Below are positions 1 to 64,000 of a stretch of DNA of 64,000 nt, piece after piece. Positions within the stretch are counted from its first letter, which is position 1. Each line of letters begins with the position of its first letter. Source of the stretch: a bacterium (lineage in GTDB: Bacteria; Planctomycetota; SZUA-567). The DNA is taken from the NCBI GenBank assembly GCA_003245715.1, contig QKCJ01000019.1:3119-67118 (forward strand), in the 5' to 3' direction. The position numbers and the translations under genes were made by a program. The notes under the pieces were generated by a model. It did not search any database and had not been told where the DNA came from. It saw nothing but the letters and a program-made list of their open reading frames with translations.

Positions 1-1509
1 ACGCTCAACCTTGGCAGGGTCAACAACACCAGCCTTGACCAGGTCGCAGAACTCGCCAGTCAGTGCGTTATAACCCTCAGTTGCACCCTTCATCTCTTCA
101 ACCTCGGCAGCGATGACTGAACCATCTATGCCGCTGTTGCTGCCGATAGTCTTGACCGGTGCACGCACTGCTGAAAGGATAATATCAACGCCGAGCTTCT
201 CGTCGCCCTTGGCCTTTGAGCGGACAGCTTCAATAGCGGCTGAACTCTTAAGAAGTGCCGTACCACCACCAGGAACAATACCTTCCTCAGCAGCGGCGCG
301 CGCAGCGTGCAGAGCATCCTCAACGCGAGCCTTCTTCTCTTTCATGGCTTCTTCAGTTGCAGCGCCGACATTGATGATGGCAACGCCGCCGGTAAGCTTG
401 GCCAGACGTTCCTGCATCTTCTCGCGGTCGTAATCTGAAGTGGTTGTTTCAATACGTGTGCGAAGCTGGGCGATACGTGTCTTGATGTCAGCCTTCTTGC
501 CGGCACCTTCAACGATAGTGGTGTTTTCCTTCTCAACAACAATAGTCTTGGCGCGGCCAAGCTGCTCAAGCTCAACTGTCTCAAGCTTGATGCCAAGCTC
601 TTCAGTGATTGCAATACCGCCGGTGACAATGGCGATATCCTCTAGCATGGCCTTGCGGCGTTCGCCAAAGCCAGGAGCCTTGACTGCACAGACATTAAGT
701 GTTCCGCGCAGACGGTTGACAACCAGCGCAGCCAGAACTTCACTCTCGACCTCTTCTGCGATAATCAAGAGAGGCTTGCCCGAAGTTGCAATCTTTTCAA
801 GCAGCGGAAGGAACTCACGCAGATTGCCGATCTTCTTCTCGTGAACGAGAACATAAGCATCCTCAAGAACAGCCGTCATTTTGGCCGGATTTGTAACAAA
901 GTACGGGCTCTGGTAACCCTTGTCAAACTGCATGCCTTCAACGAGATCCATTGTGGTTTCGATGCTTTTGGCTTCTTCAACCTGAATAACACCGTCAGCA
1001 CCAACCTTCTCCATGGCATCAGCGATAATGCTGCCGATCTCTGGGTCGTTATTAGCTGAGATTGAAGCGACAGAAGCGATGTCTGCCTTCTTCTTGCAGG
1101 GTGTGCTGATCTTGGCGATGTTATTAACTGCTGCTTCAACAGCCATGTCAACACCACGGCGGATTGCCATCGGGTCAGCCCCGGCGGTAATCATCTTCAG
1201 ACCTGAAGCAAAAATTGCCTCAGCGAGAACTGTCGCGGTTGTTGTACCGTCACCGGCGATATCTGAAGTCTTTGAAGCGACTTCCTTAATCATCTGTGCG
1301 CCCATATTTTCAAACGGATCTTCAAGCTGCACTTCTTTGGCTACGGTCACACCGTCTTTAGTGATTCCGGGTCCGCCAAAACCCTTCTGGTAAACAACAT
1401 TGTGACCGGTAGGACCCATTGTTGATTTAACTGCTTTAGCGAGTTTGCTGACACCCGCAAGGATCTTCTGCCTTGCGTCATCATTGAACATCAACTGCTT
1501 GCCTGGCAT
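1..1509 (-). CDS. groEL: Chaperonin GroEL (Cpn60), paralog 1; its 3' end runs off the window start
   Basis: Absent from the ORF track because there is no in-window stop. My reverse-strand translation from ATG 1509-1507 reads [60 protein letters not shown]...[15 protein letters not shown]. It is still open at base 1 (...[25 protein letters not shown]). It lies directly downstream of groES. Confidence 0.93.
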
Positions 1510-1575
1510 TTTATATACTCCCAAATTTTATATTTTAATTAAATAGCCATATCCAACTGAAGTAGGTGGCCGATA

Positions 1576-1881
1576 CTAGATCTTGGCGAGAATGTCGCTC
1601 TCACGCATAATCAGATAGGTCTCACCCTCAACCTTAACCTCAGTGCCGCCGTACTTACCAAAGAGTACACGGTCGCCAACTACAACGTCCGGAGTCGCAC
1701 GCTTGCCACTGTCAAGAAGCTTACCGGCACCAACAGCAACAACCTCGCCTTCCTGTGGCTTTTCTTTAGCTGCGTCAGGGAGGATAATTCCGCCTGCAGT
1801 CTTTTCCTCAGCTTCAACACGCTTAACAACAATACGGTCATCCATCGGACGAAGCTTTACAGCAGTTTTCTTTTTAGCCAT
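1576..1881 (-). CDS. groES: Co-chaperonin GroES (Cpn10)
   Basis: 101 aa. [42 protein letters not shown]...[14 protein letters not shown] is the canonical GroES pattern. Canonical groES-groEL order with the gene at 1..1509. Confidence 0.96.
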
Positions 1882-1964
1882 TTTAAATCTCTCCTAAAAA
1901 TTTTATCTTTAATTTATCTTAAACTAAAATCAGTAAAAAGGTGTCACGTAACGCGCAGGGGCGA

Positions 1965-3650
<1,686 letters not shown>

Positions 3651-4249
3651 TTACTTTCCTCCAAAAATCAAACCAATAAAATATAACACCAATTATAATT
3701 AATCTTAATTAACAAAATTATTGAGCAATATCCTGTGCAAAAATTATGCCAGAATCAAAAAACCGCCATATCCGCTCATAAAACGCCATGCCCGGCATAT
3801 TCCTCCAAGAAGTAACATATTATCAGATAGTTACTTGCAAAGCAACAGACTAGCGCCCGGCAAAATAATATTTCGTCAAAAGTTGACCCCCGCCCACTAA
3901 TTCCGGTTGTCAATTGGCTAAACTTTTTCTGACCTTTTGTCATAATGACGCAAAGGGAGGAAGCGCCCGGGTGACATATTAATGTACACTGCCCGCCACC
4001 TGCCAGTTGGGCGGTGTTATTTATTTTTTAGCCGACGCGGAATATCTGCTGCGGACTGAATAAACTTATTGCCATTGGCGGTGCAAAATATACAATGATA
4101 TAATGAAAAGCAGTTATAGGCGATTGCTCTAATTAAGCGGGCTTATTATACGCCGGTTTCAGAGAAATATCGCCTGTATTTAACACTGCCTTTTACGCGT
4201 GCAAATATGATTTCAGACATTTTCCGGTTCCGGAGGAAGGAATTAATTG

Positions 4250-4471
4250 ATGGATAAGGGTGAGAAGCCGTATCCGGTGATCCATGCTATTGAATGCAAG
4301 TCCTGCGGGCGCTGCATTCTCGCATGCCCGAAGAAAGTCCTGAAAATGGGCCAGAAGCTCAACGAGCGTGGCTACACTTATGCGGTATACGATGGGGAAG
4401 GCTGTATCGGCTGCGGCAATTGTTATTACACCTGCCCGGAGCCTGGCGCAATTGAAGTTCACAAAAAATAA
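4250..4471 (+). CDS. 4Fe-4S dicluster ferredoxin-type (delta) subunit of a 2-oxoacid:ferredoxin oxidoreductase
   Basis: About 73 aa with two CxxCxxCxxxCP motifs ([24 protein letters not shown]). First gene of the oxidoreductase operon. GGAGGAAGG RBS. The ORF-track start at 4247 is TTG and the ATG is at 4250. Confidence 0.85.
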
Positions 4472-4507
4472 AAAAACAACACTGATTTCCGGGGAGAAAT
4501 ATTACTA

Positions 4508-5542
4508 ATGGTTACCAAACTGGCCAAGGGCAACTCCGCTATTATCATTGGCGCGATGTATGCCGGCTGTGGCTCATTTTTCGGTTATCCGATCACACCT
4601 GCAAGTGAAATTCTGCATGACGCGGCAAAATACTTTCCGATGGCGGGGCGAAAATTTGTTCAGGCAGAATCTGAAGAAGCGGCAATCAACATGGTTTACG
4701 GCGCAGCCAGCACAGGCGAGCGCGTGATGACCGCCTCAAGCGGCCCCGGCATATCCCTTAAACAAGAGGGCATCTCCTACATCGCCGGCGCTGAGCTGCC
4801 GATGGTGATTGCCGATATCATGCGCGCAGGCCCGGGCCTTGGCAACATCGGCCCCGAACAGGCAGACTATAATCAGGTTGTAAAGGGGGGTGGTCACGGC
4901 AATTACCAGAATATCGTCCTTGCCCCTAACTCCATTCAGGAGATGTGCGACCTGACCATCAAAGCTTTTGATCTTGCCTACAAGTACCGTAACCCTGCGG
5001 TGATCCTTGCTGACGCGGTTCTTGGTCAGATGATTGAGCCGCTTAAATATCCTGAGACTGCGCTTGATCCTGTCAGTGACAAGAGCTGGTCAGTCGAGGG
5101 AACACGCGAGACACGCGAGAATCTTATCACCAGCATTTATCTGGATTTTGACGAGCTAGAGCAGCACAACTATAACCTCGAAAAGAAGTTCAAGAAGATT
5201 GAGGAAGAAGCGGTTGATTATGAAGGGTATATGCTTGATGACGCGGAGACGGTTCTGGTCTCTTACGGTATCTGCAGCCGCTTGTGTCATAATGCTGTAG
5301 ACGCAGCGCGGGCGATGGGTAAGAAGGTCGGCCTGTTCCGCCCGATTACGCTCTTTCCGTTCCCGAAGAATGAACTCAAGGATGTCAGCGCAAAGGCCAA
5401 GAGATTTATCAGCGTCGAGATGAGTAACGGTCAGATGCAGGCAGATATCAAACTGGCAATAGAGTGCAGCCGCCCGGTTGATCTGGTCTACCGCCTCGGT
5501 GGAAACATGCTGACCATGCAGCAGATCATGGATGCGCTCTAG
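4508..5542 (+). CDS. 2-oxoacid:ferredoxin oxidoreductase, alpha subunit (substrate not assignable from sequence)
   Basis: 344 aa. The N-terminal [30 protein letters not shown] pattern is typical of KOR/POR/VOR alpha subunits. Operon context. Confidence 0.88.
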
Positions 5543-5575
5543 GATATAAACAATAAATCAGCCTTGGGGAGACTG

Positions 5576-6031
5576 ATGGAAGATAACGATATTAACAAGG
5601 AGATTCTGGCGGAGCTGAAATATATCTCTCGCGCCCAGAAAACGCAGAGAAAATCGGCTATTATTTCTGTTATTTTTTTAATTATCATTATTCCGATGCT
5701 TGTTTTATTGGCAGACGAAAACGAAGAAACAGCTGAAAACGAACCTGCCGTGACAGAATCATGGGATGAAGTTGATAGCCTTGACAACTCCAACAACACC
5801 CAGCAAGCTCTTGATATGGCCTTACGTTTACGTGATAAATTACCGCATGATTTTTTTGGCTATACCAAGTCAGCTGAACTTTTAAACCGACTGGGGCGTG
5901 ATGTTGAAGCGGAAATTAATTATCAAAAGGCCTATGACTTATGGCCAAGCAAGGACAACTATGATAATCTTTCAGTCATTCAGCTGAAACTCCAGCGAAT
6001 GAATGAAAATAAATTTAAGGCTGAGAACTAA
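5576..6031 (+). CDS. Hypothetical single-pass membrane protein with a TPR-like C-terminal half, inserted between the alpha and beta genes
   Basis: Hydrophobic segment AIISVIFLIIIIPMLVLLA followed by an acidic linker and a helical region (ALDMALRLRDKL...EINYQKAYDLW). Visibly more AT-rich than flanking genes. Start uncertain: TTG 5564 or ATG 5576, which follows GGGGAGA. Confidence 0.55.
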   Translation: MEDNDINKEILAELKYISRAQKTQRKSAIISVIFLIIIIPMLVLLADENEETAENEPAVTESWDEVDSLDNSNNTQQALDMALRLRDKLPHDFFGYTKSAELLNRLGRDVEAEINYQKAYDLWPSKDNYDNLSVIQLKLQRMNENKFKAEN

Positions 6032-6101
6032 CGATACGTTCCGATGCCTACCCAGGATGACATAAAACTGAAATCAGAAAATTAAATATAAGGAAACAAA
6101 G

Positions 6102-7532
6102 ATGAGCGTCTTATCCAGACCTGATTCATTATATAAGGAATTCACCAGAAAGGGCGGACTTGCCCCGACTGCCACCCACTACTGCGCAGGTTGCGGACAC
6201 GGCATCATCCACAAACTTATCGCCGAAGCAATGGACGACCTCGGCATTCAGGATCGCTGCGTAATGATTAGTCCGGTTGGCTGCGCGGTATTCGCTTACT
6301 ACTACTTTGACTGCGGCAACATTCAGGTTGCCCACGGTCGCGCTCCGGCTGTCGGCACCGGCGTCTCACGCGCGCGCGACAATTCAATCGTTATCAGCTA
6401 TCAGGGCGACGGCGACCTGGCATCAATCGGTCTCAACGAGACCCTGCAGGCAGCTAACCGCGGCGAGAAAATGGCGGTTTTCTTTGTCAACAATACCGTT
6501 TACGGCATGACCGGCGGACAGATGGCTCCGACTACTCTTGTCGGCGAAAAGACCATCACCTCACTCAATGGCCGCGACCCGCAACACTGCGGCTATCCAC
6601 TGCATATGTGCGAACTTATCGACCAGCTTAATTCACCGGTTTATATCTCCCGCGTCTCTCTTGCCGATTCTCCACGAATCCGCATCGCCAGAAAAGCTAT
6701 CCGCAAAGCTCTTGAGATACAACGCGACGGTAAAGGCTACTCCTTTGTCGAGATCCTCTCACCCTGCCCGACCAACCTCAAACTTGACGCGGCAGGCACT
6801 GCGGATTTTGTCATCAACAAAATGGAGAATGAGTTCCCCGTCAAGGAATTCCGCGATAAGTCTGAAAATACTCACTACATTGAACGCCCCAAAAGTGATT
6901 TCAGTAAAGAGACACTGGACAAGATTTTCGGCATTGCTGGCGAGCAGGTAACAACAGACAATGGCAAGATTGATGATTACAAACAGCTTGAAATCAAGAT
7001 TGCCGGCTTCGGCGGTCAAGGCGTTTTGAGTATGGGTATCATTCTTTCACGCGCAGCCTGCCAGTGCGGACATGAAGTTTCATGGCTGCCTTCATACGGA
7101 CCAGAGCAGCGCGGCGGAACGTCAAACTGTTCTGTAATTATTTCCGGCAGCAAGATCGGCTCACCAACCGTTTACGAACCTGACATCCTGATCGCCATGA
7201 ACCAGCCATCACTCGAACGTTTTGCTGGTGACGTAAAAGAAAACGGCATAATTATTTACGACAGCACCGTCCGCAACCTTCCAGAGTTCCCTGCCGGAGT
7301 CACGGCATACTGCATTCCGTCAATTGATATTTCAAAGGAAGCCAGCGGCAACGCAAAGTCAGCAAACACGGCGATGCTCGGCGCGTTTATGGCACTTTCT
7401 GGTGCAAAGCTACCTGAAGAAGCATTCAATCAGGCTATCAGCGAAAATTTTGCAGGCAAGATCAAGATTGTCGAGATCAACCAAAAGGTCTTCACCGCCG
7501 CCTTTAACTGGGCAACAGAAAATTGTAACTAA
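6102..7532 (+). CDS. 2-oxoacid:ferredoxin oxidoreductase, fused beta (TPP-binding) and gamma subunits
   Basis: 476 aa. The N-terminal half has HYCAGCGHG and the TPP motif YQGDGDLASIGLNE...NNTVYGMTGGQ. The C-terminal half (from IKIAGFGGQGVLSMGIILSRAA) is a gamma-subunit-type domain. Confidence 0.88.
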   Translation: MSVLSRPDSLYKEFTRKGGLAPTATHYCAGCGHGIIHKLIAEAMDDLGIQDRCVMISPVGCAVFAYYYFDCGNIQVAHGRAPAVGTGVSRARDNSIVISYQGDGDLASIGLNETLQAANRGEKMAVFFVNNTVYGMTGGQMAPTTLVGEKTITSLNGRDPQHCGYPLHMCELIDQLNSPVYISRVSLADSPRIRIARKAIRKALEIQRDGKGYSFVEILSPCPTNLKLDAAGTADFVINKMENEFPVKEFRDKSENTHYIERPKSDFSKETLDKIFGIAGEQVTTDNGKIDDYKQLEIKIAGFGGQGVLSMGIILSRAACQCGHEVSWLPSYGPEQRGGTSNCSVIISGSKIGSPTVYEPDILIAMNQPSLERFAGDVKENGIIIYDSTVRNLPEFPAGVTAYCIPSIDISKEASGNAKSANTAMLGAFMALSGAKLPEEAFNQAISENFAGKIKIVEINQKVFTAAFNWATENCN

Positions 7533-7629
7533 GCGTTTATTCTAACTTTGGAATTTATTCCGAAAGGTGTCTGACTATTAATTTCCCGGACATCTTGTAG
7601 CTGCCGTGTAAAACAAACGCGAAAATTAT

Positions 7630-8316
7630 TCAGTTTGTTTTGCCGGCGGCCTGATCGAGTATCCTCTGCGCTTCCTCATCAGCCGACTGGACAATATTTG
7701 AAAATCCGCGCAGTGACATCTGTGCGCATTTGGCCCTGAGAAATTCACGGTCACTCTTGGTCTGCATGCCAGTTATAAAACGTTTGTATTCACTCTCGCG
7801 CATTTTATAAAACCTGACCGTCCCGTCATAAAAGAGCAAATTTCCCCCTGACTGAAAGTTTCCGGAGTTGTCCCAGGCGATAACAGTATTACCCGGAAGA
7901 AACATTTTATACCATTTCAGAAGTGTATAATCACTGGTGAATTTATCGCTGGTATATTTTTTTGCCGGTGCGTGAAAAACATTCATATCCTGAACTACAG
8001 CGTAACTCTTCTCGATTTTTGAGAATTCATTTAGCAACTTGCCGGCGCGGATTTTCTGAATGTAAAAGGTCATCCGGTAATTGAAGAGGTCTTCAAGTTT
8101 TTCCGGTTCCCGCCCGAAATAATTTTCAGACTGAAAACTTTTTATCCCCCTGCCAATTATCTGCAAATTAGTCGCACTCAAAGTAATGTCACGGGCCGAA
8201 TCACCACGCATGAAATACCAATATGCCAGGCCTCCGGCAGCAACAATCACCAACGCCCCCAGCATTGCATAAATCTGCCTAGGCGTGAAACTTACTTTTG
8301 CCAGAGCCCTCTTCAT
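7630..8316 (-). CDS. Hypothetical N-terminally anchored protein with a C-terminal GGNLLFYDGTVRF motif (H-X9-DG-like)
   Basis: 228 aa. TM segment IYAMLGALVIVAAGGLAYWYF. The start overlaps the aroKB stop by 4 nt (ATGA at 8316-8313). See finding. Confidence 0.6.
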   Translation of the reverse strand: MKRALAKVSFTPRQIYAMLGALVIVAAGGLAYWYFMRGDSARDITLSATNLQIIGRGIKSFQSENYFGREPEKLEDLFNYRMTFYIQKIRAGKLLNEFSKIEKSYAVVQDMNVFHAPAKKYTSDKFTSDYTLLKWYKMFLPGNTVIAWDNSGNFQSGGNLLFYDGTVRFYKMRESEYKRFITGMQTKSDREFLRAKCAQMSLRGFSNIVQSADEEAQRILDQAAGKTN

Positions 8317-9878
8317 TTAAAATATTTCTCACATTCCTTCAGTGCCCCGACAAGTTCCTTCTTTGTCAGGTCATTTACAATAACCGGCTTGCCGTATTTC
8401 TCAATCAGCACAAAAACAATCTTATTGTCGCGAACCTTTTTATCATGCGCCATAATCGCCATGGCCTCATCAACCGGGACAAGCCCTGGCATCTCAGGAC
8501 AGATATTGATAATAGTCTTAATTATGTCACGGCACTCATCAGCGCTGATAAATTTTCGCCGTTTTGAAAGAACAGTCGCCACAACCATGCCAAGCGCAAC
8601 CGCCTGACCATGGCTGACCTTGTAATCATGATAACCTTCAACTGCATGGCCGTAAGTATGACCGAAATTCAGAATTGCCCTTCTGCCGCCTTCACGGAAA
8701 TCCCCGGTAACCACCCCCGCCTTGAACTTGGCAGACTCCGCCGCCACAGCTTTCAACAGCGGCAGGTCACCCTTGAGCATCGACTCATACTCCTGCTCAA
8801 TAAGACGTCCCAAACTTGTCGCACCGATAAGGCCGGTCTTATAGGCCTCAACCAACCCCTCAGAGATCTGCTCGCGCGCCAGAGTTGTAAATGAATTGAC
8901 ATCAAGAACAACGAGCTCTGGGATTGTAAACGTGCCGATAATATTTTTAGCCTTGCCGAAATTAACCGCCGCCTTACCACCCACAGCCGCGTCCACACTG
9001 CCAAGAAGCGTTGTGCTGGCCAGAATAAAAGGCATTCCGCGTTTATAGGTAGAAGCGATATATGCGCCAAGGTCAGTAACCGTTCCGCCCCCAACCGCAA
9101 TCAGCAGGTCGTCGCGGTTATAATGATTATCCAAAAGCTTGGTGTAAACCTTCTCTGCAGTACGAAGAGACTTGATCTTCTCGCCACCAGAAAGCTTGAT
9201 AACCATCGCATCATCCATCCGTCCAAGATACCGCGGTAGATGATACTTGGCAACCTTACGGTCTGTGATAATTGCACGCTTTCTGCCGACAACCGCCGAA
9301 CAAATCGCCTCCAGCGCCACAAATGAACAAACCACCGGACATTCGATCCCATCCATGGTCACAGTAAAATTATCATCAGGATAAAGCCTGTGCAGCAAAT
9401 TACCGGCAACCTCTTCTGCACTCTTCTTTCCGGTGTCCGCAATAATCTGCGCCTGCTTATAAAGTGGCACGCGCTTGATAAATAAGGACTCAGTCTTGCC
9501 ACGGTCCTGCCAGAGGGGGCGGCTTTTAGCCCCGCCTTTTTTCAGACGTTTTGCGCAATCATCAAGCGTTGTCTGCAGATATACCGTAGTGCCTGATTTT
9601 TTCATAACCTTGCGGTTATTAACCGACTCAATAATTCCACCACCGGTAGAGACAATTTTAAGCTTGTCAGCAGCAATCTCTTCAAGCAATTCGCTCTCTT
9701 TTACCCGGAATTCCTTCTCACCATACTCAGCAAAATACTTGACGATCTTCATGCCGATTCTTTTTTCAAGAATCGCGTCCATGTCAATAAATTCGCGCCT
9801 GAGTTTTTTAGCAAGAATCTTGCCGACAGTGGTCTTACCCGACCCCATAAAACCTGTCAAATATATATTTCCGAGCAT
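8313..9878 (-). CDS. aroKB: Bifunctional shikimate kinase / 3-dehydroquinate synthase
   Basis: 521 aa. The N-terminal part has the P-loop IYLTGFMGSGKTTVGKILAKKL (AroK). The C-terminal roughly 350 aa has AroB-type motifs (AVGGGTVTDLGAY, NFGHTYGHAVE). Confidence 0.9.
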   Translation of the reverse strand: MLGNIYLTGFMGSGKTTVGKILAKKLRREFIDMDAILEKRIGMKIVKYFAEYGEKEFRVKESELLEEIAADKLKIVSTGGGIIESVNNRKVMKKSGTTVYLQTTLDDCAKRLKKGGAKSRPLWQDRGKTESLFIKRVPLYKQAQIIADTGKKSAEEVAGNLLHRLYPDDNFTVTMDGIECPVVCSFVALEAICSAVVGRKRAIITDRKVAKYHLPRYLGRMDDAMVIKLSGGEKIKSLRTAEKVYTKLLDNHYNRDDLLIAVGGGTVTDLGAYIASTYKRGMPFILASTTLLGSVDAAVGGKAAVNFGKAKNIIGTFTIPELVVLDVNSFTTLAREQISEGLVEAYKTGLIGATSLGRLIEQEYESMLKGDLPLLKAVAAESAKFKAGVVTGDFREGGRRAILNFGHTYGHAVEGYHDYKVSHGQAVALGMVVATVLSKRRKFISADECRDIIKTIINICPEMPGLVPVDEAMAIMAHDKKVRDNKIVFVLIEKYGKPVIVNDLTKKELVGALKECEKYFK

Positions 9879-10041
9879 TTTTTTCCCTGTAATCTGCGTT
9901 GCATCTGTAACCTGAATTTTAACTGCTTAAAAAAATTGCCGCTTTACTCAGCCAATAATATTCCATCCCGGCTTTTGTGTCAACAAGAGATGATTCATAT
10001 CTTATCTACATTTATAATTATCAGCAAAATTTCGGCAGCTT

Positions 10042-10079
10042 AAACAAAAACCGGCAGAGCCTATACAGACTCTGCCGGT
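10042..10079 (-). terminator. Rho-independent terminator downstream of the repeat-protein gene
   Basis: 9-bp perfect stem ccggcagag (10051-10059) / ctctgccgg (10071-10079). On the minus strand it is followed by a U-rich run (complement of aaacaaaaa, 10042-10050). Confidence 0.75.
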
Positions 10080-10133
10080 TTGGATGTTTGTGTTTGAAGT
10101 TTTCACTTCCAACCGCAGGGCTTGTAAACAAGC

Positions 10134-11240
10134 TTATTTGCAGTCAGTTGCGCCTTCCTTCATTTCAACAGTCTTAGGTTCCATCATCTTGATGTTCAGG
10201 CCGTCCTTCTTAACCAGACGCCAAACCATCTGTTCACCTGAAGCAACAACCTTGTTCATCTTGGTTTCGTACTTAGCTGGAACCTTAACCTTAACGGTTG
10301 ATTCTGGCTTAACCATAACGAGGCGCTTTACGCTCTTGTAAACTGCTGGGATACACTTGAATTCAACCTTAGCTGCTTCAACGATTTCAGCTGCGTCGAT
10401 TTCTTCGTACTTTGGTGGAATTACGCATTCCTTAACTTCAGCAGGCTTAACGAGAGTCTTAACCTTGTAGGTCTGCTTGCGGCCAGCGCATGGGTTGTCT
10501 ACGAGGTTGCCTTCTTTAACGAGAACTTCTTTGGTGATAGTTTCGTAAGCAGCTGGTGTGCATTCAGCTGTAACGCAGAGAGCAGGATCGCCCTTTTCGT
10601 TAGCCTTGACTGAATCGCAGTCGCCTTCGCCACACTTGCGCATTGGAGGCTTAACCATGATCTTTTCTTCTTCAGTCTTGTAAACTGCAGGAATCCAAAC
10701 CTTGCTTGTGCTAGGAGCCTGAACTTCGATCTCCTTCTCAACCCACTTGTATTCTGCAGGAATGATGCTGTAGCAGGTCTGAGCTTCTTCAACCATGACC
10801 TTAACCTTCTTGCAGCGAACCTTAGCAGGCAGGCAGTAAGCAACCTTCTTGGCTGGACATACCATTACCTTAACTTCCTGAACACAGTATTCAGCCGGTA
10901 CACACTTGGTGTAGAATGTTTCAGGACGAACCTGACATTCAACCGGAACTGACTTGTAAGTAGCAGGCTTTGTTACCAGGCACCATGCGTATCCAGCGAT
11001 CGGACGTGGAGCGCCCTTGCCTTCAACGAAAGGAACTTCCATGCCTTCTTTAACGTCAGCAGCAGTCTTAACAACTTCTGAGTTAGCAGCGTAGAAGCCT
11101 TCCTGATTTGCAGCAACATCGTTGCTAGCCATAACCATGCCCTGTTCAGCAGGCATATCAACATCGTTGCTAGCGTATGCATTTGCACCAATCAGAAGTG
11201 CACCAGCTACCAGCATCCCCTTAATACTCATCCTCAACAT
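10134..11240 (-). CDS. Secreted Cys-rich repeat protein with at least 9 copies of a [IVKT]PAxY(K/E)x[VI]-type motif
   Basis: Signal peptide MLRMSIKGMLVAGALLIGANAYA. AAGGAG RBS upstream of ATG 11240 (the track ORF extends to 11282). Repeats include IPAEYKWVEKEIEV, IPAVYKTEEEKIMV, TPAAYETITKEVLV, IPAVYKSVKRLVMV and VPAKYETKMNKVV. About 17 Cys. Confidence 0.8.
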   Translation of the reverse strand: MLRMSIKGMLVAGALLIGANAYASNDVDMPAEQGMVMASNDVAANQEGFYAANSEVVKTAADVKEGMEVPFVEGKGAPRPIAGYAWCLVTKPATYKSVPVECQVRPETFYTKCVPAEYCVQEVKVMVCPAKKVAYCLPAKVRCKKVKVMVEEAQTCYSIIPAEYKWVEKEIEVQAPSTSKVWIPAVYKTEEEKIMVKPPMRKCGEGDCDSVKANEKGDPALCVTAECTPAAYETITKEVLVKEGNLVDNPCAGRKQTYKVKTLVKPAEVKECVIPPKYEEIDAAEIVEAAKVEFKCIPAVYKSVKRLVMVKPESTVKVKVPAKYETKMNKVVASGEQMVWRLVKKDGLNIKMMEPKTVEMKEGATDCK

Positions 11241-11955
11241 AATCCTTTCTCCTTTGTTCCCCCAATCAGAACAAAACAACAAACTAAAAAAATGAAAAAC
11301 AAAAAATTTTTCTCAAAACCCCAAATCAATAAACTTCGTATACGCTCAGGCAGCGAGGGTATTCATGCCTGTCGTATCCATCACAATTTATACGTACGCC
11401 ACCCTCTTGTAAAGTAAAAAAATGAGCCCTGATCTTCTGCCACTGTTAATTTTTTTGGCCTTCTTCAGTTATTTTTTTTTTCCAATCCCTCCGCATCTGA
11501 CATTTTTATTTATCAGACGCTGTGTTTATACTCAAAAAAAACGCCTCGCGACAATAACGGCAACCGCTTTAAAACCAATGTGTTACATCTTCATTTTTTA
11601 TTTCCTGAGCTGGTTTATCGGACCAATTTTTATCGTTTTCAGTGTCCGGTTTTTTTTATCCACTTTGCTCAAAAAATCTGCATTCAGACTAAAAAAAATT
11701 CCTTTCAAATTTTCTTTTTTTTTTCAAAAAGAGTGGATTTTTCATCTTGGAATGCCGACAACAGGCCGAGCGCGAACCCCTTTCCGCCATTACCATGAGG
11801 GGCTTTTTCTACAGCTATTTTTAATCTTACTCGGTAAAAGACAGTATTTTATTGCTAAGGACGGGTCTGGAGTTATAATAAAATGATCGAAACAAATTAG
11901 TTCGGAATTTTATTTAACACGTTAACTTGCTTATTTTACAGGTGTTATAGAGAAG

Positions 11956-13245
11956 ATGCGCGATATTGTTATTCCAAATATCATATATCAGGGCTATTCA
12001 CTCCGCCGCAGACGGGTGTGTATCGCCATTGCTATTGCCGCTTCCGTTATAATGTATACACTACTGACCTTCTTTTTTTACTATCAGGGAAATTATCCTT
12101 TTCTGATTTTGGTAAAACCCGCCAAAGACAGTTATAAAGACGCTCAGTCAATGCAGTTTGTGCTTATTGATGATAAGCAAATCGATGAAGCTGCGCCGGA
12201 TTTTGCCAAGTTACGCGGCCGCCAGAACCGTATCTCGCGCGACAGCAAAATCGACGATACACTCCCCAAACGCGGCCCTACTGCAGTAAAAACCGATCCT
12301 TTTCAATCATTTACCGAAGGCTCGCCAAAAGCTTCAGCCCCTTCACAGCCGGCTGTTTCGCAAGTCTCCAGACCAACACCACCAAAACCTGAAATCAAAC
12401 CTGCGCCGCCAGTTCCAGCGGTAAAACCCCTCACACCATCTGCGCAAAAACAAGCAGAGAAAACGCAACACGAGCCAGAAGCGGTTGCGCAAAAAGCTCC
12501 GGTAATCGCCAAAATCGAGCAGAATGCACCGGATCTTTCGGAACCGGAAGTCCCCGGAACATTTTTCACCCTCGAAAGCAACCGCCCGCGGGAGAATGAC
12601 TTCACCAAACGTCCTGAAACAAAGACAGCTGATAAAGTTCAGAAAAATATTGCCGAGAAATCGCCTAAACCAGCAGAACAGCAAAAGGCCGAAAAAATCA
12701 GCAAAGTAATGCCCGATCCAGAAAAAAGTCCGCCGAAAATGCCGGAAAAAGCAATAAAACCTGTACAACCACAGCAACCCCGCCAGCCAAGCAACAGACA
12801 GGTTGAGCAGCCGATTAATATCCCTGTACGCCGTATCGGCGCAAAAAGCCAGAAGCAGGGCGGTCAGATCGGCTTTACCCAGAAGACCTCGGCAATGGGC
12901 GTAGGGCAGCGCTCCATGGCGGTTCTGCGTGACCGTTATGGAGCCTATATGGAGCTGCTTCTGCGCCGTATTCAAGAAGCGATCACCCTCCAGCAGCAGC
13001 TCTCGCCGATCTTCTTCACTCAAGGCGTTGTCATAATGAATTTCACCATCAACGAACGCGGACAACTGGTAAATATCCACCACGTTCAAGCCTCGCCGCA
13101 GAACATGCCCAATGAAAGCGCTGCTGCACGCAGAGTACTTGAAGATGTCGCAACAGGCCGACCACTACCGCCACCAACGCCGCAAATGCTCAATGATCCC
13201 GAATTTCAGAAAATCACAATCAACTTCCTCTTCCAGCAGTTTTAA
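11956..13245 (+). CDS. TonB-like protein: N-terminal membrane anchor, long Pro/Lys-rich linker and a TonB-C-like domain
   Basis: 429 aa. TM segment VCIAIAIAASVIMYTLLTFFFYY. Linker with PTPPKPEIKPAPPVPAVKPLTP and PEKSPPKMPEKAIKPVQPQQP. The C-terminal GVVIMNFTINERGQLVNIHHVQAS...AAARRVLEDV...PLPPPTP resembles TonB C-terminal domains. No exbBD adjacent. Confidence 0.55.
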   Translation: MRDIVIPNIIYQGYSLRRRRVCIAIAIAASVIMYTLLTFFFYYQGNYPFLILVKPAKDSYKDAQSMQFVLIDDKQIDEAAPDFAKLRGRQNRISRDSKIDDTLPKRGPTAVKTDPFQSFTEGSPKASAPSQPAVSQVSRPTPPKPEIKPAPPVPAVKPLTPSAQKQAEKTQHEPEAVAQKAPVIAKIEQNAPDLSEPEVPGTFFTLESNRPRENDFTKRPETKTADKVQKNIAEKSPKPAEQQKAEKISKVMPDPEKSPPKMPEKAIKPVQPQQPRQPSNRQVEQPINIPVRRIGAKSQKQGGQIGFTQKTSAMGVGQRSMAVLRDRYGAYMELLLRRIQEAITLQQQLSPIFFTQGVVIMNFTINERGQLVNIHHVQASPQNMPNESAAARRVLEDVATGRPLPPPTPQMLNDPEFQKITINFLFQQF

Positions 13246-13293
13246 TTACTTCAGGCAGCAACGCAGATCAGTTATTCAAATGAGCAGTACTCT

Positions 13294-14136
13294 CTATGCC
13301 TCACTTTCAGCACGATACTTCCGACGGTATTGCAGCGGTGTCGTACCGCTAGAACGCTTAAACACCGAGGAAAAATGATTCTGGCTGGAGAAACCACTCT
13401 CCGCCGCCACCGCTCCCATGCCGATACCGGTATTCTCAAGCAGGCTTTTAGCGCGCTCAACCCTTAGCCGCAAGCGCCGTTCACTAAAAGCCTCACCCAT
13501 CTCCTGCGCAAACAAATGAATAAAACGCGAGGTACTCAGATGACAATTCTCAGCCACCTCTGCGGCGGTAAAACTCTCGGAAATATGCTGCTGCATCCAC
13601 TTCACAGCCTCCTCAATCCGCCGGTCAATCCCGCCGCCGGTGCGGTTTCGTATAATACACTGATAATGCTTTAAAATTTCACCAGCTATCAGATCCGCCA
13701 GCATCAGCAGCTCATTCTGCTGCTCCAATCCAAGCACCGGCAAAGAGTTAAACTGCCCCAGAATCCGTGAATATGTACACTTGCCACCCTCAAGCCGGAA
13801 AGGCCCAATAAAAAGCAACCCTTCAAGCCGCGTCTCGACAAATAAAGGTATAACCAGCTCGCTTATACCGGCATGACAGGTCTTGAGATACGCTTCACGC
13901 CGCTCCAAAACCGCATTTACCGCGGCAATATTATCATCACCCCGGCAACGCCCTTCCATCGCCCGGGAATTTTTAACCGCCAGACAAAAATCATTGCAGT
14001 GCAGAGCCTGATCGCGCCTCAACCCCTTCTCCGCCAGTCCATCAAGCCTCTTCCAGACAGCATGAAAGCCGCAAAGCCCGGTAAAAGCCTTCATCCGCCG
14101 TGAAATATCCTCTATTATACCACAGTTTTTTTTCAT
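13294..14136 (-). CDS. AraC-family transcriptional regulator with an N-terminal sensor domain
   Basis: 280 aa. C-terminal double HTH (FTAAEVAENCHLSTSRFIHLFAQEMGEAF...GIGMGAVAAESGFSSQNHFSSVFKRSSGTTPLQYRR). Divergent from the FAD oxidoreductase gene. Confidence 0.88.
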   Translation of the reverse strand: MKKNCGIIEDISRRMKAFTGLCGFHAVWKRLDGLAEKGLRRDQALHCNDFCLAVKNSRAMEGRCRGDDNIAAVNAVLERREAYLKTCHAGISELVIPLFVETRLEGLLFIGPFRLEGGKCTYSRILGQFNSLPVLGLEQQNELLMLADLIAGEILKHYQCIIRNRTGGGIDRRIEEAVKWMQQHISESFTAAEVAENCHLSTSRFIHLFAQEMGEAFSERRLRLRVERAKSLLENTGIGMGAVAAESGFSSQNHFSSVFKRSSGTTPLQYRRKYRAESEA

Positions 14137-14276
14137 TTAAACCCTATTTTACAACTAAAATAGCATATTTATATAAAAATATCAGCATGATTATATGTAG
14201 ACCGCCAATTTTTGGCAAGGTAAAATAACCTCGGCCAATCAATAAATTTTGTATTAATTTTAAAAAGGAAGATAAA

Positions 14277-15644
14277 ATGAAACAGATAACTGAGCCAGCA
14301 CAGACGGTAAATCTGGCGCATGAATGTGATATCTGTGTTATCGGCGGAAGCTGTACCGGGGTTTTCGCAGCAATCAGAGCCGCCCGGGAAGGAGCATCGG
14401 TCGCGCTGATCGAGCAGCAGGGGGTGCTTGGGGGAGTGGCTACGGCCTCGCTCGTTCCGATGTGGCACAACCTTTATGATATTGATAACAAGGAACAGAT
14501 TATCGGTGGCCTTAGCCATGAAGTCATCAAGGAGCTCGATAAACTTGGCGCTACCTCATGGCAGGAAAACCGCCCCCTCATGACCAAGATAACCTTCAAC
14601 CCCTTTGAACTGATGATTATCCTTGACCGGCTTCTGCTTGAGGCGGGGATTCGGGTATTTCTGCACGCGAAATTCTGCCGGCCTCTCATGGATGATGACA
14701 GGCAAGCCGAACCAAAGAGCAAACTCAAGGCGGTTATTATTGAAGATAAATCAGGACGCAGGGCAATAAGTGCAAAATACTTTATTGACGCTACAGGTGA
14801 CGCGGACGTCATCGACCGGCTGGGGCTCTCTACCTACAAGGAAAACAACCTCCAACCGCCAAGCACACCGGTCATGCTGCGCGGCATGAAAAAATGGTAC
14901 GAAGCCAACCCCGGCGTAAGCCTCAATGATGTTTTCTTCAATAGCAAATACAGGCATTCAATTTCAAAAGGTTTTGTCTGGTCTACGCCGATACCGGGCA
15001 TGAGTGATATGGCAATGATTTGCGGAACACGCGTTCACGGCGCAGACTGTTCAGACGCCGATGATTTGACTGACGCCGAGTTGGAAGGACGCCGCCAGGT
15101 AAGAAGCATCGTAACACTGCTGCAGGAAAATTTCAAAGGCGCCGAGGATATCGCTATTGCCGGACTGCCCGGACATATCGGTATCCGCCAGACCCGCCAG
15201 ATCAACGCCCTGCATAAACTGACAGAAGAAGAATTGCTTACTGGCGTACGTTTTGATGACACAATCGCGCGCGGCACATACCCGGTTGATATCCACAACG
15301 GCAAGGGCGGGGGCATCACCTTCCGACTTATTAGCGGCGAAGAGCGCATACTTGATGAAAATCTCAAATGGACTGACGGGCGCTGGCTTGAAGAAGGCAA
15401 GGCACACGCACCATATTACTGCATCCCCTACCGCTCGCTTGTCCCTAAAGGCGCCCATAATATTCTTGCCGCAGGACGCTCAATTGACGCCGACAAAGGA
15501 GCTTTCGGAGCGATAAGGGTAATGATTAACTGCAACCAGACCGGTGAAGCGGCAGGCATCGCTTCAGTAATGGCGATGCGCGGGAACTATTCAGTCGCAG
15601 AGATCAACACCGAAACCCTACGCAAAAAACTGGGGCTAGCCTAA
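14277..15644 (+). CDS. FAD-dependent oxidoreductase
   Basis: 455 aa. N-terminal dinucleotide-binding motif CDICVIGGSCTGVFAAIRAAREGASVALIEQQGVLGG. AAGGAAG RBS. Confidence 0.8.
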   Translation: MKQITEPAQTVNLAHECDICVIGGSCTGVFAAIRAAREGASVALIEQQGVLGGVATASLVPMWHNLYDIDNKEQIIGGLSHEVIKELDKLGATSWQENRPLMTKITFNPFELMIILDRLLLEAGIRVFLHAKFCRPLMDDDRQAEPKSKLKAVIIEDKSGRRAISAKYFIDATGDADVIDRLGLSTYKENNLQPPSTPVMLRGMKKWYEANPGVSLNDVFFNSKYRHSISKGFVWSTPIPGMSDMAMICGTRVHGADCSDADDLTDAELEGRRQVRSIVTLLQENFKGAEDIAIAGLPGHIGIRQTRQINALHKLTEEELLTGVRFDDTIARGTYPVDIHNGKGGGITFRLISGEERILDENLKWTDGRWLEEGKAHAPYYCIPYRSLVPKGAHNILAAGRSIDADKGAFGAIRVMINCNQTGEAAGIASVMAMRGNYSVAEINTETLRKKLGLA

Positions 15645-15678
15645 ACATTTAAATTAATTTACTCGCCGCCCCAAACGA

Positions 15679-17784
15679 TTAATACAACCCGCGTTCGTAG
15701 TTAAAGAGGTTAGCATTTTTCGGCTGCTTGCGCAGGTTATTCCATTCTTTAAGCGCCTTTTTTGCACCGATAAAATCCGCACAAAGATAACGCGCCTTGA
15801 TATTTTCATTCTTGATATGTGCAATTGAGAACGGTTCGGTTGCCCTGAGATAACACAGGCCATTTTCATTACTTAATTCCAGCCTGATGCCGCGGGAGTC
15901 TTCAAGTGACAAACGCTCTTCATTGGTGACTACCGCACGCGTACAGGCAAGAAGGGGGCGGCTGTGGACATATAAAATACCCGGCAAGGGAAAAGATTGC
16001 GATAAATCCTCAAACTGCTTCTGCCCGGCTTCCAGACTGTAAGTAGCTGCAGTAAAACCATTCCCGGAAAGCGCCGCACCCGCAAGCGGATTGAGAACCG
16101 CCACGCCAGGGCCGCCGATTATTTCAGCGCCGCTTTCTTTTGCCAGCTCAAAGCCGTCCCAGCCATTGACCTCAATCATAAAACCAGCCTCAACAGCTTT
16201 GGCGCAAAATTCCCGGAGACTTGCAAGCTCATGCTCAAAGAAGACAGACGGCAGCGCAACAGCCAGTTTGCTGTTTTTGCCGATTTCTTTATAATGGGCA
16301 AAATCCTCGGCTGTAATCTTCTCGACCACTACCAGCTCCGGCGAGACCTCAGCCAGAAACTCTTCAGCCTGCTCCCATTCAAGACGCACCATATTAGGCT
16401 TGTGCCCAAGCTGTGAAGGATTGAATTCTGTATCACGGTTAAAACGCACCAGATCACGCACCACTTCAGATACTTCCACTTCAACGCTTTTTTTCGATTT
16501 TGATTTTTTGAGCCGGTGCAACGCCGCCGAAATTTTATCCGCAAGGGTATTAACCGCTTTCCGCGGCAATAGAAATTCCTTGTCATCACAGGCAAAGTCA
16601 TCCAGCTCCGCGCCCTGAATCTTGAAATTCCTGAGCCACGCCGCCGCTTCTTCAAGGCTTACCGCGCGCTTGGCATGACGTACCAGCGTCTTGACCTGCT
16701 CCCACCTCTCAACTCCGCTTTCACAAGAAAGAGTAACAACCAGCTTCTCTCCCTCGCTGATAATTTCCAGATTATATTCAAGGACATTGTTATTTAATTT
16801 CACTTCAGGCGATATCACCTGCTCGTCATCTTCAGCCGATTCCTCAGCGGCAGGGCGGCCATACTCACCAGTCATCTCTTGCGGTTTTTCCTCAAGATAA
16901 CCAGCCGTCATCTCACGCCCGGCATATGCACCAAGCTCACTCTCAAGCTCAACGCCAACACCCTCACCATTAAACGCGCGGCGGTAGAGATCAACCGCCT
17001 TATGCACCCACCCCGCACTCTTCAGCCGCCCCTCAATCTTGACGCAGCTTACCCCCATCCTTGCAAGCTCGGCAAGATAATCAACCGCGCACAGATCGCG
17101 CATCGCCAGAAGCGTTCCAAGGTCATTGTCCTTGCTGATATTACCGTCAAGTTTCTTGCGGCGCTGATTCCAGCGGACCCGGCATGGACTTGTACACGCA
17201 CCCCGGTTACCACTGCGCCCGCCACCCCAGCTACTGATAAGACAACGCCCGGAAACACACATGCACAGCGCTCCCTGAACAAACACTTCAACCTCAACCC
17301 CGCAATCACGCCCAACCTCCGCCGCCGCATTAATCTCAGCAAGCGACATCTCGCGCGCCAGAACAACCCGCTTAATGCCAAGCCGTGCCGCCGCCCGCAC
17401 CCCGGCGCTGCTAGTAACCGAGGCCTGTGTGCTGAAATGAAATTCAAGCGCAGGGAAATACTCTTTAAGTTTCAGAAGCGCAGCGTCGGCAAAGAGAACA
17501 GCGTCTACGCCCGAATCAACTGCCAGCTGCAGACAGCGGGCCGTCTCACCGATCTCGCGCGTTGCAAGGTCGATATTGAGTGTCAGGAAAATACGTGCGT
17601 TTCTTTCATGCGCCTTGGCAACCGCTTCAACCAGCTCCGCCTGCGAGAAATTCTGCGCACCGCGCCGCGCGTTAAGATTGTTCAGGCCAAGGTATACCGC
17701 GTCCGCCCCAGCTTCAAGCGCCGCGTCAAGTGCCACCATTGATCCCGCCGGTGCCAGCAATTCCATCTTCATAATTTTCACCAT
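15679..17784 (-). CDS. Peptidase U32 family protein (long form with a C-terminal extension)
   Basis: 701 aa. MELLAPAGSMVALDAALEAGADAVYLGL...NAR and EVFVQGALCMCVSGRCLISS are the hallmark U32 motifs. The start may be one of the nearby Met codons (MVKIMKMELL). Confidence 0.88.
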   Translation of the reverse strand: MVKIMKMELLAPAGSMVALDAALEAGADAVYLGLNNLNARRGAQNFSQAELVEAVAKAHERNARIFLTLNIDLATREIGETARCLQLAVDSGVDAVLFADAALLKLKEYFPALEFHFSTQASVTSSAGVRAAARLGIKRVVLAREMSLAEINAAAEVGRDCGVEVEVFVQGALCMCVSGRCLISSWGGGRSGNRGACTSPCRVRWNQRRKKLDGNISKDNDLGTLLAMRDLCAVDYLAELARMGVSCVKIEGRLKSAGWVHKAVDLYRRAFNGEGVGVELESELGAYAGREMTAGYLEEKPQEMTGEYGRPAAEESAEDDEQVISPEVKLNNNVLEYNLEIISEGEKLVVTLSCESGVERWEQVKTLVRHAKRAVSLEEAAAWLRNFKIQGAELDDFACDDKEFLLPRKAVNTLADKISAALHRLKKSKSKKSVEVEVSEVVRDLVRFNRDTEFNPSQLGHKPNMVRLEWEQAEEFLAEVSPELVVVEKITAEDFAHYKEIGKNSKLAVALPSVFFEHELASLREFCAKAVEAGFMIEVNGWDGFELAKESGAEIIGGPGVAVLNPLAGAALSGNGFTAATYSLEAGQKQFEDLSQSFPLPGILYVHSRPLLACTRAVVTNEERLSLEDSRGIRLELSNENGLCYLRATEPFSIAHIKNENIKARYLCADFIGAKKALKEWNNLRKQPKNANLFNYERGLY

Positions 17785-17825
17785 CCTGCATCAGTGCGGC
17801 AGTAAAACCGCTTATAACTTATAAT

Positions 17826-17863
17826 TAAAAACCGCCGCCGGTTCTGGCAGCGGTTATTTTTTT
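17826..17863. terminator. Bidirectional-looking hairpin between cysS and the U32 gene
   Basis: accgccgcc (17831-17839) / ggcagcggt (17847-17855): 9-bp stem with one G-U. Flanked by an A run upstream and a T run downstream, so it reads as a terminator on either strand. It most plausibly terminates cysS (minus strand). Confidence 0.6.
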
Positions 17864-17879
17864 AATTTATCACCGCCGC

Positions 17880-19361
17880 TCAGGAGACCGTCCAGGTCGT
17901 CTCGCCACCTTTGTCATTAAGCTGAACGCCAATAGCTGCAAGCTTGTCACGGATTTCATCAGACAAGGCAAAATCTTTCTTCACGCGCGCTTCTGTGCGG
18001 ATATCAACAAGCAGCCTGATATAATCATCACCGCCAACACCAGCCGCAGCCGGACGCTCCGGTGGCAGTCCAAGCACACCAAGAACTGAGATCAGCATCT
18101 GACTCGCCGCATACGCATCCTGTCCGCCCATAGCAGCAAGGGCGCTGTTAGCAGCATTGACAAAATCAAAGATCGCCGCAAGAGCTTTTGGCGTATTGAA
18201 ATCATCATTCATTGCCGAGATGAATTCAGTGCCAAGCTTGATAACCTCTGCGCCAAATCCTGCCGCGACAAAGTCCGCACCCATACGCTCTGCGGGAGCA
18301 GTCTCACCCCATTTAATCAAGTATGCCGGAGCCTTTTCCTCACCTTCGGCAATCGCCGCAATTTTCTCACCAAGCGCTTCCACACAAGTGTATATACGTT
18401 TTATTGAACTCTCCGCAGACTTTAGTAGTGATGGCTTATAGAGCAGCGGCATCCGGTAATGCGTTCCCAGAATCCAGAAGCGCAGCGCCATCGGTGAGGA
18501 GACCTTGAAGGCCTCGCGCAGCCAGAAAGCGTTGCCCTTACTCTTACCCATCTTGATCTCTTCGCCATCATCTTTAGCGACGGTGATAAAGCCGTTGTGC
18601 ATCCAGTAATTGGCAAAAATCTTACCCGTAGCCGCCTCAGACTGGGCAAGCTCATTCTCATGATGCGGGAAGCACAGATCAGCCCCGCCGCCGTGAATAT
18701 CCAGCTCCATACCGCAATACTTGCCGCTCATCGCCGAACACTCAATATGCCAGCCAGGACGCCCCGCGCCCCATGGTGATTCCCACTCAGGCTCACCAGG
18801 CTTGCTGAATTTCCATAACGCAAAATCCTGCTGGTTACGCTTCTCCGGATCAGTCTCAACACGATGTTCGGTTGAATCGTCATCAGTCACCTTGCCAGAC
18901 AAACGGCCATAATCAGCGAACTTGCTGACATCAAACCAGACTCCGCGGCTGGTGCAGTATGCGATGCCTTTACTCTCGAGGTCTTTAATCAGGTCGATCA
19001 TGTCCTGAATATGCTCGGTAGCTTTGGGGCGGATGGTCGGACTGCGCACACCAAGAGCGGCCATGTCAGCTTCATACTCGTCCTGATAGCGGCTGGCCAG
19101 CGCGGCGCAGGAGATACCAAGCTCGCCGGCGCGGCGGATAATCTTGTCGTCGATGTCTGTGATGTTACTCATAAAGGTCACAGCATATCCGGCGTATTCG
19201 AGATAGCGGCGGATCGTGTCAAAGACCACAGCCGGGCGGGCGTGGCCGATGTGACAGCTGTCATACACCGTCGGGCCACAGACATACATCATCACCTCTT
19301 TACCGTTACGGGGCTTGAAGGTCAACTTGTCACGTTTCTCGCTGGTGTAAATATTGAGCAT
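17880..19361 (-). CDS. cysS: Cysteine--tRNA ligase
   Basis: MLNIYTSEKRDKLTFKP...MYVCGPTVYDSCHIGHARP (HIGH motif) and KMGKSKGN (KMSKS motif). The track ORF begins 24 codons upstream (19433), but that extension does not resemble CysS. Confidence 0.94.
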   Translation of the reverse strand: MLNIYTSEKRDKLTFKPRNGKEVMMYVCGPTVYDSCHIGHARPAVVFDTIRRYLEYAGYAVTFMSNITDIDDKIIRRAGELGISCAALASRYQDEYEADMAALGVRSPTIRPKATEHIQDMIDLIKDLESKGIAYCTSRGVWFDVSKFADYGRLSGKVTDDDSTEHRVETDPEKRNQQDFALWKFSKPGEPEWESPWGAGRPGWHIECSAMSGKYCGMELDIHGGGADLCFPHHENELAQSEAATGKIFANYWMHNGFITVAKDDGEEIKMGKSKGNAFWLREAFKVSSPMALRFWILGTHYRMPLLYKPSLLKSAESSIKRIYTCVEALGEKIAAIAEGEEKAPAYLIKWGETAPAERMGADFVAAGFGAEVIKLGTEFISAMNDDFNTPKALAAIFDFVNAANSALAAMGGQDAYAASQMLISVLGVLGLPPERPAAAGVGGDDYIRLLVDIRTEARVKKDFALSDEIRDKLAAIGVQLNDKGGETTWTVS

Positions 19362-19519
19362 TTTTTCACAATCCTGTCTGCAGTAATATTTTATCAAAAT
19401 AAGAATATCAAAATCATAATCATTAAGCATCAATAATCAAGATAAGATACGCTAAAAATACGGAATGAAAGAAAGAGTTTTTTTACTTTGCTATATCCAA
19501 CTCCTTTTATTATACTACC

Positions 19520-19655
19520 CTCAGTGTGCGAAAAGGCAAAAGGGGACACCTCTCCAGTCCCTTTACAACAAACTAATGTTTTGACTCCAACCCTGTCCAG
19601 CAATGGTCAGCCGGTGTGTTTTACACAGTTTTCGCGGGGATGTCCCTGCACTGAG
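19520..19655 (+). promoter_or_regulatory. Candidate structured 5' leader upstream of ppdK
   Basis: Two consecutive 7-bp long-range helices: ctcagtg 19520-26 / cactgag 19649-55 and gcgaaaa 19528-34 / ttttcgc 19629-35. They enclose an 8-bp hairpin (19540-47 / 19557-64). GGGAC at 19543-47 can pair with either GTCCC 19557-61 or GTCCC 19642-46. It matches no riboswitch class I recognise. Confidence 0.3.
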
Positions 19656-19707
19656 AATAATTATCTAATTGTTTTATTGTCGGGCATAATACAGGAGAAT
19701 TATAACG

Positions 19708-22563
19708 ATGGCAAAATCTCAAAAAATGGTTTACTTTTTCGGCGGCGGCAAGGCTGAAGGCAAGACTTCAATGAAGCTGCTGCTTGGCGGCAAGGGTGCT
19801 AATCTTGCTGATATGTCTTCACAGGGGCTGCCTGTTCCTCCAGGCTTTACAATCACCACCGAGGTCTGCGCAAAATACTATGAGCTTGGCAAGAAATACC
19901 CTACCGGCCTCGATAAGCAGATCGATGAAAATATCCAGAAAATCGAAAAGGTCACCGGCAAGACTTTCGGCAAGGGCGACAACCCGCTTCTGGTCTCTGT
20001 GCGCTCAGGTGCAGCCGTCTCAATGCCTGGCATGATGGACACCGTTCTCAACCTCGGCCTTAACGATCAGACTCTGGCTGCTCTTATCAAGATCACCGGC
20101 GACGAGCGTTTTGCCTATGATGCGTACAGGCGCTTCCTGCAGATGTTCGGTGATGTGGTTCTCGGCATTGAGCATCACGACTTTGAAACAGCGCTTGAAA
20201 AGGTCAAGAAAATCTTCGGCAGCAAGAAGAAGATCGCCAACATCAACAAGCTTGAACAGGAAGCCCTCAACAAGGCCGTGCCTGATACCGCCCTTGATGT
20301 AGACCATCTCAAGATGCTCATCACCGAATACAAGGCTGTTTACAAAAAGAATAATAAAGCCTTCCCGCAAGACCCGCGCAAGCAGTTGCAGGAAGCGATC
20401 AACGCTGTCTTCGGTTCATGGAATAACCCCCGCGCCATTAAGTACCGCCAGATCAATGATATCCGCGGCCTGATGGGAACCGCCGTCAACGTCCAGACCA
20501 TGGTCTTCGGTAACTCCGGCTCAGACAGCGCTACCGGTGTTGCCTTTACCCGCGATCCGTCAACCGGTGAGAACCGTTATTTCTACGGCGAATACCTCAT
20601 CAACGCGCAGGGCGAGGACGTGGTTGCCGGTATCCGCACCCCGCAGCAGATCACTACCGCCGGTTCAAAAGAATGGGCCAAGTCAAACGGTATCAGCGAG
20701 ACCGACCGCAAGAGCAAATTCCCCTCACTTGAGGAAGCCATGCCAAAATGCTTCAAGGAACTTGACACTATCCGCGTGAAACTTGAAACACATTACAAGG
20801 ACATGCAGGACCTTGAGTTCACAATTGAGCATGGCAAATTGTATATGTTGCAGACCCGTAACGGCAAACGGACCGGTGCGGCCGCTGTCAAGATCGCTGT
20901 TGATATGGTAAAGGAAAAACTTATTACCGACAAGATAGCGCTGACCCGTGTGGAACCGCAGCAACTTGACCAGCTTCTTCATCCGGTCTTTGAAGTCAAG
21001 GCTGAGAAAGCGGCTAAAGTTCTGGCTAAAGGACTTCCCGCCTCACCTGGTGCTGCTACAGGACAGATTGTCTTCACCGCTGATGACGCTGAGAAGTGGG
21101 CAAAGACCGGCAAAAAAGTTATCCTCTGCCGCGTCGAGACAAGCCCGGAAGATGTCACCGGCATGCACGTGGCTGCAGGCATCCTAACCGCCCGCGGCGG
21201 CATGACCAGTCATGCGGCGGTTGTTGCCCGCGGCTGGGGCAAGTGCTGTGTGAGTGGTTGCGGCGACGCCCATATTGATTCAAAGAAAAAAGTCATGAAG
21301 GTTGCCGGTAAGACCCTCAAGGAAGGCGACTGGCTCAGTCTCAACGGCTCTACCGGCTGTATCTACGCCGGACAGATCAAGACCGTTGACCCTGTCCTAT
21401 CCGGCCCGTTTGGCGAGTTGATGAAATGGTCGGACAAGTACCGCAAGCTGACAGTGCGCACCAACGCCGATACTCCGGCTGACACCGCAGTCGCGGTCAA
21501 GTTCGGCGCAGAAGGAATCGGTCTCTGCCGCACCGAGCACATGTTCTTTGAAGGCAAGCGCATCGTCAGCTTCCGCCGCTTTATCCTTGTTGCCGAAGAA
21601 GTAAAACGTCTCAAGGACGAACTCTGCTGCGCGACTATTGATGATCTAAAGATGGTCTGCAATCCCAAAATAAAGGGCTGCGAGAAAGCTTCAAAAGCAA
21701 TTGCCCAATACGAGCAGGCGCTCAAGGAACTTCTCACCCTCCAGCAGAAAGACTTCGAGGGAATGTTCAAGGCGCTCAAGGGACGCCCCTGCACGGTACG
21801 CCTCCTTGATCCTCCACTGCATGAGTTCCTCCCGCAGGACAAAGATGGTCAGGCTGAAATGGCCAAGACCATGAAGATCAAGCCTGCCGAGGTCAAAGCG
21901 CTCGTTGACGGATTACACGAATTCAACCCGATGCTTGGTCACCGCGGTTGCCGCCTTGGCATCTCTTATCCCGAGATCACCGCTATGCAGACGCGGGCGA
22001 TCATTCAGGCCGCACTCAAAGTCAAGGGCAGCAAACCTGAGATCATGGTTCCGCTTATCGGCAACGTCAGGGAATTTGCCAACCAGAAAAAAATTATTGA
22101 CGGTGTTATCGCCGACATCCTCAAGCAGAAGAAACTCAATAAGCTCCCCGTTGAGCTTAATATAGGCACAATGATCGAAGTACCTCGCGCGGCGATGACT
22201 GCGGATGAAGTCGCGGAACAGGCCGAGTTCTTCAGCTTCGGCACCAATGACCTCACCCAGATGACCTGCGGCTTCTCACGTGACGACGCCGGATCATTCC
22301 TCGGCGATTACGTCAATAAAGGAATGTATGAGTACGACCCCTTCCAGTCACTCGACCAGAACGGCGTCGGACGGGTAATTGAAACCGCTGTCAGCCTCGG
22401 CAAAAAGGCCCGCAAGGATATCAAGCTCGGTATCTGCGGCGAACATGGCGGTGACCCCAAGTCAATAGAGTTCTGCCACAAGACCGGACTCAACTACGTC
22501 AGCTGCTCACCGTACCGCGTGCCGATTGCCCGCCTTGCCGCAGCTCAGGCTGCGTTGAAATAA
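19708..22563 (+). CDS. ppdK: Pyruvate, phosphate dikinase (long form, 951 aa)
   Basis: [13 protein letters not shown]...[12 protein letters not shown], the phospho-His region [16 protein letters not shown] and the C-terminal [12 protein letters not shown]...CGEHGGDP are hallmark PPDK motifs. Confidence 0.96.
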
Positions 22564-22590
22564 TCGTTTCGCACTATCACCACAAGCATA

Positions 22591-22622
22591 AAGGGAGAGC
22601 TTTTTTTGCTCTCCCTTTTTTG
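22591..22622 (+). terminator. Rho-independent terminator of ppdK
   Basis: 10-bp perfect stem aagggagagc (22591-22600) / gctctccctt (22608-22617) with a T7 loop, followed by a T run. Confidence 0.85.
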
Positions 22623-22690
22623 TTGATATTTTTTAATATTGATAATAAGCGCCGAAGAAACAGATTCAGCAGCGCCTGAATAATTCATAA

Positions 22691-23359
22691 TTACTTCGAT
22701 AAAATAAGCTCGTCGATCTCACGGTCAAGCAGAATCTCGTCATCGGTCTGCGCGAGAATAAAGCCGACTGTGCGCAGTTTTCTAAACGAACGGCTGATCG
22801 TTTCGGGAACCGTCCCGATTCGTGCCGCCAACTCTGCCTTGCTGCAATCAAGAACCACTTTCCCCGCATCATCAGAGCGGTTACGCAGGTAATTCATCAG
22901 GCGCGTTGTCACGTCTTTTAATGAAAGGCTCTCAACCAGATTGACAAACTTTTTCAGACGCCGGCTCAAAACCGCCAGCATCTCAAGAAGTATCTGCGGA
23001 TTCTCATAAGCAATATCAAGAAAATCCGAACCCGGTATATACAAAGTTATCAGCTCTCCCCGCGCCCGCGCCGAGGCAGGATAAACCCCGCCTTCAAAAA
23101 GCGGAACCTCGCCACACAACTCGCCATCAGAAAAAGTATGCAGAATCTGCTCGCGACCGTTCTCGCCGCTGCAGAAAACCTCAACCTCACCGTCAGTAAT
23201 CAGATAAAACCCGTCCGCCTTTTTGCCGCGCCAAAAAAGCACCTCGCCCGGCTGAAACATCCGCAATTTGACTATATCCTGAAGATCTGCCAGCGATTCA
23301 TCATTTAAATCCGCGAATAATTCACAATCTTTAAGCGCGTTTTTCAGTTCAATTTTCAT
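22691..23359 (-). CDS. Crp/Fnr-family transcriptional regulator (HcpR-like by context; no FNR-type N-terminal Cys cluster)
   Basis: cNMP-binding-like domain (LFADLNDESLADL...GEVLFWRGKKADGFYLITDGEVEV) plus a C-terminal HTH (SKAELAARIGTVPETISRSFRKL). The probable start is MKIELKN at 23359. The track ORF (to 23458) would run across the FNR-box-like palindrome. Confidence 0.88.
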   Translation of the reverse strand: MKIELKNALKDCELFADLNDESLADLQDIVKLRMFQPGEVLFWRGKKADGFYLITDGEVEVFCSGENGREQILHTFSDGELCGEVPLFEGGVYPASARARGELITLYIPGSDFLDIAYENPQILLEMLAVLSRRLKKFVNLVESLSLKDVTTRLMNYLRNRSDDAGKVVLDCSKAELAARIGTVPETISRSFRKLRTVGFILAQTDDEILLDREIDELILSK

Positions 23360-23383
23360 ATTTTTAAAAAAAATTCCCTCTTC

Positions 23384-23397
23384 TTGACTTATATCAA
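23384..23397. promoter_or_regulatory. FNR/CRP-family-type palindrome TTGAC-TTAT-ATCAA
   Basis: Read directly. It matches the TTGAT-N4-ATCAA consensus at 9 of 10 half-site positions. It lies in the divergent region between the Crp/Fnr gene and the ferredoxin-like/hcp genes. Confidence 0.5.
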
Positions 23398-23567
23398 GGA
23401 CAATAAACCGACTAAATGATATTATACCTGTATCAAAAGCATAAGCAATGCAAAACAAGGAAAATAAAGCGACACAAAATATTCGGATAGAGTTGATATT
23501 AGAACAGTTTTTTGACTTTTGTGAAACAAAAAATTTGATAAGTTTTTAACATATAAGGAGAATCATC

Positions 23568-24296
23568 ATGGCTACTAAGAAAGTTATTCAAATTGATGAG
23601 GACAAATGCGTTGGTTGTGGCAAATGCGCAAATTCCTGCCCCGGCGGTGCGCTGCAGATGGTTAATGGCAAGGCCAAGCTGGTTCGTGAGGATTTCTGTG
23701 ACGGACTTGGTGTCTGCATCGGCGAATGCCCGGTGGATGCGATAACCTTTATTGACAAGGAAGTAACCGCTCCGGCAACTAACCAGACTGCTCATGCAGC
23801 TCCGGCAGCTCAAGCCGCCCCTACCGGCGCACCGGCACCGGCAGCACACGCCGCCGCTGGCTGCCCCGGCAAGGCCAACAAGGTTTTCGCCCCTGCTGAC
23901 AAGCCGGCAAGCGGAGCATCAGCGCTCAACGCCTGGCCGATCCAGCTTCATCTTATCCGCCCCGAGGCTCAGCAATTTCAAGGCGCAGACATTCTGATTG
24001 CCGCAAGCTGCACGGCTTTTTCCTGCGGCAATTTCCATGCGAACCTGCTTGCGGGTAAATCACTGGTTATCGCTTGTCCGAAGCTTGACAATCTTGACGG
24101 TTACGCCCAGAAACTGCATGAAATATTCACCATCGCCAAACCTAAAAGCATTACCGTTGCCAGGATGGAAGTACCATGCTGTAGTGGTCTGACTAAGATG
24201 GTCGCCAGCGCCAAAGCATCCGCGGAGTCAAATATTCCGGTGCAGGAAATCACTATCAGCCTGCAGGGAGAGATCCTCAGCGCCAACCTGATCTGA
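23568..24296 (+). CDS. Ferredoxin-like protein: N-terminal 2x[4Fe-4S] domain, Ala/Pro-rich linker and a Cys-containing C-terminal domain (FrdX-like hcp partner)
   Basis: 242 aa. Motifs CVGCGKCANSCP and CDGLGVCIGECP, linker APATNQTAHAAPAAQAAPTGAPAPAAHAAA, and a C-terminal domain with CTAFSCG...ACPKLD...PCCSG. AAGGAG RBS. Immediately upstream of hcp. Confidence 0.8.
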   Translation: MATKKVIQIDEDKCVGCGKCANSCPGGALQMVNGKAKLVREDFCDGLGVCIGECPVDAITFIDKEVTAPATNQTAHAAPAAQAAPTGAPAPAAHAAAGCPGKANKVFAPADKPASGASALNAWPIQLHLIRPEAQQFQGADILIAASCTAFSCGNFHANLLAGKSLVIACPKLDNLDGYAQKLHEIFTIAKPKSITVARMEVPCCSGLTKMVASAKASAESNIPVQEITISLQGEILSANLI

Positions 24297-24302
24297 ACCG
24301 CC

Positions 24303-24333
24303 ATCCCGGCAGCACTGCAACCGCTGCCGGGAT
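24303..24333 (+). other. Perfect 11-bp intercistronic stem-loop between the ferredoxin-like gene and hcp
   Basis: atcccggcagc (24303-13) / gctgccgggat (24323-33) with a 9-nt loop. It is not directly followed by a U run, so it could be a partial terminator, an mRNA stability element or a processing element. Confidence 0.5.
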
Positions 24334-24480
24334 AATCACTAAAACCTGTTTTTTTATATTTCACAATTTACCGATGTATGCTACGATGAATTCGGGCAGA
24401 CACATCACAAATTTTTGACAGATTCATTTGAATACTGTCGGGTACACTGACCCCCAGAATTTGGGAAGAGGAGGAAGACT

Positions 24481-26097
24481 ATGTCTATGTTTTGTTATCA
24501 ATGCGAACAGACTGCCGGTTGCAAGGGCTGCAGCGGAAATGCCGGCGTATGCGGCAAGCAGCCAGATACGGCCACTGTTCAGGACTTGCTAAATGAAGTT
24601 GCCAAGGGAGTTGCCTGGCTGGCGGTGAAGTCCGGCTCTACGGATAAAAAAGTTTTTTATTTTCTCGTGGACGCGCTTTTTACAACGGTAACCAATGTCA
24701 ATTTCGACGCACAAAAAGTTCTTGAGCTGGCACAGGCAGGAGTTGCAATTCGCCAAAGCCTTGGAGCTGTTCCGGCTGATGCTCCGGCCTGTTGCAGCGC
24801 AACCACACCGGCAACTGTCACAGACGCGGCAATCGAAGGTGAAAAGTTCTCAATTGCCAAGCGCAAGGAAAAATACGGCGATACTGTTGCGGGTCTGCAG
24901 GAACTTATTTTCTACGGCCTCAAGGGTGCTGCCGCCTACATTCATCATGCCCGCGTACTCGGCTATACCGATGAAACCGCCAACAAAAAGTTTGCAGATA
25001 TCCTGGCATTTCTGGCAGAGCAACCGACAGACGTAAACGAACTTTTAGGCAAAGCACTGGCAACCGGTGAAGTCAATTTCTCGGCAATGGAAGTGCTGGA
25101 CAAAGCTAACACCACTACCTACGGCCATCCCGAACCGACTGAAGTTCTCGTAACTCCGGTCAAGGGCAAGTGTATCCTTGTCTCCGGCCATGACCTCAAG
25201 GATCTTGAAGCGCTGCTCAAACAGACCGAGGGCAAAGGCGTCAATATCTACACCCACGGCGAAATGCTGCCGTGCCTTGCCTACCCCGAACTGAAAAAGT
25301 ATCCGCATCTTGTCGGTAACTACGGCGGCGCCTGGCAGGATCAGGTCAAAGAGTTCAACGCCTTTCCCGGCGCGATCCTGATGACAACTAACTGCATCCA
25401 GAAACCGTCCGATTCCTACAAGGCGCGCATCTTCACCACCGGGCTTGTCCAGTGGCCGGGCGTGACCCATATTGATGACAACAAAGATTTCACACCGGTA
25501 ATTGACGCGGCTCTTGCAGCAGAAGGATTCACTGAAACCGCACCAGAAAAGAAAATTACCATCGGCTTTGCGCGCAACACCGTCATGTCTGTTGCCGGTA
25601 CCGTTATCGACGCGGTAAAGGCCGGAGCAATCAAACACTTCTTCCTGATCGGCGGTTGTGATGGCGCCAAGCCCGGGCGTAACTATTACACCGACTTCGC
25701 CCAGCAGGTTCCGCAGGACTGCGTAATCCTCACCCTCGCCTGTGGCAAGTACCGTTTCAACAAGCTTGATTTCGGCAATATCGGCGGCGTACCGCGCCTG
25801 CTTGATATCGGCCAGTGCAACGACGCCTACTCGGCCGTCAAGATCGCACTCGCTCTGGCTGAAGCCTTTAACTGCGGCGTGAATGACCTTCCGCTCTCAC
25901 TGGTACTGAGCTGGTACGAACAAAAAGCCGTCGCGATACTTCTGTCACTACTCTACCTCGGCGTCAAGAACATCAAACTCGGTCCAACCCTGCCAGCCTT
26001 TGTAACCCCAGAGGCACTTGATGTATTGGTTAAAGAATTCAATATCGCGCCTGTAACCACACCGGAGCAGGATCTGGCGGAAATTCTCGGTAAGTAA
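24481..26097 (+). CDS. hcp: Hybrid-cluster protein / hydroxylamine reductase
   Basis: 538 aa. The N-terminal MFCYQCEQTAGCKGC motif is diagnostic of Hcp. GGAAGAGGAGGAAG RBS. Confidence 0.96.
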   Translation: MSMFCYQCEQTAGCKGCSGNAGVCGKQPDTATVQDLLNEVAKGVAWLAVKSGSTDKKVFYFLVDALFTTVTNVNFDAQKVLELAQAGVAIRQSLGAVPADAPACCSATTPATVTDAAIEGEKFSIAKRKEKYGDTVAGLQELIFYGLKGAAAYIHHARVLGYTDETANKKFADILAFLAEQPTDVNELLGKALATGEVNFSAMEVLDKANTTTYGHPEPTEVLVTPVKGKCILVSGHDLKDLEALLKQTEGKGVNIYTHGEMLPCLAYPELKKYPHLVGNYGGAWQDQVKEFNAFPGAILMTTNCIQKPSDSYKARIFTTGLVQWPGVTHIDDNKDFTPVIDAALAAEGFTETAPEKKITIGFARNTVMSVAGTVIDAVKAGAIKHFFLIGGCDGAKPGRNYYTDFAQQVPQDCVILTLACGKYRFNKLDFGNIGGVPRLLDIGQCNDAYSAVKIALALAEAFNCGVNDLPLSLVLSWYEQKAVAILLSLLYLGVKNIKLGPTLPAFVTPEALDVLVKEFNIAPVTTPEQDLAEILGK

Positions 26098-26122
26098 ATA
26101 AAAACCCAAGTCCAATAAAAAA

Positions 26123-26152
26123 AGCGGCAGGGATAATCCCCGCCGCTTTTTT
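26123..26152. terminator. Bidirectional terminator between convergent hcp and the Tad-locus terminal gene
   Basis: gcggcaggg / ccccgccgc stem (one mismatch), preceded by an A run and followed by a T run (aaaaaagcggcagggataatccccgccgctttttt). Confidence 0.8.
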
Positions 26153-26179
26153 GTTTAAATTCATCAGTTAAAATAATTC

Positions 26180-28168
26180 CTATTCCTGATTAACTTTTCT
26201 TACGGCAATATTATTTTTACGCATCCACGCATCAATCCTGCCATAGAAATCATCCTCGGGAGAAAAGCAATCGCGCCCGTCATTTACCAATTTGTGCGCC
26301 ATGGAGTATTCTTTATTGATGTAAGACTGCACACCTTTGTTAAAGAGGATATTCCCTGTCTTATGCAGCGCGCCCAAGGCGTTTTTGACATCAACACCAT
26401 AATTCTTGGCTTTCTCAAGTAACGCTCTAGACAAGCGGTAATTCTCCCGGTTCATCGCCTTGACCGAAGCCTCCATCATCATCTGCCCCATCACTTCCGG
26501 CGGATACTGCTTGAGTTTGGTGACGGCATACTCGCGGTAACGATTGTCAGGATCTTTCTCGGTAAGAAGCATCACATTCCAGTGCTTCAGGGCACTCTCG
26601 ATATCGCCATCGTTCTCAATCTTATCGGCGATACCTTTTTCCTTTTCCATCTCAGCCCAGCGGCGCAGGATATCTTTGACTACTGCGTTATCCTTGTAAT
26701 GCGCATTATTCTGCAGCAGCTTATCCCTGCCAACCGTGTCGCCGTTACGATACAACGTCCCCATCTGCACGACAAAATGCCGAGCATTCAGATCGCTCAG
26801 GATTCCCGGAATTTCCGCCAGCACATCCGGATCATCAGGAAACCTCTGACTCAGGCTTTTAGCTATCAGCCGCGCAGAATCAATCTCGGCAGCACTCACT
26901 GACTCATGCGAAAGTTTGCGCACCTTGCGCAGTTCAACCTGAATATACTGCTTGTCACGCCAACTATTAAGCTTCTCAGCCAGCACCATATCCTTGCCGT
27001 TATGACCGAAAAACTCTTCCGCCCGTTTTATTGCCAGCGAATAATTACCGGATTTTGCCGCCGATTCCGCCTCCAGCTTTATCGCCACCAGACGGTCTTC
27101 ATTGACCTTGCTTATCATCCGGTTTACCGAAGGATAATACAGACTGTCAGGCGAGACCTTATTGTAAGCGGCAATCGCCTCTTCCCACTTATGGTCAAGC
27201 ATGAGATTATTGGCCTCGGAAAAATAACCTTTGGCCTTGATCTCTTTACGCAGACCCTTCTCAAGATCAATTGCAAAATCACGCAACTCAATTGTCAGGA
27301 TATTGGAATCAACAAGCTGGAGCAGTTTAAGCCTCAGGTCATTCCAGTCAGTTGAGGGATCAATCGCCGAACCGATTTTAGAATCATAATAAGGCTGGGC
27401 GACCTGAACAAAAAGCTTGCCTACACGCATCCGGTTGCCACTGGCTTTTTCATAACTCTCCTCGCCCTTCTTCCAGATGGCGATTGATGCCTTATAATTA
27501 CCAAGGCGAAAATCTTCAGAACCATTTACCATCTCTTTCCAGTATTTATCTTCAGGAGAAATACGGTTTCGCACCCGCGCCGCATCCGCGCTCTTCCCCA
27601 TATCCTTCAGATAAACCCAGGCAACCAGACCAAAGATCACCGCCAGCATCCCGATAAGTATCGGCAGACGTTTTTTCTCTACCGGTGCAGGCGGCTGAAC
27701 AACGCCACCGCCCACCGGACTGACCGGCGCCCGGAAAACTTCAACTGAATTAGCCGGTTCGGATTCATATTCGGCAAGGGCATATTCCCCGCCTTCTGAA
27801 GCCGGTGCCGGAGCAGGGGCGAGATCAAACTCATCGCCTGAAGCTTGCGGAGGCGGGGGCATATCAAAGCTGCTCAAGGCCGGCGAACTGTCCTCGATTG
27901 AAACGTACATGTTGCCAAGGCGCAACGTGTCACCATTTCCCAGATGCCCCTGGGTAACTTTCTTTCCATTAAGCACAGTCCCGTTACGGCTGAGAAGGTC
28001 ACGGAAACTTATCTCCTCAGCAGTAACGTCAATACGGATATGCTGCCCGGATATTGACGGGTCACGGATTACAATATCACAGTTTTTCGATCTGCCGATT
28101 ATGTAGTTGCCTTCCGTCAGATCCTTTGTAATGTTCTCACCATTGAGGTTATAACGCAACTTAATCAT
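26180..28168 (-). CDS. Bitopic FHA-domain protein with a large TPR-like extracytoplasmic domain; last gene of the Tad locus
   Basis: N-terminal FHA (IIGRSKNCDIVIRDPSISGQHIRI...LSRNGTVLNGKKV), Pro-rich linker, TM segment LPILIGMLAVIFGLVAWVYL, then about 470 aa with repeated xNYxxAI helical motifs. I prefer ATG 28168 (AGAGG RBS; ATGATTAA overlap with the upstream stop) over the GTG at 28192. Confidence 0.8.
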   Translation of the reverse strand: MIKLRYNLNGENITKDLTEGNYIIGRSKNCDIVIRDPSISGQHIRIDVTAEEISFRDLLSRNGTVLNGKKVTQGHLGNGDTLRLGNMYVSIEDSSPALSSFDMPPPPQASGDEFDLAPAPAPASEGGEYALAEYESEPANSVEVFRAPVSPVGGGVVQPPAPVEKKRLPILIGMLAVIFGLVAWVYLKDMGKSADAARVRNRISPEDKYWKEMVNGSEDFRLGNYKASIAIWKKGEESYEKASGNRMRVGKLFVQVAQPYYDSKIGSAIDPSTDWNDLRLKLLQLVDSNILTIELRDFAIDLEKGLRKEIKAKGYFSEANNLMLDHKWEEAIAAYNKVSPDSLYYPSVNRMISKVNEDRLVAIKLEAESAAKSGNYSLAIKRAEEFFGHNGKDMVLAEKLNSWRDKQYIQVELRKVRKLSHESVSAAEIDSARLIAKSLSQRFPDDPDVLAEIPGILSDLNARHFVVQMGTLYRNGDTVGRDKLLQNNAHYKDNAVVKDILRRWAEMEKEKGIADKIENDGDIESALKHWNVMLLTEKDPDNRYREYAVTKLKQYPPEVMGQMMMEASVKAMNRENYRLSRALLEKAKNYGVDVKNALGALHKTGNILFNKGVQSYINKEYSMAHKLVNDGRDCFSPEDDFYGRIDAWMRKNNIAVRKVNQE

Positions 28169-29453
28169 GATTGCCTCTGTTTCTTCTGACACTCTTTATT
28201 CGTTTTAAATTTATAATCCAGTTCTCAATCACCTGACGGTCAACACTCTCCTCATCCGGGATAATTGTCTTCGCTTCCTCAAGCAGCACAACCGCACTAT
28301 CAAGATCTGATGACCTGAAATTATTATCCGGCGGGAAGGCCGCAGCCATTGCTTCATCAAAGAGAGCGCAAAGCCTGTCCTTTAATTTCGCTTTCAAATT
28401 AAATGCCTCGACCGCTGCGTTACCACCACGCTCGGCATCCGCTGCCGGACCGTTATAAAGATCAGCCGCGCGCTGATACTGAACCCACGCGTCATATTCC
28501 TGCTTATCCTTGGCAAACCGTTGCGCCTGCGCCAGAGCGCTTTCCGCAAGCCGCCTGGCCTCCTCACGGGTTATGTCATCGGGTATACGGTAAGGGTTTA
28601 CACCTCTGCAGATAATCCTGAATGAACGCAGGAAATTACCTGCTTTATCCTGCAAGATCACCTTGGCTTCACCTTCCCTCGCGCCGGTTATCTCAAGCAT
28701 CCTGACCTTGGCGGTATTGGGATTTTTCTTGAGCCGCTCAAGGCTGGGCAGCAATAAGCCGCGGTAATCTTTTGCACGGATAATCTCCTGCTGCGACCCG
28801 GTGCTGCTGAGAATTTTGTAACGGTCAAAATCAACTGCGAAATTAACCACCTTCGGCTGATACGCCTTGACCATGGCAAACACCGTATTAGGGCGCGGGG
28901 AATTTGAAACATAATCAAAGAGATATATAACCCCGAAAATAAAAAGTACAAAGGCCAGGAGCTGGAAGAGAACACTCTTGCCCCCGTCAATACCGCTGCC
29001 AAGATCACCTGAAACCTGCACCGTCTGACCCGGCGCTGCCGGAACGCCAAGAGGCATATCCGGGCGCACCTGGCCAAGCTCTCCCGGAGGTGGCGTGTCA
29101 AAACCCGGCGCCGCGGCAAAAACCGTTGAACCAGTTGTCGCCAAAGCCCCGCCAATGGCCGCACGCACAATAAAAATCGCCTCACCTACCTGGAAGGTAA
29201 CCCCCGGCTCACCGATTGCCTCCTTGACCTTTTTGCCATTAACCTGCACCCCGTTCTGGCTGTCAAGGTCTACCATCCGCAAACCCTGCGCGTCGTTGAA
29301 AACCCGGCAGTGATTGCGCGAGACGCCCCGGACATTCTCAAGGCGTATCCCGCACTCAGCCGCGCGGCCAATAAGTGCCGACTCGCCCTGAATGTTATAA
29401 CAGGTACCGGCATCCGGCCCCGTGGTCAACTCCAGATAAAATTCATTCATCAT
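28161..29453 (-). CDS. Bitopic FHA-domain protein (cytoplasmic FHA, one TM segment, extracytoplasmic domain of unknown fold)
   Basis: FHA domain (ALIGRAAECGIRLENVRGVSRNHCRVF...LDSQNGVQVNGKKV) and TM segment VLFQLLAFVLFIFGVIYLF. The probable start is MMNEFYLEL (ATG 29453). The track ORF starts at a TTG (29489). Confidence 0.8.
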   Translation of the reverse strand: MMNEFYLELTTGPDAGTCYNIQGESALIGRAAECGIRLENVRGVSRNHCRVFNDAQGLRMVDLDSQNGVQVNGKKVKEAIGEPGVTFQVGEAIFIVRAAIGGALATTGSTVFAAAPGFDTPPPGELGQVRPDMPLGVPAAPGQTVQVSGDLGSGIDGGKSVLFQLLAFVLFIFGVIYLFDYVSNSPRPNTVFAMVKAYQPKVVNFAVDFDRYKILSSTGSQQEIIRAKDYRGLLLPSLERLKKNPNTAKVRMLEITGAREGEAKVILQDKAGNFLRSFRIICRGVNPYRIPDDITREEARRLAESALAQAQRFAKDKQEYDAWVQYQRAADLYNGPAADAERGGNAAVEAFNLKAKLKDRLCALFDEAMAAAFPPDNNFRSSDLDSAVVLLEEAKTIIPDEESVDRQVIENWIINLKRIKSVRRNRGNHD

Positions 29454-29541
29454 TTGTTCCTGTATTTTTATTTCCCGTGCAGCAACCAAAAGAACTTGTC
29501 TTACTGCACCGCCGCAAGCTGTGATAAATCACCCGGACACA

Positions 29542-29940
29542 TCATCTCAGGTTATTATTTTCCACACACCCGGCGGCTCTGAGTTCTGCACCAACCGTCA
29601 GCCCCGTCCTTGCCACACGCCCCGCCCTCAACTCCAGAACAGAATACGCCGCAAAGCATCCCGCCAGCCGCCAGGGCTTTAAATTCTCATATATTTTCAG
29701 AACTCTCAGCTCTCTTGAAAGAAACACCGCATCAATTGCAAAACGCATAAAAAACATATGGATACTGTTACACGGAACTATCAGTAATCCGCCATCCTCA
29801 TCCAGACCGTCACGGCCAAGCAGCCCCCGCATCCGGCTCAACGGATTATCCGCCACCTCAAGGTGTGAAAGCACAACCTCCGCACCACACATTAAACCCG
29901 CGCCCCTGAGCTTTGCCGGGTCAATCCGGAAAGCCGACAT
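29542..29940 (-). CDS. DUF192-family protein
   Basis: 132 aa. VADNPLSRMRGLLGRDGL...GLLIVPCNSIHMFFMRFAIDAVFL...LKPW matches my recollection of the DUF192/COG1430 pattern. The start lies 1 nt after the tadC stop. Confidence 0.7.
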   Translation of the reverse strand: MSAFRIDPAKLRGAGLMCGAEVVLSHLEVADNPLSRMRGLLGRDGLDEDGGLLIVPCNSIHMFFMRFAIDAVFLSRELRVLKIYENLKPWRLAGCFAAYSVLELRAGRVARTGLTVGAELRAAGCVENNNLR

Positions 29941-29941
29941 T

Positions 29942-30880
29942 CTAGCCCTTCCACATCAGAAAGATCGGCGCACCAATAATCACCACAATCGCCCCAAGGA
30001 TAAAGATCATAGGAAACAGCATCTTCACCGGCGCTTTCATCGCCTTCTCCTCGGCAATCTGACTGCGCTTCTCCCGCTGCTGTGCCGCCTGAATGCGCAG
30101 AACCACACCAAGTGATGAACCAAGCTCTTCCGCCTGAATCAGACTCGCCACAACCGTGCGCACCTCCTGCACGTCACAGCGCTCGGCAAAATCACGCAGC
30201 GCGTTTGATCTGGTTTTGCCAAGCTGGATCTCATGCAACATCAATGACAACTCCTGCCCCAGCGGACTCTTGCCGATCTTGCCGACAATCCGCGACAGCG
30301 CCGAGGTAAAATCCAGCCCTGCCTCCATTGCCAGCGTCAGCAGGTCGAGCGCGAACGGCAGTTGCCTTACGATACTTGTCTGGCGCAGACGAAGCTTATT
30401 GGTCAGCCAGCTCTTCCAGAGAAGCGTGCCGAAGATGAAAATAATAAACGCAAAATAAAGACCGGCAAATGATGTAACCGTCTCGGGTGACAGCATAAAG
30501 ACACCGGTCATCACCAGAGTCGTAAAGAGCATCCCGTAAAGTATGCCAAAACCGATAAACTCATCCGCGATCAGCCCCTCCGGACGGCCAGCAGCGACCA
30601 GCGTCCGCTCAATGCCGTCAGAAAAGCGGAAATAAAAAGTCGAGTTATTATCCCCGTGAAAAATCCCGCGTAGTGATCTGCCAATAACCCGCGCCATCGG
30701 CAGAAAGGATTTCATCAAACCCTCAGAGGTTTCAGTAACAATTATCTCATCATCCGCGCCCTGCTTCTGCGCTTTATAAATCCTGTGCAGAAAATGCACC
30801 AGCAGCCAGCTTGCAAAAAAGGCAAACCCGGCAGATGCCAGAATAATAAAAAACGGACTGGAAATAAATATCGCCTGCAT
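29942..30880 (-). CDS. tadC: Tad pilus inner-membrane platform protein TadC (T2SS-F family)
   Basis: 312 aa polytopic protein. LRQLPFALDLLTLAMEAGLDFTSALSRIV...LSLMLHEIQLGKTRSNALRDFAER is T2SSF-domain-like. It follows tadB. Confidence 0.85.
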   Translation of the reverse strand: MQAIFISSPFFIILASAGFAFFASWLLVHFLHRIYKAQKQGADDEIIVTETSEGLMKSFLPMARVIGRSLRGIFHGDNNSTFYFRFSDGIERTLVAAGRPEGLIADEFIGFGILYGMLFTTLVMTGVFMLSPETVTSFAGLYFAFIIFIFGTLLWKSWLTNKLRLRQTSIVRQLPFALDLLTLAMEAGLDFTSALSRIVGKIGKSPLGQELSLMLHEIQLGKTRSNALRDFAERCDVQEVRTVVASLIQAEELGSSLGVVLRIQAAQQREKRSQIAEEKAMKAPVKMLFPMIFILGAIVVIIGAPIFLMWKG

Positions 30881-30919
30881 CTGAACTTTCTATAAACCCG
30901 GCAGCACACGGCCGCGTTT

Positions 30920-31780
30920 TTAAATATCGATATTGATGATCTTGCGGATGAAAAACGCCGCCAGACCAATCAGACCACCGGCAAGAAAGAGCGCAATCCA
31001 CCCCTTCCATGTATGGAAGAGTGACTCAAACATAGCCGGCGCCACAAAATACAAACCGATACAAATCGCCACCGGCAACAAGCCCATGACAATCCCCTGA
31101 AGTTTTCCCTGCGCGGTCAGCGCCCTGATCTTGCCTTCAATACGCTGCCTCTCACGGATAAGCTGCGCGATATTATCGAAGACTTCCGTCAGGTTACCAC
31201 CGACATCACGGATAATTGAAATCGCCGTCACCACCAAATCCATATCATCAGACGGCATCCGCTTGTATAAATTAAAGAGCGCCTCCTCAACCGGCACACC
31301 AAGTCGCATCTCCTGACAGACCAGCCGCATCTCCTGATTCATTGGCTTGGGCATCTCACGGCTGATAAGCTCCAAAGCCTGCGGCAGTGAAAAACCCGCG
31401 CGCAGACTGTTACTCATATTCATCAGCGCATCCACAAGCTGCACCAGAAATAACTGGTCGCGCTTCTTCTTTAAAAAATTAAGCACAATCCGCGGCAGAA
31501 GATTGCCGAAAATGAAAAACGGAATCCCCACCAGCAGGTTACCGCTGATATAGGCAAAAAGCGCAAAAAGTACCAGTCCGCACATAAATCCAAGATACAG
31601 AATATTCTGCGCCGGCATATTAATGTACATCGAATCAAGCGTAGTCGCAGCGCCAGAGAGATAATTCTGCTGGTACTGCTGCCAGAAACGGCGCACCATG
31701 AAGATTCCGGCAAAGACCAGAATCGACCCGGCAACACCAGCACAGAGCAGCGCTATGGTTTCATGCGACAGACCAAACAT
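30920..31780 (-). CDS. tadB: Tad pilus inner-membrane platform protein TadB (T2SS-F family)
   Basis: 286 aa. LVDALMNMSNSLRAGFSLPQALELISREMPKP...EMRLGVPVEEALFNLYKRMPSDD is T2SSF-domain-like. The start shares 1 nt with the ATPase gene end. Confidence 0.85.
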   Translation of the reverse strand: MFGLSHETIALLCAGVAGSILVFAGIFMVRRFWQQYQQNYLSGAATTLDSMYINMPAQNILYLGFMCGLVLFALFAYISGNLLVGIPFFIFGNLLPRIVLNFLKKKRDQLFLVQLVDALMNMSNSLRAGFSLPQALELISREMPKPMNQEMRLVCQEMRLGVPVEEALFNLYKRMPSDDMDLVVTAISIIRDVGGNLTEVFDNIAQLIRERQRIEGKIRALTAQGKLQGIVMGLLPVAICIGLYFVAPAMFESLFHTWKGWIALFLAGGLIGLAAFFIRKIINIDI

Positions 31781-33435
31781 CAGCCTTCTCTTTCTTTAAA
31801 CATACTAAGGTCAACTTCAAGCCCGCGCTTGCGCATCTCCTGGACAAACTCAGGAATCTCGCCGGTCGCAGTATGATAACCCATCACCTTGCCCTCTTCA
31901 TCATAACCTTTCTGGCGGAATTCGAAGATATTCTGCAGGGTAATCACATCCCCCTGCATCCCCGTCACCGCCGAGACATGCGTGATCTTACGGCTGCCAT
32001 CAGCAAGACGCGCTGCCTGCACGATAAAATCAACCGCACTTGAAATCTGCTCGCGGATAGCCTGCGACGGCAACTCCATACCGGCCATCAGAACCAGCGT
32101 CTCCATACGCGAAAGCGCGTCTCTTGGATTATTGGCGTGCAGCGTGGTCAGTGATCCGTCATGACCGGTGTTCATCGCCTGCAGCATGTCAAGCGCCTCA
32201 CCGCCACGACATTCACCAACCACAATCCGGTCAGGCCGCATACGCAGACAGTTCTTGACCAGATCACGGATATTAACGGCGTTACGCCCTTCAAGGTTGG
32301 CCGGACGGCTTTCAAGGCGCACCACGTGCGGCTGCTGCAGCTGCAGTTCGGCCGAGTCCTCAACCGTGACAATACGTTCATCATGCGGGATGTAATTACT
32401 CGTAACATTAAGCAGCGTCGTCTTACCGGAACCGGTACCGCCGGAGATAACAATATTTGCGCGGTTCTTCACCGCCAGCGCCAGAAAATCGGCCATCGGC
32501 CTTGTCATACTGCCGAAATTAATCAGGTCATCAATGCGAAACGGAGTAGTCGCAAATTTTCGGATAGTCAGCGTCGGCCCCGACAGTGCCAGCGGTGGAA
32601 TAATCGCGTTGACACGACTGCCGTCAGGCAGACGCCCGTCAGCCATCGGCGTCGTCTCATCAATACGCCTACCGATCGGCGAAAGAATCCGGCGGATAAT
32701 GGAAACGACCTGCATGTCATCGGTAAACTGTTTTGACGATAGCGCGATCTTACCGTGTTTTTCAACATAAACCTTGTCCCACGCACAGACCATGATTTCA
32801 TCAACCTCAGGATCAGCCAAAAGCTCCTCAAGACAGCCAAGGCCAACCGCCTCGTCAACGATCTCCTTAACCAGCGCCTCCTGCGTCAGCCAGCCGGGAA
32901 GGGCGTGCGCGTACTCCTGAATAATTTTGCTGCAGACCTCAGTCGTCCGCAGGCGTAACTCCTCAAGCGAGCGCTGTGACATATCCTGCCGCTTGAGATC
33001 CATCCGTTCAATCAATATCGCGTGGATCTGCCGCTTGAGATCAACCGGCGTAACCAGACGCGGCTTATTCTCAACCGGCGGTTTTGGCTTGGGTTTTGCC
33101 GCAGGCTGGGGCGGGATACTGTTACCGCCACGTCCCGCATCACTGGCGCCAAGACGGATAATATAATTACCAAGCTGCAAAGAACAGCGCGGATCAAACA
33201 GCGTCGGACGGTCTATGCGGTGCCCGTTTATCAGCGTACCATTGCGGCTGCCAAGATCATGCACCGCGATCTTGTCACCATGGCGGCGGATCTCACAGTG
33301 ATTGCGGCTGACAGCTTCATCATCAAGAACTATCAGGTTGGCACTGTCCTTGCCGATACTGACCACTTCACCCGAAAAATCCACTGTCCTGGCCTGACCG
33401 CTCCTGCGGTCGGTAACCGTTATTACATCAGACAA
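31780..33435 (-). CDS. FHA domain fused to a CpaF/TadA-type secretion ATPase
   Basis: 551 aa. N-terminal FHA ([51 protein letters not shown]), linker [18 protein letters not shown], then an ATPase with Walker [15 protein letters not shown], Walker B-like [12 protein letters not shown] and the His-box region [15 protein letters not shown] start preceded by AAGGGG. Confidence 0.9.
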
Positions 33436-33477
33436 AAGCCAAACCCCTTATTTCATGTTACCTAAAAAAAACATCCA

Positions 33478-34272
33478 TTACTCAGCCGGGCGCAGACCCT
33501 TGAAATCCTCAGACAGGTCCCAATAAACATTAGGCTTCTGATACTCTTTCTCGCTGGGATCAAGCCCTTCAACCATCTTGGTCTCCGAAGGATTACGCAG
33601 AATCATCTGCAGCTGGATACCCGTGCGGCTGCCCTGCGCGTTGACCAGACGAAGCGCATCCGCCGGACGCAGCTCAAGGGTGACAGTCCTGTACATCCGC
33701 TTGTCAAAACGCGATTCATCCGCCTGCAGAATCTGGTTGTCAATAGCCAGAACCTTCGCCGCCTGCAGCAAATAATAACTCTTGGTGTAATCCCTGATTA
33801 TCTTGTCATCCTTCTTGACCGTACCGCCGGTGAGGACAACGTCGACATAATCACCGGGACGAATAAGTCCGGCCACACCCGCTACATTATCAACCCGGAT
33901 AGTCACCGCCCGCATTCCCGGCTGTACAGCCAGACGCGCCAGGCTCGCTTCTTTTTTGACATTAGTCATGAACTCTTCAAAGACCGGTCGTTTCGGGTCA
34001 AGATCACGCGAAGCAGTCTTGCCGAAAAAACGGTAACGCTCAACATAAGGGATCATACCCTGAACAACATAATCCTTGGGAATCATAACCGGCATACAGT
34101 CGCGGCTCTTAAGCGGCTCTCCACGATTGACTTTATTACGCACAGAGAGTATCTGCACCGGATCGGTCTTTTGCATGTGTTCGATCTTCTGCTCATTCAT
34201 CCAGCTATATACGCCAATTGCCGCAATCGCTCCAAGAGTCACCGACAATACCAATGCTAGTTTTGTGTTCAT
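33478..34272 (-). CDS. cpaB: Flp pilus assembly protein CpaB/RcpC family
   Basis: 264 aa. N-terminal TM segment LALVLSVTLGAIAAIGVYSW, a SAF-like segment (ILSVRNKVNRGEPLKSRD) and the RcpC-like GDYVDVVLTG motif. Position upstream of the ATPase gene. Confidence 0.8.
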   Translation of the reverse strand: MNTKLALVLSVTLGAIAAIGVYSWMNEQKIEHMQKTDPVQILSVRNKVNRGEPLKSRDCMPVMIPKDYVVQGMIPYVERYRFFGKTASRDLDPKRPVFEEFMTNVKKEASLARLAVQPGMRAVTIRVDNVAGVAGLIRPGDYVDVVLTGGTVKKDDKIIRDYTKSYYLLQAAKVLAIDNQILQADESRFDKRMYRTVTLELRPADALRLVNAQGSRTGIQLQMILRNPSETKMVEGLDPSEKEYQKPNVYWDLSEDFKGLRPAE

Positions 34273-34292
34273 ATAAATTCCCTGAAAAATTA

Positions 34293-34787
34293 TTACTCTT
34301 TAACCAACGGTACCGTAACAATACTTACCCGGAAATGGCTTCCTTTATCTGCCGGGAAAACCTGTAACGCCAGACTGAGATTGCCCAGCCTGTACATATC
34401 ACTCAAAGCCCCCGATCCCTGCGGCAACTTATTATTATATTTTTTCCACCCTGCTTTAGCAAGCTCAGTCTCATAGAATGCGCTAATTCTTTGCATTGGC
34501 AGTGGACTTGTGCATAAAAGCTGCAATCTTCTGGCGCCATTATCCTTGCCCCGCTCAAGCCGGCTGACCACACTTGTCTGCGGCGGCAGAAGAATCTCCT
34601 GCCAGTTAAAGTCCCTGGCCGCATCCTTTACAGCCTCCGCAACCACACCCTGAGAACCGCCGCCTGAATACATGCGCAAACCCAGACCGGAAGCCATATA
34701 CTCCCTGCCCAATAAAACAATACAGACAGCCCCCGCAAAAAAAGCAATGGCTGTCAGTGTTTTTACTGTTTTTTTACCAATCGGCAT
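34293..34787 (-). CDS. Hypothetical N-terminally anchored protein inside the Tad locus
   Basis: 164 aa. TM segment LTAIAFFAGAVCIVLL. No motif I recognise. Co-directional and tightly spaced with its neighbours. Confidence 0.55.
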   Translation of the reverse strand: MPIGKKTVKTLTAIAFFAGAVCIVLLGREYMASGLGLRMYSGGGSQGVVAEAVKDAARDFNWQEILLPPQTSVVSRLERGKDNGARRLQLLCTSPLPMQRISAFYETELAKAGWKKYNNKLPQGSGALSDMYRLGNLSLALQVFPADKGSHFRVSIVTVPLVKE

Positions 34788-34807
34788 AACTTAGCGCCTC
34801 ATGCAAA

Positions 34808-35719
34808 TCACCAATTCGGCGAATTAACCGAACTACCATGCAACACACCCACATCAACATAAGAACCGTCTATTTCACTGCTGGTCAGGGATGACGGAGC
34901 AACCGCACCGGCGGAAGTCTTATAAATGGTTGCCAGAGCAGATGAAAGCGAACTGACATCATCACCCCAGTCGCGCATATAGGGATTGTTTATTACCGCC
35001 CAGAAAGAACTCACATCACGCGGAAAAACCTTTATCCCCTCCTCCGAGCGCCAGGTCTGGGAGGTTGAAACCTTGCTCTCAAACGGCAAACGCCCACGCC
35101 CCAGAGGAAGCGCGTAGGAATAATTCGCCGTCGAGCTTTTATAATCTATCCAGTCGCCAAGAGACACCGATATCTGCGGCAGCACATCATCCTCATCAGT
35201 TATGTCAACGGAAATATCATCGCCCTCATTATACACTGTCGAGGTATCAAGATTCCCCATCAACCCCAACTGTGCTATCCGGCTTCCCGCCTGCGTACGC
35301 CTGACCTTATAGCCGCCTGAGCTGCTGTCAAAATACACCTGCGTTCCCGAAAGTTCAAACGCCCTCTGCATATCATCACCATTGCTGTCATAAGGCAAAA
35401 CCGGTTCATCATCCTCAGTAATACCCGCAACACTGTTGAAGTCTTCTTCATTGTCATAGGTAACCTGATCGCCGACGTAAGCCATACCCTTCATCTTCCC
35501 GAAGAAATATTCCGATTTCAGGCTCGTATCATTGAGTGTACTGCTGGTTGTAAAATACTTCACCGCCTCCTGCTTACCGGCAACCAGATGCCAGAAGAAG
35601 ATCGCCCCCATGATAATCAGAATATAGGGCAGCATGCAGATAACCAGTTCAATTAGAGCTGTCCCCTGATTGTTCTTCATTTGTCCTGTCCTTATATTCA
35701 AACCACTACCTCTGACCAT
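34808..35719 (-). CDS. TadE/TadF-like pseudopilin with a long C-terminal extension
   Basis: N-terminal QGTALIELVICMLPYILIIMGAIFFW fits the TadE-like signature (G-x-x-x-x-E followed by a hydrophobic helix). Start uncertain: TTG 35725, ATG 35719 or ATG 35680. Confidence 0.7.
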   Translation of the reverse strand: MVRGSGLNIRTGQMKNNQGTALIELVICMLPYILIIMGAIFFWHLVAGKQEAVKYFTTSSTLNDTSLKSEYFFGKMKGMAYVGDQVTYDNEEDFNSVAGITEDDEPVLPYDSNGDDMQRAFELSGTQVYFDSSSGGYKVRRTQAGSRIAQLGLMGNLDTSTVYNEGDDISVDITDEDDVLPQISVSLGDWIDYKSSTANYSYALPLGRGRLPFESKVSTSQTWRSEEGIKVFPRDVSSFWAVINNPYMRDWGDDVSSLSSALATIYKTSAGAVAPSSLTSSEIDGSYVDVGVLHGSSVNSPNW

Positions 35720-35721
35720 AA

Positions 35722-38700
35722 TCAATGACGCACCAGAGAATCATAAATACGGTTTTGCCAATTGAGACTCTTCCCGTTGTTTGTTCCCTGCTGCGGCGGC
35801 GCGGTGATATTATTCCACGAATTATTTGCCTGCTGGCTCTCATAAGACCAGGCATTATCCTTGGTATAGGCATTCTTCATCCAGCCGTCACGCTGCGAGT
35901 GATAATGATATCTCGCCGCCTCGGTATATTTATTGATAAGATAATCAGCAGGCGAGTTGATATCTTCGACCGTTTCTTCATACGGTTCAACATCACGCAC
36001 AAAGAGCGAGGTGTTAATCGGCACCATCTGCGCCGCCCAAACCGTCTCAAAAAGATTATAGCTGCTAGCCAGCCACTTCTGGCGGTAACCACGCATTTCA
36101 TAATTGGTAATCTGGTCAATTCCGTCAGGGTAGCCAATTGCCGCATTAGCCAGATCGCACGCGCCAGCCTTCAGATCCGACGGAAAGAGATTGTCATCAT
36201 AGTAGGCAAAATTAGTCAGATAGCCACCATCATCAGGCGCACGCATAAAGACCCGCGACGCAGCAAAGGCAAAATGCCCCGAGTTCCATTTATACTTGTT
36301 GCCATCCTCAGTCAGATAAAGCGGATTACCCTGGCCGATATCTTTTCTTTTCTGCGATATATCATCCCGGTTTCTGCCAAGCAGCGGCGCCAGCCAACCC
36401 ATACGTTCGGACTTGAAGACGCAGACAGCCAGAGGCTTGCGGAATACCTGCGTTGTAAGCTCAAGCGGTTTTGCATAGATGGAACCGAATTTCAAAGTTG
36501 AAATTGTCGTTCCCATACCGACATGATCATTTAAAAATCCGGCCGTGCTGGCAGTACTCGCAAGCCAATTGGCCCCGCCGTGATAGGCATACCTGCGCAC
36601 CACTGCCGGAGCAACTTTGATTAGCGCTTTCATCTGCTCCCAGGTCGGGCCGGTTCCGGCAGCGTCAGCAGCATAAAAGTCTGCAGAGGCCAGATCCGGA
36701 TTGACTGAAATAAACGGATATTTCGGCTGATGCTTGAACATTGCAACCGCACCATACGGATCATAGATACACAAATAAACCACACCGCTATCAACATATG
36801 CGAAGAACGGCCTGGTTATGGTCACGCCTTCATCGATAGTTATTAAATCCAGCTTATCAACATTCATCAGCGCATAGATCTTTCTGCGCAAATCAGCAAG
36901 CTGCTCGTCAGCAAGATTTGTATACTTGGCAATAACATAAAAACCGCAAGAATCCTTATTGCCGCTGCTGATGGCAATCCCGGCATTGATATCCGAGTCA
37001 TCATCATGCTCAGGCGTAGCAGTCGTTGTCAGACTGCGGTAAAGATTCCAGAGCGGATTATCAGAAAGATGATAAGCAATATCTGAGAGTGTGCCATAGC
37101 GGTTATTGTAAAGATCAACCAGAGTGTCGCCGGTGCAGATGCGGCGTTTGAGATACACCGTACCATCAACATTAACCCCCGGGTCATAACTTGACTTCGC
37201 TGTCACCGAATAGGTATACGCACTCGTCCCCCCGTCAGCCTTGCCGTCACCATTGATATCGCTGTTAGCCAGCTGACCCGTACTCAGGTCAAAGAAGCCT
37301 CCAAACCCGCCACTGGCTGTAGCTTCATAATTGCTGCGCGGTGTTCTTGGCGGACAGGCCCAGAGAGCGCCGTTATTAAGTAAAAGATCCCAGACACTCT
37401 TCCCAAACTCCTGCCAGAGGGTATTATCGCTCTTCCAGTTGTCAAGCAGTGTCGAATTATCATCGCGCGGATTATACTGCCTCGGCACAGACGACACCGG
37501 CACATACCCCTCAAGAAGCGAGTCACTGAGAATTTTTTCATGCACCAGCCCGCGCAGTCCAAGCTTGAGAAAACTCATATCCTGCATCCAGCTGCCACTG
37601 TCTGAAATTTCATACTTCCAGCGCCCGTCATTGGTCAGCGTCGCATCAGGATATTCAAAAATCCTGTGCTCGCGCCGCCCCTGGTTGCCAGTAAGCGAAC
37701 GCCAATTACGGCTCGGACTGGAAGTCGTCAAACCCCTGACCCATGCCTCAACATCATCCGCCCTGATCCAGCCGATTGCGCTGTTAAAATGATAATGCAC
37801 TACCAGCGAATTGTTGAAAGTGGCATAAACTTTACCGCTCAGATACATCTCAAAAGGCCAGCTCAAGCGCATGCCGCTGATATAACCCGGAAAAGACGCC
37901 GGCACAGTAAGCCCGTTAATTGTCACCGAACCTTCATAGCTTGTGTCATTGACACTGAAATTACCATCATCATCAAGCTCATATTTATCACCGTCAATAA
38001 TACTGCCGGTATCAGTCTTCTCAACCACATCCCGCGCATCCGTACCACTGCCGCCACCAGGAACATAACTCCCCGGCTCAACCACCACCATCACCACCGT
38101 ACCGCCATCACTCTCGGCGTAGGTGGTTATCTTATAATCTTTTGAATTGATTGAAAACTCATACTCACCCGAGCAATAAACCGTACCCTTGTATTTTGTC
38201 GCCCCCGAAACGCCGCTTGCTTTCTTAAAGGGCGAATAGTCTGTGGACTTTATCGTCGCATCAAGCGTATTACTGCTGGAACTACCGTCACTGTCCACAC
38301 TGTCAGGCTCATCAAGAAGAATATGCCACTCATTGTAAGTCCCGTTATCAGCTACAGACTTGTCAACCACTACGTGCAGCATCTCCATGGAGTATCCCGG
38401 ATCTGTTTCACTCGTTACCTTCCAGCCCTTGCTGCTTGATAATGTCGAAGGGTTAAGCTCCAGAACCGCGTCATGAAATGAGCCGCCCTCAGGATAAAAT
38501 TCCCAGGCGGAATTTCCACTGTCGCCGGGGTTGGGAAATATCGCAATACGCAAAGGCTTGTTGACACTGCCGCTCTCGGGTTTCTGAAAATAATTTGCAT
38601 GCGCAGACTGATAGACCTGATTCTTAATCAGCATCGGCGCGGCAATGGCAATCAGGCGCTGCGCCTTAATCAGGTGCATATACCACTCTTCACCATTACT

Positions 38701-39129
38701 GGCCCAGGAATAATTCCCCGCGCAAGAAGGATCATTAATGCTGGCAGCCTTTAAACCGAGGGTTACTCCGGACGAGTCGATGGCTGTTGACGGGTCCCAC
38801 CAGGCCTGCGAGACGCTCTTCTTGGTACGCTCCTGAATATTAGAGACTGAAGCCACTACCGCCTTGCCATACAAAACTGCCATGCCTTCATTAAGCCACG
38901 CCATCTGCGCCAGACAGTCAGCCTCAACCGCCGCGCCGGAATACGCCGCAGAGTCCGCCGCATTCTGCAGACGCATCTGGTCAGTTGTGATGTCGCCGAT
39001 ACCGACAATCATCCCCACCATTATAACCAGAATGAAAAAGGTGAATGCAGTAAAGAGCATCGACTGTCCAGACTCATCGCGCCTGAATGCCAGGATCTTG
39101 CCGTAAAATTCCGCTCTCTTACCGTTCAT
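35722..39129 (-). CDS. Giant TadG-like pseudopilin or adhesin candidate (1135 aa)
   Basis: N-terminal RRDESGQSMLFTAFTFFILVIMVGMIVGIGDITTDQMRLQNAADSAAYSGA matches the TadE/G-like N-terminal domain seen in TadG proteins. The remaining roughly 1050 aa match nothing I recognise except one DINGDGKADGG Ca-binding-like loop. Confidence 0.75.
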   Translation of the reverse strand: MNGKRAEFYGKILAFRRDESGQSMLFTAFTFFILVIMVGMIVGIGDITTDQMRLQNAADSAAYSGAAVEADCLAQMAWLNEGMAVLYGKAVVASVSNIQERTKKSVSQAWWDPSTAIDSSGVTLGLKAASINDPSCAGNYSWASNGEEWYMHLIKAQRLIAIAAPMLIKNQVYQSAHANYFQKPESGSVNKPLRIAIFPNPGDSGNSAWEFYPEGGSFHDAVLELNPSTLSSSKGWKVTSETDPGYSMEMLHVVVDKSVADNGTYNEWHILLDEPDSVDSDGSSSSNTLDATIKSTDYSPFKKASGVSGATKYKGTVYCSGEYEFSINSKDYKITTYAESDGGTVVMVVVEPGSYVPGGGSGTDARDVVEKTDTGSIIDGDKYELDDDGNFSVNDTSYEGSVTINGLTVPASFPGYISGMRLSWPFEMYLSGKVYATFNNSLVVHYHFNSAIGWIRADDVEAWVRGLTTSSPSRNWRSLTGNQGRREHRIFEYPDATLTNDGRWKYEISDSGSWMQDMSFLKLGLRGLVHEKILSDSLLEGYVPVSSVPRQYNPRDDNSTLLDNWKSDNTLWQEFGKSVWDLLLNNGALWACPPRTPRSNYEATASGGFGGFFDLSTGQLANSDINGDGKADGGTSAYTYSVTAKSSYDPGVNVDGTVYLKRRICTGDTLVDLYNNRYGTLSDIAYHLSDNPLWNLYRSLTTTATPEHDDDSDINAGIAISSGNKDSCGFYVIAKYTNLADEQLADLRRKIYALMNVDKLDLITIDEGVTITRPFFAYVDSGVVYLCIYDPYGAVAMFKHQPKYPFISVNPDLASADFYAADAAGTGPTWEQMKALIKVAPAVVRRYAYHGGANWLASTASTAGFLNDHVGMGTTISTLKFGSIYAKPLELTTQVFRKPLAVCVFKSERMGWLAPLLGRNRDDISQKRKDIGQGNPLYLTEDGNKYKWNSGHFAFAASRVFMRAPDDGGYLTNFAYYDDNLFPSDLKAGACDLANAAIGYPDGIDQITNYEMRGYRQKWLASSYNLFETVWAAQMVPINTSLFVRDVEPYEETVEDINSPADYLINKYTEAARYHYHSQRDGWMKNAYTKDNAWSYESQQANNSWNNITAPPQQGTNNGKSLNWQNRIYDSLVRH

Positions 39130-39209
39130 GGGATTTCCCTGAAAATTTGCCCCGACTTTTTATCCAACCAACCCCGTCACAAAAAATGGGCTATTTAAAA
39201 AAACACCCT

Positions 39210-39896
39210 CTAGTCTTTATAATTATAAACATCCGACCCCGGCGCCGTATCAATATCAGCCTCACGCTTCATGATATGCTGCCTGGTTATCAGATAATGC
39301 ACCAGATCATGACCTTTTTTCGATTTTAAGACTTCAATCCCGCCATTACTCTCAGACGCACCCGCAAAGTTGCGCCCCTGCGTCGTGTCAACCTTGGACT
39401 GCGGCAGAACCATCTGCATAACCCTGTCAACCACCGGGATCAGCAGTTCCTGTTTAAAGGTCAGTCTGGTGATTATCAGCTCCTGCGTACCGATTTCATC
39501 CGAATCAAATGTCAGACTGATCTTCGCCGCCGCCACACCACTGCCCCGCAGGTAGCCCCAGCCCGGGATATAAATATTTTCACTACTTTCACCGGCGATA
39601 CCGTGAAAGGCCAGCGGAGAGAGGGTGATCTGCGCAACCGGTTTGATATATTCCTCAAGCGAGTATGACGTTGAACCGACCGTTACCTTCTGTGAAGAAT
39701 TGTAATTGACCAGCGCCGCGCGCGCGCAGCGGTAGGTGGCAAAATTGACAACCAGCGAGGAGGCCATCAAAAGCATTATTTGGATCAGCCCGAAGGTGAT
39801 AAATAACTGAAATGGGAAAACGACGGCAAACTCAGCCAAAGCCTGTCCGTCGCTTTCCGTCTCTGTGAAAAAATTCCTCAGCTTACCAGCTATCAT
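39210..39896 (-). CDS. tadE: TadE-like pseudopilin
   Basis: 228 aa. DGQALAEFAVVFPFQLFITFGLIQIMLL is a canonical TadE-like N-terminus. Confidence 0.8.
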   Translation of the reverse strand: MIAGKLRNFFTETESDGQALAEFAVVFPFQLFITFGLIQIMLLMASSLVVNFATYRCARAALVNYNSSQKVTVGSTSYSLEEYIKPVAQITLSPLAFHGIAGESSENIYIPGWGYLRGSGVAAAKISLTFDSDEIGTQELIITRLTFKQELLIPVVDRVMQMVLPQSKVDTTQGRNFAGASESNGGIEVLKSKKGHDLVHYLITRQHIMKREADIDTAPGSDVYNYKD

Positions 39897-40026
39897 CTGT
39901 AAACTCCCAAATAATAAAATTCCCCTCAGCCTCGGAATTATTTTTTACTGCCCCACGCCCTGACAAATACCCGCAGGACACAAGGCAGTAAATCCGGATA
40001 GACAACCCGGCCCGTTCCCGCCAGCC

Positions 40027-40644
40027 CTAACCCACCGGCATAAACGGCAGCGCATAACCATTGCTATAAAAGAGCCAGACCGTCATAAGCACTCCCGCAC
40101 CGATTGCCACCGCGTACGGAATCGTCACCGGCGCCCCCAGCTCCTCATCGTCTTTCTCGCGTTTTTTAATCAGCACCATCGCCCGCAGAGACCTGCGCAG
40201 ACCACGCCGCATCTGCTTACTGTAAAGCAGGCAGATCAGCGCCAGCACCGCCCCCGCAACCGCACTGTTAAAGAGTACCCACAAGGAAAAACGCAAACCG
40301 GTAAGCGCGCCGATAGCCGCCGCCAGCTTCGCGTCACCCGCACCCATCCCGCCCGTCATGTAGGCAATGAAAAACGGAATGAATAACGCCAGCAGCCCCA
40401 TAACCGAATCCGCAAGCGTAATCCCCTGGTCATACTCGGAGCTTAAGACGTCAGCCGTGAAAACCCCTACCCCGCCGCGGACATACGCCAGAACCAGCCC
40501 GCCAACGAGCGCAATAAGAACCGGAAGGTTAAATATCTTCCGGCGCAGCAGATCCGTCGCCGCCGCTTGAAAAATCAGGCCAAAAAGCAGCACAACCTGC
40601 AAGAGCGCCGGAATATCATGCAAATCCACCGAAGCCACAATCAT
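40027..40644 (-). CDS. tadV: Prepilin peptidase, A24 family (TadV/CpaA type)
   Basis: 205 aa polytopic protein. The two catalytic Asp contexts are AAATDLLRRKIFN and GGMGAGDAKLAAAIG. It overlaps the flp stop by 4 nt. Confidence 0.85.
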   Translation of the reverse strand: MIVASVDLHDIPALLQVVLLFGLIFQAAATDLLRRKIFNLPVLIALVGGLVLAYVRGGVGVFTADVLSSEYDQGITLADSVMGLLALFIPFFIAYMTGGMGAGDAKLAAAIGALTGLRFSLWVLFNSAVAGAVLALICLLYSKQMRRGLRRSLRAMVLIKKREKDDEELGAPVTIPYAVAIGAGVLMTVWLFYSNGYALPFMPVG

Positions 40645-40850
40645 TCAGTGCTGTCATAATTTTCATTGGCTTCCTGAAGCTCATTACCAATGTTCTGGAA
40701 AGTCTCTTTACTCTGCTCACCGATAAACTTGATAGCGCCGATAGCGATAAGGGCGATCATGGCAACGATAATTGCGTATTCAGTCATGGTCTGACCGCGC
40801 TGATTCTTACGCTTCTTGGATTCTTCGAGCTTCTGCTTGTTAACCTTCAT
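40641..40850 (-). CDS. flp: Flp-family type IVb prepilin
   Basis: 69 aa. Processing motif RG/QTMTEYAIIVAMIALIAIGAI (G/xxxxEY followed by a hydrophobic helix). GGAGGAAG RBS. Confidence 0.9.
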   Translation of the reverse strand: MKVNKQKLEESKKRKNQRGQTMTEYAIIVAMIALIAIGAIKFIGEQSKETFQNIGNELQEANENYDSTE

Positions 40851-40939
40851 TTTACTTCCTCCACAAAAATACCGTTCCCGGTAACCCGCCGCTCTGCGGC
40901 AAAAATAATCTACCCCAAAACAAAATCTTTAATCTGCAA

Positions 40940-41215
40940 CTATGGAAATGGCAAAACAATAATCTTGACCAGATTCATATAAAAATCGCCAAGACCACCC
41001 ATAAACACCCCGACCGCACCGATCAGCCCCAGCATAATCATCGCAATCAGAAGGGCATACTCAACTATGGCCTGACCCGAATTGTTGCAGCCCCGCCGAA
41101 CCTTGTCGGATTTTCTGCAACCTGTAATGTCGGATTTTTCAACAACTGTGGTTTTTTCCAACATTATATTCACCGGCCTTTTTTCCAAAAACACCTGTTT
41201 TTCAGGCTTTTTCAC
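40940..41215 (-). CDS. flp: Second Flp-family prepilin with an unusually long leader
   Basis: SG/QAIVEYALLIAMIMLGLIGAVGVF motif. The leader is 47 aa from ATG 41215, or 29 aa if the start is the internal MLEKTT. Confidence 0.8.
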   Translation of the reverse strand: MKKPEKQVFLEKRPVNIMLEKTTVVEKSDITGCRKSDKVRRGCNNSGQAIVEYALLIAMIMLGLIGAVGVFMGGLGDFYMNLVKIIVLPFP

Positions 41216-41305
41216 TCTTTACAATTAATTATAAATCAATCAGCATGCCAGAATAAAAAACAATCGCCGCAATTATTTAAAAATCCCTGTTAAATCCACG
41301 AAGCC

Positions 41306-41968
41306 TCAGGATTTATAGCCGTTTTCACCGATCAGCGGCACAAAAACCACATAAATACCGTCTTTAACCGTAATTTCGCCGCTGGCTGATTTACTGACAG
41401 TCTGTAAAATCTGTTCATCACCCCTAGCAACCGGCGCGACCATTATCCCGCCATTGGCAAGCTGCCCGATCAGCCCTTCTTTTAATTCCGGCGCGCAGCA
41501 GGTCATGATTATCCGCTCATAGGGCGCATTCTCAGCCCAACCCAGACTCCCGTCAGCAACCTTCAGATTAACCGAATAACCGCATTTCTCAAGGTTTTTC
41601 GCCGCCAACTGCGAGAGCGACCGGTGCCGCTCAACCGAATACACCTCACACCCCAACTCAGCCAGCACCGCCGATTGATAACCGCAGCCAGTACCGATTT
41701 CCAGAACCTTATTTCCCGGACTTAGCTCCAGCATCTGTGTCATAAGCGCGACGATATACGGCTGCGAGATCGTCTGGGAGCAGGCAATTGCCAGAGGATG
41801 ATCCTCATAAGCCTCATCCCAGTCAACAGGTTGGACAAACTCATGGCGCGGAACCGTCCCCATTGCCGCCAGCACGTTACTGTCAGTTATGCCACGCGCC
41901 TTGAGCTGATGCTCAACCATTTCAGCGCGCATCTCTTCAAAATCAAATTCCGGTTCACCCAGCATCAT
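41306..41968 (-). CDS. pcm: Protein-L-isoaspartate O-methyltransferase
   Basis: 220 aa. Contains ISQPYIVALMTQMLEL...KVLEIGTGCGYQSAVLAEL (SAM-binding motif) and VPRHEFV. Confidence 0.92.
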   Translation of the reverse strand: MMLGEPEFDFEEMRAEMVEHQLKARGITDSNVLAAMGTVPRHEFVQPVDWDEAYEDHPLAIACSQTISQPYIVALMTQMLELSPGNKVLEIGTGCGYQSAVLAELGCEVYSVERHRSLSQLAAKNLEKCGYSVNLKVADGSLGWAENAPYERIIMTCCAPELKEGLIGQLANGGIMVAPVARGDEQILQTVSKSASGEITVKDGIYVVFVPLIGENGYKS

Positions 41969-42144
41969 TGCAAAAGACCTTATTTAACCATTAAAAATGC
42001 CGCCTGCCTTGCCAAGCAGCACTTTATTATTTATCTATTTAAGCTATTACCATTTATTGCGGCAAGTAAAAACTGATTTTTTCGCAAGATTCAGCGCCAC
42101 AATCAAGCATTTCAAGGCAACTTGCGCTATTTTGCGAAACATTT

Positions 42145-42876
42145 TCAGGAAAAATAGCCCCGCGGATTGACCAGCCAACCGTCAATAATTCGGCAATCGG
42201 CATTTCCTACAATCACCGTGCTCTTCATGCCTATTTCTGCCTGCGCCAGGCTTGCCACCGCACAAATCTGCACATTCTCATCAGCCAGACCGATTGAACT
42301 GACAATCCCCACCGGTGTCTCTGGCGGGAGGTATTTTTCAAATAGCTCACAGGCTCTGGCAAACGGCTCAGTCCGGCTGCGGCTTTTGGGGTTATATAAA
42401 ACAATTACAAACCCGCCAACCAGAGCCGCTTCCAGACGTTTGAGGATTTTCTCAAGCGGTACAAGCAGATCACTGAGGCTGATATTCGCATAATCAAGCA
42501 TCAGCGGCGCTCCGAGTTTTGCCGCCGCAGAACACGCCGCAGTCACGCCGGGGATTATTTCAAATTTGATATCCGCCGCCGCAAACTCCCGCTCTTTCAT
42601 CTCAAGAGCCAGCCCAGCCATGCCATACACCCCTGCATCGCCAGAGCTTATCAGCGCTACACCCGCCCCGCCAGCCGCCAGCTCAAGCGCGCGAAAAACC
42701 CTTTCAGATTCTTTCTTCATGCCTGAAGAGTAAAGCTCTTTGCCCTCAAGCAGATCATTAATCCGCTCAAGATACGGCCCGTAACCGACAATAACCTTAC
42801 TCGCACTAATCGCCTGAGTCGCGCGCTCCGTCCGGTCCTCAACCGATCCCGGCCCTATTCCGACAAGCCGCAACAC
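42145..42876 (-). CDS. cbiH: Precorrin-3B / cobalt-precorrin-3 C17-methyltransferase (CbiH/CobJ type)
   Basis: LRLVGIGPGS...VIVGYGPYL...ALISSGDAGVYGMAG is the tetrapyrrole methylase pattern. The ORF is open up to ATG 42960 and 42936. GTG 42876 gives the usual short N-terminus and a 22-nt overlap with cbiG. Confidence 0.82.
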   Translation of the reverse strand: MLRLVGIGPGSVEDRTERATQAISASKVIVGYGPYLERINDLLEGKELYSSGMKKESERVFRALELAAGGAGVALISSGDAGVYGMAGLALEMKEREFAAADIKFEIIPGVTAACSAAAKLGAPLMLDYANISLSDLLVPLEKILKRLEAALVGGFVIVLYNPKSRSRTEPFARACELFEKYLPPETPVGIVSSIGLADENVQICAVASLAQAEIGMKSTVIVGNADCRIIDGWLVNPRGYFS

Positions 42877-43649
42877 TCCAGCGCCAACGCCACCGTCACC
42901 CCGTCCCGCACCATCTTTTTCTGTATCAGTCTGCATCTTGCCCCACCCAGCAGCGCACATGGCTCAGCCACCGCCGGCAATCCTGTTTTATTTTCGACAA
43001 ATTCCGAACGTTCAAATTCATAACCACAATCAATTATAGCAGAATGCGCGATGATCCGTAAGGGCAGAGACATATTTTGTGCCGCTTTTATCAGACCGTC
43101 CTCATCCGCCTTTATCTGCGCGGTGGCAATCAGCCGCAGATCACTTATCTTATACCCGGCTTCAGCCACCGCCGCTTCCAGAGCCGAGCGCACCTGCAGC
43201 TCACTAACCCCACGCCGGCAGCCAACCCCGGCAATCAACGTTTTCTCCGCTTCAGTTGTTGTCGTCACAACCGGCTCCGCACCAATCACGTTTGCAAGAT
43301 TATAAGCAAGCTTATTCGCACCGCCCTCATGCCCGCTGAGCAGGCTGATGACATTCCGCCCCACTACATCAATAACCACTACCGCCGGATCAGAATACTT
43401 GCTCGCTATTTCCCCGGCTATCGCCCTGACGACTACTCCGGTCGGCATAATATAAACCAGCGCCGGATAATTTTTGAATATCTCCCCCGTCAGTTCGATT
43501 ACACTTGAGAATTCCCGCGTCAAATCAGTCCCACGGCCACCAACTGCCGACTCATGCAAGTACAGATCTCCGGGATATTTATCCATAAGAATCCGGGCAA
43601 TACCCGCGCCTTTTGCCGAGAGTGAAATATAAGCAATTTTGTTTACCAT
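42855..43649 (-). CDS. cbiG: Cobalamin biosynthesis protein CbiG (cobalt-precorrin-5A hydrolase type)
   Basis: 264 aa. IAYISLSAKGAGIARIL..., LIAGVGCRRGV and LRLIATAQIKADE are CbiG-like segments. Adjacent to cbiH. Confidence 0.75.
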   Translation of the reverse strand: MVNKIAYISLSAKGAGIARILMDKYPGDLYLHESAVGGRGTDLTREFSSVIELTGEIFKNYPALVYIMPTGVVVRAIAGEIASKYSDPAVVVIDVVGRNVISLLSGHEGGANKLAYNLANVIGAEPVVTTTTEAEKTLIAGVGCRRGVSELQVRSALEAAVAEAGYKISDLRLIATAQIKADEDGLIKAAQNMSLPLRIIAHSAIIDCGYEFERSEFVENKTGLPAVAEPCALLGGARCRLIQKKMVRDGVTVALALECCGLSE

Positions 43650-43804
43650 ATGCTTATTCCATTTTTTCCCTTTAGATATTCATAAAATTTTATATATTTA
43701 AATTAATTACCGAAACAATCGATATACCCGATACTCTAATTATACATAAAGCGGGCTTTAAGATTTCATAAAGTTTATTTTACTATTCATACAGGGAGAA
43801 TAAC

Positions 43805-44080
43805 ATGAAAAAATCAAAATTAGAAGACGCACAGATGGAAGGGATTGCAGGGGGAGCCGGCAATGCCCGCTATAATACGATGGTTACTGAAATGAATTTT
43901 TCAGCTCTTGAAGACGGCAAGACTTATGCCATCTACGACCCTTCCAAAGAGACCACACTCTTCAGAGTCAACAAAAACCCGAATAATCCTATAGCTACCC
44001 TGAGCAAGGAAGAACTGGTCAAATACGTAAACGAAAATGCCGATCAGTTAAGGCAGATGGCTGTGGTTGCTGTGGAATAA
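43805..44080 (+). CDS. Small protein with a double-glycine (GG) type leader
   Basis: 91 aa. MKKSKLEDAQMEGIAGG/AG... has hydrophobic residues at -4, -7 and -12 and GG at -2/-1. AGGGAGA RBS. Followed by a bidirectional terminator. Confidence 0.6.
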   Translation: MKKSKLEDAQMEGIAGGAGNARYNTMVTEMNFSALEDGKTYAIYDPSKETTLFRVNKNPNNPIATLSKEELVKYVNENADQLRQMAVVAVE

Positions 44081-44153
44081 CCTTTATCCCCGTTTTTACT
44101 TTTACACCAGTCAGCATTGCCAAGAACCATTAAATATTGTTTACCGGCCACAT

Positions 44154-44188
44154 AAAAACAGCCCGCCTTTCTCAGGCAGACTGTTTTT
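44154..44188. terminator. Bidirectional terminator between the GG-leader gene and adk
   Basis: acagcccgcc (44158-67) / ggcagactgt (44175-84): 8 of 10 positions pair. A5 upstream and T5 downstream. Confidence 0.65.
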
Positions 44189-44230
44189 ATTTTTGCATGA
44201 TTTCTAATGCCGCGAATTTATCTGCAGCGC

Positions 44231-44923
<693 letters not shown>

Positions 44924-44981
44924 TTAAGGTTTTGTTAAAATGATATTGCCAGCCATATTCAATGTAAAGGCTTTAGGTAAT

Positions 44982-45010
44982 AAAAAAGCACAGACCCGGC
45001 GATCTGTGCT
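44982..45010 (-). terminator. Rho-independent terminator of rbfA
   Basis: 8-bp perfect stem agcacaga (44987-94) / tctgtgct (45003-10). On the minus strand it is followed by a U6 run (complement of the A run 44982-87). Confidence 0.8.
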
Positions 45011-45045
45011 ATACAAACTTCAATTCTTTAACAAATTAACAATTA

Positions 45046-45513
45046 CTAATAACGATCTTCATCTTCTTCGTCATCATATTCGTCATCATATTCATCTTCT
45101 TCGTAGTCACCATCATCGTATTCAGAATCAGAAGAATCCTCTTCCTCTTCGATACGCTCACCGGGATTAGGGTCGGTGCTGCGCGCTTCAGCGATCAGCT
45201 TCTCCATCTCATCAGCCTCGGCAACATAACGCTCACGCCGGAAAATAATCTCAGGCGTAACCTTCATCTGCATTACCTTGCCAAGCTCACGGCGGATAAA
45301 ACCTGTGGCCTGATCGAGCTTTGAGAGAGTGGCAAGCTGTTTTTCCTCATCACCGTAAACACTGATGAAAATTTTGGCATTACGCATATCAGGCGAAACC
45401 TCGCTGCGGGTAACGGTGACAAAACCCAGACTCTCGTCCTTGAGGTTTCTGATAATGGTGCTTACTTCCTGTATTAACCGGGCATTGACCCGCTGCTGCC
45501 TTCTGCTTGGCAT
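45046..45513 (-). CDS. rbfA: Ribosome-binding factor A with a poly-acidic C-terminal extension
   Basis: 155 aa. RQQRVNARLIQEVSTIIRNLKDESLGFVTVTRSEVSPDMRNAKIFISV is the RbfA core. The tail is EEEEDSSDSEYDDGDYEEDEYDDEYDDEEDEDRY. Confidence 0.9.
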   Translation of the reverse strand: MPSRRQQRVNARLIQEVSTIIRNLKDESLGFVTVTRSEVSPDMRNAKIFISVYGDEEKQLATLSKLDQATGFIRRELGKVMQMKVTPEIIFRRERYVAEADEMEKLIAEARSTDPNPGERIEEEEDSSDSEYDDGDYEEDEYDDEYDDEEDEDRY

Positions 45514-45586
45514 TTATTTCCTTTCAAGATTGCACTTCAAGATTTTTTCAGTTTCTTCGTTTAGTAAATACTGCTGTTTGCTGACA

Positions 45587-47932
45587 TTATTTTCCCACGC
45601 CAGCATCCTTCTTCAGCGGCGGCGTCTTATCGGTAAAGATCAGATCGCCATACAATCCGCTGCGGGAGTTAGAACCAAATGTATCCGCCCACTGGACAAT
45701 TTCAAGACCTGAACCTTTTTTATCTTCAACCTTACCCTTGTTTTCCTCTTGCGCTTCTGCCTTCTTGACCTCTTCCGATCCGAGGTCTTCCTTGGCAAGC
45801 TCAGCAATATTAAAGCGGCTGACACTGCCACCCTTGCTGACCTCCGGAGCTGCCGCCCCCGACGAAGCAACAAACGGATTCTCATGCACCGCGCTCAGCT
45901 GATAGTCATTTCGTGAAACATTAAACGCCCAGCGCTCTCCCGGTTTTGGCCCACGCGGCATGCCGAGCGCCTGATAAGGTATGAACGCCTCGACGGTATA
46001 ATAATCGCGGCGGGTTGTAATTTTTGACTGCCAGGCCGGATTCCAGCTCAGCCCCAGCCTGCTTGAGCGGTCTAAGGTAACACCCTTGACATTAACGGCA
46101 AACTGATAATACTCCCGGCCGCGGTTATAAGGGTCAATAAAAATTTCAACACTTTCATCACGATGTACCGGATCATCATGATTGAGCGCCGAGGTAACGA
46201 TAGTCTCCGGGTCTTTGGCCGCGCAGCGCGCTATTACATAGATACCCTTGTCATCATAAGTGACCTTCGCTTCAATCGGCAGCTTCGGCTTTGCTCCTGT
46301 GCCGATAACGCCAAAGCCAGCAAGCTCTGCAGCATCCTTCCAGGTATCCTCTGACATCATACCGTCAATCACAATCTTGCCGGAAGCCCTGTAAAGCTCT
46401 GCATATTTGCGCTTACTAATAATCATCTGCTGCGAGGCAGATCCGACCCCGTGCATGTTGACTGTCAACACCGGCATCGGCGCTTCGGGGTCTTTGGCAA
46501 AACGCTTGACAGTGAAATTGGCGATCCCCTCAAAACCGCTCTTTAAGTTAAAACGCACCGCCTGCGGCTCAACAGTAAAGGCAGAATCCGGCGCAACCTT
46601 CCAGATCAGCTCACCACTAATATCACGCGGCGAAGGGTTGGCAATCATAAATGAAAGCATTCCCGGATTATTCGGATTATCAACCGCCCGCGCAGCTTCA
46701 CGCGCAACCGTCAGAACCTCACGCTGCAAGGTCAGCGCCGCCAGAGCGTCGGTAAGAATATCCATCTTCTCAAGCGACGGCTCGCCCTGCAGGCTACGCC
46801 CATCGGTAAATACCGTCAGAGTATCCAGCTGGCGCATCCCGTCAGCGGAGAAGACATTCCAGTCCAGCCGTAGCGGAGTAGCCGTAAGCACCGCAAAATG
46901 CGCCTCGACACTCGCCGCCGCCTTGTACTCACGCCCAAGGGGAACCTTGCCGCTACTGGCCAGGCCACCACTGACAATATAACGCACCGCACTCGAATCA
47001 CCTGACTTGACCGGAAGTGAACGCTGATAATATTTCGCTCCGCCACTTACCACCAGATCAACCCCGCCCGTTTCAAGAAGCGTTCCCAGTGTCTCGATAG
47101 CCCGCGCATAAATTCTGGTCGCGCCGAATAACGGTTGTGAAAGACTGAGCACCGCCCACGGCTGGGTATTGGCCGCGAGGTCCTGCTCAAGCCAGCTTAA
47201 TACTTTCTGCCGGCTCGAAGGCTGCTTAAGCTCATCAATATCAAGGAAAATCATATGAACACAACCAATATCCCTGCTCCAGTACGCAGAAGTATTAACC
47301 CCGCCACCGGCATTCGCCGGCATCATTCTCTGATTCTCCGGCAGCAACATAAGCGGAGATTTTTCAGACAAGGGCTGCAAAGGCAGAAATACCAGATCAT
47401 CCCAGCTCTTTAAGGACGCGTCTTGCGGCAGATTGCCCCCAAGCACCACCGATGAATTAAGGTTGTGCATACCCAGATGCGCCGCCGCCGCCGAGACATT
47501 CAGGGCATCAAGCCCGATTCCCGAGATAAAACCAATCGATGCCATCCCCTCAGGCGAGGCGTTATTGACAACCACCTGCGCACTCTTATAGTCACCTAGC
47601 AAAACCTCCAGAGTCTGGCTGCCATTCTCAGGCAGGAGCGGAAGAATGTTGATAATATGTTCGGTAGTACTGCTGCCGTAACGTCGGGTCATTTTCTTCT
47701 CGCCACCAACTCGAATACCGGCAACCCGGGGCAATTTGGTGCGAAAACGAATATCTTCAGTCGAGGAAACAGGGCCAAGCAGGATATAAGGGCCAGCGAC
47801 AATCTCCGGATTATGCGGCCTGGTATCATCAAGAACCTCCGGCATCTCCGCACAAGCGCCTAACATTAAAGCAGTTAAGAGAATCGCCACCATCCCCAAA
47901 CCGGAAATTAACATTTTTTTATATCGCATCAT
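45587..47932 (-). CDS. Large lipoprotein: degenerate metallophosphoesterase-like region plus a CBM9/DOMON-like C-terminal domain
   Basis: Lipoprotein-type signal MMRYKKMLISGLGMVAILLTALMLGAC. The central VDLVVSGGAKYYQRS and VVLGGNLP resemble phosphoesterase motifs with the His residues missing. The C-terminal IDGMMSEDTWKDAA...DESVEIFIDPYNRGREYYQFAVN is CBM9-like. Confidence 0.6.
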   Translation of the reverse strand: MMRYKKMLISGLGMVAILLTALMLGACAEMPEVLDDTRPHNPEIVAGPYILLGPVSSTEDIRFRTKLPRVAGIRVGGEKKMTRRYGSSTTEHIINILPLLPENGSQTLEVLLGDYKSAQVVVNNASPEGMASIGFISGIGLDALNVSAAAAHLGMHNLNSSVVLGGNLPQDASLKSWDDLVFLPLQPLSEKSPLMLLPENQRMMPANAGGGVNTSAYWSRDIGCVHMIFLDIDELKQPSSRQKVLSWLEQDLAANTQPWAVLSLSQPLFGATRIYARAIETLGTLLETGGVDLVVSGGAKYYQRSLPVKSGDSSAVRYIVSGGLASSGKVPLGREYKAAASVEAHFAVLTATPLRLDWNVFSADGMRQLDTLTVFTDGRSLQGEPSLEKMDILTDALAALTLQREVLTVAREAARAVDNPNNPGMLSFMIANPSPRDISGELIWKVAPDSAFTVEPQAVRFNLKSGFEGIANFTVKRFAKDPEAPMPVLTVNMHGVGSASQQMIISKRKYAELYRASGKIVIDGMMSEDTWKDAAELAGFGVIGTGAKPKLPIEAKVTYDDKGIYVIARCAAKDPETIVTSALNHDDPVHRDESVEIFIDPYNRGREYYQFAVNVKGVTLDRSSRLGLSWNPAWQSKITTRRDYYTVEAFIPYQALGMPRGPKPGERWAFNVSRNDYQLSAVHENPFVASSGAAAPEVSKGGSVSRFNIAELAKEDLGSEEVKKAEAQEENKGKVEDKKGSGLEIVQWADTFGSNSRSGLYGDLIFTDKTPPLKKDAGVGK

Positions 47933-48259
47933 AAACACCCCGTTATGGCCATAAACAAGATTTAAATTCATAACTGCTTATCAGTAAAAGAGTAAAAAGC
48001 AGATTTTTTTCTGAAAAAGATTAAAGATTAAAAAATAATTACAGCATTCCATAAATTTATCGGCGCAATCCACCCTGCCAGAGCATAAATAAACCTCCGT
48101 TAATGGCAACTTACACCGGAATCTTCAGGGTCATTTGCACCCGCCAAATCATTAGCAGCATATTTCTACTTGTATGGAGTATAACGAGATAAATCAAGGC
48201 AATTCACCATATATGCTGTAAAAAACAGTCCGATAACTGCTATTTTACCATTTTTTGTA

Positions 48260-48288
48260 TTGACGCAAAGCACGCAAAATAGATAATC
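48260..48288 (+). promoter_or_regulatory. Candidate sigma70-type promoter
   Basis: TTGACG (48260-65), 16-nt spacer, GATAAT (48282-87). It would give a leader of about 185 nt before the GTG at 48478. Confidence 0.35.
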
Positions 48289-48477
48289 TTCTTGTCATTG
48301 CAAAAGGCAGGCGGCAAGCACTGCAGTATTTATATGTTACTACGCCGCTTCATTCCTTTTTGTGACAGGGGATTGGGAGAAGTATTTTAGGTTTTTGTTT
48401 GTAATGTATTATATTACGGCTTTGGGTATCTGTTTTACTCAAAAGTCCCGATAATATAAGCAATACGGGGGATTTTC

Positions 48478-49059
48478 GTGGGCGATAATCACGAAGAAAC
48501 AACATCTGAGCTTGAAAGCAAATTTCTGGCTGCAGGTAAGACAGGAAAACTGGGCAAATTAAACGACCAGGTCTTCTACGCCTTACGCCATAACACCAGC
48601 GAAAATATTAAGTTCCCGTTCAGCAAGCAGAAGTTTGGAGCGCTTCTCAACATCGCTGCTGCAACTGATGAACAGATCCTTGAGAAGATTGCCAGGCAGC
48701 TTCTTGAGCATGGTCTGGCTTTCGCACTCTGCACCGGTGAGCAGTCTGACCTAATGAGCGAGATCATCGACCGTCTGATTGATGAAAACAACTTCACACA
48801 CGACGGCTTTACTCCATACTCAAGTATTGAAGAAGGTCTCAGCGATGCCATGCAGTACTTTGCACTGCCAACCGGCATCACCCAGACCAGCCTGATTATC
48901 ACAATCGGCAACGATGACGATCAAGGTTCTGCGATGAATCTTTTCGACAACCTCTTCGGCGGTGAGATTGAGATCGAAAACCTCACTGAAGACGAATGGC
49001 TCTGGACTGTCCTGCAGGAGACCTTTAATGTCACCGAAATGGAAACTGTCGCTCTCTAA
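48478..49059 (+). CDS. Hypothetical acidic cytoplasmic protein
   Basis: 193 aa. GTG start preceded by GGGGGA. Followed by a terminator. No motif I recognise. Confidence 0.55.
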   Translation: MGDNHEETTSELESKFLAAGKTGKLGKLNDQVFYALRHNTSENIKFPFSKQKFGALLNIAAATDEQILEKIARQLLEHGLAFALCTGEQSDLMSEIIDRLIDENNFTHDGFTPYSSIEEGLSDAMQYFALPTGITQTSLIITIGNDDDQGSAMNLFDNLFGGEIEIENLTEDEWLWTVLQETFNVTEMETVAL

Positions 49060-49088
49060 GTTTTATAACTAAAGTTTAAATTATTAAC

Positions 49089-49114
49089 CTCCGCTCTCCC
49101 GCGGGGGTTTTTTC
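49089..49114 (+). terminator. Rho-independent terminator
   Basis: cctccgc (49089-95) / gcggggg (49102-08): 7-bp stem with one G-U, followed by T6. Confidence 0.7.
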
Positions 49115-49234
49115 TTGCCATCATTTATTTTCATACTTAAACCGGTACACCCTATTTGCCTGAGCGCAAAAATATGCTAGCATATTTCATAATTACGCGC
49201 ACCGGAATCATTCACGATTAATCAAGGGATCAAT

Positions 49235-50629
49235 TTGAATATCAGCGAACTTGTCAGCGAATGCGATTTCAACAGATGCGGCATCAGCCCTGAGCGTCTT
49301 TACCTGAGACGGGGTGGTGAGATCAGCAGGAAAGGCAAGTTTGTCCTGTACTGGATGCAGGCCTCGCAGCGCTCCGAGTTTAACCCCGCCCTTGAAGGTG
49401 CTGCGCTGCTGGCAAACCGGCTCAACCTTCCGCTAATAACGGGTGTTGTCCTGATTAATAATTATCCGGCGGCCAGCGCCCGGCATTACCGCTTCATGCT
49501 TGAGGGCTGGCGTGAGCTATCGGAAAAATTCAGCAAACGCGGTATTGATTTTCGCCTTGAACAGAATGCTGCGATTAAAGGCGTCATTAATCTCGCCAAA
49601 GAATCAGCGCTGGTTGTCTGCGACTGCGGCTATACAAAATTTCAGGAATGGTGGCGGCTTGAAGTGAGCAGGAATATCAATATCCCGCTTCTGCAGATTG
49701 AAGGCGACGTAGTTGTGCCTGTACGGACGGCAAGCAACAAAGAGGAGTATTCCGCACGCACCATCCGCCCGAAAATCCATCGCCTGCTGCCAAGCCAGCT
49801 TGTGCCGCTGCAGAAGGTACGTCTGAAGAATAAAAATAATTCCCCAGCAGCGAAGAACGACTCCAACCAGAAGACGCTTTCTTTTTTACTTTCAAACCTC
49901 AAGCTGGAAGAAAGTGACCAAGAGATAACCTTCACCGGCGGCGAGAATGAAGCGCTAAAAAGGCTTAAAATTTTCATCCGAAAAAGCGCCGCACATTATA
50001 ACGACAAAGCAAACGACCCCACAGCCGACGCCACCTCGGAACTCAGCCCGTATATCCATTTCGGACAGATCTCCCCTTCACATATCGCGCTTGATATCCT
50101 CAGCGAATGGGGCGGGAAAGAGTCGGAAGGATTTTTGGAGCAGCTTATTGTCAGACGCGAACTGGCGATGAATTTTGTCTTCTATAATGACGATTACGAC
50201 AATCCCCGCTGCACTCCTGACTGGGCGGTGCGTACCCTTGAGCAGCACGCAAAGGACAAGCGCGAATATCTTTATTCTTATGAGGATTTTGCTGAAGGCA
50301 AAACCCATGACCCAGCCTGGAATGCCGCGCAGCTTCAGATGGTCAGAACCGGCCATATGGCAAATTATATGCGGATGTACTGGGGCAAAAAAGTTCTGGA
50401 ATGGACACCAGACTGGCAGACAGCTTACAAATATCTTGTCAGGCTTAATGACACCTACGAGCTTGACGGGCGCGACCCTAACGGTTATACCGGGATTGCC
50501 TGGATCTTCGGCAAGCATGACCGTGCCTGGCAGGAGCGTGAAATTTTCGGCAAGACCCGTTACATGAACGCCGCCGGGCTGAAGCGCAAATTTGATATTG
50601 CTTCTTATATCCAGAAATATCTTGCATGA
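49235..50629 (+). CDS. phr: Deoxyribodipyrimidine photolyase, class II type
   Basis: 464 aa. FVLYWMQASQR..., GHMANYMRMYWGKKVLEW and LNDTYELDGRDPNGYTGIAWIFGKHDRAWQEREIFGKTRYMNAAGLKRKFD match the class II CPD photolyase C-terminal signature, not the class I one. TTG start. Confidence 0.85.
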   Translation: MNISELVSECDFNRCGISPERLYLRRGGEISRKGKFVLYWMQASQRSEFNPALEGAALLANRLNLPLITGVVLINNYPAASARHYRFMLEGWRELSEKFSKRGIDFRLEQNAAIKGVINLAKESALVVCDCGYTKFQEWWRLEVSRNINIPLLQIEGDVVVPVRTASNKEEYSARTIRPKIHRLLPSQLVPLQKVRLKNKNNSPAAKNDSNQKTLSFLLSNLKLEESDQEITFTGGENEALKRLKIFIRKSAAHYNDKANDPTADATSELSPYIHFGQISPSHIALDILSEWGGKESEGFLEQLIVRRELAMNFVFYNDDYDNPRCTPDWAVRTLEQHAKDKREYLYSYEDFAEGKTHDPAWNAAQLQMVRTGHMANYMRMYWGKKVLEWTPDWQTAYKYLVRLNDTYELDGRDPNGYTGIAWIFGKHDRAWQEREIFGKTRYMNAAGLKRKFDIASYIQKYLA

Positions 50630-50668
50630 GTGGCGCTCAAAAAAACGGCCATTACAGCCACGTAAATA

Positions 50669-51439
50669 TTATGCCTCAAACTCAAATTTCAAACCATCAT
50701 ACGCCGGCGCAATCCTCGCAGGCAGGGTCTGAACCAGCTCGGCATAAAGCGAATCGTGGCTGATATGGGTGAGCCAGGTCTGGCTGGCATTGATACGTTT
50801 AGCCGCTGTCACCGCCTGGTCGATACTGAAATGCGTGGCGTGTTCTTTCGGACGCAGTCCGTCAATGACCAGATAATTTATCCCTTCAAGCAGATCGAAA
50901 GTCGTCTCCGGGATAAATGAAACATCACAGATATAGGCAAGATCACCAATGCGAAAACCGTAAATATCCATCACTCCGTGCTTGACCGGAAGGGGGATAA
51001 TGCAAACACCCTCATAATTAAATTCCGAGTCAACAGGATTAAGCTTGATACGGGGCAGACCGCCGCCGATCTGCGTGGCCTCCCAGATATAATTGAAATG
51101 CCCGCGCACCCAGTCAAGCGTCTCTTTACTGCCATAAACCGGAATCGGCTCAGGCTGTTTAAAGCAAAACGGCCGCACATCATCAAGCCCCATCACATGG
51201 TCAGCGTGATTATGCGTAAGCAGCACTGCGTCTATCCGCTGCAGACCCGAGCGCAACGACTGTATGCGCAAATCTGTTGTAGTGTCAATTATGATTTCAA
51301 GGCCATTAATCGTCAGGCGTGCGCTTGAACGAAAACGCTTGTCGCGCTCATCCCCAGACATGCACCCACGGCAGCTACAGCCAGGCATCGGCACTCCGAC
51401 ACTCGTTCCACTGCCCAGGATCTCGCATACGCCCTTCAT
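50669..51439 (-). CDS. MBL-fold metallo-hydrolase (PhnP/GPMBL-like)
   Basis: 256 aa. The HxHxDH motif is present (LLTHNHADHVMGLDD). Confidence 0.8.
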   Translation of the reverse strand: MKGVCEILGSGTSVGVPMPGCSCRGCMSGDERDKRFRSSARLTINGLEIIIDTTTDLRIQSLRSGLQRIDAVLLTHNHADHVMGLDDVRPFCFKQPEPIPVYGSKETLDWVRGHFNYIWEATQIGGGLPRIKLNPVDSEFNYEGVCIIPLPVKHGVMDIYGFRIGDLAYICDVSFIPETTFDLLEGINYLVIDGLRPKEHATHFSIDQAVTAAKRINASQTWLTHISHDSLYAELVQTLPARIAPAYDGLKFEFEA

Positions 51440-51484
51440 ATTTTCCGCTTTTTGTATATATTATGGCTTGGTAATTATGATGCT

Positions 51485-52657
51485 CTAAATTATAACCAGA
51501 TTATCACGGTGAATCAGTGTCTCGCAGCATTCCGCGCCTAATAATTCAGCCAGCTCAGAAGTGTTTTTACCCATAATTTTTACCGCTTCAGAAGATGAGA
51601 AATTAACCAGACCCCGCGCGATCTCCTGACCGGACAGGCTGTAAACCGCCACCGTATCACCCTCGCAGAAATCACCGCGCACTTCCTTGAGGCCAATGGG
51701 GAGCAGGCTCTTCTTACCTTCGGTTATCGCTTTCTTCGCGCCATCATCAACAACGATATCACCCGCCGGAGTACGGCCAAAAGCAATCCACTGCATACGC
51801 GCCTTGGCTCTCTTCTGGCGCGGGGCAAAGAACGTTCCGATCTCCTCGCCGTTAAGCACTTCAGCGATCACCCCTTCGTGCTTGCCGTCGGCAACCACCA
51901 GCGGCGTAGCGCCGATAACCGCACCCAGAGCCGCCCCAAGCTTGGTACTCATCCCGCCCGTACCAACCCCGCTGACAGAACCTGTCGCTCCGGCAAAATG
52001 TTCCTGCTCAAGATTATGGACATAATTAATCAGCTCCGCGCCCTCTTCACTTGGCGGACGGTCATAAAGACCGGGAACGTCAGACAGGATAATTATCGCG
52101 TCAGCGTCAATAAGCTGCGCAACGGCAACAGAAAGCGCGTCATTATCACCCATTTTCAGCTTCAACTCTTCGACCGCGACCGTATCATTTTCATTGACGA
52201 CCGGTAACGTTCCAAAACGCAACAACTCACGCATTGTGTTACGGGCATGCAGAAAGCGCGCGCGGTTATTGAGATCATCACTGGTAAGCAGAACCTGACC
52301 GGCGTGGATATTATATTTGAGGAAGTTCTCACGGTAAATGCGCATCAGTGCGCACTGGCCGACTGCGGCAGCCGCCTGCAGCTGTGGCAGAAGGGTAGGA
52401 CGTTTGGACAAGCCAAGCTCCGCACATCCGGCAGCTACGGCGCCCGATGAAACGAGAACCATCTCCCGCCCCTGCGCGATCTGCGCCGCCAACGCAGCGC
52501 TCAGCCGCTCAAGAAACGGGGTGTCAATTCCCCCGCTTAAACTGGCCAGCAGACTTGAGCCGACCTTGACGACTACGCGCCTGGTATCTTTAAGAATAGC
52601 TCTTGATATTTGACTCACCTGAATTCCTTCTGTACACGGTATTTTTCTTGACTGCAA
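51485..52657 (-). CDS. proB: Glutamate 5-kinase with a C-terminal PUA domain
   Basis: 390 aa. VVVKVGSSLL..., VVNENDTVA and a C-terminal PUA-like region (LLPIGLKEVRGDFCEGDTVAV). Start uncertain: the ATG 52657 ORF overlaps the upstream gene by 68 nt, and an in-frame GTG near 52618 is an alternative. Confidence 0.9.
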   Translation of the reverse strand: MQSRKIPCTEGIQVSQISRAILKDTRRVVVKVGSSLLASLSGGIDTPFLERLSAALAAQIAQGREMVLVSSGAVAAGCAELGLSKRPTLLPQLQAAAAVGQCALMRIYRENFLKYNIHAGQVLLTSDDLNNRARFLHARNTMRELLRFGTLPVVNENDTVAVEELKLKMGDNDALSVAVAQLIDADAIIILSDVPGLYDRPPSEEGAELINYVHNLEQEHFAGATGSVSGVGTGGMSTKLGAALGAVIGATPLVVADGKHEGVIAEVLNGEEIGTFFAPRQKRAKARMQWIAFGRTPAGDIVVDDGAKKAITEGKKSLLPIGLKEVRGDFCEGDTVAVYSLSGQEIARGLVNFSSSEAVKIMGKNTSELAELLGAECCETLIHRDNLVII

Positions 52658-52925
52658 TCATAGTAATAATCCAGCCGACTACAATACCCCAGACCACACA
52701 GGTGAAGGTATTTACCGCTAAAAGTTCCTCGGGTTGGATCTTTCTCTCAGGCATGAGATTGCTGCCCCAAAAATAAAGACTGAACGCCATCTTCATAAGC
52801 GAAGGCTCTTCAACCGGTATCGGAAAATACTCGCCAAGAAACATCGCCGGCCCCGCGTATCCGACTATCAATGCCATCAGCACACAAACCGTGAATATAT
52901 AAACTTTTGCCGTTTTTGCGTTCAT
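52590..52925 (-). CDS. Hypothetical small membrane protein (about 3 TM segments)
   Basis: 111 aa. Hydrophobic segments VYIFTVCVLMALIVGYAGPAMFL and TFTCVVWGIVVGWIITMIAV. The only evidence is the ORF, its hydrophobicity and co-orientation. Confidence 0.45.
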   Translation of the reverse strand: MNAKTAKVYIFTVCVLMALIVGYAGPAMFLGEYFPIPVEEPSLMKMAFSLYFWGSNLMPERKIQPEELLAVNTFTCVVWGIVVGWIITMIAVKKNTVYRRNSGESNIKSYS

Positions 52926-52993
52926 TAATCCTACCTTGATTTACTGAAAAATCCGTCTGTTACCATTATTAACCCAGAATCCCCAAAAACTCT

Positions 52994-54304
52994 TTATCGG
53001 TCAATATTGGCGTCAACTTCAGTCGGTTTCTTGGGTTTTTCAGCCCCGCCACCGGCGTTTTTCTTTTCTTCAACCGCAGCAGGTTTTCCACCCTCGGGGT
53101 ATTTCTGCATAAACGGCAGCGTCGGCAGCAGAATCCCGCCAAGCCAGACAGCAATCGCAATAAAAACCACCGCCAGACCGAGCTTGGTAAGCCATACTTT
53201 CTTGCGCATGGTGTTACCGATCTGCTCACTGGTCATCCCGAAGAAGACCGCGATAAAGACCGCCATCAGCGGAATGATAAACATGATATTATAAAGAACC
53301 AGCAGCATATAGCCCTTGCTGGCACTTCCCTCATCGCTTACAATAACGGTGATAATCGGCAGATAGGTCTGACCCGTACAGGCGGCCTCTAAAAACGAAA
53401 TGATAACACCGCTGACAAAGGCGCCGATAATCAGCGATCCGCTGTGGGCTGTTGCACGCAGACGTTTGCGGATGCGGTCCTTGAATTTATCAGGCAGAAC
53501 CAGCAGCATCTTGTCCTTGCCATCACTGCGCCACGCCCGCCAAGCATCGACCAGCGACAAAATACCCGCCACCGCCACAATCGCCAGCGAAAGCCACTTT
53601 ATCGCCAAACCGACAAAAGCAAAACTCTCCGATGCGTCAAAGATCTTCATGACCTCGAAAAACGCCACACCGATCACGAAATACGCAATATACACCGCAA
53701 CGATAAACGAAACACCGACCGCCAGAATCGTCTTGCGCCCGCGCCCGACAGAACTGAGCATCGAAACAAACAAAATAACCGTCGCAAAAGCACAAGGGTT
53801 GAAACCATCAAAGAAACCCATACTCAGAACCGCCCAGAGCGTGGTGCGCTTGGCGGCAATATCATTCACCTCGGACTTGCTGAATTTCCCGAACTGCGCA
53901 AAGTCCGGCGTCTTTTTGCCCTCAGCAATCATCTTAGCAACTGTCTCGTCAAGCTTTTCGTTAATTACATCACCCCCGCCCAGACAGACATCACCGACAA
54001 AAATCACGAGATTGGGCGTATCTTTGCGCTTGTAATGCTCCAGCGCCATGACAAAGCCCTGATAGGTTTTTTCACCGGCAGCCAGATCATGCCGATTGAT
54101 CTGCAGGAGCGGACCGTACTTCTTCTCGACGCCAGCAACCACCTGCTTGGTCGGTTCACAGAGCGGACAACCCGGCGTAAAGAAAAAATGCGCCTGCAAA
54201 ACCTCATCAGCCGCCCTTGCCGCCGGAACATTGGCAACAACCGAGAGCAAACCTGCCAGCAGCAAAAATGCGATAAACCTGATTCTGGTATTTCCCCGTA
54301 ACAT
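52994..54304 (-). CDS. Thiol-disulfide membrane protein: thioredoxin-like CxxC domain fused to a CcdA/DsbD-type transmembrane domain
   Basis: Signal/anchor MLRGNTRIRFIAFLLLAGLLSVVANVPAARA (ATG 54304; the track ORF extends to 54364). Thioredoxin-like FFFTPGCPLCEP. TM core with the conserved Cys contexts FNPCAFATV and LEAACTGQ. Confidence 0.8.
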   Translation of the reverse strand: MLRGNTRIRFIAFLLLAGLLSVVANVPAARAADEVLQAHFFFTPGCPLCEPTKQVVAGVEKKYGPLLQINRHDLAAGEKTYQGFVMALEHYKRKDTPNLVIFVGDVCLGGGDVINEKLDETVAKMIAEGKKTPDFAQFGKFSKSEVNDIAAKRTTLWAVLSMGFFDGFNPCAFATVILFVSMLSSVGRGRKTILAVGVSFIVAVYIAYFVIGVAFFEVMKIFDASESFAFVGLAIKWLSLAIVAVAGILSLVDAWRAWRSDGKDKMLLVLPDKFKDRIRKRLRATAHSGSLIIGAFVSGVIISFLEAACTGQTYLPIITVIVSDEGSASKGYMLLVLYNIMFIIPLMAVFIAVFFGMTSEQIGNTMRKKVWLTKLGLAVVFIAIAVWLGGILLPTLPFMQKYPEGGKPAAVEEKKNAGGGAEKPKKPTEVDANIDR

Positions 54305-54631
54305 TTTCCCCTCCAAAAAATCCTTCCCGGTCAGGCAAAAGCGGCCACCTGAAAAAAACAGCACACTTTACCTCAGCACAAGAAACAGATGAATGGTTTA
54401 ATCTCTGTAAGCTCAAACTTTGGCCAATAACAGGACCAGCGCACACCGGCACAGCCAGACGCAGTTTTTTGTCATTAAATCCGGATTTTCCTGCAAATAA
54501 ACCGGAAATAATACTCCCACCCCAAACAGGACCCCATCCAGTCACCAGACAAAAAACCGGAGCAGATTATCTCCGCTCCGGCAATTATGCTTGTATGCAG
54601 CATTAATGCAATTAATTATTTGCACCAATTA

Positions 54632-55387
54632 CTATTTTGTTGCGCATGGGTCGCAAGGTGTCGGGCATGGAGCTGGTACTTCAACCTTCTTGGTTACACA
54701 CTTTACAACTTCTTTGTACTGGGTTTCGCAGACCTTTTCTTCTACCTTCTTGGTAACAATCACAGGTTCGCAGACCTTTACAGTGCGCATTTCTTCAAAT
54801 TCCTTGCAGACAGCAACCTTCATCTTGTTAACCATCGGCTCCCACTTGCAGACCTTGCGGGTCTTCTTTACAGGAACTGTCTCTTCAACACACTTCTTGA
54901 CAGTGTAAGGAACTTCTTCCTTTACTGTGTCGTAAGTTGTGCACTGAATCTTTTCCTTAACCTGAACAGTAACCTTCTTTGGCTTGCCGCATGGGTCGCA
55001 AGGATTTTCAACTTCCTTCTCAACACACTTTACGACTTCCTTCTCGACAGTCTTTGGAACCTGCTTGCAGACAGTCTTGGTCTTCTTTTCTTCAACGATC
55101 TTCTTGTGGATTTCGTTTACTGTGTACTCTTCGTCGACCATAACCTTCTTCTGGCCCTTGAATTCCTTCTCTTCCCAGACAGTCTTGTATACCTTCACAG
55201 GAACCTGCTTCTCAACAGTCTTGTATTCCTTGACCTGCACTTCCTTTTCAACTGTCTTCCATACCTTTACCGGAACCATTTCCTTGACCTGGACTGTAAC
55301 TTCTTCATACTTCTTGCCACAACCGGCGTATACGCCACTTGCTGAAAGCGCAACCATCAGTGCTGATGCTATTAACTTTTTCATCAT
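54632..55387 (-). CDS. Cys-rich Lys/Glu/Val repeat lipoprotein, YTV-repeat-like
   Basis: Signal MMKKLIASALMVALSASGVYAGC. GGAGGA RBS. Repeats include VPVKVWKTVEKEVQV, KEYKTVEKQVPVKVYKTV, EEYTVNE and VPYTVKKCVEETVPV. 15 Cys, including PCDPCG and PCPTPCDPC. A 252-aa antisense ORF is rejected. Confidence 0.8.
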   Translation of the reverse strand: MMKKLIASALMVALSASGVYAGCGKKYEEVTVQVKEMVPVKVWKTVEKEVQVKEYKTVEKQVPVKVYKTVWEEKEFKGQKKVMVDEEYTVNEIHKKIVEEKKTKTVCKQVPKTVEKEVVKCVEKEVENPCDPCGKPKKVTVQVKEKIQCTTYDTVKEEVPYTVKKCVEETVPVKKTRKVCKWEPMVNKMKVAVCKEFEEMRTVKVCEPVIVTKKVEEKVCETQYKEVVKCVTKKVEVPAPCPTPCDPCATK

Positions 55388-55584
55388 CCATCCTCCATGT
55401 TCAAATAAACTTGATACAATAGTTTTCCAACTATTACCCCCTTTAGGTTAAATACAGTTTAACACTTTTCAAAATTTTTTAACACCAAAAAAAATCTTTT
55501 CAACCCAACTTTATCCAGAAAGAACAAATACTCTGAAAGGACTCCAGCCCTAACCCGTAAATTACTTCTGGCGGGATTTTTTTT

Positions 55585-55613
55585 ATTTCATAACCGCACT
55601 TTAGGGTTATAAT
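55585..55613 (+). promoter_or_regulatory. Candidate promoter with a perfect TATAAT -10 box
   Basis: TATAAT at 55608-55613. There is a weak -35 (ATTTCA) 17 nt upstream. It is oriented towards the gene at 55725. Confidence 0.4.
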
Positions 55614-55614
55614 A

Positions 55615-55642
55615 ATGTTATCGTTGCAATGTTATCGTTGCA
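55615..55642 (+). repeat. Perfect tandem duplication of a 14-mer (atgttatcgttgca x2) starting 2 nt after the -10 box
   Basis: Read directly: 55615-55628 equals 55629-55642. It is followed by gttaacaacat, which is partly complementary to the repeat start. Confidence 0.9.
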
Positions 55643-55724
55643 GTTAACAACATTAACCGGGAATTCCGTCTGATTACTGCCGCAGCAATCTTACTTTTCA
55701 CTGACGGCAGGGGACTTTTTAACG

Positions 55725-56714
55725 ATGTTCAGATGCACTGAAAAATCACAATCAGGGTTATGCCCCGCACTGCTCAGAGTTCTCTGGACTCTGAGGTTTT
55801 TCACTGCCATATCTTTTCTGCTGCTCTTTAACCATGCCGCACTCGCCGAGGACACCTCTGATACCGGCAACCCTGACCTGATCCATAAAAACTGGGAAGA
55901 TACCGATTCAGCCAAACTCCTCTCCTGGTCGCAGGTAAATGTTCCAAAAGACAAAAAAACTCTCCGCCTCCAGCTTGGACCGGAATTTCAGGTTGTCCGC
56001 CGCGGAGAATTCCTGATCGCCTCAGACCTCGACAGCAAGCGCTTTGATTATCTGATTAACGGCGTCTTTGCCTGCTGCCGCGAAATTATGGGGCGTGAAT
56101 TTTTTAAACGCAAACCAACCAAAGTCGTCACGGTTTACATCTTTAAAGACCGCAACAGCTACACCAATGGACTCAAGAAAAATTTCGGCATGGACCCTAT
56201 CAGTCCCTACGGGCATTATGGCCATAAAAAACGTTATATCGTCGTCAATTACTCAACCGGCCCAGGAACACTGGTGCATGAGATGACCCACGCGCTGATG
56301 GCGGAGGACTTCCCGGTAGCACCAATCTGGATCTCGGAAGGGATGGCGAGCCTTTATGAGCAATGCCGGGTTGAGAATGACTCTATCCGCGGCGAGCAGA
56401 ACTGGCGCCTGCCGGAACTTAAAAAAACAATTGCACAAAACGGCCATACCCCGCTGCCTGAACTGTTTGCCAGCAATACCAAGGTTTTCCGCATGATGCG
56501 CGAGAGCCTTAATTATGCCCAGAGCCGTTATTTCTGCCTCTATCTTGAGGAACAAGGGTTGTTACGCAAACTCTACGCGAGATTCCGCGACACCGCCAAG
56601 ACTGACCCTACCGGCGTCAAGGCAATCGAATACGTCTGCGGAAAAGACATCACAACCGTCGAGCGTGAATGGCGTGAGTGGGTTCTGAAGCAAAAATGGG
56701 TCAAACCAAAATGA
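55725..56714 (+). CDS. Secreted HExxH protein (putative zinc metallopeptidase-like; DUF1570-like)
   Basis: 329 aa. Signal-like N-terminus (LRFFTAISFLLLFNHAALA). The motif HEMTHALMAEDF is followed by EGMASLYE. Confidence 0.55.
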   Translation: MFRCTEKSQSGLCPALLRVLWTLRFFTAISFLLLFNHAALAEDTSDTGNPDLIHKNWEDTDSAKLLSWSQVNVPKDKKTLRLQLGPEFQVVRRGEFLIASDLDSKRFDYLINGVFACCREIMGREFFKRKPTKVVTVYIFKDRNSYTNGLKKNFGMDPISPYGHYGHKKRYIVVNYSTGPGTLVHEMTHALMAEDFPVAPIWISEGMASLYEQCRVENDSIRGEQNWRLPELKKTIAQNGHTPLPELFASNTKVFRMMRESLNYAQSRYFCLYLEEQGLLRKLYARFRDTAKTDPTGVKAIEYVCGKDITTVEREWREWVLKQKWVKPK

Positions 56715-57268
56715 ATATTTCCCGCCGTCTTGACGAAATCATCAGTGAAATACAAACAGTCTTCAAAGGTGTCAGCGACGAGCAATTCTCTGCCGCCTGC
56801 AGCGCAATTATTGATGCCAAACGGATTTTTATCACCGGACTCGGCCGTAGCGGCCTGATTGCCAGAATGTTTGGTATGCGCCTGATGCAAGCCGGGCTTT
56901 CAGTCCACATTGTCGGCGATTGCACTACACCCTCCATACAGGAAAATGACCTGCTTATCGCTCTCTCGGGAAGTGGCAATACAAGCGGTATAACAAATAT
57001 TACACAAATTGCTCAAAAAAAACGTGCCAAAATATTTGGAATTTCATATAATCGTGAAAGTGAATTATTTTGTCTGGCAGACACGGCTTTGCTTTTACCG
57101 GCTCCTATAGACCAGAACCGTCCCGGAAAGGTCGGCGGTTCGCAGGTGCTTGGTACATTATTCGACCAATCCCTTCAACTATGCACGACGCTGATAGTTG
57201 AGGAAATAATGCAGCGATTGGGCGTTGATGACACAACCATGCAAGCCAACCATGCCAATCTCGAATAG
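56711..57268 (+). CDS. hxlB: 6-phospho-3-hexuloisomerase (SIS domain)
   Basis: MNISRRLDEIISEI...RIFITGLGRSGLIARMFGMRLMQAGLSVHIVGDCTTPSI...DLLIALSGSGNT is the PHI/SIS pattern. ATG 56711 overlaps the upstream stop (ATGA). The track ORF starts 33 nt earlier. Confidence 0.8.
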   Translation: MNISRRLDEIISEIQTVFKGVSDEQFSAACSAIIDAKRIFITGLGRSGLIARMFGMRLMQAGLSVHIVGDCTTPSIQENDLLIALSGSGNTSGITNITQIAQKKRAKIFGISYNRESELFCLADTALLLPAPIDQNRPGKVGGSQVLGTLFDQSLQLCTTLIVEEIMQRLGVDDTTMQANHANLE

Positions 57269-57270
57269 CA

Positions 57271-59157
57271 GTGACAATAATGGAGCGGGCAAAGTTGTAC
57301 AGCAATATAATTAAATACCTCATTACAAGCTTGATATTGCTTACGACTTCTTCTTTTTCAGCCGAAAGTTCGTGGTCGTCACCCGCCGGGGAAGATCAAA
57401 AAATCCTGCTTGAAAGTCAGGCAGAAATATCAAATGATGATTTTTACGACTTTGCCGGTAACAGCATTGAGTTTAATACCGGCCTGCTGTATTTCGCCCT
57501 TACCCTCGCATTAATCCTGCTGGTACTTTATATTTACAACTGGAAGAATGCAAAAAAAGAAAAACCGACAATCCTTCAGAGCATGTCTAACCTTAAAAGC
57601 ATTATGGATAATGTTGGTGAAGGCGTGATTATCACCGACCACCAGGGGATAATTGAAACCAGCAATACCTCCGCCCAGATAATCCTCGGCTATAAAATTG
57701 ATGAGTATGAAAACAGGCTGAATATCCGTGACCTGGTACGCATTTTCTGTAATGATGGCCGCATCCCGGTTGAGCCGCCGCTGACTCAGGCCTTCAAGCA
57801 AAAACATATAATCTGCAATGAAGAGCCGCACCAGCTGATGGTAACGCCCGCCGGAATTGAATATTTCATCAGCTATAAAGCTATTCCTCTAATGGATAAT
57901 AACGGCAAAATCACCCACGGTATCTTCATCTTCAAAGACCTCAATGATAAAATCGCCATCCACGACCAGCTCAAGCATTCACAGAAACTTGAATCCGTCG
58001 GACGTCTTGCAGGCGGGATCGCGCATGACTTCAACAATATGATCGGCGCGATTTCCGGAACCAGCGAAGTGATGATGCTACAGCTCTCTGAAGACGACAA
58101 GATGATGCGTTATCTGCGCCGTATTTTCGCAACCGCGCAGAAAGCCTCGGAACTGACCAACCGCCTTCTGGACTTTACCCGCAAAAGCTCAAGCAGCAGC
58201 AATACCAGCTTCAACCTCAGCCAGATAGTCGAGGAAGCTCTTGATATTATCGAGCGCAGCATGGACCCCAAGGTCGAGGTGATCGCAGACTTCAATGACA
58301 AGAACTGCCCCATGGTCGGCAACGCTTCAGCGATTGAAAATATGGTAATCAACCTCTGCCTCAACGCCAACGACGCGATGCCTGATGGCGGCAAGCTTTA
58401 TATCTCAATCAATAACCGTGATCTGGATGACGCGTGGTGTACGAAAAATGGCCCCGAGCTCATCCCCGGCAAATACGCGATACTGATTGTTCAGGACACC
58501 GGTATCGGTATCCCTTCAACGCGCATTAAAAATATCTTCGAGCCTTTTTATACTACCAAGGACATCGGCAAAGGCTCGGGCCTCGGACTGGCGGCAGTTT
58601 ACAGCACCGTCTCTGAGCATTCCGGAATCATTCAGGTCAGCAGCGAACCGGGCGAGGGCAGCGAATTCAGAATTTACTTCCCGCTCTCATGCTCGGTAAA
58701 AATCCAGGAAAGCGGCAAAAACAACCAGCAGAGCCAGAGCGCGGAATTGATGCAAAGTGATCTCGATCAGGCTTCAGGGATTATCCTGCTTGCCGATGAC
58801 GAGGAGTTTATGCGTGATGCGGGGCGGATGATGCTTGAGAGCCTCGGCTACGAAATCATGCTTGCGGAAAACGGTCAGAAGGCTGTTGAGATGTATGAAC
58901 GCAACTCTGACAAAATTGACATTGTAATCCTTGATATGGTCATGCCCAGAATGAATGGCCGGGAGGCGTTCAAGAAAATTATCAGCATTAATCCTGAAGC
59001 CAAAATAATCATCGCTTCAGGCTTCTCCCGCGAGGGCAAGATCAACAGCCTCTTCAATGAAGGTCTGCGCGCGTTTGTCAAAAAGCCTTACCGCCAGGCA
59101 GAGATCGCGCAAATCCTGCAGAATGTGCTGAGTGACATACCTATTGAGCAAGTCTGA
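57271..59157 (+). CDS. Hybrid sensor histidine kinase / response regulator with a PAS-like domain
   Basis: 628 aa. N-terminal signal/TM segments plus a second TM (LLYFALTLALILLVLYIY), a PAS-like region, the H-box GGIAHDFNNMIGAISG, the N/G boxes of HATPase (NLCLNANDAM, DTGIGI, GKGSGLGL) and a receiver domain (ILLADDEE...DIVILDMVMPRMNG). GTG 57271 or ATG 57280. Confidence 0.9.
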   Translation: MTIMERAKLYSNIIKYLITSLILLTTSSFSAESSWSSPAGEDQKILLESQAEISNDDFYDFAGNSIEFNTGLLYFALTLALILLVLYIYNWKNAKKEKPTILQSMSNLKSIMDNVGEGVIITDHQGIIETSNTSAQIILGYKIDEYENRLNIRDLVRIFCNDGRIPVEPPLTQAFKQKHIICNEEPHQLMVTPAGIEYFISYKAIPLMDNNGKITHGIFIFKDLNDKIAIHDQLKHSQKLESVGRLAGGIAHDFNNMIGAISGTSEVMMLQLSEDDKMMRYLRRIFATAQKASELTNRLLDFTRKSSSSSNTSFNLSQIVEEALDIIERSMDPKVEVIADFNDKNCPMVGNASAIENMVINLCLNANDAMPDGGKLYISINNRDLDDAWCTKNGPELIPGKYAILIVQDTGIGIPSTRIKNIFEPFYTTKDIGKGSGLGLAAVYSTVSEHSGIIQVSSEPGEGSEFRIYFPLSCSVKIQESGKNNQQSQSAELMQSDLDQASGIILLADDEEFMRDAGRMMLESLGYEIMLAENGQKAVEMYERNSDKIDIVILDMVMPRMNGREAFKKIISINPEAKIIIASGFSREGKINSLFNEGLRAFVKKPYRQAEIAQILQNVLSDIPIEQV

Positions 59158-59162
59158 TCTTA

Positions 59163-62100
59163 TCAGATCTCGCGCATAAGCTCCAGAAGCTCTTCAGCCG
59201 ATATCCGTCCACCGAGATCACTGCCCTCAAGCAGACCCTCAGCAAGATTACGTTTATGCTTGTGCAGGTCGAGGATTTTCTCTTCAATCGTACCGCGCGT
59301 TATCATCCGGTAAATCGTCACCGGCCGCGTCTGTCCAATGCGGTGCGCCCGGTCTGAAGCCTGATCCTCAACCGCCGGGTTCCACCATGGGTCCATATGA
59401 ATAACATAATCAGCCGCTGTAAGGTTAAGCCCCTGCCCACCGGCCTTGAGACTGATAAGAAACAACTCACCCTCGCCAGCCTGAAAATCCTCAACCAGCT
59501 TGCGTCGTTTGCCCGCCGGAGTTGAGCCGTCAAGGTATTGGTAACTGACACCCTTCTCATCAAGGTACTCACTGAGTATCTGCAGATGGTCGACAAACTG
59601 ACTGAAGACCAGCGCCTTGTGGTTATTCTCAATCAGCTCCTCAATAATTTCCGCAAAGCCGGATAACTTTGAACTTTCAATATCTGTTGTATTATCAATC
59701 AGTTTAGGATTACAGCAGACGCGGCGCAGGCGCATGATCTGTGCCAAAATCTGCATCCGCCGCTGCCCCGCCGGAACCCCTTTATCTTCTTCAATACCGG
59801 TAACCGCCTCACGGCGCATCGCCTCATAAAACGCCAGTTCCCTGCCAGACATTTCAATGTATTTGACAATTTCAGTACGCGGCGGCAATTCTTCAAGCAC
59901 CTCTGATTTCACGCGGCGCAGGATAAACGGCGCCAGCAGTTTCTTAAGGCGTTCCCGCGCACCCGCATCATTTTCTTTTTCAATCGGCACCGCAAAGCGC
60001 TGATTAAACCGGCGCAGACTGCCAAGCAGACCCGGATTAAGAAAACGGAAAATATTCCACAGTTCGCCAAGATGATTTTCAAGCGGTGTACCGGTTGTGA
60101 CCATGCGAAAATCCGCCTGTAACTCCATGGCAACTTTCGAGCGTTTGGTCGAGGCGTTTTTAATTGCCTGCGCTTCATCAAGGATAACCGTACTCCACTT
60201 CTTGGCGCTAATCATCTCGCCTTCCTGCTGCAGCATCGCATAGCTGCAGACAACCACACTCAGCTTGCCCGCCCCGTCAATCATCTCCTGACGCTCACCT
60301 ACACCAAACAGTTGTCCGTCAAGCGATGGCGCAAACTTAACCATCTCGCTCTGCCAGTTAAAACAGACCGAGGTCGGCGCGACAACCAGTGCCGGCCCGA
60401 GTGAGGCTCGCGATAATAACAGCGCCAAGGTCTGCACCGTTTTACCAAGGCCCATGTCATCAGCCAGACACGCCCCCATCTGCCATTGCGCCATGCGGCT
60501 GAGCCAGCGGTACCCGTCAAGCTGATAATCCCGAAGCTCCGCCTGCAATGTAGAAGGAACCTGAAATTCCTCAACCGTCTGCAAACGGCCAAGCATTTTT
60601 TTCCATTCAATATCCGCCTCAAACTCACCCGCTTCAGTCGCCAACCCCTCAAGCGCCAGAGACGCCAGCGGATGCAGCCGCGCACCTTCCTCAGTAACCT
60701 CACTAAAGTCCCTGATCTCTTCAAGGCGGGCGCGGAAAGATTCTGTCAGCGCCAGATATTTGTCTTTACCAAGCTGGATAAAACGCCCGCGGGAATTTTT
60801 CGACATCTCAAGCAGGCGGTGCATGTCAATGACCAGATCCTCATCAACCGTCAGCTTGCCCTCAAGGGTGAACCAGTCCTGCGAACGCTTGATGCTTATA
60901 CCAAGCGAGCTTAGTGACGCCTGCCCGCGTACCCGCATATTACCGCCCTGCGGCCACTCAACAACCACCTTCGACTCGATCTCCTCAAGCTCCAAAAGAA
61001 ACTCAAGACAGTCAATAATATCATCAAGCTCCCAGATACCATCCTTCTCGCTGCTCTTCTTCAGCGTCGGACAGGAATGCACAACCAGATCCGCCCCGTC
61101 AAGCTCATGGGTAAGACTTCTGGTGACGCGCAGCTTCTTGCCTTCATGCTCAGTGACGATAGTCTTCGCGCCGGAACCGGGATGATAGTACCCCCCGATA
61201 TCACCAAACGGGCGCACCAGCAGCTCCATCTTAAGTCCACCGCCAGCCGGCATCAGCTGCACACGGATACGCTCATCAGCAACCAGATCCTCGGCAATTG
61301 AATCACTGATACCGATATCCGACTGCACCGTCAGATACTGGCTTAATTTTTCAATCACGCCTTTAGTCTTTGCAAAAGCGTCTTTAGGAACGATCACACC
61401 CTTGCTACCAATAATTGAGGCAATCTTGCGGTGCGCGGGCGCAGTCTTGATAACGCGGATACGATTAGGACCTTCACGCTTAAGGCAGACAGCAGTATCC
61501 TCCGCAAGCGAAGGCTCAAGGGTCAGATGTAACTGGTTTCCAGATTTTCTGGCGATCAGTTCAGGCTCGCCCGAGCTTACTTCAATACGCACACTCGGTG
61601 CATCAGCGCGAAATACCCGCGGATGTCCAACCAGTCCGACCAGCGCCTTGTCGTAATCAAGTTCGTGATTAATCGTCGAACCCCGGCCACTACCGGAGTA
61701 AGAAATAAATATCGCCGCGCAAACCCCCGCATCATACTCGTCAAGAAACGGCAGGTTGTTCTTCTCTTCAAAGAGCCGCTGCAACGAGACCTTGCGTCCC
61801 TTGCCCCACTGACCGTTTGAATTGTGCCGCTGCTCAACAGGCTGCAGCTCAAAAATTTCCGCGTTGTCATTAAAGGCCAGCAGCCACGCCAGACGCGTAT
61901 CAAAATTAATCTCCTTCTCAGACTCCACCAGATCAGGAACCTGCAGGAGCGCTTCAAGCTTTCTCTCCCAGCCATTCTGCGCGTTAAAAATTTCTACCAG
62001 AGCCGCGCTGTTACAACGCCGCCGAAGAGTCGCCAGACGTCCCGCCCATTTGCTCTCGCCACCCTCCTCGCAACGCGCCAGAATCTCCGCCGCTTCCGCC

Positions 62101-63272
62101 GCAAACCAGTCGTAACCACCCTCAAGCGTCTGGTCATATAATTTCTCAAGCCCCTCAATCTCGGCCTGAAGCTGCAGGTTTTCTTCCCAGTACAGCGCCA
62201 GATAATACAGTAGCCGGCAAAGCGCCAGCGAGTCCTCACCGATCGGCGGAATCTTCTCCATAAACATGTTATCACGCCGACTGATAATCCACTCAATAAT
62301 ATAAAAAGCATCGGTATAAGGATTTTTTTTCTTCTTTAACTCCTGCCGGATAATGTATGAAGCGTCGTCTTCAAGTTCCGCCTGCACCAGCAATAGCGCA
62401 TAAAAAATATTGATAATCGAGGGAAGATTGATGATGTCCTCGCGCTTCTGGATTATATCAAACTCCTCCAGCGCTGCTTCGTACTTGCCGGACAAAATAT
62501 CAAGCCAGGCGACAAACGCATCTGTATCCGTTCCGGTAATCGGTTTTAAAGTCTTACGCGCGCGCGCCAGCTTACCACGGTAAATCCAGTGCGGAGCCAG
62601 ATAAATTGCCGCTGTCGATTCTTTATTCTTCTCGCAATATGACTTGAACAGCTCAAAAGCGTCTCTGGCCGGTTCAAGCATTTTCAGTGAATGATTTAAA
62701 ACACAGATTAGTGCTTCTAGCATCAGTCGCGGCGGCAGGGTCTGAATCCATTTTACATCAAAAGGTTCATTACAGATAATCACATAAGGATGCGTCTGTT
62801 CATACTCGTCAGGAAATAGCCGCGCACAGTGGGCAAGCATCTCAAGGCAATCTTTCTGATTGGCCTGATAGAGCGCCGTGCGGATACGGGAGATCGCCTG
62901 TTCATAAGAGCGCACCTCACGCTCACCCCAGTTGCTGCCCCGCCAGACCACCTCGCGCACCGCCCCCGCCATCGCATGAAAACCGCCCTCTTTGGCCGTC
63001 ATCCGCGTCAACGGCTCACGCAGTAAAGTATGGCACATTATCAGCTCTTCACTGATTTCAATAACACCCGCTTTATTAAGACGCCCCAGAATCAGGTCAA
63101 GCTCGACCGCACTGCGACCGCAACGTCCCATACACCGGGCAATATCATCGCGGCTGACAGGAATATAAATCACCGACAGGAGGCGCAATACCCAGTCTGC
63201 CTGCGAAGATAATTTTTTGCAGGACATTAAGAGCTTTTTACGATTTTTTTCGTCGTCTGACTGAGCCATCAC
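59163..63272 (-). CDS. SNF2-family helicase/ATPase with an N-terminal region of about 850 aa of unknown function
   Basis: 1369 aa. LRDYQLDGYRWLSRM...LADDMGLGKTVQTLALL, DEAQAIKN and the helicase-C region (KALVFSQF...GGQGLNLTAADYVIHMDPWWNPAVEDQASDRAHRIGQTRPV). Confidence 0.92.
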   Translation of the reverse strand: MMAQSDDEKNRKKLLMSCKKLSSQADWVLRLLSVIYIPVSRDDIARCMGRCGRSAVELDLILGRLNKAGVIEISEELIMCHTLLREPLTRMTAKEGGFHAMAGAVREVVWRGSNWGEREVRSYEQAISRIRTALYQANQKDCLEMLAHCARLFPDEYEQTHPYVIICNEPFDVKWIQTLPPRLMLEALICVLNHSLKMLEPARDAFELFKSYCEKNKESTAAIYLAPHWIYRGKLARARKTLKPITGTDTDAFVAWLDILSGKYEAALEEFDIIQKREDIINLPSIINIFYALLLVQAELEDDASYIIRQELKKKKNPYTDAFYIIEWIISRRDNMFMEKIPPIGEDSLALCRLLYYLALYWEENLQLQAEIEGLEKLYDQTLEGGYDWFAAEAAEILARCEEGGESKWAGRLATLRRRCNSAALVEIFNAQNGWERKLEALLQVPDLVESEKEINFDTRLAWLLAFNDNAEIFELQPVEQRHNSNGQWGKGRKVSLQRLFEEKNNLPFLDEYDAGVCAAIFISYSGSGRGSTINHELDYDKALVGLVGHPRVFRADAPSVRIEVSSGEPELIARKSGNQLHLTLEPSLAEDTAVCLKREGPNRIRVIKTAPAHRKIASIIGSKGVIVPKDAFAKTKGVIEKLSQYLTVQSDIGISDSIAEDLVADERIRVQLMPAGGGLKMELLVRPFGDIGGYYHPGSGAKTIVTEHEGKKLRVTRSLTHELDGADLVVHSCPTLKKSSEKDGIWELDDIIDCLEFLLELEEIESKVVVEWPQGGNMRVRGQASLSSLGISIKRSQDWFTLEGKLTVDEDLVIDMHRLLEMSKNSRGRFIQLGKDKYLALTESFRARLEEIRDFSEVTEEGARLHPLASLALEGLATEAGEFEADIEWKKMLGRLQTVEEFQVPSTLQAELRDYQLDGYRWLSRMAQWQMGACLADDMGLGKTVQTLALLLSRASLGPALVVAPTSVCFNWQSEMVKFAPSLDGQLFGVGERQEMIDGAGKLSVVVCSYAMLQQEGEMISAKKWSTVILDEAQAIKNASTKRSKVAMELQADFRMVTTGTPLENHLGELWNIFRFLNPGLLGSLRRFNQRFAVPIEKENDAGARERLKKLLAPFILRRVKSEVLEELPPRTEIVKYIEMSGRELAFYEAMRREAVTGIEEDKGVPAGQRRMQILAQIMRLRRVCCNPKLIDNTTDIESSKLSGFAEIIEELIENNHKALVFSQFVDHLQILSEYLDEKGVSYQYLDGSTPAGKRRKLVEDFQAGEGELFLISLKAGGQGLNLTAADYVIHMDPWWNPAVEDQASDRAHRIGQTRPVTIYRMITRGTIEEKILDLHKHKRNLAEGLLEGSDLGGRISAEELLELMREI

Positions 63273-63464
63273 TAACCTTTATTATTTATAAACAGCGCGA
63301 TAACCCGCGCCGGATAAAGCATCTATACCTAAAAAACCCCCGCAAAACAGGGGCATTTGCCCACCGCCAACCTGCAGAAAAAATTCTCCCGCAACCCAGC
63401 AGTGCAGCATCAAACAAATTAACTTGAACCTTCCATAGTACATTATTGCAGTGTGCGTTTCATT

Positions 63465-63496
63465 AAAAAAAGCTCCCGACAAAAAAATTGTCGGGA
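63465..63496 (-). terminator. Rho-independent terminator after the ExeA-like gene
   Basis: 7-bp stem tcccgac (63474-80) / gtcggga (63490-96). On the minus strand it is followed by a U7 run (complement of the A run 63465-71). Confidence 0.7.
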
Positions 63497-63593
63497 ACTT
63501 TCCGTTAATAGTTGAGCAGCTTCAGATTTACTGCGCTTTGTCTTTTACTCTCGCCACAATATATTGTATCGACAACCGTGAAGGGATTTGGCC

Positions 63594-64000
63594 TTATAAA
63601 TTTTCACGGGCAAGATCCGCCAACACATCAACCTCAGCCTCCGCACCGGCTTCAAGCGGCGGCAGATCATCCGACCAGATTTCATCCAGCATCCGCTCCA
63701 GGCCAAAATCATTTTTAAGCCCCAGTTCCATCGCTACCGATCTGATAAGCTCGGGCCGAATTTTATTCAGCTTCTCCGTATACGCCGTCACCAGCGCCAA
63801 TTCACAAAGACGGTTGATATTCCCGGCCACCCCGCCTGTCGCGTCATAAATCATCTGCGCAGCCTGCCGGGTGAATATCCCGCGGCTGCAACCGGAATTT
63901 TTAATCCGCGACAAAACATACGCATTCGCTTCATCGACATTAAACGGCACAACCCTGACTTTCATCGCCACCCGGCAGTCAAAGCGGCTCGCCTCAGACA
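63594..64000 (-). CDS. ExeA/GspA-like AAA+ ATPase, C-terminal part only; the 5' end lies beyond the window
   Basis: The frame stays open to base 64000 (upstream codons read ...SEASRFDCRVAMKVRVVPF). VPFNVDEANAYVLSRIKNSG...FTRQAAQMIYDATGGVAGNINRLCELALVTAY resembles the C-terminal lid region of ExeA/MshM-type ATPases. Confidence 0.6.
   Translation of the reverse strand, partial: SEASRFDCRVAMKVRVVPFNVDEANAYVLSRIKNSGCSRGIFTRQAAQMIYDATGGVAGNINRLCELALVTAYTEKLNKIRPELIRSVAMELGLKNDFGLERMLDEIWSDDLPPLEAGAEAEVDVLADLARENL

Follow-up and report, generated by a model that had tools for sequence, protein, structure and literature searches.

A fourteen-gene Tad pilus operon

Gene calls on the window (the whole stretch of DNA analysed here, 64 kb) place 14 co-directional ORFs on the minus strand at positions 26180-41215, and these constitute a single operon for a Tad/Flp (type IVc) pilus. 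The features, from flp1 to the terminator, are:

40940-41215, minus strand: flp1, Flp-type prepilin, motif G/QAIVEY (Flp_Fap 18.4 bits, below cut-off)
40641-40850, minus strand: flp2, Flp-type prepilin, cleavage motif G/QTMTEY (Flp_Fap 37.8 bits, cut-off 32.2)
40027-40644, minus strand: tadV/cpaA, A24 prepilin peptidase (Pfam Peptidase_A24 50.6 bits)
39210-39896, minus strand: TadE-like minor pilin, 228 aa, N-terminal hydrophobic helix (Pfam TadE 24.6 bits, cut-off 22.9)
35722-39129, minus strand: giant TadG-like minor pilin, 1135 aa (Pfam Tad PF13400 36.5 bits, residues 21-67)
34808-35725, minus strand: TadF-like minor pilin, 305 aa, pilin-like N-terminal helix (weak Pfam TadE match, 18.4 bits, below cut-off)
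34293-34787, minus strand: 164-aa bitopic or secreted protein of unassigned function, conserved FY..L...GW core
33478-34272, minus strand: cpaB/rcpC, periplasmic alignment protein (TIGR03177 146.9 bits, cut-off 71; Pfam RcpC 87 bits)
31780-33435, minus strand: FHA-IDR-CpaF/TadA motor ATPase, 'class III' CpaF (Pfam FHA 64 bits, T2SSE 215.6 bits)
30920-31780, minus strand: tadB platform protein (Pfam T2SSF 77.5 bits)
29942-30880, minus strand: tadC platform protein (Pfam T2SSF 66.3 bits)
29542-29940, minus strand: DUF192 protein, a common Tad accessory gene after tadC (Pfam DUF192 79.2 bits)
28161-29453, minus strand: FHA430, 430 aa (Pfam FHA 44 bits)
26180-28168, minus strand: FHA662, 662 aa (Pfam FHA 62 bits)
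26117-26152, bidirectional intrinsic terminator: A7 run, GC-rich hairpin and T6 run

The first-pass annotation had described this operon, with its tiny gaps and overlaps, and both the coordinates and the quoted junctions proved exact. The tadV start and flp2 stop overlap as ATGA at 40644-40641, FHA-cpaF and tadB share one stop/start nucleotide at 31780, tadC and the DUF192 gene are separated by 1 nt at 29941, and the FHA430-FHA662 junction at 28168-28161 reads ATGATTAA; every intergenic gap is 130 nt or less. At its 3' end the operon stops at this strong terminator, which it shares with a convergent hcp gene and whose computed folding energy is -21.5 kcal/mol on one strand and -25.3 kcal/mol on the other. 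Pfam and NCBIfam searches of the window ORFs agreed with the earlier gene list, and the locus almost certainly encodes a Tad pilus machine.

The gene order recurs in relatives: all 14 genes are colinear in three independent metagenomic loci (L084, L088 and L089), at 26-76% protein identity, and the cassette is partly conserved in four others (L082, L085, L086 and L091). The flp1 ORF is drawn from a GTG, the ATG at 41164 being the likelier start, and has orthologues in L084, L086, L088 and L089. The same four loci carry orthologues of the giant TadG-like protein (1031-1132 aa), which by analogy with KilN/TadG (PMC12075869) is probably the backbone of a tip complex. The TadF-like gene occupies the same position in relatives. 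Although the 164-aa protein matched nothing in Pfam, NCBIfam, PHROGs or PDB, its position and FY..L...GW motif are kept in six relatives. DUF192 homologues turn up in 35 of the 86 Tad loci compared below, across a wide range of phyla.

FHA domains and the absence of TadZ

Three FHA domains with the SxxH and NG motifs had been reported for this operon, two with GR and the ATPase-fused one with GK, and the sequences confirm this. In the CpaF domain (GK, SRNH, NG) a Lys replaces the Arg that binds phosphate in canonical FHA domains. The Lys is typical of the family (111 of 120 homologues have it), and the Ser, His and Asn that contact phosphothreonine (pThr) are invariant in 118-120 of the 120. 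The FHA-CpaF architecture itself has more than 8000 homologues.

FHA430 and FHA662, which after correction of their starts are identical to database proteins P0123 and P0128, both retain GR, SxxH and NG. Each begins with a cytoplasmic FHA domain followed by a disordered linker and one TM helix (at about residues 170-190 in FHA430), a layout that Lentisphaerota loci also show in their downstream FHA proteins. In FHA430 the periplasmic domain combines a beta-rich part with a helical bundle; the AF2 model of this protein is unreliable, with a pLDDT of 46.6 and confidence only in the C-terminal helices. FHA662 was modelled well (pLDDT 86.6). Its FHA domain superposes on those of FhaA, GarA and DgcB with TM scores of 0.8-0.95, and its periplasmic part is an all-alpha, TPR-like repeat domain of about 450 aa; no periplasmic ring-building motifs were detected. 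The last gene had been read as FHA-TM-TPR. The FHA and TM assignments stand, and the TPR label, for which the window protein itself has no Pfam match, draws on marginal TPR matches in orthologues together with the AF2 model. The FHA662 family is rare: 1.84 billion proteins yield just 32 representative clusters of it.

The operon had been claimed to lack a secretin, TadZ and TadD in cis, and profile searches of the 64-kb window agree. A Tad-secretin HMM (run with --max) gave only noise against all window ORFs, the TadZ HMM scored no higher than 30 bits, and that against a receiver domain, and no TadD was found in the window. Similarly, no Pkinase or PP2C was detected among the scanned window ORFs of at least 120 aa (nearly all non-nested ones), in line with the reported absence of a Ser/Thr kinase and phosphatase.

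We compared 86 Tad loci, chosen for their similarity to an FHA-CpaF and each covering ±10 kb, so that more distant TadZ or secretin genes fall outside the count. Within this sample, FHA-CpaF alone was found in 31 loci, TadZ alone in 49, neither in six and both in none; TadZ thus occurs in 0/31 FHA-CpaF loci against 49/55 others (Fisher p = 1e-17 for loci sampled in this way). This mutual exclusivity across the 86 loci is new here. In TadZ-type loci, TadZ is either the gene just before cpaF or part of a fusion with it, whereas in FHA-type loci the slot upstream of cpaF holds a secretin or cpaB. Kinases lie near 9/31 FHA loci but only 1/55 others, and extra FHA genes are found in 14/31 against 1/55. 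In a quick NJ tree, where two TadZ-fused outliers fall inside the FHA clade, the FHA-CpaF ATPase cores from Proteobacteria, Myxococcota, Lentisphaerota and Planctomycetota form essentially one clade that includes the window CpaF. These results place the locus in an old, widespread Tad branch and give strong comparative support to the idea that FHA domains there take over from TadZ. Also new is a Planctomycetota sub-branch of FHA-type loci, the window among them, with no secretin gene within about 10 kb.

Proposed machine and alternative readings

We propose that the operon products supply the filament of the pilus together with its inner-membrane and cytoplasmic components. By homology, TadV would cleave the two Flp pilins and three minor pilins, TadB/TadC would form the platform, CpaB a periplasmic alignment cage, and CpaF the motor for extension and retraction; the minor pilins (the 1135-aa TadG-like protein among them) may assemble a priming tip complex comparable to KilLMN/TadEFG. 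Classical Tad machines hold CpaF in position with a TadZ/CpaE ring around it. In the window machine, FHA domains would form a scaffold instead, one tethered to CpaF through its disordered linker and two carried by the bitopic FHA430 and FHA662, whose TPR-like domains would extend into the periplasm, a layout similar to that of SctD/PrgH in T3SS. It is moderately likely that this scaffold substitutes functionally for TadZ. For the lineage we propose that a soluble Hanks kinase, the product of the next gene, phosphorylates Thr sites and that the FHA domains, on reading them, recruit or release the motor. In the window subclade, either a kinase acting in trans would use other sites or control may have become phospho-independent. 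The reading as a whole, an FHA-lineage Tad pilus with an FHA scaffold for TadZ and its secretin elsewhere, we consider probable.

The missing secretin bears directly on this reading. Besides the 64 kb of one contig that make up the window, no secretin was found within about 10 kb in seven subclade relatives or in the Lentisphaeria locus L018. The gene lies directly upstream of or adjacent to cpaF in 19/31 FHA-type loci, including sister loci of Lentisphaerota, Myxococcota and Proteobacteria. Because these sister loci keep the secretin beside cpaF, the lack of one in the operon is derived and common to the whole clade, and for the same reason a secretin encoded in trans, elsewhere in the genome, is the likeliest reading and one we hold to be quite likely. 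A clade-wide loss would also suit a secretin-independent filament, either using a non-secretin outer-membrane conduit or acting as a periplasmic endopilus or piston, with the TPR-like domains of FHA430 and FHA662 spanning the envelope; two large clade-specific periplasmic domains do occur exactly where the secretin is missing. However, split Tad loci are known, Kil itself occupying two clusters, and four other Planctomycetota Tad loci (L043, L044, L066 and L074) carry secretins. Moreover, the operon retains CpaB, whose Caulobacter counterpart connects with the secretin via CpaI (PMC13170226), the 1135-aa tip pilin implies surface exposure, and the secretin search covered the 64-kb window rather than the whole genome. 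We regard a secretin-independent filament as improbable.

Whether the FHA domains signal is a separate matter. A Hanks kinase is the fifteenth gene in the more distant relatives L082, L084, L085 and L091, whose large FHA protein (the FHA662 family) has a conserved EETP motif in its linker, present in 4/4 loci with a cis kinase and 0/3 without; the EETP Thr is the best candidate phospho-acceptor. This co-occurrence of motif and kinase is also new here. Neither the cis kinase nor this Thr is present in the window or its nearest relatives, and in the window another residue stands in place of the Thr. Conceivably, then, the FHA domains are phospho-independent structural modules that oligomerise into an SctD/PrgH-like ring, with no kinase signalling in this organism: all three also match the YscD cytoplasmic-domain family PF16697, and the Lys in the CpaF domain, the loss of the linker Thr and the lack of a kinase or PP2C in the window are in keeping with this. 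Yet the Ser, His and Asn contacts of CpaF are invariant in 118-120 of 120 homologues, both membrane proteins retain GR and the same three residues, window included, the kinase lies within the operon of relatives, and bona fide pThr-binding FHA domains outrank YscD among the structural matches of FHA662. A purely structural role is thus unlikely. The first-pass annotation had proposed that Ser/Thr phosphorylation, rather than TadZ, controls the machine. The exclusivity of FHA-CpaF and TadZ and the kinase of relatives support this proposal well for the lineage; it is less certain at the window locus, because the cis kinase is absent and the candidate acceptor Thr is lost, and the chances that phospho-regulation still operates in the window organism appear evenly balanced.

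A last possibility is that the locus encodes not an adhesion pilus but a predatory, contact-dependent killing apparatus equivalent in function to Myxococcus Kil, with which it shares an FHA-rich parts list and gene order, an ATPase of the same broad clade and a giant, variable TadG-like tip protein resembling KilN. Nevertheless, FHA-CpaF loci are abundant among Beta- and Gammaproteobacteria that are not predators, for example Acidithiobacillus and Thauera, the NJ tree separates the Planctomycetota branch from that of Myxococcota, no needleless T3SS or toxin genes were found in the window, and FHA430 and FHA662 show no similarity to Myxococcota FHA proteins beyond the FHA domain. A killing apparatus is very unlikely.

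Relation to known systems

The architecture is not without precedent: the Kil parts list and order and the 'class III' CpaF are already published, so that the FHA architecture is in part catalogued. Kil of Myxococcus xanthus is the only studied member of the FHA-CpaF lineage. It has the FHA-fused ATPase KilF as its single ATPase, no TadZ and no TadD, and the order KilB-KilG-KilH-FHA(PrgH-like)-FHA+TPR, with the FHA genes right after the platform genes (PMC8460266); the role of its FHA domains has been termed only 'promising' (PMC12428579). The window locus likewise has an FHA domain fused to a CpaF-type ATPase, no TadZ or TadD, CpaB, two platform genes, an FHA protein and an FHA+TPR protein in shared order, Flp pilins with TadE/F/G-like minor pilins, one of them giant, and a downstream FHA protein of FHA-linker-TM layout (as in L005). 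In contrast, Kil is divided between two clusters, with the short secretin KilC beside KilF, whereas the window has one operon, without a secretin and with DUF192. The FHA domain is all that its FHA430 and FHA662 have in common with the FHA proteins of Kil, and the locus gives no sign of a killing function. To judge from the names of the nearest annotated homologues, the window host probably belongs to Planctomycetota, while Kil-like systems were described as restricted to predatory delta-proteobacteria (PMC8460266, PMC12075869).

With the classical Tad/Cpa loci (Aggregatibacter tad, Caulobacter cpa, Pseudomonas rcp/tad) the window shares Flp, TadV, TadE/F/G, CpaB/RcpC, CpaF/TadA and TadB/TadC, and the order of pilin, peptidase and other components. 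It differs in having no secretin RcpA/CpaC, no TadZ/CpaE ring protein, which in Caulobacter forms a ring around CpaF (PMC13170226), and no TadD/CpaD/CpaI, and in carrying FHA and IDR on CpaF and two additional FHA membrane proteins. The domain architecture of its motor is identical to 'class III' CpaF (FHA-IDR-3HB-NTD-CAD; Nat Commun 2025, PMC12019362), down to the Pro/Lys/Ala-rich linker between FHA and ATPase. That class was reported as mostly betaproteobacterial, and the paper draws no link to loss of TadZ/CpaE (PMC12019362); here it extends to Planctomycetota, Lentisphaerota and Myxococcota and is perfectly anticorrelated with TadZ across the 86 loci.

Further afield, the window FHA domains match families of the SctD/YscD/PrgH, Fha/TagH, GltG and ArnA types below cut-off. 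The T3SS proteins SctD/YscD/PrgH and Myxococcus GltG resemble the window proteins in their cytoplasmic FHA domain, single TM helix and periplasmic domain (SctD, GltG), and in T6SS Fha/TagH with PpkA/PppA and in the Sulfolobus archaellum (ArnA) a Hanks kinase controls machine assembly. These scaffolds are analogues, belonging to machine families other than Tad. Within Tad, the Bdellovibrio TadZA fusion (bioRxiv 10.64898/2026.07.08.737194) likewise joins an N-terminal organiser module to the ATPase through a flexible linker, but there the module is TadZ (ParA/MinD-like) rather than FHA, and a secretin is present; TadZ-ATPase fusions of this type occur in six of the loci compared here (L019, L021, L022, L024, L030 and L040).

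Organisation and components of the operon

All 14 ORFs between positions 26180 and 41215 are co-directional on the minus strand. Their junctions agree exactly with the first-pass annotation: an ATGA at 40644-40641, a 1-nt stop/start overlap at 31780, a 1-nt gap at 29941 and ATGATTAA at 28168-28161. The remaining intergenic gaps do not exceed 130 nt. At its 3' end the operon shares a strong bidirectional terminator (26117-26152, dG -21.5/-25.3 kcal/mol) with a convergent hybrid-cluster-protein gene. A consensus scan for promoters and terminators within the operon showed no enrichment over shuffles, and an Rfam scan of the 64-kb window gave no match. With their true starts, the last two operon proteins measure 430 and 662 aa (hereafter FHA430 and FHA662) and are identical to database proteins P0123 and P0128. 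The features used most below are:

31780-33435, minus strand: FHA-CpaF, motor ATPase with an N-terminal FHA domain and a disordered linker
28161-29453, minus strand: FHA430, FHA-linker-TM-periplasmic protein
26180-28168, minus strand: FHA662, FHA-linker-TM-periplasmic protein

Table. Proteins encoded by the operon and the matches that assign them
flp1: Flp-type prepilin; PF04964 18.4 bits, below the cut-off of 32.2; cleavage motif G/QAIVEY
flp2: Flp-type prepilin; PF04964 37.8 bits, cut-off 32.2; cleavage motif G/QTMTEY
tadV (TadV/CpaA type), 205 aa: A24 prepilin peptidase; PF01478 (Peptidase_A24) 50.6 bits
228-aa protein: TadE; PF07811 24.6 bits, cut-off 22.9
1135-aa protein: TadG N-terminal domain; PF13400 36.5 bits, cut-off 22.3
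305-aa protein: TadF-like by position and N-terminal helix; weak TadE match, 18.4 bits
164-aa protein: no family match
cpaB (CpaB/RcpC): TIGR03177 (equivalog) 146.9 bits, cut-off 71
cpaF: FHA and T2SSE, the latter 215.6 bits; nearest homologues named CpaF/TadA
tadB, tadC: two separate single-T2SSF platform proteins; 77.5 and 66.3 bits
gene after tadC: DUF192
last two genes: FHA proteins (430 and 662 aa)

Prepilins, an A24 peptidase, CpaF with TadB and TadC, CpaB and TadE/F/G-like minor pilins together identify a Tad/Flp (type IVc) system. ORFs, junctions and Pfam/NCBIfam matches thus confirm the 14-gene operon proposed on first reading. The 164-aa protein is bitopic or secreted and has a conserved FY..L...GW core; searches of Pfam, NCBIfam, PHROGs and the PDB detected no relative with an assigned function. 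The DUF192 gene after tadC is commonplace: across many phyla, 35 of the 86 Tad loci have a homologue.

The three FHA domains carry the motifs first ascribed to them, GR, SxxH and NG in FHA430 and FHA662 and GK, SRNH and NG in CpaF. Lysine in place of the canonical arginine is a family trait of the CpaF domain (111 of 120 homologues), and its Ser, His, Asn and Gly residues are invariant or nearly so in the same set. FHA430 and FHA662 each have one hydrophobic helix after a Pro/Ala-rich linker, which places the FHA domain in the cytoplasm and the C-terminal domain in the periplasm. An AlphaFold2 model of FHA662, built from a 27-sequence alignment (mean pLDDT 86.6), comprises an FHA domain (residues 1-95), a disordered linker (96-167), a TM helix (169-200) and an all-alpha repeat domain of about 20 helices (205-651). 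Because FHA662 orthologues give marginal TPR matches (TPR_2 27.4 bits, TPR_14 26.8 bits), 'TPR-like' is a fair description of the periplasmic domain. In Foldseek searches, the FHA domain of FHA662 superposed on pThr-binding FHA domains (TM 0.8-0.95, E ~3e-7), with matches to FhaA, GarA/OdhI, Bdellovibrio DgcB and Sulfolobus ArnA, and to YscD further down the list. This list was saturated by FHA matches and gave the periplasmic domain no fold beyond 'TPR-like'. The model of FHA430, from a three-sequence alignment, was poor (pLDDT 46.6) and placed a helical bundle in the C-terminal 130 residues; Foldseek returned only FHA domains and weak TPR-like helices, none at E<=0.001.

Compared with SctD/PrgH, both proteins share the topology of an FHA-like cytoplasmic domain and a single TM helix, but the periplasmic part of FHA662 is all-alpha, not the ring-building motif, and that of FHA430 is poorly modelled. 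TIGR02500 reached only 23 bits, against a cut-off of 86. The FHA662 periplasmic family is very small, with 32 representative clusters among 1.84 billion proteins, nearly all members being 630-690 aa long with the same layout; this size comes from an exhaustive search, word-indexed searches having given just 2-3 relatives each for FHA430 and FHA662.

Convergent to the operon, the interval 22691-26097 encodes a Crp/Fnr-type regulator, a 4Fe-4S ferredoxin-domain protein and the hybrid-cluster protein (Prismane, 557 bits). PFOR and PPDK are encoded elsewhere in the window, and with the convergent genes they suggest an anaerobic lifestyle. Between rbfA (45046-45513), about 4 kb upstream of the flp genes, and flp lie PCMT (41306-41968) and two cobalamin-biosynthesis candidates recognised by eye (42145-43649); in the related metagenomic locus L089, rbfA (L089:723-1118) directly precedes flp. 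At 54587-55387, two antisense ORFs of 252 and 251 aa overlap nearly fully and match no Pfam family, and are at most candidate genes.

FHA domains and TadZ across Tad loci

FHA-CpaF has more than 8000 homologues of identical architecture. The nearest named ones come from 'Planctomycetota bacterium' MAGs, and it is from such names of nearest annotated homologues that the assignment to Planctomycetota comes. The best match in species-representative genome contigs is 51% identical. All 14 genes recur in the same order in the independent metagenomic contigs L088, L089 and L084, with proteins 26-76% identical (CpaF 76%, 72% and 67%, respectively), and L082, L085, L086 and L091 show the parts of the cassette that their contigs cover. 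An HMM search of these seven loci found no secretin or TadZ. A further locus, L081:7386-13508, has a CpaF 72% identical to that of the window and is reduced and rearranged (FHA430-like, small FeThRed_B protein, PhoU, FHA-CpaF, TadB, TadC), with no pilins, CpaB, DUF192 or FHA662 nearby.

We scored 86 Tad loci, 80 from species-representative genomes and the others metagenomic relatives, with profiles built in this analysis. Among these loci, which were chosen by similarity to an FHA-CpaF, span +-10 kb and include some short contigs, an N-terminal FHA domain on CpaF and a TadZ-like protein never co-occurred (Fisher's exact p=1e-17). TadZ was absent from all 31 FHA-CpaF loci and, among loci without FHA on CpaF, present in 49 and absent from 6. 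In TadZ-type loci TadZ is directly upstream of cpaF or fused to CpaF, and in FHA-type loci the slot upstream of cpaF is taken by a secretin or cpaB. That secretin was found in 19 of the 31 FHA-type loci (Pfam-confirmed for the Victivallales locus L023); it is lacking in the entire Planctomycetota subclade, to which the window belongs, in the Lentisphaeria locus L018, in three further MAGs and on two short contigs. FHA-type loci also more often had a Hanks kinase nearby (9/31 versus 1/55 of the others) and extra FHA genes (14/31 versus 1/55), and in Lentisphaerota the extra FHA proteins occupy the same slot, after tadC or DUF192, with the same FHA-linker-TM layout.

A quick NJ tree of the ATPase cores with FHA removed, computed without bootstrap or other support values and on a set that excludes M. 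xanthus itself, united all FHA-CpaFs in one clade spanning Beta- and Gammaproteobacteria, Myxococcota, Lentisphaerota and Planctomycetota, with two TadZ-fused outliers inside. In this tree the window ATPase shares a super-clade with the Myxococcota loci L005, L008 and L032, on a separate Planctomycetota branch.

Several other arrangements were seen in this set. The TadZ-CpaF fusions (L019, L021, L022, L024, L030, L040, L056, L013, L033) measure about 720-840 aa, carry KGGxGK[ST] close to the N-terminus and match the arrangement of the Bdellovibrio TadZA fusion described in a 2026 preprint (bioRxiv 10.64898/2026.07.08.737194); L013 and L056 are those placed inside the FHA-CpaF clade. In L018:13944-16966, from a Lentisphaeria MAG, the order is cpaB, FHA-cpaF, tadB, tadC, DUF192, FHA-TM (560 aa) and a 447-aa protein with four PEGA domains; with no secretin within 10 kb, it is a secretin-less FHA-type locus outside Planctomycetota. 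In five loci of Planctomycetaceae/Pirellula MAGs (L055, L058, L069, L075, L077), CpaF has no FHA domain and the surrounding +-10 kb contain neither TadZ nor a secretin; the ATPase tree groups them in a clade separate from the rest, and they represent another type of reduced Tad locus in planctomycetes. In L008 (Myxococcota MAG, 14587-17915), L028 and L032, FHA-CpaF is followed at a distance of a few kb by another T2SSE-type ATPase gene, which in L008 comes after, or is fused to, a stretch with three FHA domains.

Kinase genes and candidate phospho-sites

The window contains no Ser/Thr kinase or PP2C among its scanned ORFs of at least 120 aa (64 kb), as first noted. In four relatives, the gene following the FHA662 orthologue encodes a soluble Hanks-type kinase of about 530 aa, and the disordered linker of that orthologue conserves [DE]-E-T-P-x3-4-[SN]-F-[VLI]-P (the EETP motif).

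Table. FHA662 orthologues with the EETP motif and the kinase genes that follow them
L082: orthologue 7237-9195; kinase 9219-10820
L084: orthologue 14159-16219; kinase 16465-18066
L085: orthologue 7883-9823; kinase 9834-11396
L091: orthologue 6001-8010; kinase 8191-9297

The threonine of this motif is lost in the window, L088, P0129, P0130, P0132 and P0134/L090, where it is replaced by EGGEYALAEY, DNDNYALAEY or similar segments (window linker, 27670-27890). Wherever downstream DNA is known, this Thr-less subclade has no kinase downstream. Motif and next-gene kinase thus go together in 4/4 loci, and the window, L088 and L090 have neither (0/3); L089 is intermediate, the Thr being kept and the next gene encoding an HtrA-like protease. 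This co-variation nominates the linker Thr as a candidate kinase substrate and FHA ligand, and the sequences suggest that the window subclade has lost a linker-Thr/kinase switch. A candidate second phospho-site lies in CpaF, where the end of the linker, at the junction with the helical bundle, has a semi-conserved T-P-[VI]-[ED]-L-K (Thr in 77 and Pro in 105 of the 120 homologues P0001-P0120); its Thr is kept in the window CpaF (residue 129; 33040-33060). The operon-linked kinases have a winged-helix-like C-terminus. They also contain a PilZ-like region that scores weakly (16-19 bits against a cut-off of 22.5), a hint of c-di-GMP input to the Tad switch.

By homology, TadV would process the pilins, the TadE/F/G tip complex would prime assembly, TadB/C would serve as the platform and CpaB as the alignment cage, with CpaF as the motor. 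Exclusivity, topology and synteny suggest that the three FHA domains, one tethered to the motor and two probably anchored in the membrane, may act as the cytoplasmic organiser that TadZ supplies elsewhere. Across the lineage, a cis-encoded Hanks kinase could control what the FHA domains bind, via pThr sites within the disordered linkers; in the window, other sites may be phosphorylated by a kinase acting in trans, or FHA binding may now be phospho-independent. The first-pass proposal of phospho-controlled FHA domains instead of TadZ therefore stands in part: it agrees with the lack of FHA/TadZ co-occurrence in the 86 loci and with the enrichment of kinases, but the window itself has neither the kinase nor the EETP Thr. 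The co-variation nonetheless offers a specific phospho-site together with a natural 'kinase-lost' variant.

The missing secretin and the relation to Kil

Classical diderm Tad loci (Aggregatibacter, Caulobacter) encode a secretin, TadZ/CpaE and TadD, whereas none of the three was found in the 64-kb window (Pfam, HMMs, regex), in line with the first-pass annotation of the locus. No locus ORF matched PF00263. A Tad-secretin HMM (39 sequences) gave only noise against all window ORFs (E>=1.4) and likewise found none in the relatives' loci, and neither a TadZ HMM nor a regex for the deviant Walker A KGGxGxT detected TadZ/CpaE in the window. Both profiles were built in this analysis and anchored on one Pfam-confirmed secretin (L023) and the Walker-A motif, respectively. 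Secretin, TadZ, Hanks kinase and PP2C are absent from the scanned window ORFs of at least 120 aa, which comprise nearly all non-nested ORFs. A TadD-type TPR outer-membrane lipoprotein was not found either; the sole TPR-like domain belongs to the periplasmic portion of FHA662, and its anchoring in the inner membrane, behind an FHA domain, rules out orthology with TadD.

That an unassigned ORF might encode a divergent secretin, TadZ or TadD, which the first reading had named as the case against it, was rejected: the secretin and TadZ HMMs gave noise only, Pfam, NCBIfam and PHROGs were empty for the 164-aa and 305-aa proteins, and PDB sequence and profile searches were empty as well. A monoderm host as the explanation for the missing secretin was set aside as improbable, since the closest relatives with a name are Planctomycetota and a TolC-like OEP is encoded in the locus of one relative.

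The envelope is probably crossed through a secretin encoded elsewhere in the genome, since Kil, the Tad-like predation apparatus of Myxococcus xanthus, is itself divided between two clusters, secretins occur in sister FHA-type loci, and so do other sampled Planctomycetota Tad loci (L043, L044, L066, L074). It is unlikely, by comparison, that this diderm Planctomycetota clade builds a Tad pilus without any secretin. In such a scheme, the two FHA-TM proteins that are specific to the clade, with their large TPR-like domains in the periplasm, would replace both the TadZ ring and the secretin-pilotin module and couple a Ser/Thr-phosphorylation switch to an alternative envelope route, the window subclade being kinase-independent with acidic residues and Tyr in place of the pThr site. 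A split locus is most likely what underlies the apparent lack of a secretin. The phylum is diderm and its envelope unusual, and the absence of a cis secretin throughout the clade bears on how planctomycetal pili cross the outer membrane.

Full-text searches found, within the library covered, no description of FHA-type Tad loci in Planctomycetota or of FHA/TadZ exclusivity. Class III CpaF (FHA-IDR-CpaF) has been reported from 'mostly betaproteobacteria' with CpaE/TadZ not mentioned (PMC12019362), and a 2025 review regards FHA proteins merely as 'promising candidates' for signalling (PMC12428579). In Caulobacter, six CpaE dimers encircle CpaF as a ring, and CpaE has been called ubiquitous (PMC13170226); our census suggests that this motor ring is swapped for FHA domains in a deep, phylum-spanning lineage, often with a kinase in cis.

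The closest studied system is Kil, whose authors describe an FHA-fused ATPase, KilF, as the single ATPase, i.e. no TadZ, together with the lack of TadD and an over-representation of FHA proteins (PMC8460266). Its cluster 1 encodes an FHA protein, a peptidase, the secretin KilC, KilF and KilD (FHA+TPR), and cluster 2 minor pilins, Flp, KilB (CpaB), KilG, KilH, MXAN_4649 (FHA, PrgH-like) and MXAN_4648 (FHA+TPR) (PMC8460266). KilD is described there as cytoplasmic (PMC8460266); a KilD-like two-FHA protein following the KilF-like CpaF of an Archangium MAG (L005:2088-4367) has a clear hydrophobic segment at about 302-320. The window operon likewise has FHA fused to a single ATPase without TadZ, and its tadB-tadC-DUF192-FHA430-FHA662 resembles KilG-KilH-MXAN_4649-MXAN_4648, although sequence similarity between the extra FHA proteins is confined to the FHA domain. 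Kil has a short, N0-less secretin and two clusters, whereas the window has no secretin and one operon: it is the Kil parts list in the same local order, unsplit and minus the secretin. The possibility, raised on first reading, that the architecture is an already catalogued subtype therefore holds for the Kil parts and order and for class III CpaF, but not for the single-operon, secretin-less Planctomycetota form, which the literature searched does not describe. We conclude that the locus represents Planctomycetota within the FHA-CpaF/Kil-class branch of Tad machines and is distinguished by its single operon, its clade-specific FHA-TM-TPR-like proteins, the lack of a cis secretin and, in its subclade, the loss of the cis kinase and candidate target Thr. 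Kil-like systems were reported by the Kil authors as limited to predatory delta-proteobacteria; our comparison extends a Kil-like architecture beyond these, and the FHA/TadZ swap offers a concrete, testable role for the unexplained FHA proteins of the Kil predation machine.

What the first reader, a model, noticed from the sequence alone, without database searches (positions are those of the whole stretch)
26180..29453. Two overlapping genes for bitopic FHA proteins close the Tad operon, as possible stand-ins for TadZ/TadD
Both proteins have the layout cytoplasmic FHA, Pro-rich linker, single TM, extracytoplasmic domain. The 430-aa protein has a domain of unknown fold. The 662-aa protein carries at least six TPR-like helical repeats (GNYKASIAIW, HKWEEAIAAY, GNYSLAIKRA, GDIESALKHW, ENYRLSRALL, KEYSMAHKLV).

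TPR content outside the membrane is what TadD/CpaD provides in classical systems. FHA-TM scaffold proteins have precedents in other envelope-spanning machines, namely the T3SS YscD family and the FHA protein of type VI systems.

The two genes overlap by 8 nt (ATGATTAA), implying translational coupling and fixed stoichiometry.
Basis: inference. Interest (0 to 1): 0.6.

Follow-up and report, generated by a model that had tools for sequence, protein, structure and literature searches.

The report
FHA membrane pair ending Tad operon
Two membrane proteins, each with a phosphothreonine-reading (FHA) domain inside the cell and a large domain outside it, are a conserved but unstudied part of a Tad pilus machine widespread in planctomycetes, and probably link protein phosphorylation to pilus assembly.

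Summary
Two minus-strand genes (28161-29453, 430 aa; 26180-28168, 662 aa) overlap by 8 nt (ATGATTAA). Each encodes an N-terminal FHA domain, a disordered linker, one TM helix and an ectodomain.

The long ectodomain is predicted with high confidence as an all-alpha solenoid. It is TPR-like, but Pfam TPR models stay below threshold in this protein. The short ectodomain is a beta domain plus a helical bundle, and its fold was not identified.

The pair is not a local oddity:
- TadB-TadC-(DUF192)-short FHA-long FHA follows an FHA-fused CpaF in 28 planctomycete loci.
- In 9 loci a Hanks Ser/Thr kinase follows directly. This genome lacks it there.
- Both proteins keep the canonical pThr-binding residues.
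- A TP[V/P][D/E] motif recurs in the linkers of the long proteins and of CpaF. Here it is CpaF T129-P-V-D.

Best reading: these are inner-membrane accessory subunits of a Kil-like Tad machine that use phosphothreonine docking. The closest described analogues are Myxococcus KilD and MXAN_4648/4649.

A TadD (pilotin) role is unsupported, and a TadZ-like organiser role is plausible but untested. I rate it a new variant of a known kind, of moderate interest.

The parts
26180..28168 (-). FHA2 gene (P0001, 662 aa): FHA, linker, one TM, TPR-like ectodomain
   Evidence: ORF and translation. Pfam FHA 62.3 bits. Ten full-length homologues at 32-61% identity, and a wider family of 172 cluster representatives.
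27884..28168 (-). FHA2 cytoplasmic FHA domain (residues 1-95) with canonical G25-R26, S40-x-x-H43, N62-G63
   Evidence: Foldseek TM-score 0.76-0.87 (normalised to the target) to FhaA/Rv0020c and CT664 FHA domains. These residues are at least 90% conserved across 60 family members.
27668..27883 (-). FHA2 disordered Pro/Ala-rich linker (residues 96-167). It contains no Thr. It holds the invariant V144-F145-x-x-P148 (VEVFRAP at 27725-27745).
   Evidence: pLDDT below 50 over residues 95-169. Invariant columns. Linker comparison.
27599..27667 (-). FHA2 single transmembrane helix (residues about 168-190)
   Evidence: Mean hydropathy 2.37 over 19 residues, and the only such segment. The same holds in all homologues.
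26183..27598 (-). FHA2 periplasmic all-alpha, TPR-like solenoid (residues 191-662)
   Evidence: AF2 pLDDT about 90 with roughly 20 helices. Weak TPR-type Foldseek matches. Pfam TPR hits in relatives but below threshold here. No PDB sequence relative.
28161..29453 (-). FHA1 gene (P0002, 430 aa): FHA, linker, one TM, ectodomain
29154..29453 (-). FHA1 cytoplasmic FHA domain (residues 1-100) with G29-R30, S45-x-x-H48, N67-G68
   Evidence: Foldseek E 1e-9 and TM-score 0.84-0.91 (normalised to the target) to GarA, OdhI and FhaA FHA domains.
28983..29153 (-). FHA1 disordered linker (residues 101-157), containing D-T120-P-P-P-G-E (29079-29099)
   Evidence: pLDDT below 50 over residues 101-159. Sequence.
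28905..28982 (-). FHA1 single transmembrane helix (residues about 158-183)
28605..28883 (-). FHA1 periplasmic beta-rich domain (residues 191-283), fold not identified
   Evidence: AF2 gives 7 strands and 1 helix at pLDDT about 76-90. No PDB or Pfam relative.
28173..28568 (-). FHA1 periplasmic five-helix region (residues 296-427)
   Evidence: AF2 pLDDT about 90. Conserved AFP and PDE-S-x-x-x-Q motifs. Unrelated to the FHA2 ectodomain (hhalign probability 1.3%).
28161..28168 (-). 8-nt overlap ATGATTAA between the FHA1 stop and the FHA2 start
   Evidence: Not conserved in relatives.
26118..26152 (.). Bidirectional intrinsic terminator between FHA2 and the convergent hcp gene; it marks the operon end
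   Evidence: Hairpin of -25.8 kcal/mol, z = -6.1, flanked by an A run and a U run.
29542..29940 (-). DUF192 gene, conserved between tadC and FHA1
   Evidence: Pfam PF02643, 79 bits. Present at this position in most related loci.
29942..31780 (-). tadC (29942-30880) and tadB (30920-31780) platform genes
   Evidence: Pfam T2SSF.
31780..33435 (-). FHA-CpaF motor ATPase. Its FHA has GK in place of GR. T129-P-V-D (33040-33051) sits at the junction of the linker and the helical bundle.
   Evidence: The FHA-CpaF architecture is 'class III' CpaF in PMC12019362.
33478..34272 (-). cpaB/rcpC
   Evidence: TIGR03177, 146.9 bits.

Best explanation
FHA1 and FHA2 are two inner-membrane accessory subunits of a Kil-like, 'FHA-type' Tad (type IVc) pilus machine found widely in Planctomycetota.

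Shown:
- Both genes are conserved terminal members of the operon cpaB, FHA-cpaF, tadB, tadC, DUF192, FHA1, FHA2.
- Each protein has an N-terminal FHA domain with an intact pThr-binding triad, a disordered linker, one TM helix and a folded C-terminal domain.
- Related operons carry a Hanks Ser/Thr kinase immediately after FHA2.

Inferred:
- The FHA domains are cytoplasmic and the C-terminal domains periplasmic.
- A Ser/Thr kinase phosphorylates a Thr in a machine component. The kinase is encoded in the operon in sister lineages. Here it would be one of the unlinked kinases behind the genome's 19 kinase-domain matches.
- The two membrane-tethered FHA readers dock on that pThr. This recruits or licenses the FHA-CpaF motor at the TadB/TadC platform.
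- The periplasmic domains form a scaffold next to CpaB, or sense the state of the envelope.

Speculative: the docking site is the recurrent TP[V/P][D/E] motif. In this genome that is CpaF T129-P-V-D. In most other lineages it also occurs in the linker of the long FHA protein.
For: Synteny:
- The arrangement tadC, usually DUF192, a short FHA-1TM protein and a long FHA-1TM protein occurs in 17 distinct loci recovered through FHA2 homology.
- It also occurs in 11 of 13 independently chosen FHA-CpaF loci that my FHA2 ectodomain profile had not detected.
- Flanking genes differ between loci (Memo, AraC, hcp, kinase, FapA), so the conserved unit ends at FHA2.
- A strong terminator follows FHA2. The 88-nt DUF192-FHA1 spacer has no terminator-like structure.

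FHA domains:
- Pfam hits, AF2 models and Foldseek matches to bona fide pThr-binding FHA domains.
- GR / SxxH / SxNG is kept in 18 of 24 short and 18 of 24 long proteins by a crude regex.
- These residues are at least 90% conserved in a 60-member alignment.

Kinase link:
- A Hanks kinase lies directly downstream of FHA2 in L019, L020, L021, L089, L099, L101, L104 and L124, and 0.7 kb downstream in L111.
- The five full-length kinase sequences inspected (L019, L021, L089, L101, L104) have no TM segment.
- Four of them (L019, L021, L101, L104) were scanned against Pfam. All four show a sub-threshold PilZ-like region and two a weak winged-helix-like match.

Motif:
- TP[VPAMLI][DE] occurs in 16 of 29 long-protein linkers (shuffle mean 1.0; 0 of 2000 shuffles reach 16).
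- It occurs in 8 of 21 CpaF linkers (shuffle mean 0.3) and in 0 of 25 short-protein linkers.

Precedent: the Myxococcus Kil Tad-like system has FHA-CpaF (KilF), KilD (FHA+TPR, required for killing, recruited to the machine) and MXAN_4648 (FHA+TPR) and MXAN_4649 (FHA) next to the platform genes.
Against: - There is no experimental or transcript evidence.
- No kinase gene sits in this operon, and tblastn found no homologue of the operon-linked kinase's C-terminal region in this genome.
- The FHA2 linker of this genome has no Thr at all, so the best-supported motif is absent from the protein under study.
- The CpaF FHA has Lys in place of the phosphate-binding Arg in 27 of 31 loci.
- Motif statistics use shuffles that ignore relatedness of the sequences.
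- The positive-inside rule is ambiguous around the FHA2 TM. Topology rests on the absence of a signal peptide and on FHA biology.
- Two homologues (L091, L010) are not next to Tad genes.
- No interaction between FHA1, FHA2, CpaF, TadB/C or CpaB was computed.
Confidence: 0.55

Rival explanations
1. Phosphorylation-independent structural ring. As in T3SS SctD (YscD/PrgH), the FHA folds would be passive docking modules for the cytoplasmic motor, and the ectodomains would oligomerise into an inner-membrane or periplasmic ring around the Tad platform.
For: - The layout FHA, TM, periplasmic domain is the same as in SctD.
- Pfam Yop-YscD_cpl hits are above cut-off (59.5 and 43.7 bits against 33.2).
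- Foldseek matches YscD and PscD cytoplasmic domains.
- This genome has no kinase in the operon, and the FHA2 linker has no Thr.
Against: - The canonical pThr-binding residues are conserved. From my own knowledge of the YscD/PrgH structures, they are lost in SctD.
- The top structural matches are true pThr readers (FhaA, GarA, OdhI).
- Kinase genes are adjacent in 9 relatives.
- The TIGR02500 SctD score is far below its cut-off (23.4 against 86).
- The ectodomains are not ring-building alpha-beta-beta-alpha-beta motifs.
Confidence: 0.15
2. The pair would functionally replace TadZ (organiser of the motor) and TadD (TPR pilotin for the secretin).
For: - No ParA/TadZ-like or secretin gene lies in cis in 6 FHA-type loci.
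- None of the 3 AAA_31 hits in this genome lies on the Tad contig.
- The FHA2 ectodomain is TPR-like.
Against: - There is no homology to TadZ.
- FHA2 has no signal peptide or lipobox, and its TPR-like domain is tethered to the inner membrane.
- There is no cognate secretin to pilot. The 3 secretin genes lie on other contigs, in open frames of 899-1346 aa.
- The TadZ part overlaps with my best explanation. The TadD part has nothing specific in its favour.
Confidence: 0.12
3. Outside-in sensor pair. The periplasmic domains would sense an envelope or surface cue and pass it to the cytoplasm, where the FHA domains recruit kinase or phosphatase to regulate the pilus or other targets. They would not be structural parts of the machine.
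For: - The ectodomains evolve fast while the FHA domains and the architecture are kept. The profile finds only 12 of 401 genomes, whereas about 55 of the listed matches are FHA-CpaF type (my count from that list).
- Kinases are adjacent, with PilZ-like tails.
- KilD foci form on prey contact independently of the core Tad proteins.
- Two homologues lie outside Tad loci.
Against: - Operon linkage with the platform genes is strict in 28 loci.
- No recognised ligand-binding domain is present.
- A single-TM protein with a roughly 70-residue disordered linker is a poor conformational transducer unless it works by clustering.
Confidence: 0.15

Closest known systems
Myxococcus xanthus Kil Tad-like system accessory proteins: KilD (MXAN_3108, FHA+TPR), MXAN_4648 (FHA+TPR), MXAN_4649 (FHA), with KilF (FHA-CpaF). 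Source: PMC8460266.
   Same: - The motor ATPase carries an N-terminal FHA domain.
- One FHA-only and one FHA+TPR protein are encoded directly beside the TadB/TadC-type platform genes.
- No TadD is present.
- The authors likewise suspect a phospho-signalling role.
- A Bdellovibrionota MAG (L023) has tadC, DUF192 and three FHA genes, which links the two arrangements.
   Different: - KilD is described as cytoplasmic. Here a TM helix separates FHA from the TPR-like domain, so that domain is periplasmic.
- Kil has its own secretin (KilC). This operon has none.
- Kil genes are split over two clusters.
- Sequence homology beyond the FHA domain could not be tested, because no M. xanthus sequences were reachable.
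T3SS inner-membrane ring protein SctD (YscD/PrgH)
   Same: Cytoplasmic FHA fold, single TM and a periplasmic domain. It is part of an envelope-spanning machine. Pfam PF16697 matches.
   Different: - SctD FHA domains lack the pThr-binding residues (my own knowledge). Here they are intact.
- The SctD periplasmic part consists of ring-building motifs. Here it is an alpha-solenoid (FHA2) or a beta domain plus helical bundle (FHA1).
- The TIGR02500 score is below its cut-off.
- No T3SS genes are nearby.
T6SS threonine-phosphorylation pathway (PpkA kinase, PppA phosphatase, Fha1/TagH)
   Same: An FHA protein reads a Hanks-kinase mark to trigger assembly of a secretion machine. The Kil authors cite it as the model.
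   Different: - Fha1 is soluble.
- TIGR03354 scores 44 bits against a cut-off of 120.
- There is no T6SS context.
GltG of the Myxococcus Agl-Glt gliding machine (PMC11761067)
   Same: A bitopic FHA protein with long disordered segments, one TM helix and a periplasmic domain. It tethers an inner-membrane motor to periplasmic parts. Its FHA domain is predicted to bind a TPR protein.
   Different: - The periplasmic domain of GltG is TonB-C-like.
- NF033760 scores 39.9 bits against a cut-off of 650, matching only the FHA domain and the start of the linker (residues 23-150).
- The machine is different.
Class III CpaF (FHA-IDR-3HB-NTD-CTD), PMC12019362
   Same: The motor of this operon has this architecture.
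   Different: That paper reports class III mostly in Betaproteobacteria, and the passages I read (those mentioning FHA) name no membrane FHA partners.

Membership tests
FHA domain (PF00498) | Profile match above the curated cut-off | tested here: met
   62.3 bits (FHA2) and 43.9 bits (FHA1) against a cut-off of 20.7.
FHA domain (PF00498) | Conserved pThr-binding residues (Gly-Arg, Ser-x-x-His, Asn-Gly) | tested here: met
   FHA2 has G25 R26, S40 H43, N62 G63. FHA1 has G29 R30, S45 H48, N67 G68. They are invariant in the alignments and at least 90% conserved in 60 members.
FHA domain (PF00498) | Beta-sandwich fold matching solved FHA domains | tested here: met
   Foldseek TM-score 0.76-0.91 (normalised to the target) to FhaA, GarA, OdhI and CT664.
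FHA domain (PF00498) | Binding of phosphothreonine peptides | not testable with these tools
   This needs ITC or a pull-down with synthetic pThr peptides.
T3SS SctD/YscD/PrgH | Equivalog model TIGR02500 above its cut-off | tested here: not met
   23.4 bits against 86, covering the FHA region only.
T3SS SctD/YscD/PrgH | Periplasmic ring-building (alpha-beta-beta-alpha-beta) domains | tested here: not met
   The FHA2 ectodomain is all-alpha. FHA1 is a beta domain plus five helices.
T3SS SctD/YscD/PrgH | Encoded with T3SS core genes | tested here: not met
   The neighbours are Tad genes.
TadD pilotin | Signal peptide with a lipobox (outer-membrane lipoprotein) | tested here: not met
   The N-terminus is the FHA domain itself. 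The single hydrophobic segment lies at residues 168-190.
TadD pilotin | TPR repeats | tested here: inconclusive
   An alpha-solenoid by AF2, with TPR-type Foldseek matches at low TM-score. Pfam TPR_2 scores 15.8 bits against 27 here, although 18 of 60 relatives match TPR_2 at E <= 0.001.
TadD pilotin | Partnered with an RcpA/CpaC secretin in the locus | tested here: not met
   No secretin lies on the window's contig. The 3 secretin genes are on C20 and C54. There is none in cis in 5 of 6 related loci.
TadZ/CpaE | ParA/MinD-type ATPase domain | tested here: not met
   Neither protein shows such a hit.
TPR superfamily | Pfam TPR model above its cut-off in this protein | tested here: not met
   The best hit is TPR_2 at E = 0.015 and 15.8 bits.
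Kil-type Tad accessory FHA proteins (KilD, MXAN_4648/4649) | FHA-only plus FHA+TPR proteins encoded beside TadB/TadC homologues, in a system with FHA-CpaF | tested here: met
   for this family. for Kil.
Kil-type Tad accessory FHA proteins (KilD, MXAN_4648/4649) | Sequence homology outside the FHA domain | not tested
The A3 profile did not hit the Bdellovibrionota L023 FHA proteins.
Kil-type Tad accessory FHA proteins (KilD, MXAN_4648/4649) | Cytoplasmic location of the TPR part (as described for KilD) | tested here: not met
   A TM helix lies between FHA and the TPR-like domain in all planctomycete members examined.
T6SS TagH/Fha1 (TIGR03354) | Model above its cut-off | tested here: not met
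   44 bits against 120.25.
GltG (NF033760) | Model above its cut-off | tested here: not met
   39.9 and 21.2 bits against 650.

The most novel reading that the evidence does not exclude
In a large, unnamed class of Tad machines (Planctomycetota, with Kil-type relatives in Myxococcota and Bdellovibrionota), a phosphothreonine docking network would do the organising job that TadZ does in ordinary Tad systems. A Hanks kinase would write pThr on a short TP[V/P][D/E] motif: CpaF T129 here, and in other lineages also the linker of the long FHA protein. Two membrane-tethered FHA readers would then capture and license the motor at the platform. Their periplasmic TPR-like and beta/helical domains would build the trans-periplasmic part of a machine that has no dedicated secretin.
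Probability: 0.25. Interest if true: 0.75.

Novelty: new variant of a known kind. Interest (0 to 1): 0.5.

Why it matters
How Tad pili are switched on and how the bifunctional CpaF motor is brought to its platform is understood only for TadZ-containing systems. For FHA-CpaF ('class III') motors and for the Kil system, the role of the many FHA proteins is an acknowledged gap.

This family offers a compact writer-reader-motor set that can be compared across lineages:
- a kinase that is present in some lineages and absent in others;
- two readers with intact pThr pockets;
- a candidate docking motif.

Peptide-binding, two-hybrid and point-mutant experiments can test these directly. The family also bears on how planctomycetes build a trans-envelope pilus without a locus-encoded secretin.

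Tried and rejected
A1 was used instead.
- The word-based search restricted to the FHA1 ectodomain found only one relative.
- Foldseek on the full-length FHA1 model returned only FHA hits in the 50 rows shown, so the ectodomain fold could not be read out. No prediction quota remained for a cropped model.
- Profile searches of both ectodomains against PDB sequences gave nothing below E = 0.17.
- hhalign of the two ectodomains shows they are unrelated, so I rejected the idea that the pair arose by whole-gene duplication.
- The promoter/terminator consensus scan over 25900-30100 found nothing above chance and missed the real terminator. I found that terminator by eye and confirmed it by folding.
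- I tried to contrast these loci with canonical planctomycete Tad loci carrying TadZ and a secretin. Adjacent secretin and ParA-like genes exist in several Planctomycetota genomes but are not next to CpaF genes, so no contrast can be claimed.
- I looked for an orthologue of the operon-linked kinase in this genome. The best kinase-domain match is 42% identical (C31:171883-172683), and the C-terminal region has no match, so no orthologue is assigned.
- An apparent link between loss of the kinase and loss of the Thr motif in the window's clade was not pursued. The linker alignment is unreliable, and L089 has the kinase without the motif.

Full report
**1. What is in the sequence**

The minus strand of the window carries one Tad/Flp locus. 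Pfam and NCBIfam identify its genes:

| Coordinates | Gene |
|---|---|
| 40027-40644 | Peptidase_A24 prepilin peptidase |
| 39210-39896 | TadE-like |
| 35722-39129 | 1135-aa TadG-like |
| 34808-35725 | second, weakly TadE-like |
| 34293-34787 | unassigned 164-aa gene |
| 33478-34272 | CpaB |
| 31780-33435 | FHA-fused CpaF |
| 30920-31780 | TadB |
| 29942-30880 | TadC |
| 29542-29940 | DUF192 |
| 28161-29453 | FHA1 (the finding) |
| 26180-28168 | FHA2 (the finding) |

- Spacings from TadG to FHA2 are -4, 20, 20, 42, -1, 39, 1, 88 and -8 nt.
- A hairpin of -25.8 kcal/mol (z = -6.1), flanked by an A run and a U run, lies at 26118-26152. It is the only strong terminator-like element after tadC and separates FHA2 from the convergent hcp gene.
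- The 88-nt spacer before FHA1 folds no better than shuffled sequence (z = -0.57).
- This is indirect support for co-transcription.

**2. Anatomy of the two proteins**

- Both proteins start directly with an FHA domain, above the Pfam cut-off.
- Each has exactly one strongly hydrophobic segment: FHA2 at about 168-190 and FHA1 at about 158-183. The same is true of every homologue examined.
- AF2 models built on family alignments give:
  - FHA2: pLDDT 81 overall and about 90 in the ectodomain, which is roughly 20 helices over residues 205-651. The linker 95-169 is disordered.
  - FHA1: pLDDT 75, with a seven-strand beta domain at 191-283 followed by five long helices at 296-427. The linker 101-159 is disordered.
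- Foldseek matches both N-termini to genuine pThr-binding FHA domains (FhaA/Rv0020c, GarA, OdhI, CT664, DgcB), with TM-scores of 0.76-0.91 normalised to the target.
- For the FHA2 ectodomain only weak TPR-type matches appear: P58IPK, designed CTPR proteins, LapB, Tom70 and a flagellar periplasmic scaffold chain.
- In this protein Pfam TPR models stay below threshold (15.8 bits against 27). Among 60 relatives, 18 match TPR_2 at E <= 0.001. 'TPR-like alpha-solenoid' is therefore justified, but 'six TPRs' is not demonstrated.
- The FHA1 ectodomain has no detectable relative in PDB sequences or Pfam. It is unrelated to the FHA2 ectodomain.
- Topology (FHA inside, C-terminal domain periplasmic) is inferred from the missing signal peptide and the single TM. 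The charge distribution around the FHA2 TM does not decide it.

**3. How widespread, and in what company**

- The word-based search found only 10 full-length FHA2 relatives and 2 FHA1 relatives.
- An ectodomain-only profile searched against 1.8 billion cluster representatives found 172 proteins at E <= 0.001, 47 of them at E <= 1e-10. Nearly all are 630-750 aa with the match in the C-terminal two-thirds. In the 60-member alignment drawn from this set (59 hits plus the query), 59 of 60 carry an FHA domain.
- All named members and loci are Planctomycetota MAGs.
- Every context with enough sequence shows the same order: TadB, TadC, usually DUF192, a short FHA-1TM protein of 366-433 aa and a long FHA-1TM protein of 616-753 aa. 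That makes 17 distinct loci.
- What follows FHA2 differs between loci: Memo, AraC, hcp, FapA or a kinase.
- Two exceptions exist. L091 lies next to a sulfite reductase gene. In L010 no FHA1 precedes the gene.
- In an even sample of 401 Planctomycetota genomes the profile hit only 12. By my count from the listed matches, about 55 are FHA-CpaF orthologues aligned from residue about 5 at more than 50% identity.
- I fetched 20 of those profile-negative loci. Of the 13 with tadC and at least 3.5 kb downstream, 11 carry the same short and long FHA-1TM pair. Two have a single FHA-TM gene. Four loci are split after cpaF or tadB.
- So the architecture is conserved while the ectodomain sequences diverge quickly, and the pair is a regular part of the planctomycete FHA-CpaF type of Tad locus.
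- The refutation condition 'homologues mostly away from Tad loci' is not met.

**4. The kinase link**

- In L019, L020 and L021 (25-27% identical FHA2), and in L089, L099, L101, L104 and L124, a Hanks Ser/Thr kinase gene follows FHA2 directly. In L019 the two genes overlap by 4 nt. In L111 the kinase lies 0.7 kb downstream.
- The kinases of L019, L021, L089, L101 and L104 are clearly orthologous in full length; the L020 gene is cut by the contig end.
- The five full-length sequences inspected (L019, L021, L089, L101, L104) have no TM segment.
- Four of them (L019, L021, L101, L104) were scanned against Pfam. All four show a consistently sub-threshold PilZ-like region (15-22 bits against 22.5), and two also show a weak winged-helix-like match.
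- The window's genome has a single Tad system and 19 Pkinase-domain matches (some may be pieces of one gene), none of them in the operon. tblastn found no homologue of that kinase's C-terminal region.

**5. FHA pockets and a candidate docking motif**

- Across about 30 loci, a crude regex finds GR / SxxH / SxNG intact in 18 of 24 short and 18 of 24 long proteins. Most of the rest are regex misses.
- The CpaF FHA carries GK instead of GR in 27 of 31 loci.
- The linkers of the long proteins share two short motifs:
  - [DE]x-T-P-[VPAM]-[DE]-x-x-F-x-P;
  - closer to the membrane, V-[EQ]-V-[FV]-x-P.
- TP[VPAMLI][DE] occurs in 16 of 29 long linkers (shuffle mean 1.0; none of 2000 shuffles reaches 16). 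It occurs in 8 of 21 CpaF linkers, at the start of the helical bundle (shuffle mean 0.3). It never occurs in 25 short-protein linkers.
- These shuffles ignore relatedness, so they overstate significance. The loci do, however, span many families with otherwise unalignable linkers.
- pT-x-x-D/E is a known FHA ligand preference (my own knowledge, for example Rad53 FHA1).
- In this genome:
  - the FHA2 linker contains no Thr at all, and the first motif has decayed to DEFDLAPAP;
  - VEVFRAP is retained;
  - CpaF carries T129-P-V-D;
  - FHA1 carries D-T120-P-P-P-G-E.
- The motif is therefore a lead for the family. For this genome it points to CpaF as the ligand. This step is speculative.

**6. Comparison with what is known**

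- FHA-CpaF is 'class III' CpaF in the 2025 cryo-EM paper, reported mostly from Betaproteobacteria.
- The Myxococcus Kil Tad-like system is the closest described analogue:
  - KilF is FHA-CpaF.
  - KilD (FHA+TPR) is needed for killing and is recruited to the contact site.
  - MXAN_4648 (FHA+TPR) and MXAN_4649 (FHA) sit next to the platform genes kilH and kilG.
  - The authors suspect a T6SS-like phospho-cascade but leave it open.
- A Bdellovibrionota MAG (L023) shows tadC, DUF192 and three FHA genes. The last of these has two FHA domains and no TM. It bridges the two arrangements.
- The planctomycete version differs in three ways:
  - a TM helix lies between FHA and the TPR-like domain, so that domain is periplasmic;
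  - the locus has no secretin;
  - DUF192 is regularly present.
- SctD, TagH/Fha1 and GltG resemble these proteins in logic, but none of their models reaches its cut-off.
- Neither TadZ nor TadD features are present.

**7. Verdict**

- The 'TadZ/TadD stand-in' reading is partly supported at most. An organiser role is possible. A pilotin role has nothing in its favour.
- The best-supported mechanism is pThr-dependent docking by two membrane-tethered FHA readers that belong to the machine.
  - Confidence that they are Tad-associated inner-membrane proteins: about 0.9.
  - Confidence that they act through pThr binding: about 0.55-0.6.
  - Confidence that CpaF T129 is the ligand: about 0.25.
- Against the literature this is a new variant of a known kind (Kil-type, FHA-rich Tad machines).
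- Earlier notes of this scan describe similar kinase/FHA-wired Tad operons in other genomes. I read them only after reaching this view, and they are not independent evidence.

Noticed in passing
L019:4240-5835; L021:9834-11396; L101:12307-13908; L104:5032-6564: The kinase that follows FHA2 in relatives is a Hanks kinase with no TM segment. Its C-terminal region gives a consistent sub-threshold PilZ-like hit (15-22 bits) in all four, and a weak winged-helix-like match in two (L101, L104). This hints at a c-di-GMP input.
   Followed up: partly
window 33040-33051 (CpaF T129-P-V-D): A TP[V/P][D/E]LK motif sits at the junction of the CpaF linker and the helical bundle. It recurs in 8 of 21 FHA-CpaF orthologues and resembles the motif in the linkers of the long FHA proteins.
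   Followed up: partly
window 33270-33360 (CpaF FHA) and orthologues: The CpaF FHA domain has Lys in place of the phosphate-binding Arg (GK instead of GR) in 27 of 31 loci. The two membrane FHA proteins keep GR.
   Followed up: partly
window 26118-26152: A strong bidirectional intrinsic terminator (-25.8 kcal/mol) lies between FHA2 and the convergent hcp gene. The consensus scan missed it.
   Followed up: yes
L023:6653-13134: A Bdellovibrionota MAG carries tadC, DUF192 and three consecutive FHA genes. The third has two FHA domains and no TM. Prepilin peptidase, cpaB, a 727-aa CpaF and tadB lie further downstream.
   Followed up: partly
L102:12083-13636: In one relative a FapA-family gene (flagellar assembly protein A beta-solenoid) directly follows FHA2, in the place where other lineages have the kinase.
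   Followed up: no
L091:6219-8183: An FHA-TM-TPR-like homologue (profile E = 1e-18) lies away from any Tad gene, divergent from a sulfite/nitrite reductase gene.
   Followed up: partly
L092, L093, L096, L103, L106, L108, L113, L116 (long-protein linkers): More distant long FHA proteins carry an extra conserved element, RDG-x-WFLRD-x-x-TG-x-E-V/I-E-I-V-P, in the cytoplasmic linker. L097, L111 and L122 have a second FHA domain there.
   Followed up: no
G000:C54:56799-60043 and G000:C20:18161-18643: The genome's only three secretin genes lie on other contigs, in open frames of 899-1346 aa. Two are in tandem on C54. Their long N-terminal parts looked coiled-coil or TPR-like to me by eye (not scanned). 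Which one, if any, serves the Tad pilus is unknown.
   Followed up: no
window 29542-29940 and related loci: DUF192 sits between tadC and the FHA pair in most FHA-type Tad loci, including the Bdellovibrionota one. This suggests it belongs to the same module.
   Followed up: partly
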